From an uncultured Gammaproteobacteria bacterium (GTDB lineage Bacteria; Pseudomonadota; Gammaproteobacteria; SZUA-229): a stretch of 64,000 bases of DNA. Below are positions 1 through 64,000 of this stretch, piece by piece. Under the pieces are notes generated by a model. It saw nothing but the letters and a program-made list of their open reading frames with translations. It made no database searches and was not told where the DNA came from. The DNA lies in NCBI GenBank assembly GCA_942492025.1, contig CALODJ010000012.1, positions 569,272-633,271 on the forward strand, read 5' to 3'. How positions within the stretch are numbered: position 1 is the first letter of the stretch; the number at the start of each line of letters is the position of its first letter. A program made the translations under genes and the position numbers.

Positions 1-1
1 C

Positions 2-976
2 CTCGAAGATCAGCTCGACCTGTCGATGGAAGACCTGATTACGGAAGAGGATGTCGTGGTGACCTTCTCACACGAAGGTTATGCCAAGTGCCAGACGCTG
101 GATGTTTACAATACCCAGCGCCGGGGTGGTCGTGGCAAGGCCGCTACGCGGATGAAAGAAGCGGACTTTATCGATAAACTGTTCATCGCCAATACCCATG
201 ATACGCTCTTGTGTTTTTCCAGTGTGGGCAAGGTCTACTGGCTCAAGGTTTACCAGATGCCGATGGCGGGTCGCGGTTCGCGCGGTAAACCGATCGTGAA
301 CCTGTTGCCGCTTCAAGCGGATGAGCGTATCAATGCCGTGTTACCGGTGCGTGAATACGATGAAAATCAATTTGTATTCATGGCGACGAGTTTGGGTACC
401 GTTAAAAAGACTGCATTGACAAATTTTTCACGCCCGCGCGTATCCGGCATCAAGGCCATCGACTTGCGTGATAATGACCATCTGGTCGATGTTGTGATCA
501 CCAATGGTTCCCGTCACATCATGCTGTTGTCCAATGCCGGCAAGGCGATCCGTTTTTCAGAAACCGATGTCAGGGAAATGGGGCGCACAGCGGCTGGCGT
601 CCGCGGCATGCGTCTTGGTAACGGCCAGCGTGTCATCAGCATGATCATGGTCGAGGATCAGGGTTCTATTCTGACGGCGACCGAATTTGGCTACGGCAAG
701 CGTACGGCCACCGCTGAATACCCGATCAGGGGGCGTGGCGGTCAGGGCGTGATTTCTATTCAGACGAATGAAAGAAACGGTGAGGTTGTCGGTGCTGTTC
801 AGGTGCGCAGCGATGATGAAATGATGCTGATCACCAACCACGGCACCCTGGTACGCATTGCCGTCGACGACATCAGCGAGATGGGTCGAAACACACAGGG
901 TGTGCGTCTGATTCGTTTGACCAACGGTGAAAAACTGGCCGAGATAGAAAAAATCGAATTAATTGATAAAGAATAA
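2..976 (+). CDS. gyrA: DNA gyrase subunit A, C-terminal beta-pinwheel part. The gene is 5'-truncated by the window edge.
   Basis: The open frame runs from the window start. The translation shows repeated GyrA C-terminal blades with KRGGRGK/GRGG motifs and an acidic tail, and serC lies downstream as in gammaproteobacteria. Confidence 0.85.
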   Translation, partial: LEDQLDLSMEDLITEEDVVVTFSHEGYAKCQTLDVYNTQRRGGRGKAATRMKEADFIDKLFIANTHDTLLCFSSVGKVYWLKVYQMPMAGRGSRGKPIVNLLPLQADERINAVLPVREYDENQFVFMATSLGTVKKTALTNFSRPRVSGIKAIDLRDNDHLVDVVITNGSRHIMLLSNAGKAIRFSETDVREMGRTAAGVRGMRLGNGQRVISMIMVEDQGSILTATEFGYGKRTATAEYPIRGRGGQGVISIQTNERNGEVVGAVQVRSDDEMMLITNHGTLVRIAVDDISEMGRNTQGVRLIRLTNGEKLAEIEKIELIDKE

Positions 977-1035
977 TAAACAATGTAATCAATTACATAT
1001 ATTATTGAATTAAAGTAAAATATTACATAAATACA

Positions 1036-2118
1036 ATGACCAGAGTATTCAATTTCAGCGCAGGCCCGGCGATGTTGCCGACCGAGGTACTGGAGCGCGC
1101 ACAGACAGAAATGCTGGACTGGAATGGTTCGGGCATGTCGGTTATGGAAATGAGCCATCGTGGCAAAGACTTTATGTCGATCGCTGAAAAAGCCGAGTCT
1201 GACCTGCGCGAGCTGATGGCGATACCCGATAACTACCGCGTGTTGTTTCTGCAGGGCGGCGCCAGCAGCCAGTTCGCGATGGTACCGATCAATCTGCTTG
1301 GCAACAGCCAGTCGGCCGACTACCTGTTGACCGGGCAGTGGTCAAAGAAGGCGATCGCTGAAGCCAAACGCTACTGCGACGTCAATGTGATCGCCGATAC
1401 CAGCAGCAGCCATTTCACGGCAGTACCTGCAAAAGAACAGCTGAACTTCAGTGCAGATGCCGCCTACGTGCACTACACCCCGAATGAGACCATTGTCGGT
1501 GTCGAGTTTCCCTATATTCCGGATACCGGTGAGGTGCCACTGGTGGCTGATATGTCTTCAACCATTTTGTCGCGTCCGATCGATGTCGCTAAATATGGTG
1601 TGATCTACGCCGGTGCTCAGAAGAACATTGGTCCTGCCGGTGTCACCGTCGTCATCGTGCGTGAGGATCTTATTGGCAATGCCATGCAGACCATGCCCGC
1701 CATGTTCGACTACAAGATACACGCCGACAGCGGCTCTATGTACAACACGCCGCCCACCTACAGCTGGTACCTGGCCGGTCTGGTATTCGACTGGCTGCTG
1801 CAACAGGGCGGGCTCGAAGGTATGGCTGAAATCAACCGAAACAAGGCAGAAAAACTGTACGCCGCGATTGATGAATCGGATTTCTATTCCAATCCCGTGG
1901 ACATTGAATGCCGCTCCTGGATGAACGTGCCGTTTATTCTCGCTGATGCAGAACTGGATGCTCAATTCCTCGAACAAGCTGCTGCGCAAAACCTGCTAAC
2001 GCTCAAGGGGCATCGCTCGGTCGGCGGCATGCGCGCGAGCATCTACAACGCCATGCCGGCAGAAGGTGTTGATGCGCTGATCGACTTCATGGCGGACTTC
2101 GAGCAACGCAACGGCTAG
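1036..2118 (+). CDS. serC: Phosphoserine aminotransferase
   Basis: 360 aa. N-terminal [11 protein letters not shown] and the PLP-lysine region are typical of SerC, and the position after gyrA is the conserved one. Confidence 0.9.
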
Positions 2119-2156
2119 CCGGGCTAGCTCACCTGATCTGCAGGGAAACGTAAAAA

Positions 2157-3320
2157 ATGTACAAAATCAAAACCTTCAACAATATTTCTGACAAGGGACT
2201 GAGCCGTCTGCCGCCGAGCGATTACGACATCAATCCTGATCATGATAGGCCCGATGCGATCATACTGCGATCGCAAAAACTGCATGAGTATCCGATACCC
2301 GACAGCCTGCTTGCAGTGGGCAGGGCGGGTGCCGGTACCAATAATGTACCTGTCGTCAAAATGTCAGAGCACGGCATTCCGGTTTTCAACGCACCGGGCG
2401 CCAATGCGAATGCGGTCAAGGAACTCGTCATCGCCGGTATGCTGCTGGCCTGCCGAAATATCTGTCAGGCCTGGGACTATGCCCGCAACGTCGAAGGTAC
2501 GGCAGAACAGCAGAACAGGGCGGTCGAGGATGGCAAGAAGCGATATGTCGGTTATGAACTGCCAGGCCGGACTCTCGGGGTCGTTGGTCTTGGTGCGATT
2601 GGTGTCTATGTTGCCAACGCCGCAGTCGCGTTGGGTATGCGCGTTATCGGGTTCGATCCGACCATTACGGTCAAGAGCGCCTGGAAAATGTCGGCCGAGG
2701 TGCAGGAAATGCCCAGTATCGATGAGCTGGTGAAACAGGCAGACTTTGTCACCTTTCACGTACCGCTGCTCGATAGCACAAAAAATCTGCTGAACGTGCA
2801 ACGCATCGCGAACATGAAGGCGGGCGCGGTTGTGCTCAATTTCGCACGTGACGGTATCGTTGATGACGATGCGGTGTTGAAGGCGTTGAATGATGGCACC
2901 TTAGGTGCTTATGTCTCGGACTTTCCAGCAGAAAATCTGAAAGGCAGCAGCAAGGTGATCACGCTGCCGCATCTCGGCGCTTCGACGGTGGAGGCCGAAG
3001 AGAACTGCGCCATCATGGTGGCTGACCAGGTCAGGGATTTCCTCGAAAACGGCAATATCCACAACTCGGTGAATTTTCCTGAAATCAGACTGGCACGCAT
3101 TGGCGAGGTGCGTCTGGCGATTGCCAATCAAAACCGCCCGGACATGGTCGGGCAAATATCGCATGTTCTGGGCCAGGCCGGTGTTAACATTCAGCACATG
3201 AGAAACGAATCCAGGGGGGAGCTTGCCTATACCTTGATGGACCTGGACAAGGCCACCGATCAAAGTACGTTGTCAGCTATCAAAGCCATCGACGGTGTAC
3301 TCAGTGTGCGCCAGATCTAA
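2157..3320 (+). CDS. serA: D-3-phosphoglycerate dehydrogenase-like D-2-hydroxyacid dehydrogenase with a C-terminal ACT domain
   Basis: 387 aa. It has an NAD-binding GxGxxG (GVVGLGAIG), a catalytic-domain HxP/LPH motif and a C-terminal ACT-like segment. It is adjacent to serC. Confidence 0.65.
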   Translation: MYKIKTFNNISDKGLSRLPPSDYDINPDHDRPDAIILRSQKLHEYPIPDSLLAVGRAGAGTNNVPVVKMSEHGIPVFNAPGANANAVKELVIAGMLLACRNICQAWDYARNVEGTAEQQNRAVEDGKKRYVGYELPGRTLGVVGLGAIGVYVANAAVALGMRVIGFDPTITVKSAWKMSAEVQEMPSIDELVKQADFVTFHVPLLDSTKNLLNVQRIANMKAGAVVLNFARDGIVDDDAVLKALNDGTLGAYVSDFPAENLKGSSKVITLPHLGASTVEAEENCAIMVADQVRDFLENGNIHNSVNFPEIRLARIGEVRLAIANQNRPDMVGQISHVLGQAGVNIQHMRNESRGELAYTLMDLDKATDQSTLSAIKAIDGVLSVRQI

Positions 3321-3362
3321 CAAACCCGGGCTTACCCGTTTGAACGACCAACATCACAATGG

Positions 3363-4457
3363 TTGACCGCTATGGCCGACAAAGACCCGCTTGCTGACGT
3401 TCGAAAACGTATCGATGAAATTGATGCCGCTCTGCAGCAGCTGGTGTCTGAGCGTGCAGAATGTGCACGTACGGTGGCCGAGATCAAGCGTGAGCACGGA
3501 GACAGCGAACATTTCTACCGGCCTGAGCGTGAAGCCCAGGTCTTGCGCAAGGTCCAGCAGCGCAACCAGGGTCCTTTGACGGATGATGCTATCGCGAGCA
3601 TATTTCGTGAAATCATGGCCGTCTGCCTGGCCCTGGAGAAACCGCTGAAAGTCGCTTTTCTGGGACCGAAAGGCACCTATACGCACTCGGCTGCGATCAA
3701 GCATTTCGGCAGCCGTATCGAACCCGAACCGGTTGCGAGCATTGAAGAAGTCTTTCGGCTGGTCGAGGCTGGCGGTGCCAATTTTGGCGTCGTACCCGTG
3801 GAGAATTCCAGTGAAGGCGTGATCAACCACACGCTCGATCTGTTTATGAAGTCAGCGCTGACCATAAGCGGCGAGGTCGAACTGCGTATACGACACAACC
3901 TGATGACAAATGAAAAAGATACTGCGTCCATCGAGCGTGTTTATTCGCATCAACAGAGCCTGGCGCAATGCCGGCTTTGGCTCGACAACAACCTACCGAA
4001 CGCAGAACAAATCGCGGTGCGAAGTAATGCCGAGGCGGTGATCATGGCAATAGAACACGACCGATCGGCCGCTATCGCCGGAACCATGGCGGCCGACTTA
4101 TACAAGCTGCCGGTGATGGTCGCCGATATCGAGGATGAACCCAATAACACTACCCGTTTTGTTGTCATCGGCAAGTATAAATCACCGCCCAGTGGTACAG
4201 ACAGAACCAGTCTGCTCGTGTTTGCACACAACAAGCCCGGTTCACTCTTCAGTCTGCTGCAGCCACTGGCGAAACGGAATATCAGTATGAGCAATATCGA
4301 ATCGCGTCCATCACGACGGGGTGTCTGGGAATATGTGTTCTTCATCGACATCGACGGCCACTGTGATGATCAAAATATTGCTGAGGCTATCGCCGAAATC
4401 GAGCAGGCATCGGCCATGGTCACGGTATTGGGCTCGTATCCGCGGGCAGTGCTCTGA
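3363..4457 (+). CDS. pheA: Bifunctional chorismate mutase / prephenate dehydratase (P-protein)
   Basis: 364 aa. It has an N-terminal chorismate mutase helix (RIDEIDAALQQLVSERA), a prephenate dehydratase domain (VAFLGPKGTYTH...ENS) and a C-terminal ACT domain. Confidence 0.9.
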   Translation: MTAMADKDPLADVRKRIDEIDAALQQLVSERAECARTVAEIKREHGDSEHFYRPEREAQVLRKVQQRNQGPLTDDAIASIFREIMAVCLALEKPLKVAFLGPKGTYTHSAAIKHFGSRIEPEPVASIEEVFRLVEAGGANFGVVPVENSSEGVINHTLDLFMKSALTISGEVELRIRHNLMTNEKDTASIERVYSHQQSLAQCRLWLDNNLPNAEQIAVRSNAEAVIMAIEHDRSAAIAGTMAADLYKLPVMVADIEDEPNNTTRFVVIGKYKSPPSGTDRTSLLVFAHNKPGSLFSLLQPLAKRNISMSNIESRPSRRGVWEYVFFIDIDGHCDDQNIAEAIAEIEQASAMVTVLGSYPRAVL

Positions 4458-4463
4458 TCAACC

Positions 4464-5585
4464 ATGTCAAAAACATTCCAGCAACTTGCCGCACCCGGTG
4501 TGCAAAAGCTACAGCCGTATCTTCCTGGCAAACCGGTCGAGGAACTTGAACGCGAGCTCGGCATCACCCACTCCATCAAGCTGGCATCGAATGAGAATCC
4601 CCTGGGTGCGAGCAGCCGTGCACTGGAAGCGATCGAGCAGTGTTATAAAAGCGTGCATTTCTATCCCGACGGCAGCGCATTCAAGCTGAGTGAACGTCTC
4701 GCCGAACAGTACGGTGTTGACCCCGCCTGCCTGACATTCGGCAATGGCTCCAACGATGTCCTTGAACTGATCGCCCGGGCATTCCTGACACCGGAACATT
4801 CAGCGGTATATTCACAATACGCCTTTGCCGTTTATCCCATTGTCGTCCAGGCTGTCGGTGCCAGGGCCAGGGTCGCAGCTGCCTTGAGTGAGACGGATGC
4901 AACCATGCCACTGGGGCATGATCCTGAGGCATTGATCGACAGTGTCGATGAAACCACCCGTGTTCTATTCATCGCCAATCCGAACAATCCTACCGGTACC
5001 TGGATGGATGCGGACACGATCAAAGGCATGCTCGACAGAATTCCTGCAAACGTCATCGTGGTACTGGATCTGGCCTATCTCGAGTACCTCGCTGATGAGC
5101 TCAAGCCGGATATCAAAAGCTTGCTGGCGACGTACCACAATCTGGTTATCACCTGCACTTTCTCCAAGGTGTACGCCCTGGCCGGTTTGCGTATCGGCTA
5201 CGGTCTGTCCCACCCGGACGTTGCCGATGTGTTGAACCGCGTCAGACAGCCGTTCAATACCAATCTGATTGCTCAGGCGGCAGCATTGGCTGCACTCGAC
5301 GACGAGGCACATGTACAGACCAGCGTCAGTCTGAATACTACTGGCAAGATCTACCTTCAGGCTGAGCTCTCACGGCTAGGATTGTCCTATCTGCCGACAA
5401 TGGGGAATTTTGTCACGGTCAATTTCGATCGGGATGCGATGCCCGTGTATCAGGCCCTGTTGCATCAAGGTGTGATTGTGCGTCCACTGGTGAATTATCA
5501 GATGCCGAACTATCTGCGTATCACCATCGGTACTGGCGAACAGAATGCGAGGCTGATCGCGGCCTTATCAGAGGTGCTGGCATGA
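4464..5585 (+). CDS. hisC: Histidinol-phosphate aminotransferase family protein. It is probably the HisC2-type aromatic aminotransferase of this aromatic amino acid cluster.
   Basis: 373 aa class-II aminotransferase with the KLASNENPLG motif and a PLP lysine (TFSKVYALAGLR). It sits between pheA and tyrA. Confidence 0.8.
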   Translation: MSKTFQQLAAPGVQKLQPYLPGKPVEELERELGITHSIKLASNENPLGASSRALEAIEQCYKSVHFYPDGSAFKLSERLAEQYGVDPACLTFGNGSNDVLELIARAFLTPEHSAVYSQYAFAVYPIVVQAVGARARVAAALSETDATMPLGHDPEALIDSVDETTRVLFIANPNNPTGTWMDADTIKGMLDRIPANVIVVLDLAYLEYLADELKPDIKSLLATYHNLVITCTFSKVYALAGLRIGYGLSHPDVADVLNRVRQPFNTNLIAQAAALAALDDEAHVQTSVSLNTTGKIYLQAELSRLGLSYLPTMGNFVTVNFDRDAMPVYQALLHQGVIVRPLVNYQMPNYLRITIGTGEQNARLIAALSEVLA

Positions 5586-6451
5586 GTGAACATGAAGTCG
5601 ATACGGTCTGCATCATCGGTACCGGCCTGATCGGTGGCTCGCTGGCACTGGCTATCAGGCAGGCGGGGTTTTGCAAACAGATCATCGGCGCCGGTCGCAC
5701 CGAAGAGACCCTGATCAAAGCCGTCGAGCTCGGTGTGATTGACCACTACGATACCCGTATTGCCAATGCCGTCAAGGACGCCGATATTGTCGTCGTTTCT
5801 GTACCGCTGGGATCGATGCACGCGGTTTTTGAACAGATCGATGCCGGTAAAAACGAGCATACCATCATCACGGATGCCGGCAGTGCCAAGCAAAGCGTGA
5901 TTCGTGATGCAGAATCCGTGTTCAGCACCGGTTTGCAGAATTTTGTCGCCGGCCATCCGATCGCCGGTACCGAACAGAGCGGGGTCGGCGCGGCCTTTGC
6001 CGAATTATTTCAGCAACGGCGGGTGATACTGACGCCGACCGAATATACCAGCGCTGATGCGCTCGATCGCGTCCGTGCCATGTGGCAGTCTGCCGGGGCC
6101 GAAGTCGAAACGATGACCGCGGAACATCATGACTTAATACTTGCGGGAACCAGCCATCTGCCGCATCTGCTGGCATTTGGCCTGGTGGACTGTCTGAACA
6201 ATCTGGAAGATATCGACGAGATTTTTCGCTTTGCCGCGGGCGGTTTCCGCGACTTCACGCGGATTGCTTCGAGTGACCCGGTAATGTGGCGGGATATCTG
6301 TCTGAGCAATCGTGAAGACGTGATGGCGATGATGAAACGTTATCGCGATGAAATGGCAAAGGTGTACCGCGCCCTGGAAAACAACGACGGTGAAAAACTC
6401 AGGGAAGTGTTCGAACGCGCCAAACGCGTGCGTGATGCGTTTTGTGGATAG
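5582..6451 (+). CDS. tyrA: Prephenate/arogenate dehydrogenase. It is a separate gene here, not fused to aroA.
   Basis: 289 aa with a Rossmann GxGxxG (IIGTGLIGGSLA) and a TyrA C-terminal domain. Its 4-bp overlap with the hisC stop indicates translational coupling. Confidence 0.85.
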   Translation: MSEHEVDTVCIIGTGLIGGSLALAIRQAGFCKQIIGAGRTEETLIKAVELGVIDHYDTRIANAVKDADIVVVSVPLGSMHAVFEQIDAGKNEHTIITDAGSAKQSVIRDAESVFSTGLQNFVAGHPIAGTEQSGVGAAFAELFQQRRVILTPTEYTSADALDRVRAMWQSAGAEVETMTAEHHDLILAGTSHLPHLLAFGLVDCLNNLEDIDEIFRFAAGGFRDFTRIASSDPVMWRDICLSNREDVMAMMKRYRDEMAKVYRALENNDGEKLREVFERAKRVRDAFCG

Positions 6452-6456
6452 TCGTA

Positions 6457-6683
6457 TTCACCACAGAGACACAGAGGCCACAGAGTGTTTGTTAATGTAA
6501 AACAATTTTTCGGTTATTCTGCAAGTGTCCGGCGTGAAACCAAACAGCGGTTGCGAGAAAGGGGTCTCAACAAGTGGTCAGCATAGAAGAAATCGTCACG
6601 CACTCGATGCTATCAGCGAGGGTTTTCTGCAATCAGTCTCCAAGACCAAGAAATCTCTGCGTCCTCTGTGTCTCTGTGGTAAG
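6457..6683. repeat. IR2-type inverted-repeat element, 227 bp, in the tyrA-aroA intergenic region
   Basis: Left arm TTCACCACAGAGACACAGAGGCCACAGAG at 6457-6485. Right arm CTCTGCGTCCTCTGTGTCTCTGTGGTAAG at 6655-6683. Both arms are tandem CACAGAG/CTCTGYG heptamers. Confidence 0.8.
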
Positions 6684-6691
6684 TATGTATC

Positions 6692-7993
6692 ATGAAATTT
6701 ATCGTTAACAATGGTGGCAAGCTGTCCGGCGATATTCGAGTGCCGGGAGACAAGTCGATTTCGCATCGTTCGATCATGTTCGGTTCCATCGCCGAGGGTA
6801 CCAGCACGATCAGCGGTTTTCTCGAAGGTGAAGACAGCCTCAACACCTTGCGTGCCTTTCGGGCCATGGGTGTGCACATCGAAGGGCCCGACAACGGGCG
6901 CGTGATCATCCATGGCGTGGGTATGCATGGACTCAACAAACCGGAACAGGCGCTCGACCTAGGTAACTCGGGCACATCGATGCGTCTGCTCGCGGGTCTG
7001 CTCTCCGGGCAGACCTTTGACGTCGAACTCACCGGTGATGCTTCGCTGTCGAAACGGCCGATGGAACGCGTCACCCAACCCCTGCAGATGATGGGTGCAA
7101 AGGTTGTTACTGCAGAAGGCGGGCGCCCGCCACTGAAAATTTCAGGCGGTGGTGGTATTCGTGCCATTGATTACGCCTTGCCGATGGCGAGTGCGCAAGT
7201 CAAATCCTGCGTGCTGCTGGCCGGACTGTACGCTATTGGCAGAACCTGTGTAACCGAACCGGCACCGACCCGAGATCACACCGAGCGTATGCTGGATGCG
7301 TTTGGCTGCCCGGTAGAACAGTCTGGCGACACGGCCTGCATCGAGGGTCCGGCGACCCTGTCTGCCTGTGATATCGATGTGCCGGCTGACATTTCATCTG
7401 CAGCATTTTTTATGGTCGGTGCCAGTATTGCCGAGGGTTCGGACATTGTTCTTCAACACGTTGGCATCAATCCTACGCGCACCGGTGTGATCGAGATCCT
7501 GCGTCTGATGGGAGCTGATATCGAGCTGATGAACCTGTTCGAGGCCGGAGGTGAACCGGTGGCCGATATCCGGGTGCGCAGCGCGCATCTTAAAGGTATA
7601 CAGGTGCCTGAAGAGCTGGTACCACTGGCTATCGATGAGTTTCCGGTGATCTTCGTAGCTGCTGCCTTCGCCGAAGGCAGAACCGTTGTCAGCGGTGCCG
7701 CGGAATTGCGCGTCAAGGAAAGCGATCGCATTCAGGTGATGGCGGACGGATTGCAGGCGTTGGGTGTGAATGCCCGCGCGACGGATGATGGCATCATCAT
7801 CCAGGGCGGGGAAACAACAGGTGGTACGGTGCACAGCCATGATGATCACCGCATTGCGATGGCCTTTTCAATGGCTGCGCTGCGTGCCAGTGGTCCTGTT
7901 ATCATCGAAGACTGCGAGAATGTGAACACTTCGTTCCCGAATTTTGCAGGACTGGCTGCGGCGTCCGGTCTGGCCATTCAGGCAGAAGCCTGA
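6692..7993 (+). CDS. aroA: 3-phosphoshikimate 1-carboxyvinyltransferase (EPSP synthase)
   Basis: 433 aa. LPGDKSISHR and the other conserved AroA motifs are present. Confidence 0.92.
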   Translation: MKFIVNNGGKLSGDIRVPGDKSISHRSIMFGSIAEGTSTISGFLEGEDSLNTLRAFRAMGVHIEGPDNGRVIIHGVGMHGLNKPEQALDLGNSGTSMRLLAGLLSGQTFDVELTGDASLSKRPMERVTQPLQMMGAKVVTAEGGRPPLKISGGGGIRAIDYALPMASAQVKSCVLLAGLYAIGRTCVTEPAPTRDHTERMLDAFGCPVEQSGDTACIEGPATLSACDIDVPADISSAAFFMVGASIAEGSDIVLQHVGINPTRTGVIEILRLMGADIELMNLFEAGGEPVADIRVRSAHLKGIQVPEELVPLAIDEFPVIFVAAAFAEGRTVVSGAAELRVKESDRIQVMADGLQALGVNARATDDGIIIQGGETTGGTVHSHDDHRIAMAFSMAALRASGPVIIEDCENVNTSFPNFAGLAAASGLAIQAEA

Positions 7994-7997
7994 GCCC

Positions 7998-8687
7998 ATG
8001 AACACGAGCGATCCTGTACCGGTGATAACGCTGGACGGTCCGGGCGGGGCAGGCAAGGGCACCATTTGCCTGCAGCTGGCAGACAAACTGGGCTGGCATA
8101 TCCTCGACAGTGGCTCCCTGTATCGCCTGACGGCGTTCGAAGCGCTGCAAAAAAATGTCGCTGAAGAGCCGCAACTCATTGAAATAGCAAATAATATGAA
8201 GATTGCTTACCTGTCTGCTGAAGGCGGTTTGAAAATCCTGTTGGATCAGCAGGATGTAACTGAAGCGATCAGGACCGAAGCTGTCGGTACGCGGGCCTCC
8301 GAGATAGCCGCAATACCCGGCGTTCGCGAGGCACTACTGCAGCGCCAGCGCAGTTTCGCCAGGCCGCCAGGCCTGCTTGCGGATGGCAGGGATATGGGAA
8401 CTGTGGTTTTCCCCGGGGCTCAGTTGAAAATCTTTCTCACCGCGAGTCCTGCGGAACGTGCTAAAAGACGTTATAAGCAGTTGAAAGAAAAGGGAATAGA
8501 TGCTAACCTCCCTGATCTTGTCAATGAGCTCAAGGCTCGCGACAAGAGAGATTCCGAACGTAAGGCGGCACCCCTGAAGGCTGCAGACGATGCAGTGCTG
8601 CTCGATACCACTGAAATGAGTATCGAAGAAGTGGTTGATCAGGTGATGCATATGGCGAGCGAGCGCTTCGGTTTTGTCGAGGTCTGA
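7998..8687 (+). CDS. cmk: Cytidylate kinase
   Basis: It has a P-loop ITLDGPGGAGKGT. The start was moved to the ATG 4 nt after the aroA stop; the tracked ORF runs further upstream, overlapping aroA. Confidence 0.88.
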   Translation: MNTSDPVPVITLDGPGGAGKGTICLQLADKLGWHILDSGSLYRLTAFEALQKNVAEEPQLIEIANNMKIAYLSAEGGLKILLDQQDVTEAIRTEAVGTRASEIAAIPGVREALLQRQRSFARPPGLLADGRDMGTVVFPGAQLKIFLTASPAERAKRRYKQLKEKGIDANLPDLVNELKARDKRDSERKAAPLKAADDAVLLDTTEMSIEEVVDQVMHMASERFGFVEV

Positions 8688-8772
8688 ACCGGGTTCGGAC
8701 TGTCCGTTTAACTATTAACCCTTGTGTAGCAGCAGACGCCATTGTTGCAATACATTTATCAACTATTTAATC

Positions 8773-10446
8773 ATGTCCGAAAGTTTTGCCCAGTTATTTG
8801 AAGAAAGCCTGAATCAAACAGAAATGACAGCCGGTCAGGTTGTTATTGGCACCATCACCGATATTCGCGACGGTTATGTCATCGTTTCAGCAGGGCTTAA
8901 ATCCGAAGGTGTTATCCCGGATGATCAATTTAAAAACCTCAGCGGTGATCTCGAAGTCGCCATTGGCGACGATGTGGAAGTTGTTCTGGAAGCCGTCGAA
9001 GACGGTTTTGGAGAGACCCGTCTGTCACGCGAAAAAGCCAAGCGTGCCAAGGCCTGGAAGTCGCTCGAGACGTCCTATGAAACTGAAGAAATTATCACCG
9101 GTATCATTACCGGCAAAGTAAAAGGTGGCTTCACCGTCGAGCTGGGTGATATCCGTGCGTTCCTGCCTGGCTCACTGGTCGATGTGCGTCCGGTCAGAGA
9201 CACCTCATACCTCGAAGGTAAAGAGCTTGAGTTCAAGGTCATCAAGCTTGATCAGAAGCGCAATAATGTCGTGGTTTCACGTCGCGCCGTGGTCGAATCA
9301 GAATACAGTGCCGAGCGTGAAGCCTTGCTCAACACTATCGAAGAAGGCAAGCCCATCAAAGGCGTTGTCAAGAACCTCACTGATTACGGTGCGTTCCTCG
9401 ATCTGGGCGGTGTTGACGGTCTGTTGCACATCACAGACATGGCCTGGAAACGCGTGCGTCATCCCTCCGAAGTGGTCAACGTTGGTGATGAAATCAATGT
9501 CATGGTGCTCAAGTTCGACAAGGAGCGCAACCGCGTTTCTCTTGGTCTGAAGCAGCTCGATGAGGATCCATGGAGCGAAATTGCACGACGTTATCCGGAA
9601 GGTTCCAGACTGCACGGCAAGATCAGCAACATTACCGATTACGGCTGCTTTGTTGAAATTGAAGATGGTGTTGAAGGTCTGGTGCATGTGTCTGAGATGG
9701 ACTGGACCAACAAAAACATCAATCCAGCCAGCGTGGTCGCACTGGGTGATGAGGTCGAAGTCATGATCCTTGACATCGATGAAGAGCGCCGCCGAATTTC
9801 TCTGGGTATGAAACAATGCCAGCCTAATCCCTGGGATGAGTTCTCCGCAACACATAACAAGGGTGACAAGGTGAGTGGAAAGATCAAGTCGATTACCGAC
9901 TTTGGTATTTTTGTCGGACTTGACGGTGATATCGACGGGCTTGTGCACATGTCGGATATTTCCTGGGATGTCACCGGTGAAGAAGCCATCCGTAACTTCA
10001 AGAAAGGCGATACCATCGAAGCGGTTGTGCTATCTATAGATCCCGAACGTGAACGAATTTCACTGGGTATCAAGCAGATGGAACAGGACCCGGTATCTTC
10101 TTTTATGGGCGCTAACAAGAAGGGTTCGCTGGTAAAAGGTACGGTTATCTCCGTTGATGCCAAAGCTGCGATTGTAGATTTGGGTGATGGTGTCGAGGGC
10201 ACCTTACGCGCATCAGAACTATCACGCGACCGTGTTGAAGATGCATCGACTGTATTGAAAGTGGGTGATCAGGTTGAAGCCAAACTGATTGGTATTGATC
10301 GCAAGAGCCGGGCAATAAACCTTTCAGTCAAGGCAAAAGACTTCGATGAAGAAGCCGAAGCCATGAAAGACTACGCCAGCTCACAGCAGTCTGCCTCAAC
10401 TACACTGGGTGATTTGTTGAAGGAACAAATGGATTCCAACGACTAG
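8773..10446 (+). CDS. rpsA: 30S ribosomal protein S1
   Basis: Six S1 repeats. The start was chosen at [13 protein letters not shown]. The stop TAG at 10444-10446 directly abuts an IR1 repeat terminus. Confidence 0.92.
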
Positions 10447-10521
10447 CCCGCATTTCTCACCAGATGCGCCCTTGTACCTGAGCAGATATAGTTAATAATC
10501 AACTATTGAGGACGGTTTCAG

Positions 10522-10842
10522 ATGTCAGAAGAGACTAACGCAAGATCAATGATGAAATCTGAATTGATCGAGAAAATTGCGCGAAAGCAGAGCCATCTCG
10601 CATATAAGGATGTCGAGCTTGCAGTAAAAAGCCTACTTGAACAGATGAGTAACTCACTGTCGAACGGCGATCGTATAGAAATACGTGGTTTTGGCAGTTT
10701 CTCCTTGCACTACCGTCCACCTCGTTCAGGACGCAATCCAAAAACAGGTGACTCTGTTTCCTTGCCGGGTAAGTATGTGCCCCATTTTAAACCCGGCAAG
10801 GAGCTCAGGGAGCGCGTTAATGATTCGTTGAAGAAAGAATGA
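10522..10842 (+). CDS. ihfB: Integration host factor subunit beta
   Basis: 106 aa HU/IHF fold with the RGFGSF motif, preceded by a GAGGA RBS, in the conserved position after rpsA. Confidence 0.9.
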
Positions 10843-10913
10843 TCTTTTCTTAGTGACGATGAAGACGTAATGTGTATTGCCATATAGACTGACAGTTAAA
10901 AATTAAAACGTAT

Positions 10914-11021
10914 TTCACCACAGAGTCACAGAGGGCACAGAGAAAAGGATTGTGTTATTAACTACGCCACAGGCGCAGTTAACAAAGTAAAACTCTGTGT
11001 ACTCTGTGACTCTGTGGTGAA
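10914..11021. repeat. IR2-type inverted-repeat element, 108 bp
   Basis: TTCACCACAGAGTCACAGAGGGCACAGAG is mirrored by CTCTGTGTACTCTGTGACTCTGTGGTGAA, in the ihfB-lapB intergenic region. Confidence 0.8.
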
Positions 11022-11163
11022 TAGTTTTTAACGTGTTTTAGGTGTGTCAGTTCAAATCTGACCGCAGTATGTTATCCGTCAGATCGAATCGCAACCAACA
11101 AAAATGGTGCCAACGAATTCGGTCCTTTTCTACAATCATTTGCCGGGAAAATTACTGATTTGA

Positions 11164-12342
11164 ATGATTGAGTTTTCTCAAATCCCCGATTGGGCGGTAC
11201 TGGTCCTTGCGACGATTATCGTTATATTGTGGATAGTAACCACGCGCAGCAAGCGCAAGACTTCCAGTAAAAGCCATCTCTCCAGCGAGTATTACAAGGG
11301 GCTCAATTATCTGCTCAATGATGAGCAGGACAAAGCGCTGGATATATTCGTGAAACTGATCGAGACCGATTGGGACACAATAGACACGCACTTCGCACTG
11401 GGCAAAATTTTTCGCAAGAATGGCGAGATAGACAAAGCCATCAAAATACATCAGGGCCTTATGTCCAGACCTTCGCTGCCAGATAAGTACCGCAGCAGCG
11501 TTTTGCTGGAACTCGGTTATGACTACCTGGGTGCAGGATGGTTTGACCGCGCCGAAGGTATGTTCAAGGAAGTATTGATTCATGACCCAGAATCGGAAAA
11601 GGCCCTGCAAAATCTCATTCTTATCTATCAACAGGAAAAAGACTGGTACAAGGCGATTGCGACCGCTGAAAACCTGTTTAAAGTCAGTCCAGCAAAGACA
11701 GGGCCGATGATTTCACAGTATTACTGCGAACTGGCAGACATTTCCAGTGCCAAGGGTGATGTAAGCCAGGTTGCGCGCAATGCAAAAAAGGCTCTGGGTT
11801 ATGATTCCGCATCCGTGCGCGCTTCTATCCTTCTGGCTGATATGGCCATGTCAACAGGTGACTATAAACAAGCAAAACATTTATTACAGCAGATCGAGCA
11901 GCAGGATGCGGAATTTATACCGCTGATTATGGATAAACTGATTGAATGCTATCATCGCCAGAATGAAACAGAAAGCTTGCTGGAGTACCTGGATCAACTC
12001 GAGAAGAGACATGAAACTCTGCCTTTGCTGGAGTCGCACGCACGGGTGATCGAACATTACAAGGGTACAAATGCAGCTATTAATTATGTCATGGATAAAT
12101 TACGGAAGCATCCAACGCTACAGGGAATGAGTCAGCTGCTCAGCTACAAAGACGCAGACAATAATGGTGAGGCGGCGATGATGCATGGTTTGATTACCGC
12201 TGTCGATGTGATCCAGCAGGGCCAATCGGCCTATCAGTGTAAACAATGTGGTTTCAAAACCAACACGCTCTACTGGTTATGTCCGGGTTGTCAAAATTGG
12301 AGCTCGGTAAAACCCTATTCTTGTGAACCCTCCTGTTTATGA
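11164..12342 (+). CDS. lapB: Lipopolysaccharide assembly protein B (TPR and rubredoxin-type zinc finger)
   Basis: It has an N-terminal TM helix, TPR repeats and a C-terminal CKQCGFKTNTLYWLCPGCQNW metal-binding motif, and precedes pyrF as in E. coli. Confidence 0.85.
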   Translation: MIEFSQIPDWAVLVLATIIVILWIVTTRSKRKTSSKSHLSSEYYKGLNYLLNDEQDKALDIFVKLIETDWDTIDTHFALGKIFRKNGEIDKAIKIHQGLMSRPSLPDKYRSSVLLELGYDYLGAGWFDRAEGMFKEVLIHDPESEKALQNLILIYQQEKDWYKAIATAENLFKVSPAKTGPMISQYYCELADISSAKGDVSQVARNAKKALGYDSASVRASILLADMAMSTGDYKQAKHLLQQIEQQDAEFIPLIMDKLIECYHRQNETESLLEYLDQLEKRHETLPLLESHARVIEHYKGTNAAINYVMDKLRKHPTLQGMSQLLSYKDADNNGEAAMMHGLITAVDVIQQGQSAYQCKQCGFKTNTLYWLCPGCQNWSSVKPYSCEPSCL

Positions 12343-13034
12343 CGACCCCAAAGATCATCGTCGCGCTCGATTTCTCTGATGAGACAAGAACGCTGGAGCT
12401 GGTCGATCAGATCAATCCAGCGCTCTGCCGATTGAAAATCGGTAAGGAATTGTTCACTCGAAGTGGACCCGAGCTGGTGAGAAGACTGGTCAATCGCGGT
12501 TATGATGTTTTTCTTGATTTAAAGTACCATGACATACCCAATACGGTCGCCAACGCCTGCAAGGCGGCCGCGGATCTGGGTGTATGGATGGTCAACGTGC
12601 ATGCGCTCGGCGGCCCCGCAATGCTCGCTGCGGCGCGCACTGCTTTATCTGCGCCTGATTCACCCTTGTTGATAGCTGTAACGATCCTGACGAGCAGCAG
12701 CCATGAAGATCTTCAGGCGGTGGGCATCGATCGTAGCCCGGAAGAAATGGTACAACGTCTTGCATCAGTCGCAAAACGTGAAGGCATTGATGGTGTCGTT
12801 TGTTCTGCGCAGGAAAGCCGGAAACTCAAGTCATCGCTTGGCGCTGAGTTTTTACTGGTCACCCCGGGCATTCGTTTGCCAACTGACGGGGCTGACGATC
12901 AGAAACGTATTGTGTCACCGGTCGATGCTGTTAGACAGGGTTCAGATTATCTGGTCATTGGCAGGCCTATCACACTGGCGAATGATCCGGTTCAGAAAAT
13001 ACTGACAATAAATTCCGATATTTCCCAATTGTGA
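12339..13034 (+). CDS. pyrF: Orotidine-5'-phosphate decarboxylase
   Basis: 231 aa with the DxKxxD-type active-site region (DLKYHDIPNTV). It overlaps the lapB stop by 4 bp. Confidence 0.9.
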   Translation: MTTPKIIVALDFSDETRTLELVDQINPALCRLKIGKELFTRSGPELVRRLVNRGYDVFLDLKYHDIPNTVANACKAAADLGVWMVNVHALGGPAMLAAARTALSAPDSPLLIAVTILTSSSHEDLQAVGIDRSPEEMVQRLASVAKREGIDGVVCSAQESRKLKSSLGAEFLLVTPGIRLPTDGADDQKRIVSPVDAVRQGSDYLVIGRPITLANDPVQKILTINSDISQL

Positions 13035-13092
13035 AGGCGCACGTGCTTCTGTAATCTGTTCATTCTTTCAACCAACAACACAAGGACGCGAA

Positions 13093-13353
13093 ATGAAAAC
13101 ACTCAAGTCATTTCTTCTTATCGTTTTATTGTCATTCTCACAGGTGCTCTTTGCGGCACAAGTCAACATCAACACCGCTGACGTCGAGACATTATCCAGT
13201 GAACTGTCTGGAATAGGTCAAAACAAAGCAGAAGCGATTGTTGCCTATCGTGAACAGTATGGGCCTTACAAGCAGATTGAAGATCTGACCAACGTAAAAG
13301 GGATCGGTGTTAGTACCATCGAAAAAAATAAATCAAAGATGACGATAAAGTAA
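13093..13353 (+). CDS. comEA: ComEA-family helix-hairpin-helix DNA-binding protein, secreted
   Basis: 86 aa with a signal peptide, followed by VNINTADVETL...GIGQNKAEAIVAYRE...GIG, a double HhH. Confidence 0.8.
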   Translation: MKTLKSFLLIVLLSFSQVLFAAQVNINTADVETLSSELSGIGQNKAEAIVAYREQYGPYKQIEDLTNVKGIGVSTIEKNKSKMTIK

Positions 13354-13382
13354 TCGTCAATACAATTCGCTATTATGTTATG

Positions 13383-13410
13383 GAAGCCCGCATCGCGGGC
13401 TTCTTTTTGT
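13383..13410 (+). terminator. Rho-independent terminator after comEA
   Basis: GAAGCCCGC atc GCGGGCTTC hairpin followed by TTTTTGTTTG. Confidence 0.7.
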
Positions 13411-13427
13411 TTGATAGAATAACAACT

Positions 13428-14258
13428 ATGTCACACATACAAAACAATCTATACGAAGCTGTTTTGCGATGCATTGAGATTAAGGACCCATTGACAAAAG
13501 TCGATGAAACACGAAGCCTGTATCAGCTTTGGTGTGCTGAGGGGCTGAATATGCAATCGTTAGACGCGCCCATGCCTATACCGAATCCAGGTCGCCCTGA
13601 GAAACCGGATCTGGTCAGTCCACACAAGGTACCTAAACGGGGATTCAAATCTAAGCAGGGTCTGGTTCGGCTGGCGCACGCCATTGCTCATATTGAATTT
13701 AATGCGATCAATCTCGCACTGGATGCTGTCTACCGTTTCAGGCAAATGCCTGAAGCATTTGTTTCCGACTGGTTAAAGGTCGCTGCAGAGGAGTCAAGCC
13801 ATTTTTTGATGCTTTCGAACTATCTCAAGGCTAACGATACCAGCTACGGCGATTATGCGGCGCACAATGGTCTTTGGGAAATGGCGCAGAAAACAGATCA
13901 TGACGTCATGGTTCGATTGGCTCTGGTGCCTCGCGTCCTTGAAGCCAGGGGACTGGATGTAACGCCAGTTATGATAGCCAAACTCAGGAACGTTTGTGAG
14001 TATGATCTGGTCGAAATACTGGAAATCATTCATCGCGAAGAAATAGGGCATGTTCTGATCGGTAGCCGCTGGTTCCATTATGCGTGCAAGCAACGCGATC
14101 TGTCACCGGATACCGTGTTCATTGAACTTCTGCATGAATACATGCAGGGTGCCATTCAGGGTCCGTTTGATTTCGCTTCAAGACTTCAGGCCGGTTTTAC
14201 CGAAGATGAAATACAGCAGCTGGTTGAAATCAGCGCGAGCAGAGAGACAATTGTATGA
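13428..14258 (+). CDS. DUF455-family ferritin-like (putative diiron) protein
   Basis: About 276 aa. The start was moved to MSHIQNN downstream of the comEA terminator. The helical ferritin-like pattern with E...EExxH-like motifs (HIEFNAINLALDAV, EESSHF, EEIGHV) fits DUF455. Confidence 0.55.
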   Translation: MSHIQNNLYEAVLRCIEIKDPLTKVDETRSLYQLWCAEGLNMQSLDAPMPIPNPGRPEKPDLVSPHKVPKRGFKSKQGLVRLAHAIAHIEFNAINLALDAVYRFRQMPEAFVSDWLKVAAEESSHFLMLSNYLKANDTSYGDYAAHNGLWEMAQKTDHDVMVRLALVPRVLEARGLDVTPVMIAKLRNVCEYDLVEILEIIHREEIGHVLIGSRWFHYACKQRDLSPDTVFIELLHEYMQGAIQGPFDFASRLQAGFTEDEIQQLVEISASRETIV

Positions 14259-14968
14259 ACTTGAGAATTTTTACGGTTTGCATTCTGCATTGTGGATTAG
14301 CGCTGGTAGCGACATCAGCGTATGCAGCTGATACGACCAGCGCTGTGAAGCTCGTTTATCAGGAACTCGAACAGGGTGTCCTTCCATACCAGGTTACTTA
14401 TACAGTCAGTGATGATCATTTACGTATTGATGATGAATCCGACTCAAGTGGTTTTATCGTGTTTGATATACATTCAGAGAAGGTGTTCAGTGTAAGCCAT
14501 CTCGATAAGTCGATTCTTGTTATACCTGACTATAACACTGTGGATTTAAAGCCTGAATTCAAAATCGATATTGAATACAAGCTAATTGAGGATGCGCCAA
14601 AAATTTCCGCCAAACCGGTGTACAACTACCGGGTAAAAGCGGTTACCGGCGCAACTAGTGAGACGTGTATGGATATTCAGCTTGTCCCTGGACTGTTACC
14701 GCAGGCGGCTGATTCGCTGCGGGCTTTCCAGAAAATAGTCTCAGGTCAACACGTAATAAATCTGGAGAAAACACCTGACGAATTTCGAACACCCTGTTAC
14801 CTGGTTGATCAGGTCTATAACAAAGGCGATTATTACAGCAAGGGGTTCCCGATACAGGAGTGGCACAGTAATGGGCGCATGCGACAGCTGCTGGATTATA
14901 AAGAAACCGAAGTCGATACTTCGATATTTACCATACCGGAAGAATATCGGCAGTATTCATTGCAATAG
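14255..14968 (+). CDS. Secreted/periplasmic protein of unknown function
   Basis: 237 aa with a signal peptide and an AYA-ADT cleavage-like site. The ATGA start/stop overlap with the DUF455 gene suggests a two-gene operon. Confidence 0.5.
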   Translation: MNLRIFTVCILHCGLALVATSAYAADTTSAVKLVYQELEQGVLPYQVTYTVSDDHLRIDDESDSSGFIVFDIHSEKVFSVSHLDKSILVIPDYNTVDLKPEFKIDIEYKLIEDAPKISAKPVYNYRVKAVTGATSETCMDIQLVPGLLPQAADSLRAFQKIVSGQHVINLEKTPDEFRTPCYLVDQVYNKGDYYSKGFPIQEWHSNGRMRQLLDYKETEVDTSIFTIPEEYRQYSLQ

Positions 14969-15079
14969 GATTTGGCGGGCTTTGATAGGTCGGGTTTATT
15001 GTCCGCAAATGAACGCAATTGTATTATTATGGGTTTCGTGACACTACTGCCCCACCTGCTCGTCATTGCTGTATGTGTA

Positions 15080-15270
15080 CGTATTACGTTGATGAAATAA
15101 AGCGAATTCAACGTAGGGTGCGCCATGCGCACCGAAATCAGGACAACAAGCCCGATTGGCTGCAGAGTGGTGCGCACGGCGCACCCTGCCTGTGAAAGTA
15201 TTCACCCATTCGATTCGGGGAAGGACCTAACACATAAACCTCTGCGTCTCCGCGGCTCTGCGGTACAAAA
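15080..15270. repeat. Core-palindrome repeat copy (15113-15188) with a partial right IR2 arm
   Basis: GTAGGGTGCGCCATGCGCACC...GGTGCGCACGGCGCACCCTGCC. The left interior GTATTACGTTGATGAAATAAAGCG matches the other copies, and the right arm is CTCTGCGTCTCCGCGGCTCTGCGGT. Confidence 0.8.
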
Positions 15271-15292
15271 ATTATCAAGCAGTAAAAATAAG

Positions 15293-16021
15293 CTAACTAA
15301 ATTCAACCAGCTCGAATTCCATATCGGCATTTGTGCGTAGATAGTTGCCGTGTTGGTACCAGTCGCCGAGGACGACTCTTTTCACCTTCTGACCATCAAG
15401 CTCGAATTCGTGAATTCCAGGCCTGTGGGTATGACCATGGATCAATACTTTAGTCTTAAATTCGCGCATGATATTTTCAACAGCGTGCTGGTTGACATCC
15501 ATTATTTCGGCCGATTTATCGGATGTGGCTTTTTCGCTGGTGTCGCGTAGTGAGCGGGCAACCCGTTCGCGCAAGGAAAGTGGCAGTAACAGAAAAAGCC
15601 GTTGATAGAATCTGTTGCGTACTTTGGCCCTGAAGTTTTGATAGGCGATATCGTCTGTGCACAACAAATCACCGTGCATCAACAGCACCGGTTGATGGTT
15701 CATGTGTGCTATACAGGGATCGTCGATGATTTCGAAGTAATGCCGACTGGCGAGCTTCTTGCCGACAAGAAAATCGCGATTACCGTGCATAAACCGGACC
15801 CGGGTGCCAGACTGGTGCAGATGATCGAGCGCGTTGAATACAGGTTGAAGGCCGGCTGCCTTGTCGTCATCACCAATCCAGTATTCGAGAAAATCGCCCA
15901 GGATGTAGAGCACATCGGCCTGAATTGCAATATCGTCAACAAACTTCTGAAACAGCCGGATAATCTCCGGCCTCTCTGGTGCAAGATGCAAGTCTGATAT
16001 GAACAGACTGTTGTCAGTCAT
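15293..16021 (-). CDS. lpxH: UDP-2,3-diacylglucosamine pyrophosphohydrolase
   Basis: 242 aa calcineurin-like metallophosphoesterase. It has N-terminal LFISDLHL and the GNRD and GHTH motifs. Confidence 0.88.
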   Translation of the reverse strand: MTDNSLFISDLHLAPERPEIIRLFQKFVDDIAIQADVLYILGDFLEYWIGDDDKAAGLQPVFNALDHLHQSGTRVRFMHGNRDFLVGKKLASRHYFEIIDDPCIAHMNHQPVLLMHGDLLCTDDIAYQNFRAKVRNRFYQRLFLLLPLSLRERVARSLRDTSEKATSDKSAEIMDVNQHAVENIMREFKTKVLIHGHTHRPGIHEFELDGQKVKRVVLGDWYQHGNYLRTNADMEFELVEFS

Positions 16022-16024
16022 GCA

Positions 16025-16522
16025 TCAAATTTCAGTGGCCGTTCTAATTTCGACGATATCTTCGGGCACATCGCTGTGACCGGATCGGTTGGTCGTGCTG
16101 ACCTTGGCGATCTCATCAACCACATCCATACCGTCAGTCACCTTCCCAAATACACAGTAACCCCAGCCCTGTACATTTGGTGCAGTGTAGTTCAAAAAGT
16201 CATTGTTTTTATGGTTAATGAAAAATTGGGCCGTTGCCGAATCCGGGTCCTGCGTGCGGGCCATTGCGATAGTGCCGCGATCATTGGGCAGGCCATTGTC
16301 CGCTTCATTTTTAATCGGATCCTGGGTACTTTTTTGCATCATCTGGTTATTGAAACCGCCCCCCTGTATCATGAAGTTCTTGATCACGCGATGGAAAATG
16401 GTGCCATCATAATAGCCTTCGCGCACATAGCTGAGGAAATTGCTTACGGTCTTCGGTGCTTTTTCTTCGTTGAGTTCGATGACAATGTCACCCATGGTGG
16501 TTTCGAGTTTGACAGTCGACAT
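16025..16522 (-). CDS. ppiB: Peptidyl-prolyl cis-trans isomerase B (cyclophilin)
   Basis: It carries the cyclophilin signature [15 protein letters not shown] and the [17 protein letters not shown] region. The start was set at [13 protein letters not shown]. Confidence 0.9.
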
Positions 16523-16769
16523 AATAATGGCCTTGTTTAGTTGGTCGATGTTTAAAAACGGATTATGAACGCGCAGTTTGCCCAAAGCGACGCAGCTTGG
16601 TCAACCTGAATCTATTTCAGTAATGATATTGTGTTGAACAGGGTGTTAACCGCGGAGGCGCGGAGAAATTTTTATGGTCTGTAGGAGCGGCTTGAGCCGC
16701 GATCCGCTGCAAATCGCGACTAAAGTCGCTCACAAAAACCTTAATAATTCTCTTTTTCTCCGCTCCTTT

Positions 16770-17077
16770 AGCCCGTATTTCTCACCAGGCGGCGTGGAAT
16801 ACTGGTAAGGCATTGGTTATTTGGAGTGAAGCTCGGATGATTAGAAATACAGTGTGTTATTCAAGCATGCCTATCACGCTTCAGGCGGGTCTTGGTTTGC
16901 ATGAGATCGTAGGGTGCGCCGTGCGCACCGTGAATCTTCAGTGTGCTGGGCTGTTTCGGTGCGCACGGCGCACCCTACGGTCGCTTCACCCAAGCTATTG
17001 CTACGCTTTTCGCTCCAGAGCGGCGCTTACGAATACGAATCCTGCGCCTGTTCCCGTGATCCTGGTGAGAAATGCGG
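16770..17077. repeat. Large IR1-bounded element, about 308 bp, with a nested core palindrome (16909-16978)
   Basis: The termini are AGCCCGTATTTCTCACCAGG and CCTGGTGAGAAATGCGGG. The interior is homologous to the 41750-41995 element, apart from the inserted GTAGGGTGCGCC core. Confidence 0.85.
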
Positions 17078-17108
17078 GTTAGGACATACATTAATTTCTG
17101 CCGGAAAA

Positions 17109-17185
17109 TGGCGCCCCGGAGACGATTTGAACGTCCGACCTGCCGCTTAGGAGGCGGCTGCTCTATCCTGCTGAGCTACCGGGGC
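17109..17185 (-). tRNA. tRNA-Arg, anticodon CCT
   Basis: The reverse complement is GCCCCGGTAGCTCAGCAGGATAGAGCAGCCGCCTCCTAAGCGGCAGGTCGGACGTTCAAATCGTCTCCGGGGCGCCA. It has a 7-bp acceptor stem, D-arm, anticodon loop CU-CCU-AA, a TTCAAAT T-loop and a 3' CCA. Confidence 0.8.
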
Positions 17186-17288
17186 AGTATCTTTAATCAT
17201 GAACCCGGCTATTATACCAGCCAAGGTTAGTTACGTCAGAACTGTTGAATGTAGGTTCCTAATATCGGAATGAACCGCCATCATCCGG

Positions 17289-19034
17289 TTAACGCGGCAG
17301 CTTGCGGCGCTCGGTTTTATGCATATATCGGTGCAACAGACGCCAGACAAAGGATTCCGGCTCGTTCTTGAAGGTCATCACATAATTCAGACTGCTCATG
17401 ACTCTCAGTGTCCAGTCCATGCTATTCTTGATTTCACGTGTGCCACAGAACAGTAGTCTGTCAGCATATTTGATATCCATATCCTCACTCGGCATCATCG
17501 TCTTCTCCACACCGCGGACATGTAGCAGGGGTACGCATTTGAGCTTCAGATAACGTGAGGCCGGGTCCTGGGTGATATGTCCAAGATTGATGAATCTGCC
17601 GAGTTCGAGTGCTTCTGCTACAGCAGGAGAAGAACTGTCGGTGATTTCTACCGTCCAGATATGCGGTTTGTGGCTGCCCACCACAGCGCTCAGTCGACTG
17701 ATGGTGATATTCGCCCACTCTTCATCGAAATTATTGGCCAGTTGCAAATAGTCCACCAGTAGCGGGTTGAGAAAAACGGCCCGAATTTTTCTGGCGGTGA
17801 TCTCTCTGGGACGCATGATCAGGTTGGCACGCGTGGCAGTATACAGATCATAGTTATTGTAGATGTTCTGGCGGGCAACAACGAACAGATCCGGATTGAT
17901 CGCACGGGCAGTCATGATGATCGACAGGTTATTCGAGTCATTATCGGATCCTGCGATGATGCCGGCAGATTTATCCACGCCAGCCTGCCTCAGTGTTTTC
18001 TCATCAATCCCGGTGCCAAGAATGAAATTCTTCTTGTAATCGACATGGTGATGTTCGAATTCATCACGGACGTCGACCGACGGATCAATCACCGTAACTT
18101 CGATATCATGTTCGATCAGCAGCTTGTACAGCTCTTTGCCAAAGCGTCCGTAACCACACAATATCCAGTGGCCGTACCTGAAATAGACAGGATCACTCAA
18201 TCGGGTGTTGGGAACACCGGTCAACCAGTCATAAATTAGATGCAGTGATGGGGAGTGCATCAGCATTTCAAACATGGTTGCAAAAGTTTCAAACGGATTG
18301 ACCACGTGGTCTGTGCCGAATGAGAGCATATTCTCTTCATATTCTTTCAGTTCTGAACGGCAGACCACTTTGACGTTGGGATGAAGCAGTTTACTGGTAA
18401 TGGCGATTTTAAGGTTTATATCATCCGTTGCAGTTAACGCGATGACCCCCTTGCAGTTGGCTCGCTTGATACCCGCAGACTCGAGCTGCACAGCATCTGA
18501 AGCATCACCTATGATGTTAGGCACATACTCTCGCATATCATACAGTCTGATTTCATTCAGATTGTCGGGATTGTTTTCAATGACAACGGCACGGTAGTGT
18601 TCTTCTGTCAGCGCGGTGACAACCTCGTAGCCGGTTTCGCCCAGTCCGCACACCAGGTAGAACGGTTCGTTGATACTATTTACTCTCTTTCTGAAACGTG
18701 AACTGGTCACTGCAGCTTTGAAATGAGGATCCTGTATCAGTGTCAGTATCTTGCCGATGGCATACAGCCATGCAATGACCAGTATGTAAATCGAAAATAC
18801 GACCCACAGTCGTTGGGCATCAGATAGCGGGTACGGGATTTCACCAAAGCCGATGGTGGTCGCTGTATAACTGACAAAATAGAAGGCATGAAAGATGCTC
18901 ATGTGCCACGGATTGCCTTGATCATCAACTCCGGGTATCAGGATCATCCCCAGAATCGCAATATTGTATACCGTGATAAGCATGATAAACGGTCTGCGCA
19001 TGCGCCGAAGTATCATGGCGGTAACCAGGTTCAC
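17289..19034 (-). CDS. Potassium channel family protein with two RCK/TrkA-N domains
   Basis: 581 aa. The N-terminal 2-TM pore has the filter-like TTIGFGEIP. Two Rossmann RCK domains follow (LVCGLGETGYEV and ILCGYGRFGKELY). Confidence 0.7.
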   Translation of the reverse strand: MNLVTAMILRRMRRPFIMLITVYNIAILGMILIPGVDDQGNPWHMSIFHAFYFVSYTATTIGFGEIPYPLSDAQRLWVVFSIYILVIAWLYAIGKILTLIQDPHFKAAVTSSRFRKRVNSINEPFYLVCGLGETGYEVVTALTEEHYRAVVIENNPDNLNEIRLYDMREYVPNIIGDASDAVQLESAGIKRANCKGVIALTATDDINLKIAITSKLLHPNVKVVCRSELKEYEENMLSFGTDHVVNPFETFATMFEMLMHSPSLHLIYDWLTGVPNTRLSDPVYFRYGHWILCGYGRFGKELYKLLIEHDIEVTVIDPSVDVRDEFEHHHVDYKKNFILGTGIDEKTLRQAGVDKSAGIIAGSDNDSNNLSIIMTARAINPDLFVVARQNIYNNYDLYTATRANLIMRPREITARKIRAVFLNPLLVDYLQLANNFDEEWANITISRLSAVVGSHKPHIWTVEITDSSSPAVAEALELGRFINLGHITQDPASRYLKLKCVPLLHVRGVEKTMMPSEDMDIKYADRLLFCGTREIKNSMDWTLRVMSSLNYVMTFKNEPESFVWRLLHRYMHKTERRKLPR

Positions 19035-19125
19035 GGGCTTAACTCCATGCCGAAGTCGGGTAATTAACGAGCTGTGATCGATCAGCCATCGGGCACCTTG
19101 AACACATAGACCGGGGTTGTCTCAA

Positions 19126-19509
19126 TCAATGACGAAGCATCGCTGCCTCAATCATCAGCAGGATCACCGAGATAATGTTTGCCAGCATTGCGCCACCGCT
19201 GAGGGAAACAATGGTAGACATCACGGCGGGGGTAAGCCCTGTTTCCTGAATATGCACGGCAAAAGTCCAGACGATGGTGGCTGATATAAGCTGGACGACG
19301 GCGACCAGGCTCGTTGCCAGCAACATGGCGCCCAGTTGAGAGCGGTCACCGAATTTCATGATGGTTGCTATCAGGTTGACCACCAGTACGGCGTATAGCT
19401 CATAGACGTTGTGGTGTGCAGGATTGTCAACTTCCCCGACGAAGAAGCCGAAGTTCAGAGTCAAAGCCAGGATCATGAAGAAACTGAAAACCACTTTTTC
19501 AAGGTTCAT
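19126..19509 (-). CDS. Small integral membrane protein of unknown function
   Basis: 127 aa, about 4 predicted TM helices, co-directional with and upstream of the channel gene. Confidence 0.45.
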   Translation of the reverse strand: MNLEKVVFSFFMILALTLNFGFFVGEVDNPAHHNVYELYAVLVVNLIATIMKFGDRSQLGAMLLATSLVAVVQLISATIVWTFAVHIQETGLTPAVMSTIVSLSGGAMLANIISVILLMIEAAMLRH

Positions 19510-19613
19510 AGATCACCTTTTTTATTATTTGCCCAAATTGTAGCTCATTTGACCCGTTCACGTCCTGATTCGACAACAGGATACAGAGAACACGCAAAAT
19601 AGCGTGATTATTT

Positions 19614-19792
19614 TAACCACAGAGGCGCAGAGAAAACGATCACCTTGTACTGCGTATTTATCTGCATTCAGTCAGTATATGTAGGGTGCGCCGTGCGCAC
19701 CGATACAATTAAACGAATTTCAGATATTGAACATGTATAAGCTGCACACGGCGCACCCCAACGTAAAACTTATCTCTGCGCCTCTGCGGTAA
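19614..19792. repeat. IR2-bounded element carrying a core palindrome (19681-19760)
   Basis: The left arm is AACCACAGAGGCGCAGAGAAAACG and the right arm TCTCTGCGCCTCTGCGGTAAAT. The internal core GTAGGGTGCGCCGTGCGCACC has a degenerate right half. Confidence 0.8.
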
Positions 19793-19825
19793 ATAGAAGT
19801 TGATACCAGGCTGGGAGAGAGTGAA

Positions 19826-20962
19826 TCATGTCTGGCGCACGAGCAACTGCACCAGTATCTCGTGATAGATCTTGGTAAGCTGCTCAAGCTCGTTTATATC
19901 AATATGTTCGTTGATTTTGTGAATACTGGCGTTCACCGGGCCCAGTTCCAGTACCTGCGCACCGGTTGGTGCAATAAATCGGCCATCTGAAGTGCCACCG
20001 CTGGTCGACAGCTCGGTCTCGAACTGACGGACGTTTTTGATCGCAGCTTTGGTGGCGTCAATCAGTCTGCCTGCTGCGGTGAGGAATGGATTGCCTGATA
20101 GCGCCCAAACCAGTTCATACGCGAGATCATGTGAATTCAGTATTTGTTCGATACGACGACGAATCTTTTCCTGGGTGATTTCAGTCGAGAAACGCAGGTT
20201 GAATAACACCTCAAGCGTGGCCGGAATGACGTTGTTTGCGCCGGTGCCTGCATTGATGTTGGAAATCTGAAAGCTTGTGGGTGGGAAAAAGTCATTACCC
20301 TGGTCCCATTGTTCGTTGACCAGCTCATGCAGAGCGGGGGCGAAACGATGTATCGGATTATCAGCCAGTTGGGGGTAGGCAATGTGGCCCTGCGTTCCAA
20401 TGATCGTCAGGGTGCCGGATAGAGAGCCGCGGCGGCCATTCTTTACAATGTCACCAACGGTATTCGTGCTGCTGGGCTCACCCACCAGGCACCAGTCAAT
20501 GTGTTCATCGCGCTGTTGCAGCAAATCCACAACTTTTACTGTGCCGTCTGTTGCAGGACCTTCCTCATCACTGGTGATAAGAAATCCGATGGAACCCTGA
20601 TGTTGGGGATATCTGTCGATGAAGGACTCACACGCGCAGATCATTGCAGCGATGCTGCTTTTCATATCGGTCGCGCCACGACCATACAGCGTGTTATCGA
20701 TTATGCTAGGTGTAAACGGGTCACACAGCCACTGATCAACCGGTCCCGGTGGCACGACATCGGTATGTCCGGCAAATACGAATAAGGGCGGATTCGTGCC
20801 ACGTCGTGCCCATAAATTATCCACCGCATTGAAGCGGTGATGTTCAGTGCTGAAACCCAAAGGCTGGAGGCGCTCGGCGAGTATTTTCTGACAGCCCTGA
20901 TCATCGGGTGTGACTGATGCTCTGGCGATCAGCTGTTGGGCAAGTTCAAGTGTCGCTGCCAT
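19826..20962 (-). CDS. dapE: Succinyl-diaminopimelate desuccinylase
   Basis: 378 aa M20 peptidase with the HTDVVP and GATDMK motifs, adjacent to glnD as in many gammaproteobacteria. Confidence 0.9.
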
Positions 20963-23695
20963 TTAAAGGCGTTCCAGTAACGCCCGTTTCAGTTGCTGCT
21001 TTGTATCTTTACTCAAGCGCTTGAGCGTATCGGCTTGAGTGATATCGAAATAATCATTTGCGGTTTCACCGGCAGTGGAGATTTTGGCGTTGTGAATACT
21101 GATATTGCATTCAATAAATGTTCTCGCGATGATCGAAAGCAGGCCACGCCGGTCCGTGGTTTCAATGTGCATTCGGGTGATACCATTGTCTTCGATGCTT
21201 GCGAAGCTGATCTTCGTTTCGACTTCGAAATGTTTTTGCGCTCGCGGTACAGCCAGTGTGGCCAGATCACTGAGTTCGGTGTCTGCGAGTTTATCCATGA
21301 CCAGTGGGACCACCTCCTTGGCGTAGTCATTCATGTGCTCGAGCAGGTCATCAGAAAAAATAATCTCGTATGTCTCCAGCAGGCAGCCTTTCATGCCTCT
21401 CATGATGAACGCATCGGCAACGCTCAGATTGAGCTGGCCAAGCACACTGACTATTCGGGCAAACATGTGGGAAACCGATCGACTGAACACGAACAGTTCC
21501 ATACTTCCAGTGCGTGCGTCGGTTCTTGTTTTCACTAACGGCACGTTTTTGTTGGCGTGTTTTTTTATTTCCTTGGTGTGCCAGACAATTTCTGCAGGTG
21601 TGTGTCTGAGAAAATATTCGTCGGTGAAATTGTCCCAGATGGCATCGATTTCAAGAATGCCGAAGCCTTCCTTGGACAGATTTCTGAAAGCGTACGTACG
21701 GTTGTGTTCGATTTCGCTCTGTCTGGTGGCTTGAAAACCAAAGCCCTGTTGCAGTAGATTTGCAGCTCTGTTGTACAGCTCGATCAGGAGCTTGTCTTTC
21801 CAGCTGCTCCAGTGTTTTGGATTGGTTGCGCGTATATCGCACATTGTCAGCAGGTAGAGATAATCCAGTTTCCTCATGGTATTCACTTTTTCGGTGAATT
21901 CAGCGATGATCTCCGGGTCACTGATATCCTTTCGTTGTGCAGTGATTGACATAAAGAGGTGGTTGCGCACCAGCCAGCTCACAAGCCTGGCGTCCTTCTG
22001 ACTCAAGCCGTGGCTTAAACAGAATTCAAGTGCGTCTTCTGCGCCCAGTTCAGAGTGATCACCGTCGCGGCCTTTTGCGATATCGTGAAACAGGCCAGCC
22101 AGGTAGAGTAGTTCAGGTTTTTTAATGTGGTGGGAAATGCCGCTCGCCAATGGAAACTCATGACAGAATTCGGGTACAAATAACCGGCGCAGGTTGCGCA
22201 CTACGAAAAGCGTGTGCTGGTCTACGGTGTAGGCATGAAACAGGTCATATTGCATTCGACCGACAATGCGGGCAAAGGCTGGAATGTAGGCCGCAAGTAG
22301 GCCATATCGGTTCATGCGTCTGAATTCATGGGTGATGCCGCGGCTTTGGCGGATAATTTGAATGAACAGACGCTTGGCTTCATCCGACTCGCGGAATTTT
22401 TCATCGATCAGATGTCTGTTCTTTCTTATCAAGCGGATGGTTTCCGCGCGTACCCCCTGGATTTCAGGGTGTTGCTCATTGATCAGAAACAGCTCCAGCA
22501 AAGTGGAGGGTTTGTTGCTGAAGACATTCTCATGCGTGACTTCGATATAACCGTGTATCGTCTGGAATGACTCATTGATAACAACGGTTTCGCCGGGCTT
22601 GTCTTTATACAAAATGGCTTCACGAAACAGTTGCAGCAGCATCTCGTTCAGGCGTTCGAGCTCCATCACAGTGCGGTAGTACTGTTGCATGAATTGCTCG
22701 ATAGCTCTGTTGCTCCGCTTTTCACCGTTATCCTCGAAACCGAATTCCAGAGCGAGCTGATGCTGATAATCAAACAACAGCCGGTCTTCACGGCGTCCTG
22801 TCAGGTAGTGCAGGCTGCAGCGAATTTGCCAGAGCAAGTGCTGGCCTTTGAGCAATGTTTTCAGCTCTTCCTTGCGCAAGAATTCATGATCAACCAGATC
22901 ATGCAGGCTTGACGCGCCGAAGTGGCGTTTTGCCACCCAGCCGATCATCTGGATATCTCTGAGTCCGCCGTGGCCTTCCTTGATATTTGGCTCGAGGTTG
23001 TAGGCTGTGTCGTTGTATTTGCCGTTACGCTGGACCTGCTCCTGCAGTTTCGCCTGGAAAAAAGACTGGTCATCCCACATATTGTCCGGCCCGGTCAATA
23101 TATCCATTTTCTCGAACAACGACCTGTCACCGCATAACAGGCGCGATTCCATGATATTGGTCGCAATGGTAATATCATTCGCTGCTTCATCGACGCATTC
23201 TTCCAGGGTGCGTACGCTGTGACCGATTTCCAGGCCGCCATCCCAGAGCAACATGATGAATTTTTCGATCGCATCCTGTGTCTGCGCGTCTTCTTCATTC
23301 TCCAGCAGCAGCATCAGGTCGATGTCAGATGCCGGGTGAAGCTCGCCACGTCCATAACCGCCGACAGCGATGAGTGCAACAGGTTGTTCTACCTCGGAAA
23401 AAAAAAGCGGGTATAGCGTTGTCAGCAGACGGTCCATCAGTGAAGCGCGGCCGAACACGATATCTTCGACCGGTGCACCGTTCAGATAAAGCTTCTTCAA
23501 TCCTTGATTGATGCGGGATACTTCATCCTTGAGCACTGACATGGTATCACCGGCACCTGCCTGTATGCTATCAATCAGCTTATTTTCGTCAAACAGGCTG
23601 CTAACGTCGTTAAAAATGGTTTTATTTATTGCATGCATATCAGATTTCATCACCGGGGCATTGTGTAAGTACTTCATAACCGTTATCCGTAACAA
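20963..23695 (-). CDS. glnD: Bifunctional uridylyltransferase / uridylyl-removing enzyme
   Basis: 910 aa with a nucleotidyltransferase domain (GGYGRGELHPASDIDL), an HD domain and two C-terminal ACT domains. The exact start is uncertain. Confidence 0.9.
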   Translation of the reverse strand: MLRITVMKYLHNAPVMKSDMHAINKTIFNDVSSLFDENKLIDSIQAGAGDTMSVLKDEVSRINQGLKKLYLNGAPVEDIVFGRASLMDRLLTTLYPLFFSEVEQPVALIAVGGYGRGELHPASDIDLMLLLENEEDAQTQDAIEKFIMLLWDGGLEIGHSVRTLEECVDEAANDITIATNIMESRLLCGDRSLFEKMDILTGPDNMWDDQSFFQAKLQEQVQRNGKYNDTAYNLEPNIKEGHGGLRDIQMIGWVAKRHFGASSLHDLVDHEFLRKEELKTLLKGQHLLWQIRCSLHYLTGRREDRLLFDYQHQLALEFGFEDNGEKRSNRAIEQFMQQYYRTVMELERLNEMLLQLFREAILYKDKPGETVVINESFQTIHGYIEVTHENVFSNKPSTLLELFLINEQHPEIQGVRAETIRLIRKNRHLIDEKFRESDEAKRLFIQIIRQSRGITHEFRRMNRYGLLAAYIPAFARIVGRMQYDLFHAYTVDQHTLFVVRNLRRLFVPEFCHEFPLASGISHHIKKPELLYLAGLFHDIAKGRDGDHSELGAEDALEFCLSHGLSQKDARLVSWLVRNHLFMSITAQRKDISDPEIIAEFTEKVNTMRKLDYLYLLTMCDIRATNPKHWSSWKDKLLIELYNRAANLLQQGFGFQATRQSEIEHNRTYAFRNLSKEGFGILEIDAIWDNFTDEYFLRHTPAEIVWHTKEIKKHANKNVPLVKTRTDARTGSMELFVFSRSVSHMFARIVSVLGQLNLSVADAFIMRGMKGCLLETYEIIFSDDLLEHMNDYAKEVVPLVMDKLADTELSDLATLAVPRAQKHFEVETKISFASIEDNGITRMHIETTDRRGLLSIIARTFIECNISIHNAKISTAGETANDYFDITQADTLKRLSKDTKQQLKRALLERL

Positions 23696-24407
23696 GGATC
23701 GTGTGTTCCCATTGTGCGGACGGACTGTGGTCTTTGGTCACAACCGTCCAGTTATCATTGAGCAGTTTGACGTGGCGTCTGCCAGCGTTGATCATAGGCT
23801 CAATGGTAAAAGTCATGCCGGCTTCCAGCTTCAGGCCATTACCGGGCTTGCCATAGTGGAGCACCTGCGGTTCCTCGTGGAAGCCACGGCCGATGCCATG
23901 GCCGCAATATTCGCGGACAACTGAACAATGCTGTGACTCTGCGTGTTGCTGTATAGCATAGCCTATATCGCCGAGATGAGTGCCTGGTTTTACCTGTTCG
24001 ATGCCAGTCACCATACACTCGTGGGCAATTCGGCAGACACGGGCTGCCATGATGCTGGGATTCCCGATCATGAACATTTTGCTGGTGTCACCATGAAACT
24101 CATCCTTGATCACGGTGATATCAATATTGAGGATATCCCCGTTTTTTAACACTTTGTCGCCTGGAATGCCATGGCAGACCTGATGGTTCACGGAGGTACA
24201 GATCGATTTCGGAAATCCATGATAGTTTAATGGCGCCGGAATCGCTTTTTGAGTGTGCACGATGTAATCATGGCATATTTTGTCCAGCTCTCCGGTGCTA
24301 ATGCCTGCTTCAACATAGGGGCGAATCATTTGCAGCACCTCGCCGGCGAGGCGGCCTGCTATGCGCATTTTTTCAATTTCTTCTGTTGTTTTTATATTGA
24401 CTGGCAT
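23640..24407 (-). CDS. map: Type I methionine aminopeptidase
   Basis: 255 aa with metal ligands in conserved context (the FHGD...HGIG...E pattern). It is divergent from rpsB as in E. coli. Confidence 0.9.
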   Translation of the reverse strand: MPVNIKTTEEIEKMRIAGRLAGEVLQMIRPYVEAGISTGELDKICHDYIVHTQKAIPAPLNYHGFPKSICTSVNHQVCHGIPGDKVLKNGDILNIDITVIKDEFHGDTSKMFMIGNPSIMAARVCRIAHECMVTGIEQVKPGTHLGDIGYAIQQHAESQHCSVVREYCGHGIGRGFHEEPQVLHYGKPGNGLKLEAGMTFTIEPMINAGRRHVKLLNDNWTVVTKDHSPSAQWEHTILVTDNGYEVLTQCPGDEI

Positions 24408-24682
24408 CGTTCAAATATCCTTGTAAATCAATGTATAGCATTATATATTTCGATATGATCTAATGTAAATTTTCGTTGTTTCCTGGCGCCCATTATGGTA
24501 TAAAGCCGCCGCGTTTAACGCAATTCGACCGATAGGCCTCTATTCGAGCGCTGAGATGGCACAGAATGGACCACTATATCGGAATTTAATTCGCACATAT
24601 ACCGACACATGCAATCGGGTGCCGACTTTAAAACGGTCATTGCATGGGGTATGTGGAGGCTTAACCCCTTTAGGAGATCACA

Positions 24683-25621
24683 ATGTCAAGCGTATCTATG
24701 CGTCTGATGCTTGAAGCAGGCGTTCACTTTGGTCATCAGACCCGTTTCTGGAATCCAAAAATGGCAGATTACATTTTTGGTGCCCGTAACAAAATCCACA
24801 TCGTAAACCTTGAGAAAACACTGCCGCTCTATAACGATGCAGTGAACGCTATCGGCAAAATTGCAGCCAAGCGCGGTACCATCCTGTTTGTCGGAACAAA
24901 ACGCGCAGCACGCAACACGGTACAGGAAGAAGCCGTGCGTTGTGGTATGCCCTATGTCAATCACCGCTGGCTGGGTGGCATGCTGACGAACTATAAAACT
25001 ATTCGACAGTCCATACAGCGACTGATGGATCTGGAGGAAATGTCCACGACAGGCGGTTTAGCGCGCTTGACAAAGAAAGAGGCGCTTGGCTTGCGACGTG
25101 AAATGGAGAAACTGGAAAGGGTACTTGGTGGTATCAAGGACATGAAAGGGCTGCCTGATGCGTTGTTCATCATCGATGTTGGCCATGAAGAAATCGCGGT
25201 CAGTGAGGCCAACAAGCTGGGTATCCCCGTATTTGGCATTGTAGATACCAACAATTCACCCGATGGCATCGACTATGTGGTTCCTGGTAACGATGATGCT
25301 ATTAAGGCCATTCGGCTGTATTCACAGGGCCTGGCGGATGCCATCATCGAGGGACGAGCCGCTGCTGTGATCCATGCGGAAGAGGCTGAAGAACCGGCGC
25401 CAAAGAAAAAGGTACCTGTCAAAAAAGCACCCGCCAAGAAAGCGGAGAATACCGAACAAGCTGCATCCACAGCGGAAGAACCACCCGTTGTTGAATCAGA
25501 AGCGAAATCCGCTGCTGAGGCTGAAGTCGATGCGGGTGCAACTGAAGGTACAGCAGCTGTCGATGAGGTCGCCGAGAAGAAAGTCGCCAAGAAAAAAGCT
25601 GCCGAAAATACAACTGATTGA
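24683..25621 (+). CDS. rpsB: 30S ribosomal protein S2 with an Ala/Lys/Glu-rich C-terminal extension of about 70 aa
   Basis: The N-terminal about 240 aa is canonical S2 ([19 protein letters not shown]). The extra low-complexity tail is [22 protein letters not shown].... Confidence 0.9.
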
Positions 25622-25690
25622 ATAGTGCAGGCAAGCCTGTAACCAAGCACACATTAAGATCCAAACGAACAGAATTTCAGAGGTATATTT

Positions 25691-26572
25691 ATGCAGATTA
25701 CAGCTGCGATGGTAAAAGAACTGCGTGAGCGTACAGGCTCAGGTATGATGGAATGCAAGAAAGCCCTGCAGGAAGCTGATGGCGACATCGATACCGCTAT
25801 TGAGAACATGCGAAAATCCGGCCTTGCAAAAGCCGATAAAAAGGCTGGACGTGTTGCCGCGGAAGGCCGCGTGGCAGTCAGGATCAGTGAGGATGGAAAA
25901 ACCGCTGTTATCATCGAAGTCAATTGCGAGACTGATTTCGTCTCTGGCGGCGATGATTTCATCAGCTTTGTAAATGATATCTCTGCTTCAGCCCTGGCTA
26001 ACAAACCTGCTTCGGTTGATGCGCTGGTTGAGCTTCCAATCGACGGTTCACAGTCTATTGAAGATGCGCGTAAGGCCATGATCTCCAAGATCGGCGAGAA
26101 TGTACAGATACGCCGTTTTGAAATGATGAATTCAGAAGAAGGCACATTTGGCAGCTATCTACACGGTTCGCGTATTGGTGTTCTGCTGGAAATGGTCAAT
26201 GCTAACGAAGAGCTGATCAAGGATGTCGCTATGCATATCGCCGCGAGTAAGCCAACCTGTGTTACTGAAGACCAGGTGCCGGCAGAAACATTGGCAAAAG
26301 AACGCGAAATCCTGATTGCGCAGGCAAAAGACAGTGGCAAACCGGATAACATTATTGAAAAAATGGTCGATGGCCGTGTGCGAAAATATCTCGCTGAGAT
26401 TACACTGCTAGGTCAGCCCTTTGTCAAAGATCCGGACAAGACTGTGGGTGCCCTGCTCAAGGACGAAGGTGCAACGGTAACCGGTTTTGTTCGTTATGAA
26501 GTTGGCGAAGGTATCGAAAAGAAACAGGAAAACTTTGCTGATGAAGTAATGGCTCAAGTTAACGCAAGCTAA
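25691..26572 (+). CDS. tsf: Elongation factor Ts
   Basis: 293 aa with the N-terminal [27 protein letters not shown]-like motif. Confidence 0.92.
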
Positions 26573-26599
26573 ATACAGCATGCTCAGCCATTAAAAATA

Positions 26600-26630
26600 A
26601 AAACCGGGAATCTTTTTTCCCGGTTTTTTA
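26600..26630 (+). terminator. Rho-independent terminator after tsf
   Basis: AACCGGG aatcttttttc CCGGTT followed by TTTTAT. Confidence 0.6.
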
Positions 26631-26650
26631 TGGTTGGAATAATAAAAATA

Positions 26651-27385
26651 ATGACAACGACGAAACCATCTTACAAGCGGGTATTGCTCAAGCTCAGCGG
26701 CGAAGCGCTAATGGGTGATATGGATTTTGGCATCGAGCCGGGTATGATGGCGCGTGTGGCCAAAGAAGTCGCACAAGTGTCCGATATGGGAATCGAGGTT
26801 GCGCTGGTCGTTGGCGGCGGCAACATATTCAGGGGCCAGGGGCTTGCACAGTCAGGCATTGATCGTGTAACCGGCGATCATATGGGAATGCTGGCTACGG
26901 TAATGAACTCACTGGCGATGCAGGACGCACTTGAAAAAATTGGTCATCCATGCCGGGTTCTGTCTGCGATACGGATCAATCGTGTTTGCGAAGAATATGT
27001 TCGTCGGCGCGCTATTCGGCATCTTGAAAAAGGTAGAATCGTAATATTTGCCGCTGGTACGGGCAATCCATTTTTTACTACCGATACGGCGGGCTGTTTA
27101 CGAGCCATTGAAATCGAGGCCGATGTCATCATGAAGGCAACCAAGGTCAACGGGGTCTTCGATTCGGATCCGGAAAAAAATCCGGATGCGAAACGCTACC
27201 AGACAGTAACATTTACTCAAGCAATTGAAAAAAATCTTGGCGTTATGGATATGACAGCTTTAGTTATGTGTCGTGATAATAATTTACCACTACGTGTGTT
27301 TAATCTTAATCAAGAAGGCGCATTACCTGCCGCAATGAAAGACTACAGTATTGGCACAACTGTTGTTCTGGAGGAAACAGCATGA
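26651..27385 (+). CDS. pyrH: UMP kinase
   Basis: It has the [12 protein letters not shown] amino-acid-kinase fold. The start was placed after the terminator T-tract; the tracked ORF begins inside the terminator. Confidence 0.9.
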
Positions 27386-27939
27386 TTGACGAGATTATTG
27401 GCGATGCAGAAGTTCGTATGAGCAAGAGCGTTGATTCACTGCATACCGAGTTCGCAAAAATAAGAACAGGCCGGGCGCATCCAAGTCTACTTGATCAGAT
27501 ACATATTGACTACTATGGCGCCAATACACCTATTAAACAGGTGGCGAACGTGTCAGTTGAAGATTCCCGGACGCTGGTTGTCACGCCCTGGGAGAAGGAC
27601 ATGGTCACGAAAGTCGAAAAAGCCATCATGGGTTCTGATCTGGGACTCAATCCCGCAACAGCAGGCACTGTGATCCGCATACCGATGCCGCCATTGACAG
27701 AGGAACGCCGCAAGGATCTGGTCAAGGTTGTCAGACAAGAAGCGGAGCATGCGCGTGTTGCTATTAGAAACATACGTCGTGATGCAAACGGTGACTTCAA
27801 GGATTTGTTAAAAGAGAAAGAGATTTCCGAAGATGAAGAGCGAAAAGCTGAGGAGCGTATTCAGAAATTGACAGATAGCTTTGTCGGCAAGATTGACAAG
27901 GTCTTGGCTGACAAGGAAGCTGAATTAATGGAAGTGTAG
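27382..27939 (+). CDS. frr: Ribosome recycling factor
   Basis: 185 aa. The start overlaps the pyrH stop by 4 bp (ATGA), and the RRF helical bundle motifs are present. Confidence 0.92.
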
Positions 27940-28011
27940 GCGGGCAAATATTTAGTTTCGGACAATCGATTCCGGAAATACGATCTCGTTCGTGACCAGG
28001 CACCGTACTTC

Positions 28012-28770
28012 ATGGCTACAGCAAAACATGATAACAAACCATCGCTTCCACAGCATGTTGCTGTTGTGATGGACGGCAACGGCCGCTGGGCAAAAAATCG
28101 TTTTCTACCTCGAACGACTGGCCATAAGGCCGGTGTCGATGCGACTCGTCGTCTGGTTCGATCATGTGTAGAGAAAGGTATAGGCTGTTTGACGCTGTTC
28201 GCCTTCAGTAGCGAGAACTGGAATCGGCCTGACCACGAAGTCAGCAGCCTGATGGCTTTGTTTTTGGCAACCCTCAACTCTGAGTTGAACAAGCTTCACC
28301 AGCAAGGTGTGCGTATCCGTTTCATTGGAGACCGCAGCCGGTTTTCCGCCAGCTTGCAGAACAGTATCACCGCTGCAGAGAAGAAAACCGAAGCAAATAC
28401 ACGGCTGAATCTGAACGTCGCTGCAAACTATGGCGGCCGTTGGGATATTGCCAATGCTGTACGCAATATCTCGCAGAAATTGCTCAAGGGCGATATCGAG
28501 GCACAGGAGATAACAGAGCAAACTATTAGCCGGGAAATCAGTCTTTCAGATCTGCCTGAGCCTGATCTGTTGATTCGCACCGGTGGCGAGCAAAGGATCA
28601 GCAACTTCTTGTTGTGGCAAATCGCCTACACCGAGCTGTATTTCACTGACACGCTTTGGCCCGAGTTTAATGATGCTGCATTTGATGAAGCGCTCAACTG
28701 GTATGCCACGCGGCAGCGACGCTTTGGTAAGACTGGCGAGCAGGTTGAGTGCGGTCAGGGAATGCGTTAG
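28012..28770 (+). CDS. uppS: Ditrans,polycis-undecaprenyl-diphosphate synthase
   Basis: It has the HVAVVMDGNGRWA cis-prenyltransferase motif and a C-terminal RF(G) motif. Confidence 0.92.
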   Translation: MATAKHDNKPSLPQHVAVVMDGNGRWAKNRFLPRTTGHKAGVDATRRLVRSCVEKGIGCLTLFAFSSENWNRPDHEVSSLMALFLATLNSELNKLHQQGVRIRFIGDRSRFSASLQNSITAAEKKTEANTRLNLNVAANYGGRWDIANAVRNISQKLLKGDIEAQEITEQTISREISLSDLPEPDLLIRTGGEQRISNFLLWQIAYTELYFTDTLWPEFNDAAFDEALNWYATRQRRFGKTGEQVECGQGMR

Positions 28771-28772
28771 CT

Positions 28773-29594
28773 ATGCTGCTGCAACGCATAGTCACAGCAA
28801 TTCCACTGGCGATCGGTGTTATCTGGATCATTCTGTTCCAGTCGAGTCAGGTTTTTTTCTGGCTAACCATGGTAATCACTGCTCTGGCAGCCTATGAATG
28901 GGCAAAATTGGCGGGGCTGAAATACGTCGGGCAACTCATCTATGTCATCTTGCTGTGTGTAATTCTCTGGGTGACTGTAAATTATGCCAGCCAGCTGACG
29001 CAATATTTTGTTTATGCTGGCGTTGCCTGGTGGTTTATTGTTAGCCTGTATCTGTTAAAAAAACAACCAAAGCCAGTCAGCAAGGAAGTCTCTTTGCAGA
29101 AACTGGTAGCAGGTAGTCTGGTCATTCCATCAGCTGTATTTGCGATGAATGCCGTGCACGTCCAGCACAATGGCCCTGAATGGCTGCTTTATGGCTTGAT
29201 GTTGGTGTGGGTGGCAGATATTGGTGCCTATTTCAGCGGTAAGCATTTCGGTAAGAACAAGCTGGCACCGGCTATCAGTCCGGGTAAAACTCGCGAGGGT
29301 TTATATGGCGCTATTGTGGCGGTATGTTGCTACAGTGCAGCAGCCGCCTATTACTTTGAACTTGATATGGCCGCTGCCGTGTGGCTGCTTTTGCTGGCTA
29401 TTGTGCTGACGCTGGTTTCCGTTGCCGGCGATCTATACGAGAGTGTACTAAAGCGTGAATTTGGCGTGAAAGACAGCGGAGTTATACTGCCTGGCCATGG
29501 CGGCATTCTCGACAGGATTGACAGCGTGCTGGCGGCTATGCCCCTATTCATGGTCGGGCGCGAGCTGTTGCTGCAACCGGTATTCAACCCATGA
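28773..29594 (+). CDS. cdsA: Phosphatidate cytidylyltransferase
   Basis: Polytopic membrane protein with the CTP-transferase signature region (SxxKRxxGxKDxGxxxPGHGGxLDRxD). The start was chosen directly after the uppS stop. Confidence 0.85.
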
Positions 29595-30790
29595 CTGCAT
29601 CCCGGGCTATTGCGATTCTGGGTTCCACCGGAACGATAGGGCAGAACACACTGGATGTAGTATCACGTCACCGTGATAGTTACCGCATTGTCGCATTGAC
29701 GGCAAACACTGATGTTGATGGGCTTGAAAAACAATGCCTGCTGTGGCAGCCTGAATATGCGGTTATGAGCAATCATAACAGTGCACAACAACTGGTTGAA
29801 AAACTCAAAAATAAGGGGCTGGCGACACAGGTGCTGGCCGGTGTAGAGGGCTTGCAAGAGGTTGCCAGCCTGCAACAGGTTGATACGGTCGTTGCCGGTA
29901 TCGTTGGTGCTGCCGGCCTGCTGCCAACCCTGGCGGCCGCGGAAGCCGGGAAGCGAATATTGCTCGCCAACAAGGAAGCGCTGGTGATGTCAGGGCCGTT
30001 GTTTATGGACGCAGTGCGCAATAGCGGTGCTGTGCTATTACCGGTCGACAGCGAGCATAATGCCATTTTCCAGTGCATGCCCCACACCGCTCAGGACCAG
30101 GCACCTCCAGAACAGTACGGTGTTGGCAAAATCCTGCTGACGGCCAGTGGAGGCCCCTTCAGAACGCTGCCATTGGAGCGATTCCATACCATCACACCCG
30201 AGCAGGCTGTGAGTCATCCGAATTGGGTGATGGGTCAGAAGATTTCCGTCGACTCGGCTACGATGATGAATAAAGGCCTGGAGGTGATCGAGGCGCACTG
30301 GTTATTCGGTGTCGCTCATGATCTGATTGAGGTCGTAATTCACCCTCAAAGCATCATTCACTCCATGGTCTCCTATACTGATGGTTCGACCCTTGCGCAA
30401 TTAGGCAATCCAGACATGCGCACGCCCATTGCGCATTGCCTGGCCTGGCCGGAACGTATCGATTCGGGGGTTGAACCTCTGGACATAATTGATGTCGCAA
30501 AACTGGAGTTTGAGAAACCTGATATGCAGCGCTTTCCCTGCCTGAAGCTATGTTACCAGGCAATACAGGCGGGCGGCTCCACGAGCATCGTTCTGAATGC
30601 CGCAAACGAAATTGCGGTTCAGGCATTTCTACAAAAAAAAATACGGTTTACAGCGATTGCAGAGATCATAGAAAGTGCTTTGAGCGAAACAACAACTACC
30701 GATGTCGACTCACTGGATGCGATACTGTCAGTGGATCAGTCAGCACGGGAAATAGCGCAGTTACACATTAACAACTCAGTAACATTTTAA
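29591..30790 (+). CDS. dxr: 1-deoxy-D-xylulose 5-phosphate reductoisomerase
   Basis: 399 aa with N-terminal ILGSTGSIG and an NKG-containing catalytic region. Confidence 0.92.
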
Positions 30791-30793
30791 TCG

Positions 30794-32161
30794 ATGAGCA
30801 TTCTGCATAACCTTTTCTTTTTTATTGTCGCCATAGGTGTACTCGTCACTTTTCATGAGTTTGGCCACTATTGGGTAGCCCGCAAACTCGGAGTAAAGGT
30901 GCTGCGGTTTTCTGTCGGTTTTGGCAGACCATTAATCCACTGGCGCAGGAAAAACGATCCAGACAAGGTTGAGTATGCGATTGCAGCCATACCCCTGGGT
31001 GGTTATGTCAAAATGCTCGACGAGCGTGAGGGTAATGTCCCCGATGATGAGCTCGGCCGAGCTTTCAATCGACAACCTGTGCTGAATCGCGCCCTGATTG
31101 TATTCGCCGGGCCGGCATTCAACTTTATTCTGGCGATTCTGTTCTATTGGCTGGTGTTTGTCATAGGTACAACGGCGCAGCGTCCGTTGCTGGGTGTGCC
31201 GCAGCCCGATTCAATGGCTGACCAAGCCGGTTTTGCCAACCAGGATGAAATTCTGGCCGTAGGCGAGTCACCGGTCGAATCATGGAACACGTTCCGCATT
31301 TCCCTGATTGATCAGGGGCTGGATGGGGGCACACTGGACATCAAGGTGCGCGATGCGGGAGGTTTCGAGCAAACGCGTCTGCTGCAACTGGGAAAGACGC
31401 GTGTTCTCGAAGACGAGACAGATATCGTCACCAAACTTGGATTTGAAATGTGGCGCCCGGAATTGCCGCCGGAAATTGGCGGCGTAGTCGAGGAAAGTGC
31501 GGCCAGTCAGGCGGGCCTGCAGCAAGGCGATATCATACGTGCGATAAACGCTGAACCGGTTGATGAATGGGTTGAAATCGTCGAACGCGTACGCAGCAGT
31601 CCCGGCCAGGTATTGACCTTTACTATTGACAGAGGCGGCCAGCGTCAGGCGATCGACGTCATACCCGGCAGTAAAAAGCAGGCCAACGAAATAGTCGGTT
31701 ATATTGGTGCCTACCAGAATGTACCCGATGAAGTAAGGGACCAGATGCTGGTCGAAGTCAGGTACGGCATTTTCGAGTCGATCCCCAAAGCCGCTCTCAA
31801 GACCTTGGATATGTCGCTGCTTACGCTGCGCGTACTGTGGAAAATGCTGACAGGTGAAGCGTCGCTGAATAATATTTCAGGTCCGATAACGATTGCGCAA
31901 TATGCCGGCGTGACCGCAACCATTGGATTCAGCACCTTTATCGGATTTCTGGCGATTATTTCGGTCAGTTTGGGCGTACTCAATCTGTTGCCGATTCCGA
32001 TGCTCGATGGTGGCCATTTGCTCTATTACTTGATTGAAACAATCAAGGGCGGGCCCGTCTCTGAAACATTTGAAGCCAGGGGGCAGCAAATCGGTGTAAT
32101 GATACTCGCCCTGCTGATGATGATAGCCTTGTTCAATGATTTTCAGCGGTTGTTGCAATGA
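30794..32161 (+). CDS. rseP: RIP metalloprotease RseP (sigma-E protease)
   Basis: It has an HEFGH zinc motif in TM1, PDZ domains and the LDGG motif. Confidence 0.9.
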   Translation: MSILHNLFFFIVAIGVLVTFHEFGHYWVARKLGVKVLRFSVGFGRPLIHWRRKNDPDKVEYAIAAIPLGGYVKMLDEREGNVPDDELGRAFNRQPVLNRALIVFAGPAFNFILAILFYWLVFVIGTTAQRPLLGVPQPDSMADQAGFANQDEILAVGESPVESWNTFRISLIDQGLDGGTLDIKVRDAGGFEQTRLLQLGKTRVLEDETDIVTKLGFEMWRPELPPEIGGVVEESAASQAGLQQGDIIRAINAEPVDEWVEIVERVRSSPGQVLTFTIDRGGQRQAIDVIPGSKKQANEIVGYIGAYQNVPDEVRDQMLVEVRYGIFESIPKAALKTLDMSLLTLRVLWKMLTGEASLNNISGPITIAQYAGVTATIGFSTFIGFLAIISVSLGVLNLLPIPMLDGGHLLYYLIETIKGGPVSETFEARGQQIGVMILALLMMIALFNDFQRLLQ

Positions 32162-32168
32162 GGTGATA

Positions 32169-34493
32169 ATGCACGATTGCTGGAAATCACTCAGCTTCCT
32201 TTCCCTGATAATTTTGATCACTCTTGCATCTGCCGCAGCAGCGGCGCAGAGCTTTATTGTAAGTGATATTCGTCTGGAGGGTCTGGAGAAAATACCCGAA
32301 GGTACCTTGCTCAATTATCTGCCGGTCATTCAGGGTGATCCGCTGGATGTCACGCAGGCCAGTTTTGCGATTAGGGAGTTGTATAAAACCGGTTTTTTCG
32401 CCGATGTTAAGTTATTCAGGGATGAAGACGTACTGGTGGTACGTGTTAAGGAACGTCCATCGATCACCGATATCCAGTTTGAAGGTAATTCAGATATTGA
32501 TGACGAGACCCTGGAAGAAGCCCTCAAGGGTGTCGGTCTCGCCAGGGGGCGAATTTTCAATCGTTCGTTACTCGAAAAGCTCACCCAGGAACTCGAAAGC
32601 GTTTATTTCAGTCAGGGCAAATACAATGTCAAAATCGAGGCTGAAGTTGAGGAGCTTGATCAAAATCGGGTAAATATCGATATCAAAATCTCTGAGGGCA
32701 TCAAGTCGCGAATCAAGCAAATTAATGTCATTGGCAATACTGTTTTCGACGACCCTGTATTGCTTGATGAGATTCAGCTGGGTATTCCCTCTGCATGGGC
32801 ATTTTTTTCAGACGCTGACGAGTATTCAAAGCCAAAATTGCAGGCGGATCTGGAATCAATTCGTTCGTATTATCTGGACCGGGGCTATATCAGGTTCAAC
32901 GTTGATTCCACGCAGGTTTCAATCACGCCGGACAAGAAAGATATCTACGTGACCATCAACGTCAGCGAAGGCGATAAATATACCGTGGCAGATGTGCAGC
33001 TCACCGGCGATATGGTGATCAACAAGAAGGTACTGGAGCAGTTAATCTCGACCAAAACAGGCGATACTTTCTCCCGCAGGAAAATGACTGAATCACAGAA
33101 AGCGCTGGAAGATCGTGTCGGTATGATAGGTTATGCCTTCGCCAAAGTGGCGGTACTGCCTCAAATCAATGAAGAAAAGCGAACCATCAGTCTCACCTAT
33201 ACACTCGAACCTGGCAGAAAAGTGTACGTTCGCCGAATTACGTTTTTTGGTAATTTCAAGACCAGAGATGAGGTGCTGAGACGTGAAATGCGGCTGATGG
33301 AGGGGTCCATACTGGCGAGTGATAAACTGGAGCGTTCCAAAATTCGTATACAACGTTTGTCTTTTATCGAAGAGGTCGAGTTTGATACCCGGCCAGTACC
33401 GGGTACAGACAACCAGATCGATATCGATGTCACCGTCAGCGAACGCTTATCTGGCAGCTTTAATATAGGTGCTGGTTTTTCCCAGGCGCAGGGGTTGTTG
33501 TTCAATGTGGGGCTGACCCAGGAAAATCTGCTGGGCACCGGTCAGGCGCTTTCTCTCAATGTCAATACTGACAGGGCCAACACGGTTTACAGTGTTTCAC
33601 ACACAGATCCATTTATCACGCCAGATGGTGTCAGTCGAACTGTCAGCGCATCGTATAGGAAACGAGATGCTGCTCAGGAAGACATTGCCAACTACCTGTC
33701 AAATTCGTATGGCGTTAACCTGTCTTACGGCATACCCATGTCTGAGGTGAACACGTTACGACTGGGTGTGGGTTACAACGCGATTGATTTGAAAATTGGC
33801 ATATCACCATCGCTTGATGTGGTCGAGTTTATTGCAAAGAATGGCGATTCATTTGATAACTTCTCACTAACGGCGAGTTACTCACACGACACGCGGAATC
33901 GTACGGTGTTCGCCACACGAGGCAGCGCACAGACGATAGCATCCAATGCCACGATTCCCGGCAGCGATCTTGAATATTACAAGATCAGCTACGACACCAA
34001 GTTTTACTTCGCGATGACGCAAAATCTCACCTTGCTGTTGCATTCGGATCTCGCCTACGGTGATGGCTATGGTGACACCGATGAGCTACCGTTTTTCGAA
34101 CGCTATTTTGCCGGTGGTTTACGGACTGTCAGGGCGTATAACACCAACTCGCTAGGCCCGCGGGATCTACTGTCCAATGATCCTATCGGGGGTAATTTAC
34201 GGGTTGTTGGTGGTGCCGATGTGATATTTCCTATACCATTCATGGAAAAGCCACCGAATTCTGTCCGTTTGAGTGCATTTTTTGATATTGGTAATGTATT
34301 CCTGGACAAGGCACCAACGTATAATTCGACTGAAAACGGTTTTGATGCAAGCCAGCTGAGAATGTCAACCGGCCTGTCATTCGTCTGGCTGGCGCCTATT
34401 GGTCCGCTTCGATTCAGTTACGGTACAGCGCTTAACGATGTGCCTGGTGATGATTTGCGTGCTTTCCAGTTTAGTATTGGTTCATTCTTTTAA
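32169..34493 (+). CDS. bamA: Outer membrane protein assembly factor BamA
   Basis: Five POTRA domains and a C-terminal 16-strand barrel ending in FSIGSFF. The start was set at the signal peptide MHDCWKSLSFLSL after the rseP stop. Confidence 0.9.
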   Translation: MHDCWKSLSFLSLIILITLASAAAAAQSFIVSDIRLEGLEKIPEGTLLNYLPVIQGDPLDVTQASFAIRELYKTGFFADVKLFRDEDVLVVRVKERPSITDIQFEGNSDIDDETLEEALKGVGLARGRIFNRSLLEKLTQELESVYFSQGKYNVKIEAEVEELDQNRVNIDIKISEGIKSRIKQINVIGNTVFDDPVLLDEIQLGIPSAWAFFSDADEYSKPKLQADLESIRSYYLDRGYIRFNVDSTQVSITPDKKDIYVTINVSEGDKYTVADVQLTGDMVINKKVLEQLISTKTGDTFSRRKMTESQKALEDRVGMIGYAFAKVAVLPQINEEKRTISLTYTLEPGRKVYVRRITFFGNFKTRDEVLRREMRLMEGSILASDKLERSKIRIQRLSFIEEVEFDTRPVPGTDNQIDIDVTVSERLSGSFNIGAGFSQAQGLLFNVGLTQENLLGTGQALSLNVNTDRANTVYSVSHTDPFITPDGVSRTVSASYRKRDAAQEDIANYLSNSYGVNLSYGIPMSEVNTLRLGVGYNAIDLKIGISPSLDVVEFIAKNGDSFDNFSLTASYSHDTRNRTVFATRGSAQTIASNATIPGSDLEYYKISYDTKFYFAMTQNLTLLLHSDLAYGDGYGDTDELPFFERYFAGGLRTVRAYNTNSLGPRDLLSNDPIGGNLRVVGGADVIFPIPFMEKPPNSVRLSAFFDIGNVFLDKAPTYNSTENGFDASQLRMSTGLSFVWLAPIGPLRFSYGTALNDVPGDDLRAFQFSIGSFF

Positions 34494-34504
34494 GAGGAAA
34501 ATTT

Positions 34505-35023
34505 ATGAAAACTTTTGTTAGTAGTTTACTGATCTTGCTTTTTTTTACTTCGGCCAACGTGATCGCGGCAAGTTCACCGAAAATAGGTTACGTCAGTGTT
34601 GAGAAGATCCTGAGCGAGGCGCCGCAGGTACAGGCGGTCAACGATTCCATGGTTGAGCGCTTCGGTGGACGTAAAACAGAACTGCAGGAAATGGAAAAGG
34701 AAATTAACGACATGCAGGAGGATTACAAGCGCAATGAGCTGGTAATGACGGAAGACAAGCTCAACGAACTTAAAAACAACATCATTGGCAAAATTCAGGA
34801 TTTCAAGCAGAAAGAAGCGCTTTTGCAGCAGGAAGTGGCTACGGTCAGGAACCAGGAACTCGCCACTTTGCAGCAATCCGTACGTAGCATCATCGAGGAC
34901 ATTGCCAAGGCAGACAAGTTCGATTTGATTCTGACCAGTGAAGGCGTCGCCTATGCCAATCAAGATCTGGATATTTCCGAAAAAGTTCTCGATCGCATGA
35001 GAAAGGCCTACAAGAAAAAATAA
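34505..35023 (+). CDS. skp: Periplasmic chaperone Skp (OmpH)
   Basis: 172 aa with a signal peptide and coiled-coil helices, positioned between bamA and lpxD. Confidence 0.85.
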   Translation: MKTFVSSLLILLFFTSANVIAASSPKIGYVSVEKILSEAPQVQAVNDSMVERFGGRKTELQEMEKEINDMQEDYKRNELVMTEDKLNELKNNIIGKIQDFKQKEALLQQEVATVRNQELATLQQSVRSIIEDIAKADKFDLILTSEGVAYANQDLDISEKVLDRMRKAYKKK

Positions 35024-35030
35024 GCGATAG

Positions 35031-36050
35031 ATGCCATTTACGCTTTTTGAGTTAGCCGATATAACCGGAGCCGGGTTGTCTGGTCGCGGTGAAACTGTAA
35101 TTGACAGTGTAGCTGATATCACAAGCGGCAAAGCAGGCAGTATCGTTTTTGTTTCAAACACAAAATACAGCAAATATTTGCGCGACACAGATGCTAGCGC
35201 GATCATTGCAAGCGAGAAACTGTTGGCTGGCTGTCATAAGCCAGCCCTGGTTACTGAACAACCGCGCGTCGTATTTTCTAAAATTGCGCGGCTGCTGAAT
35301 CCATTGCCTGAAATCCAGCCCTGGATTTCCCCACATGCCGTAATAGCGGACGATGCTGATATTGATGCTTCGGCCAGGGTAGAGGCCTGCGTGGTTATTC
35401 AAAGCGGTGTCTCCATAGGGGCCGGTACATGGATATCGCCAGGATGCGTAATCGAGAGGAACGCCAGAATAGGGGTGAATACCCGGCTTTTTGCCAATGT
35501 CACTGTCGGTGAAAACTGTACAGTTGGTGACCATTCGATTTTACACTCTGGCGCGGTTATCGGTGCAGATGGTTTTGGCTTCGTCTGGGATAAGGACGCC
35601 TACATAAAAGTGCCGCAGCTGGGCTTTGTGCAAATCGGCAATAATGTCGAGATTGGAGCCAACACAACCATCGATCGCGGGACGATTGGGAATACGATTA
35701 TAGAAAACGGGGTAAAAATCGATAACCTGATTCAGCTGGGTCACAATGTGCGTATCGGTGAGCACACGACTATCTCCGGTCAGTCTGGCCTTGCCGGTTC
35801 GGTAAAACTGGGTAAAAAATGTATCATCGGTGGCGGTGTGGCTATCAGTGATAACCTTGAAATCGCTGATAATGTCACGCTGGCTGGCAGGTCGAATGTG
35901 GCTAATTCAATCAAAGAGCCCGGGATTTATGCATCTGTTATACCTGTCGTCGAAGCAGGAAAATGGCGCAGGATACTCACCAGAATAAGACAACTGGATG
36001 ATTTGGCAAGGCGAATAAAAGCGCTTGAATCAAAAAAAACATCAACATAA
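35031..36050 (+). CDS. lpxD: UDP-3-O-acylglucosamine N-acyltransferase
   Basis: 339 aa with left-handed beta-helix hexapeptide repeats and an N-terminal LpxD domain. Confidence 0.9.
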   Translation: MPFTLFELADITGAGLSGRGETVIDSVADITSGKAGSIVFVSNTKYSKYLRDTDASAIIASEKLLAGCHKPALVTEQPRVVFSKIARLLNPLPEIQPWISPHAVIADDADIDASARVEACVVIQSGVSIGAGTWISPGCVIERNARIGVNTRLFANVTVGENCTVGDHSILHSGAVIGADGFGFVWDKDAYIKVPQLGFVQIGNNVEIGANTTIDRGTIGNTIIENGVKIDNLIQLGHNVRIGEHTTISGQSGLAGSVKLGKKCIIGGGVAISDNLEIADNVTLAGRSNVANSIKEPGIYASVIPVVEAGKWRRILTRIRQLDDLARRIKALESKKTST

Positions 36051-36062
36051 TGGAGATGCGCT

Positions 36063-36509
36063 GTGAGTATGATGCTGGCAGAAGAAGTTAAAAATTTTTT
36101 ACCCCATCGCTATCCCTTTCTGCTGGTTGACCGGGTGCTTGAATGCACACCGGGTGATACGCTGACAGCGATAAAGAACGTATCCATCAATGAGCCATAC
36201 TTTCTTGGGCACTTTCCTCAAAAAGCGATCATGCCGGGTGTGCTTATCATCGAGGCATTGGCACAGGCCACCGGTATCCTGGGTTTCAGGACGATGAGCG
36301 AGACACCCAGAGATGATCTGCTCTATATGCTTGTTGGTGTTGACAATGTCCGTTTCAAGCGACAGGTCATTCCGGGTGATCAGCTGATCCTCAAAGCCAA
36401 ACTGGAGAAACGATCCAGGATCATCTGGAAGTTTACCTGCGAAGCCAGCGTCGACGGTGAACTGGTGACTTCTGCCAGTATGTTATGTGCAGCAACCGAG
36501 AAGGAATAA
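36063..36509 (+). CDS. fabZ: 3-hydroxyacyl-ACP dehydratase
   Basis: 148 aa hot-dog fold (LPHRYPFLLVDRV, GHFP). Confidence 0.92.
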   Translation: MSMMLAEEVKNFLPHRYPFLLVDRVLECTPGDTLTAIKNVSINEPYFLGHFPQKAIMPGVLIIEALAQATGILGFRTMSETPRDDLLYMLVGVDNVRFKRQVIPGDQLILKAKLEKRSRIIWKFTCEASVDGELVTSASMLCAATEKE

Positions 36510-36513
36510 GCCT

Positions 36514-37284
36514 GTGATTCATGAGACCGCAATCATCGATGAATCGGCCGTGATCGCAAGTGATGCAGAAATTGGCCCCTACACTATCGTCGGAGCTGAT
36601 GTACACATTGGTTCTGGCACCATCCTGGGGCCACACGTGGTCCTCAAGGGCCCGACGCAGATTGGCAGAGACAATCGGATATTCCAGTTTGCATCGATTG
36701 GTGAAGATCCGCAGGATCTGAAGTATCAAGGCGAGCGATCAAGACTGGTCATTGGTGATCGCAATACTGTTCGAGAAGCTGTAACCATACATCGCGGTAC
36801 CGCTCAAGACAACAGTCTGACACAAATCGGCAATGACAACCTGTTTATGGCTTATGTGCATATTGCGCACGATTGTATTCTGGGTAACAACATCATTCTT
36901 GCCAACAACACCACACTCGCGGGTCATGTAATTGTTGAAGATTATGCGATTTTGGGAGGCTTTACCGCTGTTCACCAGTTTACCCGCCTGGGCGCACATT
37001 GCTTTACCGGTTTTGCCACCGCACTGGATCGCGACGTATTGCCGTATTTCACCGTTGCTGGTAACCGAGCCAGGGCCCGAGGCATCAATAAGGAGGGTCT
37101 GGTCAGAAAAGGGTTCAAACCCGAGACCATTCGTGCGCTGCAGGACACCTACAAAATTCTCGTGAAATCAAAAGGCACTTTAATAGAAAAACTCGAGCGC
37201 GTATCCGAGCTTGCAGCGATGCATAGCGAAGTCCAGCAGATCATCGATTTTCTGAACAAGAGCGAACGTGGCTGGGTTCGGTAA
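36514..37284 (+). CDS. lpxA: Acyl-ACP--UDP-N-acetylglucosamine O-acyltransferase
   Basis: The hexapeptide beta-helix IHETAIIDESAVI continues to the catalytic-His region VHIAHDC. The start was proposed at the GTG at 36514, which has an AAGGAA RBS; the tracked ATG ORF overlaps fabZ. Confidence 0.85.
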   Translation: MIHETAIIDESAVIASDAEIGPYTIVGADVHIGSGTILGPHVVLKGPTQIGRDNRIFQFASIGEDPQDLKYQGERSRLVIGDRNTVREAVTIHRGTAQDNSLTQIGNDNLFMAYVHIAHDCILGNNIILANNTTLAGHVIVEDYAILGGFTAVHQFTRLGAHCFTGFATALDRDVLPYFTVAGNRARARGINKEGLVRKGFKPETIRALQDTYKILVKSKGTLIEKLERVSELAAMHSEVQQIIDFLNKSERGWVR

Positions 37285-37443
37285 GCGTCTGAGTGATGGG
37301 AATGCGAGTTATTCAACGAATGCGCAAGATGCTGGCGGTTGCCGCCGCGCTGTCGCGACTCGCAATGACGAGTAAGCGGGACAGCAATGGGGTGAAATAC
37401 TCTGCGCGCTTTACGTCTTTGCGCTGAATAAACCTGTAAAATC

Positions 37444-37755
37444 TCAGACATCCGCCAGCTTCCACACGTCATACGCCGGTTCTTCGTAGGGATGGCTGCG
37501 CTTCAGGGCCGCAATTGCGTCCTCGATCCGGTCATCATCACAGACCATTTCTATCCTGAATTCGGCAACGGTTTCAATGTTGCCCTGCTCGCCGATATAG
37601 GGTGAGCTGCTTTCAAGGGGTCTGAACTGGCCCTGACCGAGTGTTTGCCAGCAGCAGCTGTCATAGGCACCAATTTTACCGGCGCCGGCGGTAAACAGGG
37701 CCTGCTTGACCTGTTCTGAGGCGGTTTCTGGCACGAATACACATATTTTATACAT
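37444..37755 (-). CDS. Small PII-like-fold protein related to CutA / the Nif3(YqfO) insert domain
   Basis: About 103 aa. Motifs KICVFVPE...A(G)AGKIGAYDSC and the C-terminal HPYEEPAYDVWKL resemble the CutA1 and NIF3 insert domains. Confidence 0.45.
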   Translation of the reverse strand: MYKICVFVPETASEQVKQALFTAGAGKIGAYDSCCWQTLGQGQFRPLESSSPYIGEQGNIETVAEFRIEMVCDDDRIEDAIAALKRSHPYEEPAYDVWKLADV

Positions 37756-37826
37756 GGTTTGTTTTTTGGAAAATGCGTGCAATAGCGTACAATCTACACC
37801 TTTACAGCTGACAGGAAAATACCGAT

Positions 37827-38111
37827 ATGAGTGGTGGGATTCAACTATCCGGCGAACTGATTGCCGAGGTCAAGGAAGTCCTGGTGAAACATGACGCACA
37901 GGCAGAGAATGACCTGATGACGATGCAGTATCTGTCGGCCATCATCGGCTATGTGCTCGCGCATCAGACGAATCCCGGCATGGACAAACGCGGCTTTCTC
38001 AATGATCTCGCGACATTCATGGATCAGGTTGTGAATCAGGTCGAAGCTGATCTGAAGCCACAGCAACCCTCGCAGCAGGCCTTTGGCATCTGGAAGCCGG
38101 GTGAAGGCTAA
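37827..38111 (+). CDS. Hypothetical protein
   Basis: 94 aa ORF with a plausible start, upstream of and co-directional with tpm. No recognisable motif. Confidence 0.35.
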   Translation: MSGGIQLSGELIAEVKEVLVKHDAQAENDLMTMQYLSAIIGYVLAHQTNPGMDKRGFLNDLATFMDQVVNQVEADLKPQQPSQQAFGIWKPGEG

Positions 38112-38120
38112 CAATGATCT

Positions 38121-38789
38121 ATGAATCCTGATTTCTGGCGCGAGCGCTGGAGCAGGGGTGAAACCCGATTCCATGAACAACACGTCAATCCCTTCCTCGG
38201 CTACTACTACGGAGAGGTCGGCCCGCCTGTTGACAAACGCTCGGCACTCAGGGTATTCGTACCCTTGTGCGGCAAATCGTGTGATCTCAGCTGGCTCGCA
38301 GAGAACGGCTATGATGTGGTTGGCGTCGAGTGCAGTCAACTTGCGGTTGAGAGTTTTTTCAGCGAGCAGCGCATCGAGTTCAATAAAGAAAGCCTGGGCA
38401 GCCACATCAGTTACAAAGCCAAAAAGCTTGAAATCTTGCTGGGCGATTTTTTCGAACTCCAGGTCGAGCACATTGGGAGCATCACCGATATCTACGACCG
38501 CGCATCACTGATAGCACTGCCGCAGGCTATGCGCAGGGAATATGTTGGCAAGATCACGCAATTTCAATCGCCGGGAACGCGCACACTGCTGATTACACTG
38601 TCATACCCGCAGTCCGAAATGGCGGGTCCGCCCTTTTCGGTCAACGATGAAGAAGTCAGCCAACTGTATGGTGATAAATTTACAATCGAAAAACTTGCGG
38701 CCAAAAACATCATCGGGGATGAACCAAGATTCAGAGACCGCGGTCTGAGTGCATTAACCGAGACAGCCTACAAACTTACAAGAAACTGA
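38121..38789 (+). CDS. tpm: Thiopurine S-methyltransferase
   Basis: The N-terminal FWRERWSRGETRFHEQHVNPFL and the SAM-binding VPLCGKSCDLSWLAENGY are diagnostic of the bacterial TPMT family. Confidence 0.8.
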   Translation: MNPDFWRERWSRGETRFHEQHVNPFLGYYYGEVGPPVDKRSALRVFVPLCGKSCDLSWLAENGYDVVGVECSQLAVESFFSEQRIEFNKESLGSHISYKAKKLEILLGDFFELQVEHIGSITDIYDRASLIALPQAMRREYVGKITQFQSPGTRTLLITLSYPQSEMAGPPFSVNDEEVSQLYGDKFTIEKLAAKNIIGDEPRFRDRGLSALTETAYKLTRN

Positions 38790-38793
38790 ACAT

Positions 38794-41751
38794 ATGACAA
38801 TACACGCTGCAGAATCAACGAATACGCTGAAAGGGCATGCCCATCCGGCCTTCGCCTGGGTAAGGTCCGAGCATATCGAATCACTCAATGTGACCGTCGA
38901 GGAGTATCGGCACATCAAGACAGGCGCCTTGCATTATCACGTTGACGCCGATAATAACGAAAATGTTTTTCTGGTCGCGTTCCGTACCGTGCCGACGGAC
39001 TCGACTGGTGTCGCCCATATACTGGAACACACCGCCCTGTGCGGCAGTAAAAAGTATCCTGTGCGTGATCCGTTCTTTATGATGATCAGGCGATCACTCA
39101 ACACGTTCATGAATGCATTCACCAGCAGCGACTGGACCGCCTACCCATTTGCCAGCCAGAACACAAAAGATTTTAATAATCTGCTGGATGTCTATCTGGA
39201 TGCGGCCTTTTTCTCCCGCCTGGATGAACTCGATTTTTTGCAGGAAGGACACCGGGTTGAATTCAGTGATGCGGATGATCCACAAAGCGATCTGGTTTTC
39301 AAGGGCGTTGTTTTCAATGAAATGAAAGGCGCGATGAGCTCTCCTGTCAGTGTTTTATGGCAGACCCTGAGTGAACGTCTGTATCCGACAACCACCTATC
39401 ATTTCAACAGTGGGGGCGAGCCGAGCCATATACCTGACCTGACATACCAGCAGCTCAAGGAATTTTATCGAACGCATTATCACCCTAGCAACGCGGTGTT
39501 CATGACCTTTGGCGATATCCCGGCAGCCGATCACCAGAAACAATTCGAGGAAAAAGCGCTGTGCCATTTCGACAAGCTCGACGTGGATATACGCGTCAAT
39601 GATGAACAGCGCTTTGACAAGCCGGTTATTGTGGAAGATGTGTACGCCTTCGACGCAGTTGAAGGCATCACCGAAGAACACAAAACCCATCACGTGATTG
39701 GCTGGATGCTGGGCCACAGCACGTCACTGGATGAGGTGATGAAATCCAATCTGCTATCGCATGTGCTACTGGAGAACAGTTCATCACCGTTACGCAAGGC
39801 GCTGGAGACGACCAAGCTGGGTACAGCACCGTCTCCCCTGTGTGGTCTGGAGGATTCGAACTATGAAATGTGCTTTATGTGCGGCATTGAGGGTAGTGAC
39901 CCCGAGCATGCGCAGGCATTTGAGGAACTTGTCATCGGCGTCCTGGAAGATGTTGCCAGCAATGGTGTTCCCCGGGAGCATGTCGAGGCTGTGCTGCACC
40001 AACTGGAGTTGAGCCAACGCGAAATCGGGGGCGATGGTTACCCGTATGGTCTGCAGCTCATCCTCAGTGGGTTGTCTGCGGCCATCCACCGCAGCGACCC
40101 TGTGCAACTGTTGAATCTGGACCCTGTGATCGAGTCCTTGCGTGACAAGATCCATGATGATAATTATATAAAGAACCTGGTGCAGGAATTGCTGCTCGAT
40201 AATCCGCATCGAGTTCGCCTGACGATGAAACCCGATATGGAACTGAGTCAGCGCAAGGAAACCGCAGAGCGCGAGCGTCTTAACAGCATGAAAGCTGCGA
40301 TGACCGCTGAGGATAAAACCCGTGTCATACAGCGTGCAGCTGAACTGGCACAACGACAGCTGCAAGTGGACAATCCGGAGGTGCTACCCAAGGTGGGGCT
40401 TGAAGATGTGCCCGCTGAAATGAAAATACCGGTAGCCACGCCAGGAATTATTTCCGCAGCTGAGTCCTCCTTGTATGCGATGGGCACGAACGGAATCGTC
40501 TATCAGGAATTGGTGCTCGATCTTCCCGCGCTCGAACCTGACCAACTCGACCTGTTGCCGTATTACTCGACCTGTCTGACCGAGCTGGGTGTCGGAGAGC
40601 GGGATTATCTTCAGGTGCAGGCCTGGCAATCGAGTATCAGTGGTGGTGTGAATGCACATACAAGCATACGCGGTTCTAGTGAAGATGTGCAGCACACGCG
40701 TGGCTATTACGTATTTGACGGCAAGGCGCTCGAACGCAACAATGAAAACCTGGCAGCGCTGATGCTGGCGACGTTTCAGTCGGTTCGTTTTGATGAGCAT
40801 GACCGTATTCGCGAAATCATTTCGCAAAGACGCGCGCGTCGTGAGCAAAGTGTCACTGGCAGCGGCCACGGCCTGGCGATGACCGCAGCTTCAAGCGGTA
40901 TGAGTCCAGTGGCCTCGCTGGGACACCGATTCAATGGGCTCGAAGGCATTCGTATTCTCAAAGCGCTTGATGACGCCAATAAAAGTGGTGCCGTGGCTGA
41001 TCTCGCTGAGTCATTTAGTAACATCCACCAGCAACTGGTCGACGCACCCAGGCAGTTTATGATTATCGGAGAAGAGGAGAGACTCGATGATCTGGTGAAC
41101 GGCTTTGAAAAAATCTGGCCCAGTGAAATATCGAGCGCAGGCTTCGAGCCGTTCAAGCTCAGCAGCGTAGATGAGACCATCAGGCAAATGTGGATTACCA
41201 ACACTCAGGTCAACTTCTGTGCACGCGCTTACAAGACAGTGGCAATGGACCATGCTGATGCAGCGCCATTGTCTGTGCTCGGCGGTTATCTCAGAAATGG
41301 TTTCCTGCACACGGCTATCCGCGAGAAAGGTGGTGCTTATGGCGGTGGTGCAGGGCATGACACCAACATCGCAGCATTCCGTTTTTTCTCCTACCGAGAT
41401 CCAAGACTGATCGAGACACTGGATGACTTTGATCGCGCAATTGACTGGATGCTGACAGGCAAACACGAATGGAGAATGGTCGAGGAAGCGATCCTCGGTG
41501 TTGTCAGCAACATAGACAAGCCGGGCTCGCCAGCGGGGGAGGCCAGGCAGGCCTTTCACAACCAGCTGCACGGACGTACACGTGAAAAACTGCAGGCCTT
41601 CAGGCAGAACGTTCTTGAAGTCACACTGGATGATCTGAAGCGCGTGACAGAGGCTTATTTGCACCCAGACAGTGCGAGCACTGCGGTTATCAGTAATGCA
41701 GCCACATTGGAACAAACAGGTAATCACGGCTTGGATGTGATCAACCTCTAG
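38794..41751 (+). CDS. M16C-family zinc metallopeptidase (PreP/presequence-protease-like)
   Basis: 985 aa with the inverted zinc motif HILEHTALCGS (HxxEH) near the N-terminus and a four-domain insulinase-like length. The stop TAG at 41749-41751 abuts the repeat terminus. Confidence 0.75.
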   Translation: MTIHAAESTNTLKGHAHPAFAWVRSEHIESLNVTVEEYRHIKTGALHYHVDADNNENVFLVAFRTVPTDSTGVAHILEHTALCGSKKYPVRDPFFMMIRRSLNTFMNAFTSSDWTAYPFASQNTKDFNNLLDVYLDAAFFSRLDELDFLQEGHRVEFSDADDPQSDLVFKGVVFNEMKGAMSSPVSVLWQTLSERLYPTTTYHFNSGGEPSHIPDLTYQQLKEFYRTHYHPSNAVFMTFGDIPAADHQKQFEEKALCHFDKLDVDIRVNDEQRFDKPVIVEDVYAFDAVEGITEEHKTHHVIGWMLGHSTSLDEVMKSNLLSHVLLENSSSPLRKALETTKLGTAPSPLCGLEDSNYEMCFMCGIEGSDPEHAQAFEELVIGVLEDVASNGVPREHVEAVLHQLELSQREIGGDGYPYGLQLILSGLSAAIHRSDPVQLLNLDPVIESLRDKIHDDNYIKNLVQELLLDNPHRVRLTMKPDMELSQRKETAERERLNSMKAAMTAEDKTRVIQRAAELAQRQLQVDNPEVLPKVGLEDVPAEMKIPVATPGIISAAESSLYAMGTNGIVYQELVLDLPALEPDQLDLLPYYSTCLTELGVGERDYLQVQAWQSSISGGVNAHTSIRGSSEDVQHTRGYYVFDGKALERNNENLAALMLATFQSVRFDEHDRIREIISQRRARREQSVTGSGHGLAMTAASSGMSPVASLGHRFNGLEGIRILKALDDANKSGAVADLAESFSNIHQQLVDAPRQFMIIGEEERLDDLVNGFEKIWPSEISSAGFEPFKLSSVDETIRQMWITNTQVNFCARAYKTVAMDHADAAPLSVLGGYLRNGFLHTAIREKGGAYGGGAGHDTNIAAFRFFSYRDPRLIETLDDFDRAIDWMLTGKHEWRMVEEAILGVVSNIDKPGSPAGEARQAFHNQLHGRTREKLQAFRQNVLEVTLDDLKRVTEAYLHPDSASTAVISNAATLEQTGNHGLDVINL

Positions 41752-41995
41752 CCCGTATTTCTCACCAGGCGGCGTTGAACACTGATAAGGCACTAATCCA
41801 TATAAGAGTATCCAGATGATCAAAAATACAGTGTGTCATTCAAATATGCCTATCACGGTTCAGGCTGGTCTTCGTGTCCGCAAGCTTGCTCTTCACTCAA
41901 ACCGTAGCTATTGCAGCGCTTTTCGCTCCAGCGCGGCGCTTACGTACACGAATCCTGCGCCTGCTGCCGTGATCCTGGTGAGAAATGCGGGCCAG
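41750..41995. repeat. Large IR1-bounded element, about 246 bp, without the core
   Basis: The termini are AGCCCGTATTTCTCACCAGGCGGCG and CCTGGTGAGAAATGCGGG. It is homologous to 16770-17077 minus the core insertion. Confidence 0.85.
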
Positions 41996-42010
41996 CGATT
42001 GTAAGCTGCT

Positions 42011-42307
42011 TTGGAAGAGTCGATCCACGTTTTGCTGCTCGTCATCGATTGTTACATTCCACAGGCACAGTCGCTAAAACAGAAACGCTCAGTGGTAAAG
42101 AGTCTGGTCGATCGCCTACGCGCCCGATTCAACGCCTCCGTGGCAGAAACCGGCTATTTGAATGAATGGCAGCGTGCTGTAATTGCTGTCAGCCTGGTGA
42201 GCAACAATAAACGCTACCTTCAACAGCAAAACGAGCTGATTCAGCAGCTGGTGATGGCGTCGAGCGGTAGCATTACCGTATCCGGCATCCAGCAGCACTG
42301 GCTTTGA
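42011..42307 (+). CDS. DUF503 (YlxP-like) family protein
   Basis: 98 aa with a pattern matching DUF503 (LxLxLHIPxAxSLKxKRxVVKSLxDRLRxRFNxSVAExG...WQRA). Confidence 0.55.
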   Translation: MEESIHVLLLVIDCYIPQAQSLKQKRSVVKSLVDRLRARFNASVAETGYLNEWQRAVIAVSLVSNNKRYLQQQNELIQQLVMASSGSITVSGIQQHWL

Positions 42308-42328
42308 ATACAGGCGACAAGAGACCAG

Positions 42329-42512
42329 CCCGCATTTCTCACCAGTGGGCGAGAGGATTAGGCAGAGAGTTGTCTGTGCATTGCGTATTTCGTTGATGGA
42401 ATAAAGCGTAGAAATCGTAGGGTGCGCCGTGCGCACCAAAGTCCGTAGAACAAGCGTGACAGTTGCTACGAGGTGCGCACGGCGCACCCTACCGCACTGG
42501 TGAGAAATGCGG
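42329..42512. repeat. Full type-A element: IR1 arms plus a core palindrome (42417-42491)
   Basis: CCCGCATTTCTCACCAGTG...GTATTTCGTTGATGGAATAAAGCGTAGAAATC GTAGGGTGCGCCGTGCGCACC...GGTGCGCACGGCGCACCCTACC GCACTGGTGAGAAATGCGGG. Confidence 0.9.
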
Positions 42513-42711
42513 GCTAGCGGTAGTCATATAACCAGAACGAGATGTAGTGTAATACAGTGATGCTGTGTAAAACTGGGCTTGCATTTATAGCCAGCTATCG
42601 GTTAATACCGGGATGCGGTCTGATCGAACAGGCGGTGATGGTTGTTTTCCGCCTCTATAATGCGGCTTTCTACGCAAATGAACGCAACGGGTAATGACTT
42701 AAAAGGCAGCC

Positions 42712-43779
42712 ATGAATAACGATTTACAGAATTACCAGCTGGTCGAGACCCGGCTGCAGGAAAAAATGGACAACGGTACCACACGCTGCAACCTGTGCCT
42801 GTGGCGCTGCAAGATTGGCCATGGTCAGCGTGGATTCTGCCAGGCCCATGTCAACCGCAATGGTACCCTGTATAACCTTTCCTACGGCATTCTCTCCTCG
42901 ATAGACATAGACCCGATTGAAGGCAAGCCGGTCAGACACTTTCGCCCGGGTACCCGGGTCATGTCAGTCGGCAGCTACGGCTGCAGTTTTCGCTGTGGTG
43001 GCTGCCATAATCTTGAGATTTCATGGGGCGTACGTGCACTGGATGAACTGGCCCGTGGTGAATCCACGGAAGTCTGGGTCACCCCTGAAAGCCTGATCGA
43101 GAGCGCGCAGCGAGCCGGTGTGCAGGGAATAGCCTTCACCTATTCCGAGCCGGCGGTCTGGCTGGAATATGTCATCGATGTCTGTGAACTGGCACACCAG
43201 GCTGGCCTGTACACCGTGTACGTCTCCAACAGTTTTGTCACCGATGAGGCATTGCAGCTGGTGGCGCCGCATCTGGATGTTATGTGCTCGGATATCAAAA
43301 GCATGCGCGATGACTTCTACAGGGAAATCTGCCGTCCTGCCACGGTGGATCAGGTGTTGCATGCCATAAAGACGGCACACGATCTGGGTGTTCACGTCGA
43401 GACGAGAACCAACATCATTCCTGGCAAGAACGATAACCCGGCAGAGCACTTCGCGATAGCCAGCTGGGTGCATGATAATCTTGGCGCTGACAGCCCGTGG
43501 CATATCACCCGGTTTTTTCCGGCGTACCAGTTGATGGATATTCCACCCACGCCTGATGAAGCCCTGTTCGCAGCCGCTGAACAGGGCAGGCGTGCCGGCC
43601 TCGAGCATGTTTACGTGTATAATGACAAGGGTTGCGACTGTGCCAAGGAAAACCGCCCGGTCGAGTTTTATCTGAACGCCCAGGCGGAAAATGTGCACCA
43701 GGTGAAGAAATGCTCGGCCAGCTGCTGTGGCGATGAAGGCATCTTATTGAAGAAATACGAAGAGAAATCCAATCTGTAG
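42712..43779 (+). CDS. Radical SAM enzyme, AmmeMemoRadiSam-system (AmrS)-like, PFL-activase related
   Basis: 355 aa. It has an N-terminal Cys cluster (TRCNLCLWRCKIGHGQRGFC), a Cx3Cx2C motif in GCSFRCGGCHN and a C-terminal HITRFFPAYQLMDIPPTP-like motif characteristic of this family. Confidence 0.6.
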   Translation: MNNDLQNYQLVETRLQEKMDNGTTRCNLCLWRCKIGHGQRGFCQAHVNRNGTLYNLSYGILSSIDIDPIEGKPVRHFRPGTRVMSVGSYGCSFRCGGCHNLEISWGVRALDELARGESTEVWVTPESLIESAQRAGVQGIAFTYSEPAVWLEYVIDVCELAHQAGLYTVYVSNSFVTDEALQLVAPHLDVMCSDIKSMRDDFYREICRPATVDQVLHAIKTAHDLGVHVETRTNIIPGKNDNPAEHFAIASWVHDNLGADSPWHITRFFPAYQLMDIPPTPDEALFAAAEQGRRAGLEHVYVYNDKGCDCAKENRPVEFYLNAQAENVHQVKKCSASCCGDEGILLKKYEEKSNL

Positions 43780-43793
43780 ACGTTGAGGTTGTC

Positions 43794-44078
43794 ATGACAA
43801 GAATGGTTCAGTGTGTGGTACTAAATCAAGAGGCCGAAGGGCTGGATGCGCCGCCACACCCCGGTGAGCTGGGTGTGCGCATTTACGAAAATGTTTCGAA
43901 GGAAGGCTGGAAACAATGGCTCGAGCGCCTGACAACGATTATCAATGAGAACGGCCTGAATACCGCAGATCCTAAAAATATCGAGCTGATCGAAAGGCAT
44001 ATGGTCGGCTTTTTCTTTCAGGAAGGCGATTATGGCCAGGCCCCGGCAGGCTTCCAGGCGGGTGGCGGTAAAAAGTAA
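43794..44078 (+). CDS. yggX: Fe(2+)-trafficking / oxidative-damage protection protein YggX
   Basis: 94 aa, MTRMVQCVVLNQEAEGLDAPPHPGELGVRIYENVSKEGWKQW, aligning closely to E. coli YggX. Confidence 0.85.
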   Translation: MTRMVQCVVLNQEAEGLDAPPHPGELGVRIYENVSKEGWKQWLERLTTIINENGLNTADPKNIELIERHMVGFFFQEGDYGQAPAGFQAGGGKK

Positions 44079-44116
44079 TCGACCTCGTCGATACATCGCA
44101 TTCAATTAGTTGTGCC

Positions 44117-45421
44117 TTAAGCCGATGCCAGCCTGAAAATCGGTACGGTGACAAAATTCAGTTTTGCGTGCGCTGTTCTGAGCGCCTCGGTGGCTTCATC
44201 CGACGTCTCGGCCTGCGCGAAGATGAATCCAAGATACTGGTTACCCTCGGGCAGGGGTATCAACTCATGGCCCTCACTGATCGTGATATCGATTTTTTCG
44301 ATATGGGGCACTTTCTGAGCAGCCAGTATACCTTCGACGCGTCGCAGTAGTCCTGCTCGCCGGATCGGTATCATCATCACGCCGCGGCTTTGTTCGATCG
44401 GCGTGGGCTTCATCGGCTGCCCAATGGCCAGTGACACAGTCAGCTGCTCCAGGCTCTTGTTCGTGCCGCTATCCAGCATGCGGGCGCAATCACCGCCGAT
44501 CGTACGTGAGGCGACCTCGAGTATCCAGGCATCGCTTGCGTTGAGGCGAAGCTCGGCATGCACTGGCCCGGTTCTCAAGCCAAAAGCCGTGCAAGCCTGC
44601 TGTACACGCTGTTTGACCCGGTTCAGTGAAGCAACATCGAGCTGGGACGGCGTGACGTAAATGGTTTCTTCGAAGAAAGGGCCGACTAGAGCATCCGGTT
44701 TATCGAATACAGCCAGTGTGTGCAATTCGCCCTGGTGTAAATAGCCTTCATAGGCAATCTCGATGCCGTCGATGTAGTCTTCGACCAGTACATGGCTGCG
44801 TTCAAACGCGTCCCGTGATTCCGCGATGATGTTGCCTACGCGTTCACAGGCAGTCCTGAATTCGTCTTCGTTGTTGGCGCGTATCACACCGCGGCTGGCC
44901 GACATATTGACCGGTTTGATCACGCAGGGCCACGGCAGGCCGGCCATTTGCCTGTCCAGCGGCCTTTTGATATCAATCAGACAATGACGCGGCACAGGGC
45001 ATCCGGACCGCATCAGGTGCGCTCGCGCGAGGTCCTTGCGGCGTGTAAGCCGAGCGGCTTCTGGCGGGTTGTGGGGCAGGCCAAGCCGGTTGGCTGCGAG
45101 CGCTGCCAGTTCGACGGTGCTGTCATCACTACCGATGATGCCGGCAAAAGGATCCAGTCTGGCCGCATGCAGTATGGCGCTCAACGCCGACGCATGATCA
45201 TCCAGATCAATATTGAGACCCTGGTTGACCTCTGTTGTCAGTGAGTGCTCGCCCCGGGAGGCAATCAGTACTCGCACCCCCATCTGCTGTGCAGCGCCAA
45301 TGTAAGGCGCTATGCGGTAGCTGTTGGGTTGGGATATTAAAAGCAGGCGTCTACTGATTGCTCTGGTACTGTCAGGCTGTTTATTGGGGTTCGTACTGCA
45401 TAGCCCCACAGACAGAAACAT
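44117..45421 (-). CDS. ATP-grasp domain protein (carboxylate-amine ligase-like), function unknown
   Basis: About 434 aa with a central ATP-grasp region (PWPCVIKP...SRGV, EDYIDGIE, ELRL). The start is uncertain, since the tracked ATG lies inside a hairpin; MGVRVLIAS is an alternative. Confidence 0.55.
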   Translation of the reverse strand: MFLSVGLCSTNPNKQPDSTRAISRRLLLISQPNSYRIAPYIGAAQQMGVRVLIASRGEHSLTTEVNQGLNIDLDDHASALSAILHAARLDPFAGIIGSDDSTVELAALAANRLGLPHNPPEAARLTRRKDLARAHLMRSGCPVPRHCLIDIKRPLDRQMAGLPWPCVIKPVNMSASRGVIRANNEDEFRTACERVGNIIAESRDAFERSHVLVEDYIDGIEIAYEGYLHQGELHTLAVFDKPDALVGPFFEETIYVTPSQLDVASLNRVKQRVQQACTAFGLRTGPVHAELRLNASDAWILEVASRTIGGDCARMLDSGTNKSLEQLTVSLAIGQPMKPTPIEQSRGVMMIPIRRAGLLRRVEGILAAQKVPHIEKIDITISEGHELIPLPEGNQYLGFIFAQAETSDEATEALRTAHAKLNFVTVPIFRLASA

Positions 45422-45528
45422 GGCCTGTTTCTGCCTGTGGGAAACCGGTTAAAAACAACGTGTTTTCGGCCCGGCCTCAAATGCGCAGGATATTGTCGAC
45501 TGTGGCGCCCCCAGGTGAGAATTACGGG

Positions 45529-45906
45529 CTAGCCACAACCGCCGCCTGCTGAGCCACAGGCACCGCATACACCCGATCCTCCGGTGTTGGCGAATACGTT
45601 CTTGAATACAAAACTCGCGTTTGCACCCTGGGTCTGGTAGTCGATTTCGACACCTTCAAGGTAGCTGAGCGCAACGGCGTCGACATAGACCTTTAAACCC
45701 TCTTGCTCTAGCATGCAGTCGTATTCGTTCGGCTGGTCGACAAATGTCATGCCGTAACTCATGCCACCGCAGCCACCGCCTGAAACGAATATACGAACAC
45801 CGTTGACGCCATCCTCGTTTTCAGTCAATGCCAGCAACTGCTTGACGGCCTCGGGAGAGACATTGATCTGATCGGATAATTGATTGTTGAACTGTATGTC
45901 TGACAT
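45529..45906 (-). CDS. HesB/IscA/ErpA-family iron-sulfur cluster insertion protein with an unusual Gly/Cys-rich C-terminus
   Basis: 126 aa. The start is MSDIQFNNQL. It has the conserved GGGCGGMSYGMTF and a C-terminal VCGACGSAGGGCG in place of the usual CGCGESF. Confidence 0.65.
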   Translation of the reverse strand: MSDIQFNNQLSDQINVSPEAVKQLLALTENEDGVNGVRIFVSGGGCGGMSYGMTFVDQPNEYDCMLEQEGLKVYVDAVALSYLEGVEIDYQTQGANASFVFKNVFANTGGSGVCGACGSAGGGCG

Positions 45907-46066
45907 AGCGACCTCGTCTGTGTCCAAAATATATAGGGATTCTATCAAAAATATGACAAGATGCATGTGCAAAAATTCCCGGGTCAATGAACGTTTCTGA
46001 CACTGAAACAACAGGCCGAACCTGATTCGATATCTACACCGATAACGTTGATAAGCTGATAATTCC

Positions 46067-46876
46067 ATGTCTGATCCCAATATTCATCCCACGGCCATCG
46101 TTTCGTCCCGAGCAAAACTTGCCAATGGCGTTCAGGTCGGGCCCTATGCGGTTATTCACGATCATGTCGAGATTGGCGCCAACACCACGCTTGGTCCACA
46201 TGTCGTAATCTGCGACTACGTACGTCTGGGCGCCGGCAACCGGGTGCACGCACACGCTGTGATCGGCGATCTGCCTCAGGACATATCATTTGATCCGGCG
46301 ACTGAAACCTGGGTCGAGATCGGTGATGCCAATACACTCAGAGAAGGCGTTACCATCCATCGGGCGACTTCACCATCGACAACAACCAGCGTGGGTTCCA
46401 ACGTGTATATGATGGCTTACAGCCATATCGGTCATGACTGTCGAGTAGGTGATGGTGTCATAATCACGATCAACACCAATGTGGGGGGGCATGTCGAGAT
46501 AGGCGATAAAGCTGTGCTCGGCGGCAGTGTCGCTGTGCACCAGTTTTGCCGTATCGGTCAGTTTGCTATGGTCGCTGGCCTGATCGCGGTCAGAAAAGAC
46601 GTGTTACCCTACACCATGATCGCCGGGGATCCGGCACGACATTACCGTCTCAACACGGTCGGATGTCGTCGCGCCGGTATCACGGGTGAGCGCTATCGCC
46701 GCCTGGAGCGGGCCTATCGAGCACTTCGGTCAGGCAACAAATCACTGCAGGGAATAGCTGAGAGCGAGGAAGTCGCACATTTACGTGCATGGCTGGCAAC
46801 AGACTCGAAACGTGGTCTGAGCGGATTTCTGCGCGAACAGAAACTTAGCCCGGATATCGCACGAAGGCGGATATGA
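46067..46876 (+). CDS. Second LpxA-family acyltransferase (paralog of UDP-GlcNAc O-acyltransferase)
   Basis: 269 aa with hexapeptide repeats throughout and the catalytic His context SHIGHDC, plus a C-terminal helical domain. It is clearly distinct from the lpxA at 36514-37284. Confidence 0.7.
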   Translation: MSDPNIHPTAIVSSRAKLANGVQVGPYAVIHDHVEIGANTTLGPHVVICDYVRLGAGNRVHAHAVIGDLPQDISFDPATETWVEIGDANTLREGVTIHRATSPSTTTSVGSNVYMMAYSHIGHDCRVGDGVIITINTNVGGHVEIGDKAVLGGSVAVHQFCRIGQFAMVAGLIAVRKDVLPYTMIAGDPARHYRLNTVGCRRAGITGERYRRLERAYRALRSGNKSLQGIAESEEVAHLRAWLATDSKRGLSGFLREQKLSPDIARRRI

Positions 46877-46989
46877 AAAGCCGCGGATTAGTCAATATTT
46901 CAATCAGCGGGCTAGCATTGACAAGGTATTGTTCAGTTACAGTCTGTCCTATTTGTTTTTACGAACAAGTTGGCGTCACGATTGTAGGT

Positions 46990-47115
46990 TTTGCCTCGTT
47001 TGTTGATGAAATAAAAACGGACATATCGTAGGGTGTGCCGTGCGCACCAATCGGCAGCAATCAGGCTTTTTTGTGCTGATTTCGGTGCGCACGGCGCACC
47101 CTACCTCACCTCTTT
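46990..47115. repeat. Core palindrome copy (47028-47104) with the left interior segment and a degenerate right flank
   Basis: TTGTTGATGAAATAAAAACGGACATATC GTAGGGTGTGCCGTGCGCACC...GGTGCGCACGGCGCACCCTACC. Confidence 0.8.
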
Positions 47116-47660
47116 CATCGTACACGGATACCCGAAAGGTCGGTGTCAGTTGATCGATGGTAACAACCCTGTCGGATATGCTAACGCAAGATCCACCAGG
47201 GAATTAGCACATGTTGCCTAGGTCTCCAAATGCGGTACCGAGGTACCCCCGTTCACGCGTCAACTGATTGGCGCGATATGTCAAGATAATACGATTAAAG
47301 CGCATTAAATTAAGCATTGTCAGTGTTGATTAGCAGGGTACTGATGTGGTCATCCGATCTGTTCAATCACGTCGGGTTAATGCATAAGTCCTGGTTTGAT
47401 CCGACAATGGCACTCGCGTGTTGTCAGTTGCGGTGGAGTGTCACGCCGCAAGGCAAAGGTCGATGTAGGCACATCGGCATAGGCCGGCATTCCTGATGTA
47501 TTGAGGCGCGCGACGAGAATGGCATTGATTACGAAATAAGGTTAGAAACTTCACGAACCTGTTCACGCTGGGTGTGTGACGGGGTCGGCGGCAAAGTCTG
47601 TATCTTGCTGCTGGCCCCATTTTTGTCTGTTGACATCCACGCGCAGAAGTTTGAAACCTT

Positions 47661-48731
47661 TCAATTACAGTCGATTGGCGGGCACTGCGCCGTCAGTTGC
47701 GGTCGTGCCGTATGACTCAACTGCTGTTCGGAGTCACGAATATTGCTGTCATCGGGGGATAATCGGTAGGCGCATTGAAGAGATTGCTGAGCCTGTTCAA
47801 CACAACCAGCTGCGTGCAGGGCGTAGGCAAGATTATTCCAGATCAGCGGTGTGGCCGGACTCAGCTTTGCCGCATTCACGAGCGCTGACACGGCTTCTGC
47901 ATGATGACCGGATTCATATTCGATGTTGCCAAGCGTTATCCAGGCGCTGGGGCTTTCAGGCCATTGTACGGTGGCGGCCCGGTAGGCCTCAATCGCAAGC
48001 GCGTTCAATCCGGTTTGCTCAAAAGCATAGGTTGTTTTCAGGTAGGTGGATAAACTGGCTGTCGCCGGTATCTTGCCCACAGGTACAATAACCAGGCCCC
48101 ATTTGTCGGCGCGCTGCCAGGTGTTTTCAAATGTGGCGAATGTTGTCACCCAGCGTTTTGTCGTACCTGAACGCAGCAATATTTCATTATTGGCCTTGTT
48201 GTAACCAATGACGACCGCGTAATGCCAACGCGGCCACCAGTCAAATCCGAGGTTTTGCAGTACCAGCACAGGATTACCGGCAGCGATTTCCGCCAGCAGG
48301 TCAGGCAGTGTGGGATTCAGCGGATAAGGCAGCATGCCATAGCGCCGTGAGTTTGCGACCAGTTCGACTTGCAGACTACCCTGGCGTTGCGGGATGTATA
48401 TCTGCGATGAAAGCACATCGGGCGTCACATCAATGTGGTGTGATTGCAGTACGGTTGCCAACGCAGCAGGGCCGCATTGATGCCGGGTCTGGGGAAAGAA
48501 GGGTGTGTCGGATAATTCGATTGCGGTTGGCAGTGGCTGATGGTGATCATCCAGTACGGGTCTGCTCTTGTGTGTGCCAGTGCAACCGGCCAAGCAGAGC
48601 AGGCAGGCGAGTAAGGGGGCAACACAGAGCCCTAGGAGTCTGCGCGGTAGAAAGTATCCCTGCTGCAAAAGCGCCACAGCGGTCCATTTTTCTGTTCTTT
48701 TTCGTTGCGTAGTGCCCACTATGCGCCTCAA
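47661..48731 (-). CDS. PA2778-like lipoprotein: C39-like cysteine peptidase domain plus TPR repeats
   Basis: 356 aa with a lipobox (LLCLAGC), a papain/C39-like Cys region (QCGPAALATVLQ) and C-terminal TPR helices. Confidence 0.5.
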   Translation of the reverse strand: MRRIVGTTQRKRTEKWTAVALLQQGYFLPRRLLGLCVAPLLACLLCLAGCTGTHKSRPVLDDHHQPLPTAIELSDTPFFPQTRHQCGPAALATVLQSHHIDVTPDVLSSQIYIPQRQGSLQVELVANSRRYGMLPYPLNPTLPDLLAEIAAGNPVLVLQNLGFDWWPRWHYAVVIGYNKANNEILLRSGTTKRWVTTFATFENTWQRADKWGLVIVPVGKIPATASLSTYLKTTYAFEQTGLNALAIEAYRAATVQWPESPSAWITLGNIEYESGHHAEAVSALVNAAKLSPATPLIWNNLAYALHAAGCVEQAQQSLQCAYRLSPDDSNIRDSEQQLSHTARPQLTAQCPPIDCN

Positions 48732-48792
48732 AAGAACAGAAAACTGTCCTCACCGTGCCACTTTTTCGCTACGGGTATTTCTGCCGCGCAGA

Positions 48793-48835
48793 CTCCTAGC
48801 CCGCATTTCTCACCAGGGGGCCAGAAATGCGGATT
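48793..48835. repeat. Solitary IR1 hairpin
   Basis: TAGCCCGCATTTCTCACC aggggg CCAGAAATGCGG, an IR1 terminus folded back on itself. Confidence 0.7.
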
Positions 48836-48860
48836 TAAGGCTACCATGCATTGTTATTGA

Positions 48861-49247
48861 TCAGTTTACCGGTTTAATGAACGGGAAGATGTCAGTTGCT
48901 CCAATCACATCGGTGATCACGAACACGATAAAAATGATGAGCAAGACACCGAGGATATCGCCACCTGCGGGTAACTCGCCAATCTGTTGATTTAACGTTG
49001 CTATTTCATCGTCTGTCATCAAATTGACGCGGTGGGTAAGGGTGTCTGGTTCGACACCAAGGGAGCGTAATTGCTGCTTGAGTTCTGAGCGCTCGATGGT
49101 TTCGATCAACTGTGCTCTCGCACTGGTTTTTTGTGCATTGAAAATAACTTGATCATTGCCTACCAGGGCCGCCTCTACATGGTTGAATGACAGGCTCATC
49201 AGGGCAAGTGACAGAACGATATTGAAGCATTTTTGGGCCAATTTCAT
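48861..49247 (-). CDS. PA2779-like small protein with a signal peptide and a C-terminal TM anchor
   Basis: 128 aa, immediately upstream of the PA2778-like peptidase and co-directional with it. Confidence 0.45.
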   Translation of the reverse strand: MKLAQKCFNIVLSLALMSLSFNHVEAALVGNDQVIFNAQKTSARAQLIETIERSELKQQLRSLGVEPDTLTHRVNLMTDDEIATLNQQIGELPAGGDILGVLLIIFIVFVITDVIGATDIFPFIKPVN

Positions 49248-49416
49248 CAGGATAGCTCCGTGTGGTCATTGAGGTCTTGATTCACGCTGTTTAGACCCAT
49301 CGATCTTATCACAGTGATCCCGGCCAGGGTGTTGCACATAGGCGCCCGCCTTCATGCAATATGCGGGCTACTGCGACGCTGTTGATACTTTGGCATGAAA
49401 AACCGGTACAAAATGA

Positions 49417-50172
49417 TTATTGAATGGCAAATTCTGCCATGAGTGGAATATGATCAGAAAGTCGCTTCCACGGTTTTCCATGCAGGCGTTTGCAATCGAG
49501 CAGTTCGAGGCCACGGGTATATATCCGGTCCATATTGAATATTGGCAGCCATCCTGGGAATGACCGGGCGTATTTGCCAGACGATTTCTTGAAGACTTCA
49601 TCAACATCCAGGTCATGCGTGAGATACTTCTCGGCTTTACGTGTCCAGTCATTGAAATCGCCCGCGATGATCAGAGGAGCGTCATGGGGGACGTGCGAAT
49701 CAATTCTGCTGACCAGGGTTGACCATTGGCGTTGTCGCTCCAGGCCGAAAAGGCCAAAGTGAACACAGATTGCATGCACATGCTGTCTTGTTTCGGTCAA
49801 CTCAATCGTACCGTGCAGAAGGCTGCGACTGGCCGTCTGCATCAACGATACGTCGATGTTTTCCCATTCGACGATAGGGTACTTGCTCAGGATAGCGTTG
49901 CCATGATGGCCCGTTTTATAGATCGCATTTTTCCCATAAGCATGGTGATGCCATATTTCATCGGCAAGAAACTCGAACTGGTTGTTGCTGGGCCAGTCGT
50001 CAAACCGTTTTTTTGAAAAGTCACGTTCACCATGGATTTCCTGTAACAACAGCAGGTCTGCATCGATCTGGCGAATGGATTCTTTGATATCGTGCAGAAT
50101 ATAGCTGCGATTGGTCGTGTTGAAACCCTTGTGAATGTTGTAGGTCAGAACTTTGAGAGTTTTTCTTTCCAC
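49417..50172 (-). CDS. Endonuclease/exonuclease/phosphatase (EEP) family protein
   Basis: 251 aa with N-terminal LKVLTYNIHKG, the conserved catalytic Asp/His regions (GDFND, SDHIP). Confidence 0.7.
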   Translation of the reverse strand: MERKTLKVLTYNIHKGFNTTNRSYILHDIKESIRQIDADLLLLQEIHGERDFSKKRFDDWPSNNQFEFLADEIWHHHAYGKNAIYKTGHHGNAILSKYPIVEWENIDVSLMQTASRSLLHGTIELTETRQHVHAICVHFGLFGLERQRQWSTLVSRIDSHVPHDAPLIIAGDFNDWTRKAEKYLTHDLDVDEVFKKSSGKYARSFPGWLPIFNMDRIYTRGLELLDCKRLHGKPWKRLSDHIPLMAEFAIQ

Positions 50173-50567
50173 GATCTAATAAAATCATTCAATAGTAAAA
50201 GTAACAGAACAAAGATAATGTAGCCGTTCTATATTGGAGCTATTATACTTCTGGAACATATATATCTGCTCCTGTTTATTATAGTCTCAAATGGTGCACC
50301 AATAGTAATGCGTACGGTGCTCGAAAGCAGCTACGACGCTGCGGTTGAATTGTCTTACACATTCCCTGACGGCAGGCCCCTGAAGCGATATTACCGGCCA
50401 TCATCTTGATGTACACCTTCAGTCTGGATGTGTTATCAATAATGATTCTCGTTAGCGTGCTTGTCATCATGGGATTGATTCTGTCGTCAGTCCGTACAGA
50501 CTGGGTATACGTGACAGACCGTATTAGTTTATTATCTATGCAGAATTCAGTGCGTTAATTTCAATAC

Positions 50568-51155
50568 ATGCATATTGTCAATCGAGATATCTATAATCTG
50601 CCGAATTTTGTCAGTTTTGTACGAATCCTGTTAGCGCCAGTTTTATTCTATTTCGCATTTGCTCAGGAACCCATCTGTTTCCTCGTCACACTGATGTTTT
50701 CCGCATTTACGGACGTGTTGGATGGATTTCTGGCACGCCTGTTGAATCAGATCACGGAAATGGGATCGCGCCTGGACAGCTGGGGCGATTTCACCATTTA
50801 CAGCACTATGGCTATTTGCGCGTGGATACTCTGGCCAGGCATTGTTGTTCAGGAGTTAACGTCATATGTTGTCATCGTTATCAGTATTGTTTCACCGGTA
50901 ATTGCTGGCCTGGTGAAATTCAAAAGCATCACCAGTTATCATACCTGGACAGTAAAAGTGGCTGTCGTGGTTACATTCGTTGGCTACATTCTGTTGTTTG
51001 CAGGGTGGCTCGATTGGCCCTTCAGGGTGGCGGCTGTATTCAGCGCCGTAGCTGCGGCCGAGGAAATCGCCATAACGCTGCTGAGTCGCCAAGAACATGT
51101 CGACGTCAGAAGTATATGGGCGGCGTTGAAATACAACGAAGAGGATAACACCTAG
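50568..51155 (+). CDS. CDP-alcohol phosphatidyltransferase family protein (small, 195 aa)
   Basis: It has D-G-x2-A-R...G-x3-D-x3-D (DVLDGFLARLL...GSRLDSWGDF) and about 5 TM helices. The stop TAG abuts an IR1 terminus. Confidence 0.7.
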   Translation: MHIVNRDIYNLPNFVSFVRILLAPVLFYFAFAQEPICFLVTLMFSAFTDVLDGFLARLLNQITEMGSRLDSWGDFTIYSTMAICAWILWPGIVVQELTSYVVIVISIVSPVIAGLVKFKSITSYHTWTVKVAVVVTFVGYILLFAGWLDWPFRVAAVFSAVAAAEEIAITLLSRQEHVDVRSIWAALKYNEEDNT

Positions 51156-51341
51156 CCCGCATTTCTCACCAGTGGGCGAGATGATTACGCAGTGATTTGT
51201 CTATGTGTTACGTATTTCATTGGTAGAATAAAGCGTATAAATCGTAGGGTGCGCCGTGCGCACCGAAGTCAGTACAACGAGCGTGATTTTTTTACGAAGA
51301 TGCGCGCACGGCGCACCCTTCCTCACTGGTGAGAAATGCGG
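51156..51341. repeat. Full type-A element: IR1 arms plus a core (51245-51320)
   Basis: CCCGCATTTCTCACCAGTGGGCGAGATGATTACGCAG...GTAGGGTGCGCCGTGCGCACC...CACGGCGCACCCTTCC TCACTGGTGAGAAATGCGG. Confidence 0.9.
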
Positions 51342-51361
51342 AGTGAACCGCCTATTGCGCG

Positions 51362-52105
51362 CTAAAATTTCAGGTATGCGCCCAGGAAAGGCCCATTGAA
51401 ATCAATCTTTGCATTAGTGTCATCTACGTCGTCGAGTTCTATCGACTGGACTCTGTAACCGGCCTCAAAACCAATAAAGAAACTTGTTGTATAGGCTATC
51501 TTCGCGTTGAAGTCGGAGATGGTGCTGCCCGATATCGACATATAGTTGCCTTCTGCACTGAGTAATACACCCGGCCAGGGTGAGCCGCCGATCAATCCAT
51601 ACAGCATGGGTACCGGCGCACTGACTGATCCAGACGTGCTGGTGCCAGCATCATCATTGATCATGTAGGTTAAATCCAGCAATCGCACATTCAGCCCCAG
51701 ATCAAGACTGACGACGTTGTCCAGCACCTCATAGTAGCCCAGTATATCTGTCTGTTCGATCGAGAATTCATTGGCAACAGTACCGGAAAATGACTCACCA
51801 TCGAAAGCAAAAGCGGTGCTACCTGCGCCGGTATGATCAAGTTTTGTGTACATCACACGGACATTTGGCAGGATCGGTACCGGATGTTCCAGGGTCGCGA
51901 ATATATAACCCTGGGACTCTTCGCTCCAGAACAGATTGTTTTCGACGTCCACTGTCGGCGTGACAGCGTTGCTGGGTATGATAATGTTGCCTTCTGGCGT
52001 CTCGTTCCACACACCAGCACCGATCGCAAACGATAGAATATCGGCAGATACGATGGCGGGCACGGTGATAAGTACGCACCCTGTTATTAATCCATTGAAT
52101 CTCAT
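51362..52105 (-). CDS. Small outer-membrane beta-barrel protein
   Basis: 247 aa with a signal peptide, alternating amphipathic strands and a C-terminal YLKF beta-signal. Confidence 0.6.
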   Translation of the reverse strand: MRFNGLITGCVLITVPAIVSADILSFAIGAGVWNETPEGNIIIPSNAVTPTVDVENNLFWSEESQGYIFATLEHPVPILPNVRVMYTKLDHTGAGSTAFAFDGESFSGTVANEFSIEQTDILGYYEVLDNVVSLDLGLNVRLLDLTYMINDDAGTSTSGSVSAPVPMLYGLIGGSPWPGVLLSAEGNYMSISGSTISDFNAKIAYTTSFFIGFEAGYRVQSIELDDVDDTNAKIDFNGPFLGAYLKF

Positions 52106-52235
52106 GACTATACCTGAATTGGCGTTATATAAATATGCACTGAGTATAGTTGAAGATTACAGATAATTATTTGCTGGCATAATTCACTTTATTCTTGCCA
52201 GTGAGGCGGACAGACGCTGTGGCGGTACGTTGCAG

Positions 52236-52428
52236 GCCGAAGTTCTCACCAGAGGGCGAGATGACCACGCGGAGATTTGTCCATGCGTTATGTATTTTGT
52301 GGATGGATAAAAGCGTATAAATCGTCGGGCGCGCCGTGCGCACCACTTCGCAATAATCTTGCTTGTTCTACTGACTTTGGTGCGCGCGGCGCACCCTACC
52401 TCACTGATGAGAAATGCAGCCCTTGCGT
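52236..52428. repeat. Full type-A element, slightly diverged, with a core at 52322-52400
   Basis: GTTCTCACCAGAGGGCGAGATGACCACGCGGAG...GTCGGGCGCGCCGTGCGCACC...GGTGCGCGCGGCGCACCCTACC TCACTGATGAGAAATGCAGCCC. Confidence 0.85.
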
Positions 52429-52457
52429 AATAAGGCATTTCTATTTTCGGAGCCGCA

Positions 52458-55552
<3,095 letters not shown>

Positions 55553-55556
<4 letters not shown>

Positions 55557-56644
55557 GATGAGCCGGCGATATCATTGCCTTCCGGGTTGAGGACTTGCAC
55601 TTTTTTGCCGTGTCTGAGGCCATTGAAGCCCTTGATGACAATAGTGTCGTTGTTGTTGATGCCGCTGGTGATTTCAATCGCGTTGCCGTATTGTGCACCC
55701 TTGTTGATGTAGGTTTTGTGGCATGTGCTGTTTTGATCAACAACATAGACATAAGCGCCTTTGGCATCGTGATGCAGGGCGTGAGCTGGCACAACCAGTC
55801 TGTCGGAAGGGCGTGTTTTCAGATAAACCCGTGCCAACTGCCCGGCCCGGGCACGCAATGGCACAGGCTGGAACTCGATTTCAACAATGCCTTTGCGCGT
55901 ATCGGCATCGATTGTCGGGTGAATACGTTTGATACGGCCCGGGTGCAGGGCGTTGGACAGTGCATCGATCTGGATATCCACCTTGTCACCGACCTCGATT
56001 TGCGGAATCCAGTGTTCAGCTAGATAAATCCTCACCTGCAGCGACTCCGGATCGATCATGGACATGATGTGACTGTGCATCGGCACCACATCGCCCAGCT
56101 CGTAATGGCGTTCGGTTATAACACCATCAAAAGGTGCTTTGATGACCGTTTTACCCAGTCGGGTCTGCTGTAGCTGCTCGTCGGCTACGGCAATGTCGTA
56201 AGCGGTGCTTGCGCGTGCGATTTCTTCGTCCGATGCCAGTTGTTTTCGCAATTTCTTGAGGCGATCGTAATCAATTTTCGCCTGTTCCCGTGTGGCGGTG
56301 GCCTTGTCGAGTTCGGCCTGTATGATTGCGTCGTCGAGGCCGATAATGATGGTGTTGGCTGCGATCGTGTCGCCTTCATAAAAGGGCAGGTGTCTGATGC
56401 GTGCACTGACTTCGTTGTACAACCTTACCTTTGTTCCGGCTTCTATCGTCCCTGAGGTGGCAAGCTGGTTTTGTACCGACTGCATTCGCACCTGGGTAGT
56501 CTCGACTACATGGGCCACCGCCTGTTTGTTTGACAGGCTGGACTGGCCGGCATTATTGCTGTTGTCGCAAGCGGTGACAGCTAAACTGCTGAATACCGTG
56601 AGCAGGATTAGTGAATACCGCTTATGTAAATTCGTTATAATCAT
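55553..56644 (-). CDS. RND efflux periplasmic adaptor (membrane fusion protein)
   Basis: 363 aa with a lipoprotein-like N-terminus (LAVTAC) and coiled-coil/biotinyl-like domains. It overlaps the pump start by 4 bp. Confidence 0.8.
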
Positions 56645-56724
56645 GATGTTTATACTTCAGCCAATAACTTTAGGCACTGCCACCCGCGTGTAAAAGCGCT
56701 TGTCTTTGGCGCAACACTATCATT

Positions 56725-58539
56725 ATGGTACATCGACAAACCAGCAAGCCGCATTCTGACAGAAAAGACTGGCAGAATCTTAAGCGATTGTTCCCGTTCG
56801 TCTGGGAATACAGGGGCAGGGTCGTCATAGCCCTGACCTGTCTAGTTCTGTCCAAACTGGCATTCGTCGGCATGCCACTCGTGCTCAAGGAAATTGTTGA
56901 CGGGTTGGACAGTGAAAGCGGTGTGGTTGTTCTGCCGATCGTGCTGTTGCTGGCTTACGGCGTCTTGCGCATGGCGAGCAGCCTGTTCAATGAATTACGC
57001 GATGCCGTGTTCGCCAGGGTAAGGTACCATGCGATGCGGGGGATATCGCAGAAGGTGCTAAGCCATCTGTATTCCTTGTCATTACGCTATCACCTGGACC
57101 GAAAGACAGGCGGCATCATCCGCGATCTCGAACGCGGTACCAGCAGCCTCAGCTCGATCCTGAATTATCTGGTTTTCAATATCATTCCGACAGCGGCTGA
57201 ATTTGCCCTGGTTGCCCTGATTCTTCTGGGAAAATATGAAGCAAAATTCGCCTTTGTCACCTTCATTACGGTTGTGGTTTATATCGTCTTCACGTTATCG
57301 GTAACAGAATGGCGCATGCATTACCGCGTGCAGATGAATTCGCTGGAGTCCGAAGCCAACACATACGCTGTCGATGGCATAATTAATTACGAGACCGTGA
57401 AATATTTCAATAATGAGGATTACGAATTATCACGCTATGACGCGACCCTGAAAGAATGGGAGCACGCAGCTGTGAAAAGCCAGAATTCGATGTCCCTACT
57501 CAATTTCGGACAGGGTGCGGTGATTGCCGTCGGGGTGACATTCATGATGGTTTTCGCCGCGCAGGGTGTCGTCAGTGGAAGCATGAGCCTGGGCGATCTG
57601 GTTCTGGTCAATGCCATGATGCTGCAACTGTTTTTGCCGCTGAACTTCCTGGGTGTCATTTATCGTGCCCTGAAATACTCGCTTGCCGACATGGATATGA
57701 TGATGCGCTTGCTCGATACCGGTCAGGAGATCATGGACAAGCCATGGGCCAGGCCGCTAAAGGTTGATCATGCCCATGTCCGTGTTGAACACGTTTCCTT
57801 TGCCTACAACGAGGACAGGCAGATTCTGGATGATGTCAGTTTTGAGATAGCGACGGGTAAAAAGGTTGCTGTGGTTGGTCCATCGGGTGCAGGCAAGTCA
57901 ACACTGGCCAGACTGCTTTTTCGATTTTATGAGGCTGATGATGGCCGTATCCTGGTTGATGAACAGGACATCAGCGATGTGACCCAGGCCAGTCTGAGGG
58001 AGAATGTTGGCATTGTGCCGCAGGACACTGTGCTTTTTAACCAGTCGATTTATCACAACATTCATTACGCCAACCAGAAAGCGACGATGGAGGATATCAT
58101 CGAAGCCGCCAGGGTGGCGAATATTCATGAGTTTATTCAGAGTCTGCCGGATGGCTACGAAACCATTGTCGGTGAACGAGGCCTGAAGCTTTCCGGTGGT
58201 GAGAAACAGCGTATTGCCATCGCGCGTGTCATTCTGAAGAATCCGCGTATTCTTGTTTTTGATGAAGCGACGTCATCACTCGATTCGCGCTCGGAACAGT
58301 CGATACTGGCATCACTCAAGCAAGTCGCCAGACAACATACCACGCTGGTTATTGCTCACCGGCTGTCAACTATCATCGACGCTGACAACATTCTGGTGCT
58401 GGACAAGGGCAGAATCATCGAGCAGGGCAACCATCAGGCGCTGCTGGCCCAGGATGGACTGTATGCGCATCTGTGGCGGTTGCAGCAGGAAAAACGCGAA
58501 TACGAACTGGCACTGGAGACCGTTGCCGATACGGTCTGA
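56725..58539 (+). CDS. ABC transporter fused permease/ATPase (exporter type IV fold, ATM1/MsbA-like)
   Basis: 604 aa with six TM helices, then Walker A GPSGAGKST, the signature LSGGEKQR and Walker B ILVFDEATS. Confidence 0.85.
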   Translation: MVHRQTSKPHSDRKDWQNLKRLFPFVWEYRGRVVIALTCLVLSKLAFVGMPLVLKEIVDGLDSESGVVVLPIVLLLAYGVLRMASSLFNELRDAVFARVRYHAMRGISQKVLSHLYSLSLRYHLDRKTGGIIRDLERGTSSLSSILNYLVFNIIPTAAEFALVALILLGKYEAKFAFVTFITVVVYIVFTLSVTEWRMHYRVQMNSLESEANTYAVDGIINYETVKYFNNEDYELSRYDATLKEWEHAAVKSQNSMSLLNFGQGAVIAVGVTFMMVFAAQGVVSGSMSLGDLVLVNAMMLQLFLPLNFLGVIYRALKYSLADMDMMMRLLDTGQEIMDKPWARPLKVDHAHVRVEHVSFAYNEDRQILDDVSFEIATGKKVAVVGPSGAGKSTLARLLFRFYEADDGRILVDEQDISDVTQASLRENVGIVPQDTVLFNQSIYHNIHYANQKATMEDIIEAARVANIHEFIQSLPDGYETIVGERGLKLSGGEKQRIAIARVILKNPRILVFDEATSSLDSRSEQSILASLKQVARQHTTLVIAHRLSTIIDADNILVLDKGRIIEQGNHQALLAQDGLYAHLWRLQQEKREYELALETVADTV

Positions 58540-58556
58540 TGTTGCTTGAGGGATTA

Positions 58557-58878
58557 TTTTTCACCGCAAAGGCGCAAAGCTATTTTAAGTCCACAGATGA
58601 ACGCAGATAAACGCGGATTGTATGCATGGGATTTGTGCCGTGCGTGCAAGCTGAACAACTTCCCGTCATCGATGTATGTGTCGAGTGTCGTTAATAAAAA
58701 AATGCGTGATCCGTAGGGTGCGCCATGCGCACCGTTTGCACCAGTCGGGCGAGCTGTATGCTGTCGGTGCGCACGGTGCACCCTTCTACATTCTCCAAAC
58801 ATGAGAAACATCCGTGTTCATCTGCGTTCATCTGTGGACAAAAAACTTTGCGTACTTTGCGCCTTTGCTGTGAAAAAA
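58557..58878. repeat. Doubly nested IR2-variant element with a core (58713-58787)
   Basis: The outer arms are TTTTTCACCGCAAAGGCGCAAAGC and CTTTGCGCCTTTGCTGTGAAAAAA. The inner arms are CCACAGATGAACGCAGAT and ATCTGCGTTCATCTGTGG. The core is GTAGGGTGCGCCATGCGCACC...GGTGCGCACGGTGCACCC. Confidence 0.85.
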
Positions 58879-58975
58879 AGCGTTATCTGATCTTCTGCGG
58901 TAAAAAAACAATATACAACCCCGGAATATCGTCTATAAAAAACAGTAAGGGAACAAACTCAAAAAAAGAATAAAA

Positions 58976-61246
58976 ATGTCCGAACAAGACGAAGCCGCGC
59001 TCGATTATCACCAGCGTCCGGTACCAGGTAAGCTGGCCATCATTGCGACCAAGCCGCTCAGTACCCAAAACGATCTATCACTGGCGTATTCTCCCGGTGT
59101 TGCCTCGGCCTGCAATGCTATTGCCGATGACCCGCGCACCGCTGCAGATTATACGGTGCGTGGAAATCTGGTCGCGGTAATTACCAACGGCAGTGCCGTA
59201 CTCGGCCTGGGCAATATCGGTCCTCTGGCTTCCAAGCCGGTGATGGAGGGCAAGGCTGTACTGTTCAAAAGGTTCTCCGGTATCGATGTTTTCGATATTG
59301 AAATTAACCAGCCTGATGTTGACAGGTTCGTTGATACTGTCGTCAGCCTGGAGCCGACCTTTGGTGGAATTAATCTGGAAGACATCAAGGCGCCGGAATG
59401 TTTTGTCATTGAACAGCAACTGCGTGAGCGCATGAATATTCCGGTGTTTCATGATGATCAACACGGCACCGCGATTATTGTGGCGGCCGCGGTCCTGAAC
59501 GGCCTCAAGCTGGTTGGTAAAAAAATCGAGGAAGTGCGGTTGGTTACGAGTGGAGCCGGTGCAGCTGCGCTGGCGTGCCTGAATCAGCTGGTCAGTGCCG
59601 GTCTCGCAAAAGAGAATATCATCGTCACCGACAGTTCCGGCGTTGTCTATCAGGGTCGTGACAACACGGATCAATGGAAATCCGTCTATGCCGTGGATAC
59701 CGCGGCGCGCTGTCTTGCCGAGGCGATCAGGGGGGCTGATATATTCCTGGGTCTGTCCAGGGCGGGCATACTCAAAGCAGAGATGGTCGACAGCATGGCA
59801 AGCAGACCGCTGATCTTTGCTCTGGCCAATCCCGTGCCGGAGGTTTTGCCGGAAGAGGTCAGTCAGATCCGTGGAGATGCCATTGTCTGCACCGGGCGCT
59901 CTGATTACCCCAACCAGGTCAACAATGTGTTGTGCTTTCCGTACATTTTTCGCGGCGCACTCGATGTCGGTGCAACTACCATCAATGATGAAATGAAGCT
60001 CGCCTGCGTCAGGGCGCTTGCCGGTCTTGCCCGGGAAGAAACATCCGACCATCTGGTGCACGCCTACGGTGTGAACGAACTGCAGTTTGGTTCGGATTAT
60101 GTAATACCAAAACCGTTTGATCCCAGGCTGGTGGTTGAACTGTCTTCTGCTGTGGCGCAGGCAGCAATGGATACCGGTGTGGCTACACGCCCTTTGGCAG
60201 ATATACACGCCTATCGGGAAAAATTGACCGGTTTCATCTACCGTTCCGGTTTTTTCATGCGTCCAATATTCGAACTGGCTCGTGGTACCGGCAAAAAGAT
60301 TGTCTATGCCGAGGGTGAAGAGATCCGCGTATTGCAGGCGGCGCAACAGGTTGTCGATGATGACCTGGCCTTTCCGGTATTGATCGGTGATCCCGATACC
60401 ATCAAGCGGCGGATCATGAAACTGGGTTTGCGCCTGGTGGCCGGAGAGAATATCGATATCATCGATCCATCGAACAATCCCTTTTATCAGGAGCACTGGC
60501 GCTGCTACCTGAATATCATGGGGCGCAGGGGCGTGACCCCTGACAGCGCCCAGCAGTCTGTAAAAACACAACATGCGGTTGTCGCGGCCTTGCTGGTCTA
60601 TTGTGGTCATGCCGATACCATGATTGCGGGCGTGATCGGAGGTTTTCATCGATGCCTGAATCACGTTATTGATATTGTCGGCACGGAGCGGGGCATCCGT
60701 GAAGCCTCGACACTGGTTGCGCATCTATTGCCATCACGTACCTTATTCATCTGCGATCCGCATGTATCACCCGATCCGTCTGCTGAGGCTGTTGCAGAAA
60801 TGACCATGCTGGCTGCAGAGCAGGTTCGCAGTTTCAATATCGTACCAAAAGTAGCGTTGCTGTCACATTCCAATTTTGGTGTATCCTCGGCGCCATCCGC
60901 AGAAAAAATGCGCCGGGCATTGCAGCTACTCAACGATAACGCACCCGAATTAGAAGTTGATGGTGAAATGCACGCTGATGTCGCGCTGGTTGAAAACATC
61001 AGGCACAAGCTTTTTCCAGATTCAAGCTTGAGTGGTTCGGCCAACTTGTTAATCATGCCAAACGCCGATGCTGCCAATATTGCGGTCAATCTACTGAAGA
61101 TTCTGGGGGGTGGCATCACTGTCGGACCGATTTTGATGGGCACGGCGCGATCAGCCCATGTGGTCACACAATCGGCAACGGTACGTAGCCTGGTTAACAT
61201 GACGGCAGTCGCGGTGGTGCAGGCACTTCGGCGCCAGCAGCGATGA
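58976..61246 (+). CDS. maeB: NADP-dependent malic enzyme with a C-terminal phosphotransacetylase-like domain
   Basis: 756 aa. The N-terminal malic enzyme region ([13 protein letters not shown](P)-binding GAGAAA) is followed by a PTA-like domain. Confidence 0.9.
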
Positions 61247-61276
61247 CCTTCACGACGAACATGAACGCATCTGTCT

Positions 61277-61324
61277 GGCCCGCATGCTGCACGAAGGCGG
61301 ACGCCTTCGTGCAGCATGCGGGCC
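61277..61324. repeat. Perfect 22-bp-stem hairpin derived from IR1 sequence
   Basis: GGCCCGCATGCTGCACGAAGG cgg acg CCTTCGTGCAGCATGCGGGCC, with no T-tract following. Confidence 0.75.
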
Positions 61325-61353
61325 AGGTCATGAAAACCGCAAGATCGAGTGAG

Positions 61354-61578
61354 GTAGGGTGCGCCGTGCGCACCACTCGGAAATAATCCCGCTTGTAATA
61401 CCGGTTTCGGTGCGCACGGCGCACCCTACGAGGTGTACGGATGTGTTAACGCGCAGGCGCAGAGAACACCTCATACTTTCGAGTAACCAAAATTCTCAGC
61501 ATCGCCGCGCCTCTGCGGTTAATCAACGGCTCCACTTTGAGAACTCTGCGTCTTTGCGGTGAGAAATGCGGGTGACGG
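61354..61578. repeat. Composite repeat: core palindrome (61354-61430), IR2-only mini element (61449-61524) and a right IR1 arm (61540-61578)
   Basis: GTAGGGTGCGCCGTGCGCACC...GGTGCGCACGGCGCACCCTACG, then ACGCGCAGGCGCAGAGAA...CGCCGCGCCTCTGCGGTTAATC, then CTCTGCGTCTTTGCGGTGAGAAATGCGGGTG. Confidence 0.85.
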
Positions 61579-61653
61579 GTTTCACACAACAGGCCGGGCC
61601 CGAACGCGATTGATCGGATTACATCAGTCAGACCGGGCCCTTATGACGGCTAT

Positions 61654-62097
61654 TTACTTATTCGGTAAAAATTCCGGCATGTGTTTGCGGATGTCGTCCG
61701 GATTCAGCTGTGAGAGGTTCTTGTCCAGTTCGAGGCTGACCATTTTTCTGGTTTGATCATTCAAACCGCTTCTAAGGTTGCCCAGCAGTGCCGGTGCAGC
61801 AACAATAATAAGCTGTTTGAATTTGTCACTTTTGCGCGCATCGTCGAGAAAATTTGCAATCCGTCTGGCGAAGCTCACATTCTCATAATCCTTTGCATCC
61901 GTTTCCGTTTCATAGGAATGGCGTGACCCGCCTGTACCTGCGCCACGACCCGGCAGATCGCTGGTGATATCACGATCGTGCATGCGGCCTTCCGGATGAA
62001 CGATTGAGTCAACTTCGATCAAGGGTGATGATGGTGTTTCTGCAGTGAAAATGCGTGCGCGACTGTTGTCGGCCACAACTACCCACGTTTTTCTCAT
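61654..62097 (-). CDS. Host-attachment-protein family (PF10116-like) protein
   Basis: 147 aa. The N-terminal MRKTWVVVADNSRARIF matches the characteristic start of this family. Confidence 0.5.
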   Translation of the reverse strand: MRKTWVVVADNSRARIFTAETPSSPLIEVDSIVHPEGRMHDRDITSDLPGRGAGTGGSRHSYETETDAKDYENVSFARRIANFLDDARKSDKFKQLIIVAAPALLGNLRSGLNDQTRKMVSLELDKNLSQLNPDDIRKHMPEFLPNK

Positions 62098-62364
62098 GTA
62101 TTACGAACCTCTATAAAAATTCTGGACATATTCAGACACTAACACACCATGCCATTTTTTGATATTGGTCATGATGTTGATTCTGGGCGTATTCTAACCG
62201 ACATAGCCGTAGAGGCGTAGAGACCGTAAAGCGGTTGTGCGTGTATTGTCGGCGAATGGCGCTCCAGTATCTGGGCATGCTTAACCCGGGATCAAACTGG
62301 GCGTCCATTGTGATCTCACGACGCGGCGATATGAAATACGTTGTTATCGATAGTATCGTGCAGA

Positions 62365-63768
62365 TTATGCGTTATGCATCAAATCCAGCCTCTGCCCGTA
62401 TTTTGCAATAGTTACCGGTGCATTCAAGTCCTGTTGCAGGCGTTCTGCCAGGCTCTCGAGAGCCACGGTTTCGCCATGGACCAGCATGACCGGGGGACGT
62501 TGTTCAAAGTTGGCGTACCAGTTTCTCAGTCCGAGCTGGTCAGCGTGGGCAGACAGACCACCAACCGTGTGAACACCGGCAGCGACACGGACAGTCTCGC
62601 CCCACAAGCGGATATATTTTGCCCCATCGACCAGGGCACGCCCGAGCGTTCCCTGTGCCTGGAAACCGGAAATGACCACTTCGCATTCGCGCCGCCAGAT
62701 GTTGTGTTTGAGGTGATGCTTGATTCTGCCGCCACTGCACATGCCGCTTCCGGCTATGATGATGGCACCTGACTGGATTCGGTTCAGCGCCATCGACTGA
62801 TTCGAGGTTCTGGAAATATGCAGATTCGGCAGAATGGCCTGCGCCTGATTTTTTCGCCATAAATCCATCATGTCCTGATCGAATAAATCGCTGTGCCGGG
62901 TGAACACGCGTGTGGCCTCGATCGCCAGCGGGCTATCCAGGAACACCTGCCAGCGGTCCAGCTTCCAGTCGGTGTAATATTTCGCAAACATATACAGAAT
63001 CTCCTGGGTCCGTCCAACTGCGAATGCCGGTATCAGGATGTTTCCACGACTGTTCGTCGTATTCTGCACAACGCTTTCAATTTCGGTCAGTGTTTCTTCC
63101 CAGGAGCGGTGCAGGCGATCACCGTAGGTACTCTCCATGATGACCAGGTCGGCCTGTTTGATCTTGGCCGGATCCTGCAGGATTGGCATCCCGGGTCTAC
63201 CCAAATCACCGCTGAACACCAGCTTGCGCACCTGTCGGCCATCGTCGAGCCACAATTCCACAATCGAAGATCCCAGGATGTGACCGGCATCGTTCAGGCG
63301 TAATGTCACATTGGGAAGAATTTTGATTTTCTTGCCATAGACAAGCCCCTTGAACAGCGACAGGGCAGCGCTCGCATCCTCAATGGTATATAGCGCCTCT
63401 ACAGGCTTCAGGCCCTTGCGCAGGCGTTTTCGGTTTTCCCATTCAACATCTTTCTCATTGAGAAAAGCCGAGTCTTTCAACATGATTCTGCACAAGTCGC
63501 GGCTGGCACGATGCGTATAGACCGGGCCATTGAAGCCGCCTTTAAGCAGCATTGGCAGGCGGCCGGAATGATCGATGTGGGCATGGCTTAACACCACCGC
63601 ATCGATGCTGCCGGGATCGAACGGGAACGCGAGCTTGTTTCGCTCCTCGTCGCTGCGGCGACCCTGTATCAGACCGCAATCGAGCAGGATACGGTTCTCA
63701 CCGACCGTCACCAGATGGCACGAGCCGGTGACTTCTTCAGCAGCACCGAAAAATTGGACATTCATCAC
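62365..63768 (-). CDS. MBL-fold metallo-hydrolase with beta-CASP / RNA-specificity domain (RNase J-like)
   Basis: 467 aa with the HxHxDH motif (HAHIDHSG) and beta-CASP motifs plus a C-terminal RNA-metabolising MBL domain. Confidence 0.75.
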   Translation of the reverse strand: MMNVQFFGAAEEVTGSCHLVTVGENRILLDCGLIQGRRSDEERNKLAFPFDPGSIDAVVLSHAHIDHSGRLPMLLKGGFNGPVYTHRASRDLCRIMLKDSAFLNEKDVEWENRKRLRKGLKPVEALYTIEDASAALSLFKGLVYGKKIKILPNVTLRLNDAGHILGSSIVELWLDDGRQVRKLVFSGDLGRPGMPILQDPAKIKQADLVIMESTYGDRLHRSWEETLTEIESVVQNTTNSRGNILIPAFAVGRTQEILYMFAKYYTDWKLDRWQVFLDSPLAIEATRVFTRHSDLFDQDMMDLWRKNQAQAILPNLHISRTSNQSMALNRIQSGAIIIAGSGMCSGGRIKHHLKHNIWRRECEVVISGFQAQGTLGRALVDGAKYIRLWGETVRVAAGVHTVGGLSAHADQLGLRNWYANFEQRPPVMLVHGETVALESLAERLQQDLNAPVTIAKYGQRLDLMHNA

Positions 63769-64000
63769 TGGGGTAATCCTGCTGGCTTCTCCAGCAAATC
63801 CGCGCCGGTCACAGCAGCCTGATCAGAAGGCGACCCCGAAGGGTTGAAATACAGGGATGTATTTCATGAATCCAAATCTCTGCGTGATCATCTCGTCCTC
63901 TGGTGATAAATGCGAGTCTCTATTATGACAGGCTTTGCGATAAGATACATCGACAGGCTGGGGTTGGGGCGATGGTCAAGCACGGCTTTTTCGGTAGGGC

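Follow-up and report, generated by a model that had tools for sequence, protein, structure and literature searches.

The question raised by this stretch of DNA is whether the nested palindromes that lie between its genes are the layers of a single mobile element or the products of several. The original prediction, made for the window (the whole stretch analysed, 64,000 nucleotides), was of one modular family of MITE/REP-like units, in which a core is wrapped in two kinds of outer arms, IR1 and IR2. The nested intergenic palindromes are real, with nine core copies and both outer arm types where they had been placed, and their MITE/REP-like nature was supported. Folding predictions give concentric hairpins (z-scores from -9 to -12), and 0 copies of the core, IR1 or IR2 arms are expected in shuffled sequence.

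The core arm GTAGGGTGCGCCGTGCGCACC, searched with up to 3 mismatches, gave 17 matches at 9 loci (0.00 expected from 100 shuffles). The nine copies start exactly where predicted, except for two that had been put 1-2 nt away, at 51245 and 52322. The core is a REPIN, that is, two inverted REPs, each with a GTAG head and a 7-bp hairpin GGTGCGC-NNN-GCGCACC. The copies, and the hairpin of a second REP class, are as follows.

15113..15189: REPIN 1, GTAG-REP, 35-nt spacer and REP-CTGC, with no IR1 arms; a conserved left leader of ~45 nt runs from about 15068
16681..16733: hairpin of a second REP class (GTAGGAGCGGCTTGAGCCGCGAT...), within an IR2-type element
16909..16978: REPIN 2, inserted in an IS1380 MITE of the 242-bp family
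19681..19762: REPIN 3, with a degenerate right arm (19741-19762), nested in an IR2 element
42417..42492: REPIN 4, within a 187-bp IR1 composite
47028..47104: REPIN 5, free-standing, with convergent genes on either side
51244..51321: REPIN 6, within an IR1 composite
52324..52399: REPIN 7, within a decayed IR1 composite
58713..58786: REPIN 8, innermost of a triple nest
61354..61429: REPIN 9, free-standing, with perfect 21-nt arms

The core fits the published definition of REPs and REPINs (5' GTAG, adjoining palindrome, inverted doublet, extragenic position; PMC3686654, PMC3116915), and it shares with the characterized REPIN/RAYT systems (Nunvar 2010/2013; Bertels and Rainey 2011; TnpA-REP 4ER8) the doublet that forms one long hairpin and a high extragenic density. 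The hairpin at 16681..16733 resembles the PF3 and PF4 REPs listed in PMC3686654. The core differs from those systems in its REP class, GTAGGGTGCGC-NNN-GCGCACC, for which no match was found in the searchable literature, in the one-sided leader of ~45 nt carried by several copies in the window, and in the spread of its exact 21-mer across unrelated organisms. This 21-mer was found in at least 117 genome stretches, as inverted doublets in 57 of these 117, from Gamma- and Betaproteobacteria (Pseudomonas and Undibacterium among the genera), Deinococcales, Desulfobacterales and others; the copies are thus not confined to the window. The higher-order intergenic mosaics around REPs at gene 3' ends recall the BIMEs of E. 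coli, but BIMEs are tandem or alternating REPs with short linker motifs, whereas the partners in the window are concentric and come from different mobile families.

A search for a RAYT had been suggested, and for the core this was borne out in other organisms. RAYT genes flanked on both sides by the same REP were found in Undibacterium flavidum (L078) and Pseudomonas kuykendallii (L037), and one flanked by a loop variant of the REP in a groundwater gammaproteobacterium (L398). The first two proteins match Pfam Y1_Tnp, and that of U. flavidum matches the E. coli TnpA-REP (PDB 4ER8) at 5e-43. The window itself has no RAYT, and that of this genome turned up neither in targeted look-ups nor among 634 kb of metagenome DNA with IR1. 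The REPINs would depend for their copying in trans on a REP-associated tyrosine (HUH/Y1) transposase with a single-copy gene, which may recognise the GTAG and hairpin on single-stranded DNA.

The IR1 query TAGCCCGCATTTCTCACCAGTG gave 10 matches in the window against 0 expected. They form the pairs 16769/17081, 41749/41994, 42326/42516 and 51153/51345 and a bare hairpin at 48797, and include an end at 10444 that had been missed. The IR1 features are listed below; slashes mark element boundaries.

10444..10471, + strand: solo IS1380-type end (IR1), whose TAG is the rpsA stop codon
16771..17079: IS1380-family MITE of the 242-bp family, 309 bp, with REPIN 2 and flanks TTA/G...T/TAG
41751..41992: IS1380-family MITE of the 242-bp family, empty, flanked by the TAG that ends an M16 peptidase gene
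42326..42522: IR1 composite around REPIN 4 (IR1 arms 42328-42514), whose presence varies between near-identical strains
48799..48833: minimal hairpin made of two IR1 TIRs set back to back
51155..51343: IR1 composite that holds REPIN 6, flanked by the TAG that ends a CDP-alcohol phosphatidyltransferase gene
52235..52421: decayed IR1 composite with REPIN 7, 73% identical to the copy at 42327

As had been proposed, the large units with and without a core (16771 and 41751) are the same element, with 87-92% identity over the shared segments. An IS1380-family insertion sequence has IR1 as its terminal inverted repeat, and the IR1-bounded units of 36-309 bp are its MITEs. A full-length relative, a 1661-bp element with IR1 ends (L266), encodes a 448-aa transposase that matches Pfam DDE_Tnp_1_4 (3.8e-151) and NCBIfam transpos_IS1380 (6e-124) and is 58% identical to the one on pKF715A and 51% to that of IS1380A. 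Annotated IS1380-family ends, CCCGCATTTCTCAC in pKF715A and CCCGGATTTCTCA in ISPa33 and ISMaq4, are near-identical to IR1, which agrees with the terminal repeat of the family, CCCG[C/G]ATTTCTCA, and with its CTAG flanks. Unlike these insertion sequences, the copies in the window are non-coding, some hold REPINs, and they fall into conserved MITE families of 178 and 242 bp, both often seen in metagenomes. The IR1 18-mer occurs in at least 120 metagenome stretches with a GC content of 36-75%; the 68 pairs found there cluster at 177-178 and 240-245 bp, and forms of 36-60 bp like the minimal hairpin were also seen. No literature on IS1380-derived MITEs or on these end sequences was found, nor any IS1380 transposase in the window.

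An IS630-like transposase had been suggested for the IR termini. Like IS630/Tc1-mariner MITEs, the IR1 units indeed have TA on either side and a target that resembles CTAG, and 167 of 205 IR1 ends (81%) lie next to TA, in the context YTA/G...C/TAR. We rejected IS630 since these flanks reflect the CTAG target and the transposase of the full-length element is of the IS1380 family. The flanks fail to separate a 2-bp from a 4-bp target duplication. The MITEs would have been moved in trans by an IS1380 DDE transposase into CTAG-like targets. A target of this kind explains why three IR1 copies in the window start inside a TAG stop codon: CTAG contains the amber codon, so that an element landing on the C-TAG end of a gene restores the stop codon, and the reading frame stays intact.

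IR2 is a separate, very widespread hairpin family, with arms made of a T-rich stretch, TCACC and 2-3 tandem heptamers (C-R-C-R-R-A-G). The copies in the window are given below.

6455..6685: IR2 element, 31-nt arms with three CACAGAG heptamers, 169-nt interior
10914..11021: IR2 element, 29-nt arms, 93% complementary
15240..15266, - strand: single IR2-type arm, CGCAGAG/CGCGGAG heptamers
16647..16667, + strand: IR2-type arm, CGCGGAG heptamers; a partner remnant at ~16750-16765 adjoins the MITE
19608..19798: IR2 element around REPIN 3
58557..58877: outer IR2-type element, GCAAAG heptamers, holding a second IR2-type element
58583-58845: inner IR2-type element, decamers CACAGATGAA, holding REPIN 8
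61449..61524: small IR2-type element
61544..61572, - strand: solo end or single arm, an IS1380-type head (CCCGCATTTCTCACC) running directly into the IR2-type heptamers GCAAAGA CGCAGAG

IR2 was found in at least 117 viral-contig stretches, in Undibacterium and in Thiodictyon. The GC content of the phage contigs that bear it ranges from 32 to 73%, and in one of them an IR2 hairpin follows nearly every gene. We found no target duplication for IR2 and no transposase between distant arm pairs. With neither of these nor a known partner, it is from dispersal that we infer its mobility. Nested small dispersed repeats and heptamer repeats were reportedly described in cyanobacteria by Elhai et al. in 2008; these and the eukaryotic foldback transposons have arms of tandem short repeats, variable interiors and nested palindromes as IR2 does, a likeness of structure. 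Nostocales plasmids gave weak IR2-like heptamer runs, as single arms only.

IR2 could instead be a diverged or truncated IS1380-type end moved by a transposase related to that of IR1, which we consider unlikely. A TTTC/TTTT-TCACC core is common to IR2, IR1 and IS1380 ends (...ATTTCTCACAG...), the end at 61544-61572 joins the two in register, and IR1 composites carry degenerate heptamer- or decamer-like subterminal repeats (GGGCGAGATGATTACGCAGTGAT). However, the complementarity of IR2 arms ends sharply 1-2 nt outside CACC, IR2 lacks the CCCGC head, the TA/CTAG flank and a target duplication, and heptamer repeats are missing from the ends of all five annotated IS1380-family elements that were inspected. 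The viral contigs in which IR2 is common gave zero IR1 matches.

The lack of IR1 matches in these contigs also bears on the single family originally predicted, in which core, IR2 and IR1, as layers of one element type, would share their evolution and their spread. The layers do co-occur repeatedly in the window, and the fused end is in register at the shared TCACC. Against this, REP, IR1 and IR2 are each plentiful on their own in unrelated taxa, and in the samples examined the majority of REPINs, IR1 units and IR2 units stand alone. Only 6 of the 120 IR1-bearing metagenome loci have the REP, and REP and IR1 each have a partner of their own, a RAYT and an IS1380 transposase. We therefore regard a single composite family as very unlikely and the layers as three independent families.

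The nesting itself could be observed. The 242-bp MITE is empty of any REPIN in at least 8 copies, and an alignment showed a REPIN at one fixed internal point in three others (window 16771, L359 and L105), which are compatible with descent from a single insertion. Russian dolls arise when a REPIN or other hairpin element lands inside an existing palindrome. The predicted insertion of one element type into another thus holds, but it is not the sole route, as composites also appear to be copied and gained or lost whole. The IR1+REPIN unit is present in three copies, 73-88% identical over the non-REP interior, and two MAGs of independent assembly, 99.8-99.9% identical over the flanks, lack the 197-bp unit 42326-42522. 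At that one empty site (empty GAC-TG-GTCAT, filled GAC-CA[GCCCGC...GCGGGC]TAGCGG-TA-GTCAT) there is no clean target duplication, so gain and loss look alike. Its outer ends would then allow a composite, once formed, to be copied or lost in one piece.

The genomes used for comparison all come from metagenome assemblies, often broken at these repeats: related MAG contigs often end inside them, and one has non-matching ends. Repeats or nesting made by assembly or by chance are nevertheless ruled out, to the point of being hardly conceivable, by the shuffles and by at least 10 independent assemblies (NCBI, JGI, ENA, Logan) that show the same nested structures at 99.8-99.98% identity.

By the gene calls in the window, all copies are intergenic; each lies downstream of a gene and none between divergent promoters, and in the second half an element occupies 8 of about 12 intergenic gaps >100 bp. 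Roles as mRNA stabilisers, terminators and protein-binding sites have been proposed for E. coli REP/BIME, and a REP near a stop codon there reportedly lowers expression of the upstream gene. The copies could likewise be host-selected modules of this kind (3'-end mRNA stabilisers, terminators or protein-binding sites), with dispersal secondary. Their 3' placement, the very stable predicted hairpins, the IR1 hairpins that start in three stop codons and the phage contig with IR2 throughout would agree with this, but purifying selection against harmful insertions would also lead to such a placement. No T-run follows any element in the window, terminator-like sites show no enrichment (19 against an expected 18) and no Rfam family is matched. 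IR1 ends are identical to transposon ends, and one unit comes and goes between near-identical strains. We find a primary host function improbable.

The core and IR1 are thus new members of ordinary, known kinds whose mechanisms are established, and the array is the less novel for it; IR2, for which neither Rfam nor the literature gave a match, is the one without assignment. The three families are transposase-dependent REP doublets, IS1380-type MITEs and widespread heptamer hairpins, and the window probably records these unrelated kinds of non-coding palindromic mobile DNA inserting into each other downstream of genes.

The sequence observation of nested repeats is sound and lies well beyond chance. 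Arms of the core matched 17 times at nine loci (three mismatches or fewer; 0 expected), the arms of IR1, a terminal inverted repeat with the end sequence CCCGCATTTCTCACCAG, matched 10 times in the window (0 expected), and IR2-type arms, built of CACAGAG/CGCAGAG-like heptamers, were found wherever the original prediction had placed them and at a few further sites. The nesting can be read both in the sequence and in predicted folds, with three concentric stems at 58557-58877 (-158 kcal/mol, z = -11.9) and two at 42326-42516 (z = -10.8). At 99.8-99.98% identity the window matches contigs from JGI, ENA, and Logan as well as from several MAGs of an uncultured "Gammaproteobacteria bacterium", so the same structures are present in many independent assemblies. 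MAGs of this lineage include GCA_049668745.1. The window has a GC content of ~51% and a Pseudomonas-like order of housekeeping genes, tyrA-aroA-cmk-rpsA-ihfB-lapB and then rpsB-tsf-pyrH-frr-uppS-cdsA-dxr-rseP-bamA-skp-lpxD-fabZ-lpxA, followed by assorted genes. An enterobacterial origin, suggested at first by a t44 RNA, was rejected on the grounds of this gene order and of 99.9% identity to the MAGs. All element copies are intergenic and downstream of genes, and the tightly packed rpsB-lpxA block (~24-38 kb) contains none. The idea of one modular family proved wrong in detail: the repeats are a mosaic of a RAYT-type REPIN (the core), an IS1380 MITE (IR1), and an unplaced family of heptamer-armed hairpins (IR2). 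The structures discussed below include the following.

16771-17079, 309-bp copy of the 242-bp IR1-bounded MITE, filled with a REPIN
41751-41992, empty copy of the same MITE
42326-42522, 197-bp unit holding a 187-bp composite of IR1 arms around a REPIN
47028-47104, REPIN
58557-58877, nested hairpins with IR2 arms
61544-61572, IS1380-type head fused in register to IR2 heptamers

A REP is defined by a 5' GT(A/G)G with a palindrome directly after it, and two inverted REPs in one hairpin make a REPIN (PMC3686654, PMC3116915). Each arm of the core is GTAG plus the 7-bp hairpin GGTGCGC-CGT-GCGCACC, a class of the form GTAGGGTGCGC-NNN-GCGCACC, and these alignment columns are invariant in nine of nine copies. 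Eight of the doublets are clean and one is decayed, the spacer between perfect arms is 26-36 nt, and the DNA is predicted to fold at -32 to -33 kcal/mol (z ~-9 to -10). With GTAG and palindrome, inverted doublets, and nine copies in 64 kb, all nine of them intergenic, the core is a REPIN. The unit that is copied is somewhat larger than the symmetric REPIN, since a one-sided leader of ~45 nt (…TGTATGTGTTACGTATTTCGTTGATGGAATAAAGCGTATAAATC-GTAGGG) is common to five or six of the nine. A second REP class at 16681-16733 (GTAGGAGCGGCTTGAGCCGCGAT) resembles P. fluorescens-type REPs, and in a related strain (L261, ~232-250) yet another class, AGGGTGGGCTTTGCCCACC, adjoins a MITE end. Several REP/RAYT systems probably coexist in the lineage.

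The exact REP 21-mer was found in at least 117 stretches of a species-representative genome set, with inverted doublets in 57 of the 117 listed loci. Its hosts include Pseudomonas, Ectopseudomonas, Microbulbifer, Undibacterium, Thiobacillus, Deinococcales/Trueperaceae, and Desulfobacterales, as well as an Acidobacteriota MAG and a Phycisphaerales MAG. String searches of the literature for the REP sequence returned no papers. Using E. coli RayT as the tblastn query, RAYT genes were detected in two of the exact-REP loci, from Undibacterium flavidum (L078) and Pseudomonas kuykendallii (L037). The U. flavidum gene has REPINs on both sides and its TAG stop lies inside GTAG; the P. kuykendallii gene has REPs on both sides. 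Both proteins match Y1_Tnp, the Undibacterium one matches PDB 4ER8 (TnpA-REP) at 5e-43, and identity is 45-46% with E. coli RayT and 56% between the two. A third RAYT, P0040, belongs to a gammaproteobacterium from groundwater and has the loop variant GTAGGGTGCGCA(G/C)TGCGCACC at its flanks; mutual identity among the RAYTs that go with the exact REP or this variant is only 56-57%.

The same tblastn query detected no RAYT in the window; in 634 kb of metagenome DNA that carries IR1, the sole tblastn match was a weak, IS200-like one. Three homologues were considered as the source genome's own enzyme and rejected: P0108 and P0109 are flanked by a different REP, and P0040 has the same REP class, yet its organism has 67% GC. 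The genome's own RAYT was found neither in the window nor among these homologues and metagenome sequences, and mobilisation of the REPIN in trans by a RAYT of the source genome is inferred. The prevailing view is that REPIN-RAYT inheritance is vertical. An exact REP shared across classes and phyla, accompanied by such divergent RAYTs, is hard to square with purely vertical inheritance, and REPIN-RAYT systems may spread horizontally far more than this view allows, the RAYTs here being from Beta- and Gammaproteobacteria only. In the BIMEs of E. coli, alternating Y and Z REPs are joined by defined linker motifs and bind IHF or gyrase, and sequence similarity between them and the window elements is not expected.

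The IR1 18-mer occurs in at least 120 metagenome stretches with a GC content of 36-75%, and was absent from viral contigs; string searches of the literature for the sequence found no papers. Among the metagenome matches listed, 68 inverted pairs of 36-323 bp cluster at 177-178, 240-245, and 36-60 bp, and the 178-bp and 242-bp subfamilies have non-coding interiors that are conserved across loci. In the same matches the ends are preceded by TA in 167 of 205 cases (81%), within a wider context YTA^G…C^TAR (^ marks the boundary of an element) that points to a CTAG-like target. A duplication of TA (2 bp) fits the flanks as well as one of CTAG (4 bp), and the single empty site is not clean; the target-site duplication of the IS1380 family is reported as 4 bp. 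At one metagenome locus (L266) an IR1 pair 1661 bp apart encloses a 448-aa ORF with matches to Pfam DDE_Tnp_1_4 (3.8e-151) and NCBIfam transpos_IS1380 (6e-124). Its closest annotated relatives in plasmids were compared.

Relatives of the L266 transposase: element, identity to the L266 protein, end sequence
P. putida pKF715A element, 58%, CTA^GCCCGCATTTCTCACAG
IS1380A, 51%, …ATTTCTCACA(G/C)
ISPa33, 45.8%, CTAG^CCCGGATTTCTCAT
ISMaq4, 38.6%, CTAG^CCCGGATTTCTCAT

The ends of the pKF715A element, ISPa33, and ISMaq4 read CCCG(C/G)ATTTCTCA. Because the IR1 ends match those of the full-length L266 element, with its IS1380 transposase, and those of its annotated relatives, the IR1 units are IS1380-family MITEs. 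An IS630-like transposase had been considered as the partner; the enzyme of the full-length element belongs to the IS1380 family and no IS630 model was among its matches. IR1 also sits in the C-TAG stop codon of three genes, rpsA (10444), an M16 peptidase gene (41749), and a phosphatidyltransferase gene (51153), and in each the stop is restored by the junction CTA^G, a consequence of the CTAG-like target. This is thus an IS1380-derived MITE family that is common in environmental metagenomes and whose target permits insertion at amber stops with the genes left unbroken.

IR2 is the layer for which no partner was found in the loci examined, and it is a dispersed hairpin family. Its arms consist of TCACC and two or three tandem heptamers C-R-C-R-R-A-G (variants CACAGAG, CACGAAG, CACAAAG, CGCAAAG, and CACGGAG, plus the decamer CACAGATGAA), and the two arms of one element usually carry the identical variant. 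The pattern TCACCACAGAGNCACAGAG matches IMG/VR contigs in at least 117 stretches, which have 32-73% GC (mean 61%), and Undibacterium (L102) likewise has clear hairpins. The arms of a pair are separated by 47-218 bp, the interiors of different pairs are mutually unrelated, the complementarity ends sharply at T^CACC…GGTG^A, and elements of differing variants nest in one another, both at 58557-58877 and in one phage contig (L167/L214). That contig, IMGVR_UViG_3300037843_000150, has a portal-protein match and carries an IR2-type hairpin 3' of almost every gene (L167/L214/L222/L228). In this and other IMG/VR contigs such hairpins recur at ~1-kb intervals, some nested with a GCGAAGA-heptamer variant. 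BLAST of the IR2 arm against phages and plasmids matched Nostocales only weakly and mostly by a single arm; a Thiodictyon plasmid has a clear hairpin. Anabaena cylindrica plasmid pANACY.02 (L251, 1500-1540) and other Nostocales plasmids bear intergenic single-arm CACAGAG runs (ACCACAGAGGCACAGAGGCACAGAGTACACAGAG), with a possible relationship to IR2 or to the tandem heptamer repeats of cyanobacteria.

Against the features generally used to recognise a MITE, IR2 has inverted arms; no direct repeat was seen at its flanks, and in the loci inspected there was no autonomous relative. Arm pairs 0.5-3.5 kb apart in viral, genome, and metagenome loci enclosed no transposase. The explanation that IR2 arms are the ends of an insertion sequence was rejected on this ground and because heptamer ends are missing from all five annotated IS1380-family elements that were inspected. 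Against those five elements, the fusion at 61544-61572 hints at a relationship between IR2 and IS1380. String searches of the literature for IR2 sequences found no match. We consider it possible, though rather doubtful, that IR2, present in Gamma- and Betaproteobacteria and between almost all genes of some phages, is an undescribed and very widespread element class and, jointly, that the cross-phylum REP class shows horizontal spread of REPIN-RAYT systems. If so, either IR2 would be mobilised in a new way (by foldback or hairpin-templated copying, or by an enzyme as yet unrecognised), or it would be an RNA/DNA punctuation signal with broad conservation. The abundance of heptamer-armed hairpins without a known partner in phage contigs may be of use to specialists.

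Insertion of one element type into another, as originally proposed, was borne out by the 242-bp MITE. This element is well conserved and free of a REPIN at window position 41751 and at seven or more other loci, whereas in three copies (window 16771, L359, and L105) one identical internal point is occupied by a REPIN. Empty copies read …AAGCTTG^CTCTTCAC… and filled copies …AAGATC[GTAGGG…CCCTAC]GGTCTCTTCAC…; comparison of the two shows the insertion, and the three filled copies may descend from a single event. A further copy, in L342, has unrelated insertions. The unit of IR1, leader, and REPIN is present in three copies with 73-88% identity, a likeness that supports copying of composites as a whole. 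The 197-bp unit at 42326-42522 is absent from two independently assembled MAGs, whose flanks are 99.8-99.9% identical, and present in four other assemblies; the junction has no clean duplication, so gain and loss are indistinguishable here. No empty copy of the 187-bp composite was found outside the source organism. Taken together, nesting by insertion followed by re-mobilisation of the composites is supported. In the 1-17 kb half, ten of ten related contigs were colinear, with no further polymorphism; the only anomaly was one MAG contig with ends that do not match, and these we did not trust. This contig (L387, GCA_049668485.1; 1-259 and 10266-10384) diverges exactly at the right edge of an IR2 element (6682) and just past the GTAGGAG of the second REP class (16687). 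The divergence reflects genuine rearrangement at the repeats or else a chimeric join in the assembly.

None of the elements is a canonical terminator. No element in 41.7-61.7 kb was called as an intrinsic terminator (19 sites against 18 expected), and this role was rejected for IR1 and IR2, which have no T-runs. Rfam at the gathering score returned only a t44 RNA and a tRNA in the window, with no matches on elements, and at E<=1 the sole matches on them were chance ones to miRNA hairpins. Both RNAs look ordinary.

24574-24665, t44 RNA upstream of rpsB, 75.6 bits
17109-17185, tRNA-Arg(CCT), 30 nt from the right end of the 309-bp MITE

The elements may serve the host as RNA 3' hairpins, and their confinement to the 3' ends of genes is equally expected from selection against harmful insertions.

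Three other features of the window were noted.

47105-47660, ~550 nt of non-coding DNA between a REPIN and the next gene
48632-48799, 168-bp long imperfect palindrome with 22-nt outer arms CTAGGAGTCTGCGCGGTAGAAA
61275-61326, perfect 52-bp palindrome (25-nt arms, 2-nt centre; -35 kcal/mol, z = -11.7)

The first is unusually long for so compact a window and gave no ORF call, Rfam match, or repeat match. In the 98%-identical strain, the interior of the 168-bp palindrome is aligned in the opposite orientation (L261, 6424-6592), and synteny stops exactly at its left edge, with ThiC genes instead of the TPR/C39 gene. The 52-bp palindrome lies 29 nt past the stop of a malic-enzyme/PTA gene and falls outside the three families; in L105, at ~2235-2270, a motif related to it (…TGCACGAAGGCGGAC…) adjoins the MITE.

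The REPIN and the IS1380 MITE described here are new representatives of element kinds already known, and greater novelty lies in what IR2 is and in the occurrence of a single REP class across phyla. The presence of one REP 21-mer in several phyla, with related RAYTs in Beta- and Gammaproteobacteria, is relevant to the dispute on whether REPIN-RAYT systems are inherited vertically or horizontally. In practice, the repeats are break points of short-read assemblies in this lineage and sites where synteny changes between strains. The window offers a worked example of how small palindromic parasites of different origin are stacked in a compact bacterial genome, the stack then behaving as one mobile unit.

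What the first reader, a model, noticed from the sequence alone, without database searches (positions are those of the whole stretch)
42011..46876. An Fe-S-themed accessory block: DUF503, an AmrS-like radical SAM enzyme, YggX, convergent with an ATP-grasp ligase and an atypical ErpA-like carrier, next to a second LpxA
This 4.9-kb block is bounded by repeat elements at 41750-41995/42329-42512 and 46990-47115. It holds a radical SAM enzyme (4Fe-4S, Cx3Cx2C), the Fe(II)-trafficking protein YggX immediately downstream (a 14-bp gap suggests co-transcription), an unusual HesB/ErpA-type Fe-S carrier, and an ATP-grasp enzyme of unknown specificity. Radical SAM plus ATP-grasp is a recurrent pairing in peptide and metabolite tailoring systems. 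YggX and ErpA would be logical accessory factors for cluster delivery and protection. None of these genes belongs to the surrounding housekeeping synteny. It could be an undescribed small-molecule or peptide modification module, or a lipid A tailoring module given the adjacent LpxA2. No precursor-peptide ORF is apparent, so the substrate is open.
Basis: partly seen in the sequence, partly recalled or inferred. Interest (0 to 1): 0.6.

Follow-up and report, generated by a model that had tools for sequence, protein, structure and literature searches.

The report
Conserved radical-SAM/YggX and Fe-S carrier/ligase cluster
The genes are real. Four of them (a radical SAM enzyme, the iron protein YggX, an unusual iron-sulfur carrier and an amino-acid-ligase-type enzyme) form a cluster of unknown function kept together in many sulfur-oxidising gammaproteobacteria, while DUF503, the second LpxA and the repeats are only local neighbours.

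Summary
All six genes are present at the stated coordinates and match the stated families. The block is not an accessory island. The whole window is core chromosome, and the "bounding" repeats are two genome-wide intergenic repeat families.

Comparison with 80 species-representative genomes shows a conserved four-gene core made of two convergent pairs:
- rSAM then YggX: adjacent in 76 of 76 loci with enough flank.
- A-type carrier then ATP-grasp: adjacent in 56 of 56 loci.
- The two pairs lie together in 56 of 62 loci, although the flanking genes differ.

DUF503 and LpxA2 occur only in the window's own sub-lineage.

The rSAM belongs to a discrete, highly conserved clade of the uncharacterised AmmeMemoRadiSam family (76-92% identity within the clade, 47% or less outside it). 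No AMMECR1 or Memo gene was found in 1.3 Mb of related loci. The carrier has a clade-wide CGxCG tail instead of the canonical CGC. The ATP-grasp enzyme is of the L-amino-acid-ligase type.

There is no conserved micro-ORF and no SPASM or RRE domain, so a RiPP reading is unsupported. The lipid A reading is also unsupported.

The function is unknown. My best guess is a dedicated iron and Fe-S supply set for a multi-cluster rSAM enzyme, working with an amide-forming ligase. Interest is moderate.

The parts
42712..43779 (+). Core gene 1: radical SAM enzyme (355 aa) from a divergent clade of the AmmeMemoRadiSam / PFL-activase-like family. It carries an N-terminal C26x2C29x3C33x9C43 motif, the SAM-cluster motif C91x3C95x2C98, and C-terminal C308xC310...C334x3C338C339.
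   Evidence: - TIGR04337 scores 233.6 bits against a cut-off of 220; PFLA, NrdG and YjjW are far below their cut-offs.
- Identity is 76-92% across 80 species.
- The clade is discrete: the next relatives are 47% identical or less.
- The model has pLDDT 83.9 and its best fold match is PFL-AE 3C8F, TM 0.80.
43794..44078 (+). Core gene 2: YggX (94 aa), the Fe(II)-trafficking / oxidative-damage protection protein. It lies 14 nt downstream of the rSAM on the same strand.
   Evidence: - PF04362 scores 105 bits and NF003817 scores 106 bits against 74.
- It directly follows the rSAM in 76 of 76 loci with at least 400 nt of flank, with gaps of 6-185 nt.
44117..45421 (-). Core gene 3: ATP-grasp enzyme of the L-amino-acid-ligase type (ATPgrasp_N + ATP-grasp_4 + LAL_C2). 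It is the second gene of the minus-strand pair.
   Evidence: - Domain calls come from Pfam.
- The best solved relative is the L-amino acid ligase BL00235, 3VOT, E = 1.9e-34.
- It is present convergent to YggX in 56 of 62 loci with at least 3 kb of flank.
- Protein-level conservation begins near residue 23.
45529..45906 (-). Core gene 4: A-type Fe-S carrier (125 aa) with an ErpA-like GGGCxGxxYG core and a non-canonical tail (...CGACGSAGGGCG). It is the first gene of the minus-strand pair.
   Evidence: - TIGR00049 scores 79.9 bits against 58.8, but the ErpA, IscA and SufA equivalog models all fall below their cut-offs.
- The CGxCG tail is conserved in all 61 relatives.
- It sits directly upstream of the ATP-grasp gene in 56 of 56 loci.
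- It is only 33-42% identical to my recalled E. coli ErpA sequence.
42011..42307 (+). Neighbour, not core: DUF503 protein (98 aa, TTG start).
   Evidence: - PF04456 scores 89 bits.
- It is found between PreP and the rSAM only in L006-L010, L012, L047 and L092, plus the near-identical assemblies L001-L003.
46067..46876 (+). Neighbour, not core: second LpxA paralogue. It is the first gene of a lineage-specific insertion, 46067-52105 (lpxA2, PA2778 peptidase, PA2779, EEP, CDP-alcohol phosphatidyltransferase, TIGR04219 OMP).
   Evidence: - NF003657 scores 297 bits against 226.
- The block is present only in L001, L002, L006, L007, L009, L010 and L012.
- In other collinear loci the carrier is followed directly by RND-MFP-ABC.
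41750..41993 (.). MITE-like element with terminal inverted repeats (AGCCCGYATTTCTCACCAG), lying between PreP and DUF503. Its first bases overlap the PreP TAG stop codon.
42327..42515 (.). A second copy of the same MITE family, with a nested REP-like hairpin (42417-42492). It lies between DUF503 and the rSAM gene.
   Evidence: - Its terminal inverted repeats are 100% complementary.
- It is absent from the otherwise identical spacer of L001, so it is an insertion polymorphism.
45512..45530 (-). Solo MITE end that abuts the TAG stop codon of the carrier gene, in the carrier/ATP-grasp spacer.
   Evidence: -.
- The carrier's C-terminus matches that of the aligned relatives, so the protein is not altered.
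47028..47104 (.). REP-like hairpin (GTAGGGTGYGCCGTGCGCACC and its complement) downstream of lpxA2.
   Evidence: -.
- It is one of 17 arms spread across the window.

Best explanation
The finding sits in ordinary core chromosome. It contains a conserved four-gene cluster built from two convergent two-gene operons.

**Operon 1.** A divergent AmmeMemoRadiSam / PFL-activase-like radical SAM enzyme with two extra Cys-rich sites, co-transcribed with YggX.

**Operon 2.** An ErpA-like A-type Fe-S carrier with a CxxC tail, co-transcribed with an L-amino-acid-ligase-type ATP-grasp enzyme.

**Shown**
- The family assignments.
- The two strict gene pairings.
- Their conserved juxtaposition across many genera despite different flanks.
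- The absence of AMMECR1 and Memo nearby.
- The status of DUF503, LpxA2 and the repeats as local, lineage-specific features.

**Inferred mechanism**
- YggX (an Fe(II) donor or protector) and the dedicated carrier load or repair the several Fe-S clusters of the rSAM enzyme.
- The ligase makes an amide-linked product from amino acids, such as a dipeptide or pseudopeptide. In most relatives this product may also be N-formylated by the upstream formyltransferase-like enzyme.
- That product is either the rSAM substrate or a thiol or peptide co-ligand for cluster handling.
- The final product is a small molecule or a protein-bound modification. It is not a RiPP and not lipid A.
For: **Family assignments:**

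**Pairings, counted on one genome per species**
- YggX follows the rSAM in 76 of 76 loci.
- The carrier precedes the ATP-grasp gene in 56 of 56 loci.
- Both pairs are present together in 56 of 62 loci with at least 3 kb of flank, and within 1 kb of each other in 46.

**Flanks change while the four genes stay together**
- At least 11 different gene families lie beyond the carrier.
- Individual contexts differ widely:
  - SelO and LysR-leuCDB;
  - IalB and a methyltransferase with ZnuA;
  - SoxYZ and a sigma-54 two-component system.
- Three loci retrieved from the ATP-grasp side also carry rSAM-YggX.

**Strength of conservation**
- The rSAM is 76-92% identical across relatives. In the same loci LpxA is 61-66% and TPMT about 50%.

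**A recurring Fe-S helper theme**
- The sister rSAM clade sits next to NifU_N scaffolds.

**Independent transcription of the second pair**
- An extended -10-like motif (TGCTAGAAT or TGCTAAAAT) recurs upstream of the carrier gene in about 10 relatives each. This is consistent with the carrier/ATP-grasp pair having its own promoter.
Against: - The two pairs are convergent, so they cannot be co-transcribed.
- Unrelated genes of 1-6.6 kb are tolerated between the two pairs in about 10 loci.
- In 6 loci the second pair is not within 3-10 kb.
- All 80 loci are the closest relatives (rSAM identity 75% or more), so part of the linkage could be inherited synteny.
- No experiment or publication links any of these proteins to each other.
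- YggX and the carrier could be the genome's general housekeeping copies rather than dedicated factors.
- AMMECR1 and Memo could be encoded elsewhere in these genomes. This was not testable here.
- The ligase substrate is unknown.
Confidence: 0.45

Rival explanations
1. Neutral synteny. rSAM-YggX and carrier-ligase are two functionally unrelated housekeeping operons that happen to have stayed neighbours by descent in this gammaproteobacterial radiation.
For: - The orientation is convergent and insertions between the pairs are tolerated.
- The second pair is absent from the flank in 6 of 62 loci.
- In many genomes the cluster is embedded in a long collinear housekeeping segment from bamA to RND.
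- The sister rSAM clade has neither YggX nor the ligase nearby.
Against: - The four genes persist together in at least a dozen different flanking contexts, while neighbours such as PreP, TPMT, RND, LysR-leuCDB and lpxA2 come and go.
- Three of the four products handle iron or Fe-S, a thematic coherence that is unlikely by chance.
Confidence: 0.3
2. Canonical AmmeMemoRadiSam system. The rSAM works with AMMECR1-family and Memo-family proteins encoded elsewhere in the genome, and the local neighbours are only generic Fe-S support.
For: - The protein passes the curated TIGR04337 cut-off and PGAP gives it that name.
- Relatives at 36-40% identity include true rSAM-Memo-AMMECR1 fusions.
Against: - tblastn found no AMMECR1 or Memo homologue in the window or in 1.24 Mb of 88 related loci.
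- None appears in any precomputed annotation of the neighbourhoods.
- The score is only 13 bits above the cut-off.
- The clade is separated by a gap from 65% to 47% identity.
- The C-terminal Cys motif is changed from CxxC...CxxC to CxC...Cx3CC.
Confidence: 0.15
3. A RiPP or peptide-tailoring cluster, in which the rSAM and the ATP-grasp enzyme modify a ribosomal precursor peptide.
For: - The rSAM plus ATP-grasp pairing is known from RiPP systems (general knowledge; reviews listed).
- The carrier has a Gly/Cys-rich C-terminal tail that superficially resembles a core peptide.
Against: - No micro-ORF of 15-90 aa is conserved in any intergenic space of the cluster across 80 loci.
- In the window the intergenic spaces are 14, 38, 107 and 160 nt, or are filled by a MITE.
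- The rSAM has no SPASM, twitch or RRE domain.
- The ATP-grasp is of the L-amino-acid-ligase type with an LAL_C2 domain.
- No conserved protease or exporter lies adjacent.
Confidence: 0.03
4. A lipid A or envelope tailoring module working with LpxA2, or a mobile accessory island bounded by the repeats.
For: - lpxA2 is adjacent and divergent from the carrier gene.
- Repeats flank the block.
Against: - lpxA2 occurs next to the cluster in only 5 of the 80 species loci, and it arrived with a separate 6-kb insertion.
- The repeats are genome-wide intergenic elements: 12 and 17 arms in 64 kb.
- There is no GC anomaly.
- There is no integrase in the block, and the only tRNA gene is 25 kb away.
- The whole window is housekeeping.
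Confidence: 0.03

Closest known systems
AmmeMemoRadiSam system radical SAM enzyme (TIGR04337; function uncharacterised)
   Same: - It passes the curated HMM cut-off.
- It shares the N-terminal Cx2Cx3Cx9C motif, a PFL-AE-like core and a four-Cys C-terminal segment.
   Different: - No AMMECR1 or Memo partner was found in any of about 90 neighbourhoods.
- The clade is discrete, at 47% identity or less to other members.
- The C-terminal motif is CxC...Cx3CC instead of CxxC...CxxC.
- It has new fixed partners: YggX always, and the carrier with the ligase usually.
Pyruvate formate-lyase activating enzyme (PflA, PDB 3C8F) and other glycyl-radical activases
   Same: - It is the best structural match, with TM 0.80 over the PflA chain.
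- It has the same Cx3Cx2C placement.
   Different: - It scores far below the PFLA, YjjW and NrdG cut-offs.
- It has an extra 75-residue N-terminal Cys domain and a 50-residue C-terminal Cys segment.
- No glycyl-radical enzyme gene is nearby.
E. coli mutY-yggX arrangement (YggX encoded downstream of an Fe-S enzyme gene; general knowledge)
   Same: - YggX is encoded immediately downstream of, and probably co-transcribed with, a gene for an Fe-S enzyme.
- The YggX here passes the equivalog model and has a Cys at position 7.
   Different: - The upstream partner is a radical SAM enzyme rather than the DNA glycosylase MutY.
- The pairing was seen in 76 of 76 loci of this clade.
ErpA / IscA / SufA A-type Fe-S carriers
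   Same: - It has the PF01521 fold and an ErpA-like GGGCxGxxYGxTF motif with the first ligand Cys.
   Different: - It fails the ErpA, IscA and SufA equivalog cut-offs.
- The C-terminal CGC is replaced by CGxCG, usually followed by a Gly run and a terminal Cys.
- It is encoded in an operon with an ATP-grasp ligase.
L-amino acid ligases (BL00235/3VOT, BacD/YwfE, DdaF)
   Same: - It has the same three-domain architecture, including LAL_C2.
- E = 1.9e-34 to BL00235.
   Different: - It is below every curated equivalog cut-off.
- Its context is Fe-S genes, not an antibiotic gene cluster.
- Its substrate is unknown.

Membership tests
AmmeMemoRadiSam system (rSAM component, TIGR04337) | Whole-protein HMM score at or above the curated cut-off | tested here: met
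   233.6 bits against a cut-off of 220, with the alignment covering residues 14-306.
AmmeMemoRadiSam system (rSAM component, TIGR04337) | Occurs with, or fused to, AMMECR1-family (PF01871) and Memo-family (PF01875) proteins | tested here: not met
   - tblastn with seven AMMECR1 or Memo domains from fused relatives found nothing in the window or in 1.24 Mb of 88 loci.
- None appears in the precomputed Pfam annotation of the neighbourhoods.
- Presence elsewhere in the genomes could not be tested.
Glycyl-radical enzyme activases (PflA, NrdG, YjjW) | Equivalog HMM score above the cut-off | tested here: not met
   - PFLA 46.5 against 231.8.
- YjjW 46.1 against 250.
- NrdG2 31.7 against 131.
- NrdG 19.9 against 126 (all).
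YggX / Fe(2+)-trafficking protein | PF04362 and NF003817 scores above their cut-offs | tested here: met
   105 bits against 27, and 106.4 bits against 74.
ErpA (NF010147 equivalog) | Equivalog score above the cut-off | tested here: not met
   - 76.2 bits against 117.
- 33-42% identity to my recalled E. coli ErpA sequence.
A-type Fe-S carrier (TIGR00049 / PF01521) | Family HMM above the cut-off | tested here: met
   79.9 bits against 58.8, and 61.9 bits against 26.3.
A-type Fe-S carrier (TIGR00049 / PF01521) | Canonical three-Cys ligand set, C...CGC | tested here: not met
   - The first Cys is present.
- The C-terminal CGC is replaced by CG[AGST]CG in all 61 relatives, most with an extra terminal Cys.
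L-amino acid ligase type ATP-grasp | ATPgrasp_N + ATP-grasp_4 + LAL_C2 architecture and similarity to solved L-amino acid ligases | tested here: met
   - Pfam scores are 34, 116 and 56 bits.
- 3VOT matches at E = 1.9e-34.
- Catalytic activity and substrate were not tested.
RiPP biosynthetic cluster (rSAM and/or graspetide type) | A conserved precursor-peptide ORF next to the enzymes | tested here: not met
   All ORFs of 15-90 aa in four intergenic zones of 80 loci were clustered. Only tails of flanking genes and shadow frames recur.
RiPP biosynthetic cluster (rSAM and/or graspetide type) | SPASM/twitch auxiliary-cluster domain or RRE (PqqD-like) domain in the rSAM | tested here: not met
   Only Radical_SAM and Fer4_12 were detected.
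LpxA (second copy) | Equivalog HMM above the cut-off | tested here: met
   NF003657 scores 297.1 against 226, and TIGR01852 scores 275.8 against 231.
Genomic island / mobile element | Island-specific boundaries, a mobility gene, a compositional anomaly, or variable presence as a unit | tested here: not met
   - The repeats are genome-wide.
- There is no integrase, and the only tRNA gene is 25 kb away.
- GC is 0.51-0.59 in the block against 0.49-0.55 around it.
- The cluster is collinear in relatives.

The most novel reading that the evidence does not exclude
The four proteins may form a dedicated metallocluster or cofactor workshop, not a generic Fe-S supply line. In this reading the multi-cluster rSAM enzyme acts on an Fe-S species or on the Cys/Gly-rich tail held by the CxxC carrier, comparable in logic to NifB, HydG or LipA. 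YggX feeds iron, and the ligase, with the formyltransferase of the relatives, supplies a small peptide ligand. This would give YggX its first defined client and would give an AmmeMemoRadiSam-family enzyme its first proposed chemistry.
Probability: 0.1. Interest if true: 0.8.

Novelty: new variant of a known kind. Interest (0 to 1): 0.45.

Why it matters
- Neither YggX nor the AmmeMemoRadiSam-family radical SAM enzymes has an established molecular function, as far as I know. Six full-text searches of the paper library returned nothing on the function of the rSAM family and no paper linking YggX to these gene partners.
- An rSAM-YggX operon seen in every one of 76 informative species loci, from a clade detected in about 410 species, and usually next to a specialised Fe-S carrier and an amino-acid ligase, points to a concrete partnership that can be tested.
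- It also shows that the PGAP name "AmmeMemoRadiSam system" is applied here to proteins with neither system partner found in their neighbourhoods.
- The organisms are abundant marine and vent sulfur oxidisers and symbionts, so the product may matter for iron and sulfur physiology there.
- If the cluster is only inherited synteny, the finding is ordinary.

Tried and rejected
- **Micro-ORF (RiPP precursor) search.** I searched the four intergenic zones of 80 loci and found nothing conserved. The window spacers are too short or are occupied by a MITE.
- **Rfam scan of 41-48 kb at E = 0.1.** No hit.
- **Promoter and terminator consensus scan.** Counts were at or below the shuffled expectation.
- **PADLOC defence models.** Only weak, generic rSAM similarity to viperins.
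- **AMMECR1 and Memo by tblastn.** None found.
- **K-mer search for shared regulatory boxes upstream of the carrier and rSAM genes.** Only an extended -10-like motif for the carrier. No Fur-like or IscR-like box was evident.
- **Reaching distant ATP-grasp relatives.** The best 120 database hits were all within the clade at 63% identity or more. Whether the ligase-carrier pair exists without the rSAM therefore remains open.
- **Nearest outgroup rSAM clade (P0168).** Its contexts are different: NifU_N, MerB/MerR and NifH/NifDK-like genes. The YggX, ligase and carrier association is therefore clade-specific.
- **Literature searches** (AmmeMemoRadiSam, AMMECR1+Memo+radical SAM, AmrS, YggX+radical SAM+ATP-grasp, YggX neighbourhoods). 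No functional study was found. The only relevant note concerns the SaoD/DsrE-related family, which is seen in relatives but not in the window.

Full report
**1. What is in the sequence**

| Gene | Coordinates | Evidence |
|---|---|---|
| DUF503 | 42011-42307 (+) | PF04456, 89 bits |
| Radical SAM enzyme | 42712-43779 (+) | C91x3C95x2C98; TIGR04337 233.6 bits against cut-off 220 |
| YggX | 43794-44078 (+) | NF003817, 106 bits against 74; starts 14 nt after the rSAM stop |
| ATP-grasp | 44117-45421 (-) | ATPgrasp_N + ATP-grasp_4 + LAL_C2 |
| A-type Fe-S carrier | 45529-45906 (-) | TIGR00049, 79.9 bits against 58.8 |
| Second LpxA | 46067-46876 (+) | NF003657, 297 bits against 226 |

- The rSAM scores far below the cut-offs for PflA, YjjW and NrdG.
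- The carrier is 125 aa from the ATG at 45906. The mechanical 183-aa ORF is an over-extension.
- The carrier is below the cut-offs of the ErpA, IscA and SufA equivalog models.
- The second LpxA is 40% identical to the first one at 36487-37284.
- The rest of the window is core housekeeping. It holds gyrA, serC, pheA, hisC, tyrA, aroA, cmk, rpsA, lapB, pyrF, lpxH, dapE, glnD, map, the bamA-skp-lpxD-fabZ-lpxA block, TPMT, a PreP-type M16 peptidase, an RND pump and malic enzyme.

**2. The repeats are not boundaries**

- The inverted-repeat element (ends AGCCCGCATTTCTCACCAG) has 12 ends across the 64 kb. The hairpin GTAGGGTGCGCCGTGCGCACC has 17 arms. Chance expectation for both is about 0.
- The copy at 42327-42515 is absent from the otherwise identical spacer of L001, an assembly that encodes an identical rSAM protein. 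It is a MITE insertion polymorphism.
- GC content shows no island signal.
- The block contains no integrase, and the only tRNA gene is 25 kb away.

**3. Comparative genomics**

I scanned one genome per species (GTDB) with an alignment of the rSAM.
- The scan found 410 species with a relative.
- I fetched the best 80 loci. They are Thiogranum, Thiohalobacter, Thiohalophilus, Thiotrichaceae, Methylococcales and unclassified gammaproteobacterial MAGs.
- Window proteins were then mapped onto these loci by tblastn.

Results of the mapping:
- YggX follows the rSAM on the same strand in 76 of 76 loci with enough flank. Gaps are 6-185 nt.
- The ATP-grasp gene lies convergent to YggX in 56 of 62 loci that have at least 3 kb beyond YggX, and within 1 kb in 46 of them.
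- The carrier gene lies directly upstream of the ATP-grasp gene in 56 of 56 loci.
- Where the two pairs are separated, the inserts are unrelated genes: a transposase, lipoproteins, sensor kinases and transporters.

The flanks differ widely while the four genes stay together:
- At least 11 different gene families lie beyond the carrier.
- Independent look-ups show four distinct contexts:
  - SelO | cluster | LysR-leuCDB;
  - IalB, Fmt-like | cluster | methyltransferase, ZnuA, in the Gigantopelta symbiont;
  - PreP, SaoD-like | cluster with GGDEF and RIO1 inserted | ABC;
  - SoxYZ | cluster | sigma-54 two-component system.
- Three loci retrieved from the ATP-grasp side all contain rSAM-YggX.

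In one large group of genomes the cluster is embedded in a long collinear segment: bamA-skp-lpxD-fabZ-lpxA-orf-TPMT-PreP-...-cluster-RND-MFP-ABC. The window shares this order. The claim that the genes lie outside the housekeeping synteny is therefore wrong.

Genes that are not part of the conserved core:
- DUF503 is found in only about 9 of the 80 species loci.
- lpxA2 is found in only 5 of them. It belongs to a 6-kb insertion (46067-52105) specific to the window's sub-lineage. The insertion carries lpxA2, a PA2778-family peptidase, PA2779, an EEP-family protein, a CDP-alcohol phosphatidyltransferase and a TIGR04219 outer-membrane protein.

Genes that relatives have and the window lacks:
- A formyltransferase-like gene (PF00551) sits directly upstream of the rSAM as the nearest gene in 30 of 62 loci.
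- A 112-aa SaoD/DsrE-family gene (NF040913, 180 bits; 85-95% identical among copies) is present in 24 loci.
- Neither is anywhere in the window.

**4. The radical SAM enzyme**

- It is the most conserved gene of the region. Identity is 76-92% across loci where LpxA is 61-66% and TPMT about 50%.
- In a library clustered at 50% identity, the clade collapses to one full-length representative (65%). The next full-length relatives drop to 46-47%, and the bulk of the family lies near 40%.
- That bulk includes true rSAM-Memo-AMMECR1 fusions, so the wider family is the genuine AmmeMemoRadiSam family.
- tblastn with AMMECR1 and Memo domains from those fusions finds nothing in the window or in 1.24 Mb of related loci.
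- The N-terminal Cx2Cx3Cx9C motif is family-wide.
- The C-terminal four-Cys segment is changed from CxxC...CxxC to CxC...Cx3CC. This change is shared with a small sister clade.
- The sister clade sits in quite different contexts, such as NifU_N, MerB/MerR and NifH/NifDK-like genes, and never with YggX or the ligase.
- The AlphaFold model (pLDDT 83.9) matches PFL-activating enzyme best, with TM 0.80 over the PflA chain. There is no SPASM domain.

**5. The carrier and the ligase**

- The carrier keeps the ErpA-like GGGCxGxxYGxTF core.
- In all 61 aligned relatives it ends ...FKNVFAxxGGxGxCGxCGxx(G)nC[GAS], or in a shorter tail.
- The atypical tail is therefore a clade character and not an artefact of the MITE end that abuts its stop codon.
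- It is only 33-42% identical to my recalled E. coli ErpA sequence.
- The ATP-grasp enzyme's closest solved relative is the L-amino acid ligase BL00235 (3VOT, E = 1.9e-34). BacD and other L-amino acid ligases follow.
- No curated equivalog model claims the ligase.

**6. Interpretation**

What is shown:
- There are two strict gene pairs.
- They have a conserved convergent juxtaposition.
- The flanks are variable.
- AMMECR1 and Memo are absent from the neighbourhoods.

What is inferred:
- The four genes act together.
- YggX (iron) and the CxxC carrier (Fe-S) would serve the multi-cluster rSAM enzyme.
- The ligase would supply an amide-linked substrate or ligand. In most relatives a formyltransferase may also contribute.

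Main rival:
- The main rival is inherited synteny of two unrelated operons.
- It cannot be excluded, because all loci examined are the nearest relatives and the two pairs are separable.

Rejected readings:
- The RiPP reading fails its defining tests. There is no precursor, no SPASM or RRE domain, and the ligase is of the L-amino-acid-ligase type.
- The lipid A reading rests on a lineage-specific neighbour.
- I found no publication on the function of this rSAM family or of this gene combination.

**7. Verdict**

- The cluster is an undescribed, widely conserved variant context for a named but uncharacterised rSAM family.
- It offers a testable client for YggX.
- Interest is moderate (0.45) and the mechanism is speculative.

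Noticed in passing
window 10445, 41750, 45530, 51154 (and 8 further ends: 16770, 17080, 41993, 42327, 42515, 48798, 51344, 52234): - The MITE ends are usually preceded by CT, which gives CTAG.
- In four cases that TAG is the stop codon of the adjacent gene: rpsA 10446, PreP 41751, the carrier 45529, and the CDP-alcohol phosphatidyltransferase 51155.
- This suggests CTAG/TAG target preference, as in IS5-type elements (my recollection, not tested).
   Followed up: partly
window 42417-42492, 47028-47104, and 15113-15189, 16909-16978, 19681, 51244-51321, 52324-52399, 58713-58786, 61354-61429: - A REP-like hairpin family (GTAGGGTGCGCCGTGCGCACC, about 35 nt, then its complement) is present in many intergenic spaces.
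- At least two copies (42417-42492 and 16909-16978) are nested inside the MITE.
   Followed up: partly
window 46067-52105: - A lineage-specific 6-kb insertion lies between the carrier gene and the RND pump.
- It holds a second LpxA (40% identical to the first), a PA2778-family C39 peptidase with TPR repeats, a PA2779/DUF6627 protein, an EEP-family phosphatase or nuclease, a CDP-alcohol phosphatidyltransferase and a TIGR04219 outer-membrane beta-barrel protein.
- It may be an envelope-lipid remodelling set in its own right.
   Followed up: partly
L007 9656-9994; L073 8743-9081; about 24 loci in all. Fmt-like: for example L066 470-1336 and L086 8985-9827.: - Many relatives have a 112-aa SaoD/DsrE-family protein upstream of the rSAM. 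It has a CxxC motif, scores 180 bits on NF040913, and is 85-95% identical between genera.
- Many also have a poorly conserved formyltransferase-like protein (30-55% identity) in the same position.
- The window has lost both or never had them.
   Followed up: partly
L089 7630-9017; L090; L091 7371-13209: - The sister clade of the rSAM (about 46% identity, same CDC...CC tail) lies next to a NifU_N scaffold gene whose end overlaps its start.
- It also lies next to MerB-like and MerR genes, and next to a NifH/NifDK-like set with a second rSAM gene.
   Followed up: no
window 37444-37782 (-) and 37827-38111 (+): Two small ORFs (112 and 94 aa) between lpxA and TPMT have no Pfam or NCBIfam hit. They are conserved in position and sequence (56-89% identity) across the collinear loci.
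   Followed up: no
window 44117-45421 (-): - Many database homologues of the ATP-grasp enzyme are called at 388 aa, which corresponds to starting at Met47 of the window protein.
- Protein-level conservation across loci begins near residue 23, so those shorter calls are probably truncated.
   Followed up: yes
window 13380-14258 (+) and 14255-14968 (+): Two adjacent ORFs (292 and 237 aa) between pyrF and lpxH have no NCBIfam match at E <= 1e-10.
   Followed up: no

What the first reader, a model, noticed from the sequence alone, without database searches (positions are those of the whole stretch)
42712..43779. Orphan AmmeMemoRadiSam-type radical SAM enzyme without AMMECR1 or Memo partners in the neighbourhood
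The N-terminal Cys-rich cap, the GCSFRCGGCHN motif and the C-terminal RFFPAYQLMD-PTP signature resemble the AmrS family. AmrS is normally encoded with AmmeMemo partner proteins, and its function is unknown. Here it sits with DUF503 upstream and YggX downstream instead. Either the partners are elsewhere or this lineage uses AmrS in a different context. YggX coupling has not been described for this family.
Basis: inference. Interest (0 to 1): 0.5.

Follow-up and report, generated by a model that had tools for sequence, protein, structure and literature searches.

The report
YggX-coupled orphan AmrS-like radical SAM enzyme
This gene encodes a divergent radical SAM enzyme that lacks the usual AMMECR1/Memo partners nearby and, across many sulfur- and methane-oxidising Gammaproteobacteria, is always followed by the iron-handling gene yggX; its substrate is unknown, and the main value of the finding is a possible client enzyme for the poorly understood YggX.

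Summary
ORF 42712-43779 (+), 355 aa, passes NCBIfam TIGR04337 (AmrS), but only just: 233.6 bits against a cutoff of 220, covering profile positions 2-287 of 349. AmrS domains genuinely fused to AMMECR1/Memo score 387-538 bits. PflA and NrdG models fail badly.

DUF503 lies upstream and YggX 14 nt downstream. AMMECR1/Memo HMMs found nothing in the 64-kb window or 88 related loci. The same HMMs found partners beside 15 of about 37 distant AmrS-like genes.

The protein belongs to a discrete clade, 76-92% identical across at least four gammaproteobacterial orders. Its C-terminal Cys motif is rewired to CxC-X23-CX3CC.

In all 80 genome loci yggX follows on the same strand. The median gap is 14 nt, with overlap in 9 of 81 junctions, while the outer flanks change. 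A convergent operon (A-type Fe-S carrier plus L-amino-acid ligase) usually follows. DUF503 is incidental.

A sister clade at 65% identity lacks yggX but sits convergent to mutY, which is yggX's operon partner in E. coli.

Best reading: a partner-independent AmrS-like enzyme co-transcribed with YggX, which probably supports its Fe-S clusters. The substrate is unknown, and genome-wide absence of AMMECR1/Memo could not be tested. This is a new variant of a known kind, of moderate interest.

The parts
42712..43779 (+). AmrS-like radical SAM enzyme, 355 aa, with a PflA-type core. It belongs to a YggX-linked gammaproteobacterial clade.
   Evidence: - TIGR04337: 233.6 bits against cutoff 220, profile positions 2-287 of 349.
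- PF04055.
- AF2 model: pLDDT 87, pTM 0.86.
- Best PDB fold match: PFL-AE 3cb8, TM 0.80 on the target.
- 76-92% identity in 80 genomes.
42787..42840 (+). N-terminal four-Cys site (C26, C29, C33, C43). It is a family-wide auxiliary metal site, either Zn or Fe-S.
   Evidence: - Invariant in 122 clade sequences (99-100%) and in all 134 non-clade family sequences.
- Invariant in alignment A1.
42982..43005 (+). Radical SAM CX3CX2C motif (C91, C95, C98), which ligates the SAM-binding [4Fe-4S] cluster.
   Evidence: - Invariant in the family and aligned to the PflA cluster cysteines.
43633..43728 (+). Clade-specific C-terminal Cys tail, C308-x-C310 ... C334-x3-C338-C339. It replaces the canonical AmrS CxxC...CxxC.
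   Evidence: - 100% conserved in the clade.
- Canonical and fusion AmrS have CxxC...CxxC at the same place.
- TIGR04337 does not align this region.
- AF2 confidence is below 50 here.
43794..44078 (+). yggX (Fe(2+)-trafficking / oxidative-damage protection protein, 94 aa), co-transcribed with the radical SAM gene.
   Evidence: - NF003817: 106.4 bits against cutoff 74; PF04362.
- 14-nt gap in the window.
- Same strand and immediately downstream in all 80 genome loci.
- Median gap 14 nt, with overlap in 9 of 81 junctions.
44117..45421 (-). L-amino-acid-ligase-type ATP-grasp enzyme, the second gene of a convergent operon. It is usually conserved next to yggX.
   Evidence: - PF18130, PF13535 and PF18603.
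- PDB 3vot (BL00235 L-amino acid ligase), E = 1.9e-34.
- Present within 10 kb in 66 of 80 loci.
- Directly adjacent in 45 of 68 loci.
45529..45906 (-). A-type Fe-S carrier (ErpA/IscA/SufA-like, 125 aa), the first gene of the convergent operon with the ligase.
   Evidence: - TIGR00049: 79.9 bits against cutoff 58.8. It is below the ErpA, IscA and SufA equivalog cutoffs.
- PF01521.
- Gene call of 125 aa.
- It co-travels with the ATP-grasp gene.
42011..42307 (+). DUF503 (YlxP-like) gene. It is an incidental upstream neighbour and not part of the conserved unit.
   Evidence: - PF04456, 89 bits.
- Found only in 9 close loci (L006-L010, L012, L047 and the same-species L001/L002).
42326..42516 (.). 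Miniature mobile element of about 190 bp with 18-nt terminal inverted repeats, inserted in the DUF503-rSAM spacer.
   Evidence: - The TIR GCCCGCATTTCTCACCAG is found 15 times in the window against 0.05 expected.
- The empty site is seen in same-species L001; the site is filled in L002 and in the window.
42656..42661 (+). Perfect TATAAT hexamer 50 nt upstream of the ATG. It is a candidate -10 box for an rSAM-yggX transcript, inferred only.
   Evidence: - Read directly from the sequence.
- The region is identical in L001, L002 and the window.
- The consensus promoter scan, which also requires a -35 box, did not call it.

Best explanation
The gene encodes a stand-alone, divergent member of the AmrS / PflA-like radical SAM lineage. 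It does not work within an AMMECR1-Memo cassette.

**Shown.**
- It has a PFL-activase-type partial TIM-barrel core with the CX3CX2C site for the SAM-cleaving [4Fe-4S] cluster.
- It has the family-wide N-terminal Cys4 site and a clade-specific C-terminal Cys5 site. That makes up to three metal centres.
- It forms a two-gene operon with yggX. The stop-to-start gap has a median of 14 nt, and the genes overlap in some genomes.
- The pair has stayed intact across at least four gammaproteobacterial orders while the outer flanks turned over.

**Inferred.**
- The enzyme reductively cleaves SAM and abstracts a hydrogen atom from an unidentified substrate, either a protein or peptide loop (as in PFL-AE) or a small molecule.
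- YggX is co-produced to keep the enzyme's oxygen-labile clusters metallated or protected in these aerobic or microaerobic sulfur and methane oxidisers.
- The nearby A-type carrier adds to the same Fe-S supply theme.
For: **Family and fold.**
- TIGR04337 is by far the best model (233.6 bits, against 46.5 for PflA).
- PFL-AE is the best structural match, TM 0.80 on the target.
- The family-invariant residues C26, C29, C33, C43, H76, C91, C95, C98, K196, E230 and C334 are all retained.

**A separate clade.**
- The 50%-clustered search gives one full-length representative at 65% identity, then a drop to 47% or less. Alignments outside the clade end at about residue 304-310.
- TIGR04337 scores are 222-234 bits for the clade, against 387-538 for AMMECR1/Memo fusions and 344 for a reductase fusion.
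- In the NJ tree the clade lies in a 41-leaf subtree holding none of the 9 AMMECR1/Memo fusions.
- The C-terminal Cys spacing is rewired, and C192 is clade-specific.

**No partners nearby.**
- There are 0 AMMECR1/Memo hits in 1.24 Mb, comprising the window plus 85 loci, and 0 in the three further core-clade loci L096-L098.
- The same HMMs detect partners beside 15 of about 37 distant AmrS-like genes and in held-out fusions.

**The YggX operon.**
- yggX is directly downstream on the same strand in 80 of 80 genome loci.
- The gap statistics come from 81 junctions.
- There are 19 different families upstream of the rSAM gene and 21 downstream of yggX.
- The complete genome of the Gigantopelta symbiont keeps the block despite a completely different upstream region and nearby IS elements.

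**Strong constraint.**
- The rSAM protein stays 76-92% identical, while neighbouring TPMT drops to about 50% and the ATP-grasp protein to 55-81%.
Against: - Genome-wide absence of AMMECR1/Memo was not testable, so the enzyme could still serve unlinked partners.
- All AmrS-family invariant residues are retained, which argues for chemistry like that of canonical AmrS.
- The supportive role proposed for YggX rests on adjacency plus the published, still debated, role of YggX in Fe-S protection. There is no direct evidence of an interaction.
- The sister clade at 65% identity has the same Cys tail and no adjacent yggX, so co-transcription is not obligatory for this type of enzyme.
- No Fur, IscR, OxyR or SoxS box is enriched upstream.
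- Only the 80 closest of 329 genome matches were examined.
Confidence: 0.55

Rival explanations
1. It is a canonical AmrS whose AMMECR1 (AmrA) and Memo (AmrB) partners are encoded elsewhere in the genome. The yggX adjacency says nothing about its function.
For: - It passes the curated TIGR04337 cutoff, and PGAP names relatives as AmmeMemoRadiSam enzymes.
- It keeps the N-terminal Cys4 site, a C-terminal Cys site and all family-invariant residues.
- Some Gammaproteobacteria (Acidihalobacter) do carry amrS-amrB-amrA clusters (PMC9062700).
Against: - Its score is marginal and the match is truncated, compared with true fusion AmrS domains.
- Partners are adjacent in 0 of 96 core and sister loci, against 15 of about 37 in distant AmrS-like loci.
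- It falls in a subtree without fusions.
- A different gene, yggX, is the invariant partner.
Confidence: 0.2
2. The rSAM-yggX adjacency is a historical remnant of an ancestral insertion next to the mutY-yggX locus. It has been kept by inertia, with no functional coupling between the two proteins.
For: - The sister clade (65% identity) sits convergent to mutY in 5 of 6 loci with downstream sequence.
- mutY-yggX is a classical operon in E. coli (own knowledge). Both clades therefore touch the same ancestral module.
- The sister clade functions without an adjacent yggX.
Against: - The outer flanks turned over into 19 and 21 families while the junction never broke in 80 species-level genomes from at least four orders.
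- The intergenic gap is minimal, and the genes overlap by 8-11 nt in 9 loci, which is typical of selected co-translation.
- yggX lies on the rSAM strand, not on the mutY strand, so a simple remnant of mutY->yggX would also require an inversion.
Confidence: 0.2
3. It is a glycyl-radical-enzyme activase of the PflA or NrdG type.
For: - JGI annotates relatives as 'pyruvate formate lyase activating enzyme'.
- The nearest solved structure is PFL-AE.
Against: - The PflA model scores 46.5 bits against a cutoff of 231.75, NrdG scores 31.7 against 131, and every other activase model falls far below its cutoff.
- The N- and C-terminal Cys domains are typical of AmrS and absent from PflA.
- None of the large ORFs of the window is a glycyl radical enzyme.
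Confidence: 0.02

Closest known systems
AmmeMemoRadiSam system radical SAM enzyme AmrS (NCBIfam TIGR04337; function unknown)
   Same: - It is the best-scoring family and the score is above the cutoff.
- The three-part architecture is shared: an N-terminal Cys4 site, a CX3CX2C core and a C-terminal Cys site.
- All family-invariant residues are shared.
   Different: - The score is 234 bits, against 387-538 for AmrS fused to AMMECR1/Memo, and the last 60 or so profile positions are unmatched.
- The C-terminal motif is CxC-X23-CX3CC instead of CxxC...CxxC, and C192 replaces a conserved Asn.
- No AMMECR1/Memo gene lies within 10 kb in any of the 88 core-clade loci.
- The invariant partner is yggX.
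Pyruvate formate-lyase activating enzyme PflA (PDB 3cb8, 3c8f)
   Same: - It is the closest solved fold: TM 0.80 on the target, 17-18% identity.
- It is the only PDB relative found by sequence (E = 4e-5).
- The cluster motif and the SAM-binding core are shared.
   Different: - PflA lacks the N-terminal Cys4 domain and the C-terminal Cys tail.
- The HMM score is far below the PflA cutoff.
- There is no glycyl radical enzyme nearby.
mutY-yggX operon of E. coli and Salmonella (YggX as a protector of Fe-S proteins; own knowledge, cf. Thorgersen & Downs 2008 as cited in PMC8593673)
   Same: - yggX is again the distal gene of an operon whose proximal gene encodes a [4Fe-4S] protein.
- The sister clade of the rSAM sits next to mutY itself.
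   Different: - The proximal gene here is a radical SAM enzyme rather than the DNA glycosylase.
- mutY is absent from every core-clade locus.
LipA-NfuA / BioB type radical SAM enzymes with sacrificial auxiliary clusters (own knowledge)
   Same: A multi-cluster radical SAM enzyme is encoded next to dedicated iron and Fe-S delivery proteins (YggX and an A-type carrier).
   Different: - There is no sequence-family membership. Lipoyl synthase is only a distant fold hit.
- Sulfur insertion or cluster sacrifice is pure speculation here.

Membership tests
AmmeMemoRadiSam system radical SAM enzyme (AmrS, TIGR04337) | The whole-protein HMM score reaches the curated cutoff (220 bits). | tested here: met
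   - 233.6 bits, E = 2.8e-69, but only profile positions 2-287 of 349 are matched.
- Clade member P0121 scores 221.6 bits.
- AMMECR1/Memo-fused AmrS score 387-538 bits over positions 1-336.
AmmeMemoRadiSam system radical SAM enzyme (AmrS, TIGR04337) | Radical SAM CX3CX2C motif plus the N-terminal CX2CX3CX9C site. | tested here: met
   C26, C29, C33, C43, C91, C95 and C98 are invariant in the clade (122 sequences) and in 134 other family sequences.
AmmeMemoRadiSam system radical SAM enzyme (AmrS, TIGR04337) | C-terminal CxxC...CxxC module. | tested here: inconclusive
   - Four or five Cys occupy the same location, but with CxC-X23-CX3CC spacing.
- The region is not aligned by the HMM and not modelled by AF2.
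AmmeMemoRadiSam system radical SAM enzyme (AmrS, TIGR04337) | Encoded in a cassette or fusion with AMMECR1 (TIGR04335) and Memo (TIGR04336). | tested here: not met
   - 0 hits at E <= 10 in six-frame translations of the window plus 85 loci.
- 0 hits in L096-L105.
- The controls were positive: held-out fusions and 15 distant loci.
AmmeMemoRadiSam system radical SAM enzyme (AmrS, TIGR04337) | AMMECR1 and Memo homologues are present somewhere in the same genome. | not testable with these tools
   - Only +-10 kb around each hit can be read.
Glycyl-radical enzyme activases (PflA TIGR02493, NrdG TIGR02495/TIGR02491, TIGR02494) | The HMM score reaches the curated cutoff. | tested here: not met
   The scores are 46.5 against 231.75, 31.7 against 131.15, 19.9 against 126.1 and 36.3 against 174.35.
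Glycyl-radical enzyme activases (PflA TIGR02493, NrdG TIGR02495/TIGR02491, TIGR02494) | A cognate glycyl radical enzyme gene (pfl, nrdD etc.) lies nearby. | tested here: not met
   All ORFs of 550 aa or more in the window were identified by Pfam or gene calls as S1, TrkA, GlnD, an ABC transporter, malic enzyme/PTA, BamA, PreP and an RND pump. The rest of the genome was not testable.
YggX / oxidative damage protection protein (NF003817, PF04362), for the downstream gene | Equivalog HMM above the cutoff, full length. | tested here: met
   - 106.4 bits against 74, residues 1-79 on profile positions 1-79 of 90.
- PF04362, 105 bits.
DUF503 (PF04456), for the upstream gene | Pfam gathering score. 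| tested here: met
   89 bits against 22.4. The linkage to the rSAM gene is not conserved beyond close relatives.

The most novel reading that the evidence does not exclude
The rSAM-YggX pair, possibly together with the convergent A-type carrier and L-amino-acid ligase operon, is a dedicated functional system. Two versions are possible:
1. YggX is the specific iron donor or repair factor for an auxiliary cluster that this enzyme consumes or loses during turnover, as NfuA does for LipA.
2. YggX itself is the protein substrate of a PFL-activase-like enzyme.

Either version would give YggX its first defined client. It would also reveal what chemistry the AmrS fold performs when freed from AMMECR1/Memo.
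Probability: 0.12. Interest if true: 0.65.

Novelty: new variant of a known kind. Interest (0 to 1): 0.4.

Why it matters
Two widely conserved proteins meet here, and the biochemical role of neither is settled.
- **AmrS.** It is the radical SAM component of the AMMECR1-Memo system, whose eukaryotic relatives are linked to disease.
- **YggX.** Its proposed iron-trafficking role remains debated.

A clade that keeps the AmrS catalytic residues, has no AMMECR1/Memo gene nearby, and is always co-transcribed with yggX offers a simpler system for two questions: what the AmrS fold does on its own, and whether YggX serves a specific Fe-S enzyme.

There is also a practical point. The TIGR04337 cutoff lets annotation pipelines label several hundred gammaproteobacterial genes as 'AmmeMemoRadiSam system' components, although no such system is nearby.

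Tried and rejected
1. **Glycyl-radical activase reading.** Rejected on HMM scores and on the absence of a glycyl radical enzyme in the window.
2. **DUF503 as a functional partner.** Rejected. It is present only in the nearest relatives and is separated from the rSAM gene by a 404-bp spacer with a polymorphic mobile-element insertion.
3. **Conserved regulator sites upstream of the rSAM gene.** Fur, IscR type 1 and 2, OxyR and SoxS consensus matches were no better than in shuffled sequence. The k-mer search found only promoter-like motifs specific to one subclade, at about -80 and -40.
4. **Consensus promoter and terminator scan of 41.7-46.1 kb.** Nothing was found above the shuffle expectation.
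5. **Literature.** 'AmmeMemoRadiSam' gives six incidental mentions. 'YggX' together with 'radical SAM' gives four irrelevant papers. Burroughs et al. 2019 (JBC, PMC6664185), which treats the Memo/AMMECR1/rSAM contexts, is not held. Burroughs & Aravind 2014 only links AMMECR1 to a predicted RNA base modification.
6. **My greedy ORF caller.** It produced spurious long ORFs in GC-rich loci: the largest 'upstream family' looks spurious, and ORF lists for L016 and L025 show heavily overlapping calls. The upstream family count is therefore approximate. I relied instead on the deposited gene calls.
7. **Genome-wide presence or absence of AMMECR1/Memo.** No available tool reads whole genomes. A protein search seeded with AMMECR1 was judged unlikely to be informative, because only the best 120 hits are shown, so it was not run.
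8. **Testing an rSAM-YggX complex by structure prediction.** Not possible, because only monomer prediction of window sequences is offered.
Full report
**1. The observation**

The ORF at 42712-43779 (+) is real: 355 aa, ATG start, AAGG ribosome-binding site.

- **Family.** NCBIfam TIGR04337 (AmmeMemoRadiSam system radical SAM enzyme) is the top family at 233.6 bits, against a curated cutoff of 220. PflA follows at 46.5 bits (cutoff 231.75), and the NrdG models at 31.7 and 19.9 bits. Pfam sees only PF04055.
- **Neighbours.** The upstream gene (42011-42307) is DUF503. The downstream gene (43794-44078, 14 nt after the stop codon) is an equivalog-level YggX.
- **Source.** The identical protein occurs in two MAG assemblies, GCA_049668745.1 and GCA_049665425.1.
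- **Setting.** The window is ordinary core genome: aroA, rpsA, lapB, glnD, dapE and the bamA-skp-lpxD-fabZ-lpxA cluster. No glycyl radical enzyme is present.

**2. No AMMECR1 or Memo nearby, with controls**

A search against 1.84 billion representative proteins returned natural fusions of AmrS with AMMECR1 and Memo domains, which I verified with Pfam and NCBIfam. I built AMMECR1 and Memo HMMs from those domains.

- The HMMs found nothing, even at E <= 10, in six-frame translations of the window plus 85 related loci, 1.24 Mb in total.
- They recover held-out fusions at E values of 1e-50 to 1e-85.
- In a metagenome sample of distant AmrS-like loci, they find AMMECR1 and/or Memo directly beside 15 of about 37 genes.

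The negative result for this clade is therefore meaningful at neighbourhood scale. Genome-wide absence could not be tested.

**3. A fringe member of the family and a discrete clade**

- **HMM scores.** Proteins genuinely fused to AMMECR1/Memo score 387-538 bits on TIGR04337 over profile positions 1-336, and a reductase-fused one scores 344. The window protein and its relative P0121 score 234 and 222 bits over positions 2-287 only.
- **Identity gap.** In the 50%-clustered library the clade collapses to one full-length representative at 65% identity. The next relatives are at 46-47%, and the rest are at 45% or less. Their alignments stop near residue 304-310.
- **Tree.** An NJ tree of 148 family sequences, rooted on E. 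coli PflA (sequence recalled from memory and consistent), places the clade in a 41-leaf subtree. None of the nine Amme/Memo fusions falls in that subtree. The tree has no support values, so this is indicative only.
- **Cysteines.**
  - The N-terminal C26/C29/C33/C43 and the radical SAM C91/C95/C98 are universal in the family.
  - Canonical proteins end in CxxC...CxxC, whereas the clade has C308-x-C310 ... C334-x3-C338-C339. All of these are 100% conserved in the clade.
  - C192 is clade-specific (Asn in canonical AmrS). C207 is invariant in the clade and variable elsewhere.
- **Structure.** AlphaFold2 gives a confident core (pLDDT 87, pTM 0.86) and an unmodelled Cys tail at residues 306-355. 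The nearest solved fold is the PFL activating enzyme, TM 0.80 on the target. No AmrS-family structure exists in the PDB by sequence search.

**4. Being an 'orphan' is common at this edge of the model**

Other proteins that pass TIGR04337 occur in varied contexts.

| Protein | Context |
|---|---|
| P0125 | ThiF/ThiS/cysteine desulfurase/NifU/methyltransferase cluster |
| P0126, P0128 | No partner gene on short contigs (2.5 and 3.1 kb) |
| P0129, P0245 | Alone |
| P0131 | Downstream of two sulfatases |
| P0133 | Next to a LigB-family gene |

**5. The real signal is yggX**

A scan of one genome per GTDB species found 329 relatives, and the best 80 were fetched (76-92% identity). By their record titles they come from Thiotrichales, Thiogranum (Chromatiales), Thiohalobacterales, Methylococcales and unclassified Gammaproteobacteria.

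- **Invariant junction.** In all 80 loci yggX lies immediately downstream on the same strand. Over 81 junctions the stop-to-start distance has a median of 14 nt, and the genes overlap by 8-11 nt in nine.
- **Changing flanks.** There are about 19 families upstream of the rSAM gene and 21 downstream of yggX. The upstream count is approximate because of ORF-calling noise in GC-rich loci.
- **Complete genome.** The Gigantopelta symbiont has leuA/asnC/purU-like genes upstream and IS elements nearby. It still keeps rSAM-yggX, with stop and start overlapping.
- **DUF503.** It accompanies the gene only in the closest relatives. In the window it is separated by a 404-bp spacer containing a mobile element of about 190 bp that is absent from a same-species MAG. 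It is incidental.
- **Constraint.** The rSAM protein is the most conserved gene of the neighbourhood. It stays at 76-92% identity, while TPMT falls to about 50% and the ATP-grasp protein to 55-81%. This indicates strong purifying selection.

**6. A wider conserved block**

Convergent to rSAM-yggX lies a two-gene operon.
- The first gene encodes an A-type Fe-S carrier. It passes the general TIGR00049 model and falls below the ErpA, IscA and SufA equivalog cutoffs.
- The second encodes an ATP-grasp enzyme related to L-amino-acid ligases (PDB 3vot, E = 1.9e-34).

This operon is found within 10 kb in 66 of 80 loci and is directly adjacent in 45 of 68. Other genes are sometimes inserted between it and yggX. 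Its association is strong but not absolute, unlike that of yggX.

**7. The sister clade and mutY**

P0121-type proteins share 65% identity and the same CxC...CX3CC tail. I sampled them from metagenomes (L099-L105) and one assembly (L089).
- They have no yggX nearby, even with relaxed search thresholds, and no AMMECR1/Memo.
- In five of the six loci with downstream sequence, the convergent neighbour is MutY (TIGR01084, 362-371 bits against a cutoff of 286.5), followed by an AsmA-like gene.
- mutY is absent from all core-clade loci.

From established knowledge, mutY and yggX form an operon in E. coli and Salmonella, and MutY is itself a [4Fe-4S] protein. The rSAM lineage is thus tied to both halves of that module. 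This result cuts two ways:
- It pushes the association back before the split between the two clades.
- It also allows a purely historical origin for the adjacency.

**8. Mechanism**

*Shown:* a PflA-type radical SAM core, up to three Cys-ligated metal sites, and an operon with yggX.

*Inferred:* SAM cleavage and hydrogen-atom abstraction from an unknown substrate. YggX is co-produced to keep the enzyme's oxygen-sensitive clusters loaded or protected in aerobic or microaerobic chemolithotrophs and methanotrophs. The neighbouring A-type carrier fits the same Fe-S supply theme. No Fur, IscR, OxyR or SoxS site supports a specific regulon.

*Rivals:*
- Partners are encoded elsewhere in the genome (0.2).
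- The adjacency is inherited without functional coupling (0.2).
- It is a glycyl-radical activase (0.02).

*Most novel reading not excluded:* YggX is the dedicated iron donor for a sacrificial auxiliary cluster, or is the enzyme's substrate (0.12).

**9. Comparison, novelty and verdict**

The protein works like, and descends from, the AmrS/PflA-like lineage. It fails the defining contextual feature of the AmmeMemoRadiSam system, so I do not file it as a component of that system. It is better described as a YggX-linked AmrS-like subfamily.

I found no description of this pairing. The canonical system itself has only computational predictions:
- a predicted RNA base modification for AMMECR1 (PMC4075521);
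- links to nucleotide-base and isoprenoid modification in Burroughs et al. 2019, which I recall from memory because the paper is not held.

Verdict: a new variant of a known kind, with interest of about 0.4. It is a solid, reproducible genomic association that gives a handle on YggX and on AmrS chemistry. However, the substrate is unknown, and uncharacterised radical SAM subfamilies are common.

Noticed in passing
window 42326-42516; also TIR pairs at 16771/17079, 41751/41992, 51155/51343 and 52235/52421, and solo ends at 10446, 45529, 48799, 61573 and 63917: A family of miniature mobile elements of about 170-310 bp carries 18-nt terminal inverted repeats (GCCCGCATTTCTCACCAG). There are 15 TIR matches in 64 kb against 0.05 expected. 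The copy upstream of the rSAM gene is missing (empty site) in same-species MAG L001 and present in L002, so it is a recent insertion polymorphism.
   Followed up: partly
window 36487-37284 (+) and 46067-46876 (+): Two genes within 10 kb both pass the LpxA equivalog model NF003657 (367 and 297 bits, cutoff 226). The second copy, about 40% identical to the first, sits outside the lpxD-fabZ-lpxA cluster and is found only in the closer relatives (L006-L012).
   Followed up: partly
L100-L104 (for example L100 1806-2879 -, L103 7696-8745 -): In the sister clade of the rSAM (65% identity, same Cys tail), the conserved convergent neighbour is mutY, followed by an asmA-like gene. No yggX is nearby. A LysR-type regulator lies upstream in three of the loci.
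   Followed up: yes
window 44117-45906 (-); L096 11404-13097; L097 13984-15723: An operon of an A-type Fe-S carrier followed by an L-amino-acid-ligase-type ATP-grasp enzyme is conserved across the clade, convergent to yggX. I know of no described reason for an Fe-S carrier to be co-transcribed with a dipeptide-ligase-like enzyme.
   Followed up: partly
P0226 (952 aa): An AmrS-family domain (344 bits on TIGR04337) is fused to a CysJ-like flavodoxin/FAD/NADPH reductase. This is a built-in electron donor for the radical SAM cluster.
   Followed up: no
P0151 (797 aa). P0168, P0208 and P0260 have similar lengths and split matches but were not scanned.: In P0151 the AmrS-like radical SAM domain is interrupted by an intein with a LAGLIDADG homing endonuclease, shortly after the cluster motif.
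   Followed up: no
L086 616-11211 (context of P0125, the nearest outgroup at 46% identity): An AmrS-like enzyme is embedded in a cluster with two MerB-like genes, ThiF, ThiS, a cysteine desulfurase, NifU_N, DJ-1, a PP-loop ATPase, two methyltransferases and an aminotransferase. It looks like a biosynthetic cluster for a sulfur-containing metabolite.
   Followed up: no
L095 6001-7897 (P0133) and L094 1351-7059 (P0131): Other AmrS-like genes sit directly upstream of a LigB-family (PF02900) gene instead of Memo, or directly downstream of two sulfatase genes. These are further non-canonical contexts for proteins that pass TIGR04337.
   Followed up: no
L097/L098 9597-9935 (+); a similar ORF in L007: In a few core-clade genomes a SaoD/DsrE-family sulfur-relay protein (NF040913, 179 bits) is encoded 7-65 bp upstream of the rSAM gene, on the same strand.
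   Followed up: partly
window 47661-49247 (-): A PA2778-family C39 cysteine peptidase with TPR repeats (NF033920, 339 bits) is paired with a PA2779-family protein (NF033919). This two-gene module is conserved and uncharacterised.
   Followed up: no

Follow-up and report, generated by a model that had tools for sequence, protein, structure and literature searches.

The 64-kb stretch of DNA analysed here (the window) carries, besides a canonical gammaproteobacterial lpxA (lpxA1), a second lpxA gene, lpxA2. Its product is a true LpxA and is neither a pseudogene product nor a hexapeptide protein of the NeuD/PglD/VioB, WxcM or LpxD type, as follows from its HMM scores, its retained active site, its AF2 fold, its synteny and its dN/dS values. 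We put at roughly even odds (about 0.5) that lpxA2 provides a functional lipid A isozyme, probably one for UDP-GlcNAc3N and/or for a longer acyl chain. LpxA enzymes are homotrimeric left-handed beta-helix proteins that use acyl-ACP to place an R-3-hydroxyacyl chain on position 3 of a UDP-GlcNAc-type sugar. The backbone (ester-linked GlcN or amide-linked GlcN3N) and the primary chain length of lipid A influence the stability of the outer membrane and recognition by innate immunity, and we know of no enzymatic solution for how the first acylation is allocated in bacteria with mixed or hybrid backbones. Two LpxAs that are conserved together yet differ strongly, one of them of a type repeatedly found with gnnA/gnnB, offer a concrete and testable model in which lipid A precursors of two kinds may be made in one cell; cultured relatives include Nitrosococcus halophilus and Methylomonas.

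A second LpxA encoded away from the lipid A cluster

The first-pass annotation had described an LpxA-family open reading frame of 269 codons with a SHIGHDC motif, lying apart from an lpxD-fabZ-lpxA cluster that holds a canonical lpxA. Each of these points was borne out by the open reading frame positions, by the location of the motif at residues 119-125 and by NCBIfam models (Table 1). The frame opens with ATG and is unbroken. LpxA2 scored 297.1 bits against the NCBIfam LpxA equivalog NF003657 (cut-off, 226) and 275.8 bits against TIGR01852 (cut-off, 231.05), and its Pfam domains are Hexapep and the LpxA-specific C-terminal Acetyltransf_11. Other hexapeptide families, which the annotation had named as a possible outcome of HMM scoring, fell well short of their thresholds: LpxA2 reached 78.3 bits with the NeuD/PglB/VioB (PglD-type) model TIGR03570 (cut-off, 160.8) and 95.7 bits with the LpxD model TIGR01853 (cut-off, 242.5).

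LpxA2 and LpxA1 are 41% identical over 237 aligned residues, and lpxA2 is an orphan in the window, 9 kb from lpxD-fabZ-lpxA1. The best PDB matches of LpxA1 are the LpxAs of Pseudomonas aeruginosa (306 bits) and Escherichia coli (293 bits). The gene order ahead of lpxA1 is bamA-skp-lpxD-fabZ, and lpxB does not come after it in the window.

Table 1. Positions of lpxA2, lpxA1 and associated features in the window
Feature	Position	Strand	Description and basis
lpxH (UDP-2,3-diacylglucosamine diphosphatase)	15293..16021	-	NF003743, 300 bits (cut-off, 134)
lpxD	35031..36050	+	ORF; lpxD-fabZ-lpxA1 order kept in L005 and L091 (tblastn)
fabZ	36063..36509	+	ORF; homologues in L001, L004 and L005 are of the FabA/FabZ fold (Pfam)
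lpxA1	36514..37284	+	Canonical gammaproteobacterial lpxA, 256 aa; NF003657, 366 bits
Phe167 of LpxA1, hydrocarbon-ruler position	37012..37014	+	HMMER alignment
ATP-grasp, L-amino-acid-ligase-like	44117..45421	-	Pfam families of homologues; survey of 80 loci
HesB/IscA A-type Fe-S carrier, ErpA-like	45529..45906	-	TIGR00049, 81.5 bits; ErpA equivalog, 77.5 bits (cut-off, 117)
lpxA2	46067..46876	+	269 aa; second LpxA-family acyl-ACP:UDP-sugar 3-acyltransferase; ORF, NCBIfam, Pfam, AF2
SHIGHDC motif	46421..46441	+	LpxA2 residues 119-125; alignment to E. coli LpxA
Gly171 of LpxA2, hydrocarbon-ruler position	46577..46579	+	Alignments; E. coli Gly173, P. aeruginosa Met169

The fold of LpxA2 was modelled with AF2 from a 121-sequence alignment (pLDDT, 94.8). 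The best 30 matches of this model in the PDB were all LpxAs (TM, 0.66-0.89; mostly at least 0.81), headed by Leptospira interrogans LpxA (3HSQ; TM, 0.89; rmsd, 1.5 Å). The lead of the Leptospira enzyme among solved LpxAs is marginal both in sequence (186.9 versus 186.5 bits) and in structure (TM, 0.89 versus 0.88), and the sequence matches of LpxA2 to solved LpxAs are roughly equal, at 117-187 bits. A model built from 14 sequences had a pLDDT of 73.5 and matched right-handed beta-helix proteins, and it was rejected as an artefact. For left-handed beta-helix proteins, AF2 with a shallow alignment can thus mislead by combining medium confidence with wrong fold matches, which the deeper alignment fixed in the case of LpxA2.

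Active-site and hydrocarbon-ruler residues

Residues were compared with the E. coli LpxA reference sequence, as confirmed by alignment to 1LXA, and their conservation was assessed in a set of 119 LpxA2 homologues of at least 56% identity. In the alignment, His120 of LpxA2 corresponds to His122 of E. coli LpxA, and His123, present in all 119 clade members, corresponds to the catalytic base His125. LpxA2 retains the equivalents of E. coli H99, H122, H125, H144, H160, Q161, Q73, D74, N198 and R204, and those of H125, H99, H160, Q161, N198 and R204 are invariant across the set. Relative to E. coli, Lys76 is replaced by Ser, Glu200 by Val and His191 by Pro. The Lys76 equivalent is lost clade-wide (Ser, Gly, Ala or Thr), the Glu200 equivalent is Val or Ile, and an RHYRLN motif in LpxA2 is specific to the clade. 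Leptospira LpxA is likewise without Lys76 and Glu200, having Gly and Val in their place. Loss of Lys76 was considered as a marker of sugar selectivity and was rejected: the gnnA-gnnB-linked LpxAs of Rhodocyclales and Geobacteraceae retain the lysine. Furthermore, no signature dividing gnn-linked from unlinked LpxAs was found in the LpxA alignment.

The two paralogs differ at the hydrocarbon ruler. LpxA2 has Gly171 at this position, where 116 of the 119 clade members have glycine, and LpxA1 has Phe167, which in the HMMER alignment faces Met169 of P. aeruginosa LpxA (5DEM) and Gly173 of E. coli LpxA (1LXA). We take this to be the chain-length position, with Gly173 giving C14 in E. coli and Met169 giving C10 in P. 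aeruginosa; Wyckoff et al. are said to have found in 1998 that a Gly/Met swap switches the C14/C10 preference between these two enzymes. Glycine in LpxA2 as opposed to phenylalanine in LpxA1 predicts, from this one residue, a longer acyl chain for LpxA2.

These residues also fit the main rival explanation, which does not involve a second sugar. LpxA2 may be a chain-length or condition-specific isozyme only, which would use UDP-GlcNAc with a longer R-3-hydroxyacyl-ACP, or act under other expression conditions, so that an ordinary GlcN-GlcN lipid A would carry more varied primary O-linked chains. We regard this as possible, with the odds against it. Besides the ruler residues, it can draw on Psychrobacter and Segatella, for which the presence of two LpxA homologues is a proposed source of acyl heterogeneity (PMC4557000, PMC12643348). 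It leaves unexplained, however, why the extra copy is of this foreign type and did not arise by duplication of lpxA1.

Conservation, selection and origin of lpxA2

Both lpxA genes are syntenic in six related genomes or contigs (L001, L004, L005, L007, L090 and L091), of which L001 (the same locus as L010) comes from the Thiotrichales MAG CP070838.1. The arrangement kept in these six loci is lpxD-fabZ-lpxA1 ... rSAM-yggX / ATP-grasp-erpA-like / lpxA2. LpxA2 identity across them is 64-100%, and no orthologue has an interrupted reading frame. Against orthologues, dN/dS of lpxA2 is about 0.07-0.15, the upper limit of 0.15 following from saturation at synonymous sites together with a dN of about 0.2. 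These codon comparisons show purifying selection on lpxA2, whose rate of evolution is about double that of lpxA1 (dN of about 0.21 versus 0.10). A pseudogene, the other outcome that the annotation had allowed for, is contradicted by the intact frame, the retained catalytic residues and a dN/dS of at most 0.15.

It is improbable that lpxA2 is redundant, decaying or unrelated to lipid A, whether as an unneeded, horizontally acquired lpxA or as an enzyme that acylates another UDP-sugar. The orphan position, the doubled rate and the replacement of the Lys76 and Glu200 equivalents could be read in this way, as could the lack of a consensus sigma-70 match in a promoter scan 5' of lpxA2, a scan that was judged uninformative. 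Against it, no orthologue frame is broken, dN/dS stays low even with synonymous sites saturated, the catalytic and UDP-binding positions show no variation, and Lys76 and Glu200 are likewise replaced in Leptospira LpxA, a bona fide LpxA. Members of the LpxA2 clade also lie inside lipid A clusters (L008 and L171).

A genome scan with context mapping and an NJ tree placed LpxA2 in a 22-locus clade (bootstrap, 0.95), and LpxA1 grouped with the E. coli and Burkholderia type. The clade comprises the window lineage, the gammaproteobacterial MAGs L009 and L011, the MAGs L006 and L013, many Methylococcales including Methylomonas rivi, "Ca. Nitrosoglobus" (L002) and a Marinithermus-like (Deinococcota) contig, L008. 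We know of no characterised member. LpxA2 is 63% identical to the LpxA of L008 and 59% identical to that of Nitrosococcus halophilus or Nitrosoglobus, as against 41% to LpxA1. Because of these identities and its separate clade, LpxA2 appears to be an old or horizontally acquired lineage and not a local duplicate; on this comparison it is not a recent duplicate in any case. The LpxA of L008 clusters at 90% with Marinithermus hydrothermalis WP_013703153.1, which suggests transfer of the LpxA2 type between phyla.

Linkage of LpxA2-type genes to gnnA and gnnB

UDP-GlcNAc3N, from which amide-linked lipid A derives, is the product of GnnA and GnnB (PMC5644692, PMC3342949). Acidithiobacillus, which the first-pass annotation had offered as an example of a bacterium with two LpxA homologues, is cited in these papers for GnnA/GnnB only and not for two LpxA homologues. 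The annotation had also remarked that lpxA2 does not lie beside gnnA/gnnB-like genes and had taken its substrate to be unclear on that account. The observation holds, since tblastn of the 64-kb window found no gnnA, gnnB or lpxB homologue; it says little about the substrate, because gnnA/gnnB are often unlinked from lpxA (PMC5644692). In Thiohalomonas and Nitrosococcus, lpxB is found in a gnnA-gnnB-lpxB operon elsewhere in the genome, and such an operon could be present elsewhere in the source genome too. In a search for GnnA homologues, CP070838.1 was absent among the best 120 matches listed (identity of at least 65%).

Among relatives, gnnA lies within 10 kb of the LpxA2-type gene in 5 of the 22 clade loci, and also in cultured N. 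halophilus; the other 17 loci have no gnnA nearby. The arrangements are varied. In L002 (the "Ca. Nitrosoglobus" locus), L003 and N. halophilus Nc4 (L171; CP001798.1), gnnA-gnnB-lpxB is convergent with the LpxA2-type gene. The order in L008 is lpxC-gnnA-fabZ-lpxA (7886-10759), and gnnA is directly upstream of the LpxA2-type lpxA in L013 and directly downstream of it in L022. Just outside the clade, L023 has an lpxA1-type gene, gnnA, lpxA' and lpxB, and five betaproteobacterial loci have gnnA-gnnB-lpxA' with neither lpxD nor fabZ nearby. Other lipid A genes adjoin the LpxA2-type gene or its near relatives in L008, L002, L171 and L023. The best model for the GnnA-like proteins is UDP-GlcNAc 3-dehydrogenase, with scores below its cut-off. 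Linkage to gnnA is also common for the single-copy LpxAs of Nitrospirota and Desulfobacterota and is thus not specific to the LpxA2 clade.

These contexts bear on the proposal that LpxA2 differs from LpxA1 in chain length or expression alone. The lack of gnnA/gnnB in the window and of a nearby gnnA in most clade loci counts in favour of that proposal, but the clade and its near relatives are repeatedly linked to gnnA/gnnB, and in independent arrangements. The earlier suggestion that the two LpxA homologues differ in sugar or chain-length selectivity therefore gains comparative support, as far as it can be read from gene neighbourhoods and from the differing ruler residue. We infer the sugar and chain-length preferences of LpxA2, as well as the presence of gnnA/gnnB elsewhere in the source genome, and for the sugar this is so because the window holds none of gnnA, gnnB and lpxB and because gnnA also accompanies single-copy LpxAs of other phyla.

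The neighbouring Fe-S carrier and ATP-grasp module

The first-pass annotation had placed lpxA2 divergently next to an ErpA-like gene and an ATP-grasp gene. Both do lie on the opposite strand, and the carrier misses the ErpA equivalog cut-off (Table 1). They are part of a conserved cluster (42712-45906) of an AmmeMemoRadiSam-type radical SAM gene (TIGR04337, 233.6 bits), a YggX-like gene, the ATP-grasp gene and the HesB/IscA A-type carrier gene. The module was surveyed in 80 metagenome loci that encode a homologue of the ATP-grasp protein. In about 45 of these the carrier gene is paired with the ATP-grasp gene, accompanied by YggX and often by the radical SAM gene, at ATP-grasp identities down to about 42%. 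LpxA occurred only in the window lineage (L090 and L091) and in L111, where it is 4 kb away. Membership of lpxA2 in the module was accordingly rejected, the module recurring widely across the 80 loci without LpxA, and the adjacency is lineage-specific and gives no sign of shared function.

A role for LpxA2 with the Fe-S carrier, ATP-grasp, YggX and radical SAM proteins in a pathway other than ordinary lipid A synthesis is, on these data, very improbable. The four genes do flank lpxA2 in the window lineage, the genes run co-linear with an lpxA-like gene in a distant MAG (L056), where the carrier comes first, then ATP-grasp, radical SAM and the lpxA-like gene, and in L009 and L011 the LpxA2 orthologue adjoins an AMMECR1-Memo gene and a radical SAM gene. 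Against this stand the rarity of LpxA among the module loci and the fact that most loci of the LpxA2 clade are without the module. In the two distant gammaproteobacterial loci L056 (9989-12675) and L111 (12519-15220), the lpxA-like gene is directly upstream of fabA-fabB and not after fabZ.

Comparison with characterised LpxAs and known lpxA pairs

Leptospira interrogans LpxA (PDB 3HSQ/3I3A/3I3X) is selective for UDP-GlcNAc3N and specific for C12. It resembles LpxA2 in being its best solved-structure match in both sequence and structure, in having all catalytic residues in common with it and in lacking Lys76 and Glu200 (Ser and Val in LpxA2). It differs in that it is about 42% identical, falls outside the LpxA2 clade in the tree and is the single LpxA of its host. 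The reported chain-length ruler of the Leptospira enzyme, Lys171, presumably corresponds to E. coli position 176, at which LpxA2 has Ala. The E. coli and P. aeruginosa enzymes (1LXA and 5DEM), canonical UDP-GlcNAc O-acyltransferases, have the fold, the trimer-type architecture and the catalytic histidine in common with LpxA2. LpxA1 is of their type. LpxA2 has 39-41% identity to them, and its gene lies apart from lpxD-fabZ. The LpxAs of N. halophilus Nc4 and "Ca. Nitrosoglobus" are in the same clade as LpxA2 (59% identity) and have the same motif set; theirs are convergent to a gnnA-gnnB-lpxB operon, whereas no gnn gene or lpxB is near lpxA2.

Second lpxA genes are already known elsewhere, and lpxA2 extends the known diversity of lipid A by a small step without representing a new type of system. 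Legionella has lpxA paralogues, and we know of no in vitro selectivity data for any such LpxA pair. Capnocytophaga canimorsus has two lpxA genes together with gnnA/gnnB and makes a hybrid GlcN3N-GlcN lipid A (PMC3342949), and second lpxA genes are also present in Segatella, other Bacteroidetes and Psychrobacter (PMC12643348, PMC4557000). As in the window, each of these genomes encodes two LpxA homologues that are about 40-45% identical (PMC3342949, PMC12643348, PMC4557000). Both copies of C. canimorsus cluster with lpxC/lpxD, whereas the second copy in the window is an orphan, and the known pairs differ from LpxA2 in phylogenetic clade and in host group, which here is chemolithotroph-like Gammaproteobacteria.

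In the reading that we favour, lpxA2 would be an expressed, functional second LpxA beside the housekeeping lpxA1, from a clade that may have spread horizontally and that elsewhere is the LpxA encoded beside gnnA/gnnB. LpxA1, with Phe at the ruler, would put a short O-linked chain on UDP-GlcNAc; LpxA2, with Gly at the ruler, would N-acylate UDP-GlcNAc3N and/or take a longer chain. Both products would enter shared LpxC, LpxD, LpxH and LpxB steps, and the resulting lipid A would contain GlcN3N or be a hybrid, and its acylation would be heterogeneous. A stricter form, which we entertain only tentatively and think doubtful as it stands, would make the LpxA2 clade a horizontally mobile LpxA dedicated to GlcNAc3N that, together with a canonical LpxA, yields hybrid GlcN3N/GlcN lipid A by a strict division of labour. 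Ser or Gly in place of Lys76 and the RHYRLN motif would then mark a clade that moved between Gammaproteobacteria and Deinococcota, and each paralog would determine for itself which sugar it acylates and how long the primary chain is.

Other features of the window

Further envelope genes are present in the window. The lpxH gene adjoins a cyclophilin-type PPIase gene (together 15293-16585), as in E. coli. A LapB-like TPR/rubredoxin protein is encoded at 11164-12342, and an MsbA-like ABC exporter at 56725-58539 (400 bits against an MsbA equivalog cut-off of 602).

The 785 bp that come after lpxA2 (46877-47660) hold no convincing open reading frame, and an Rfam search of this gap gave no credible family. 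An imperfect palindrome lies at about 47028-47104, and a block at 47514-47627 is 77-93% conserved in four related loci. L001 and L005 have a 78-aa open reading frame downstream of lpxA2 that is not conserved in the window. Farther downstream, GC content drops to 0.42 at 50001-51000. In relatives (L001, 14008-15098; compare 50568-51155 of the window), a CarS-like (CDP-archaeol-synthase-like) gene accompanies the gene for a CDP-alcohol phosphatidyltransferase.
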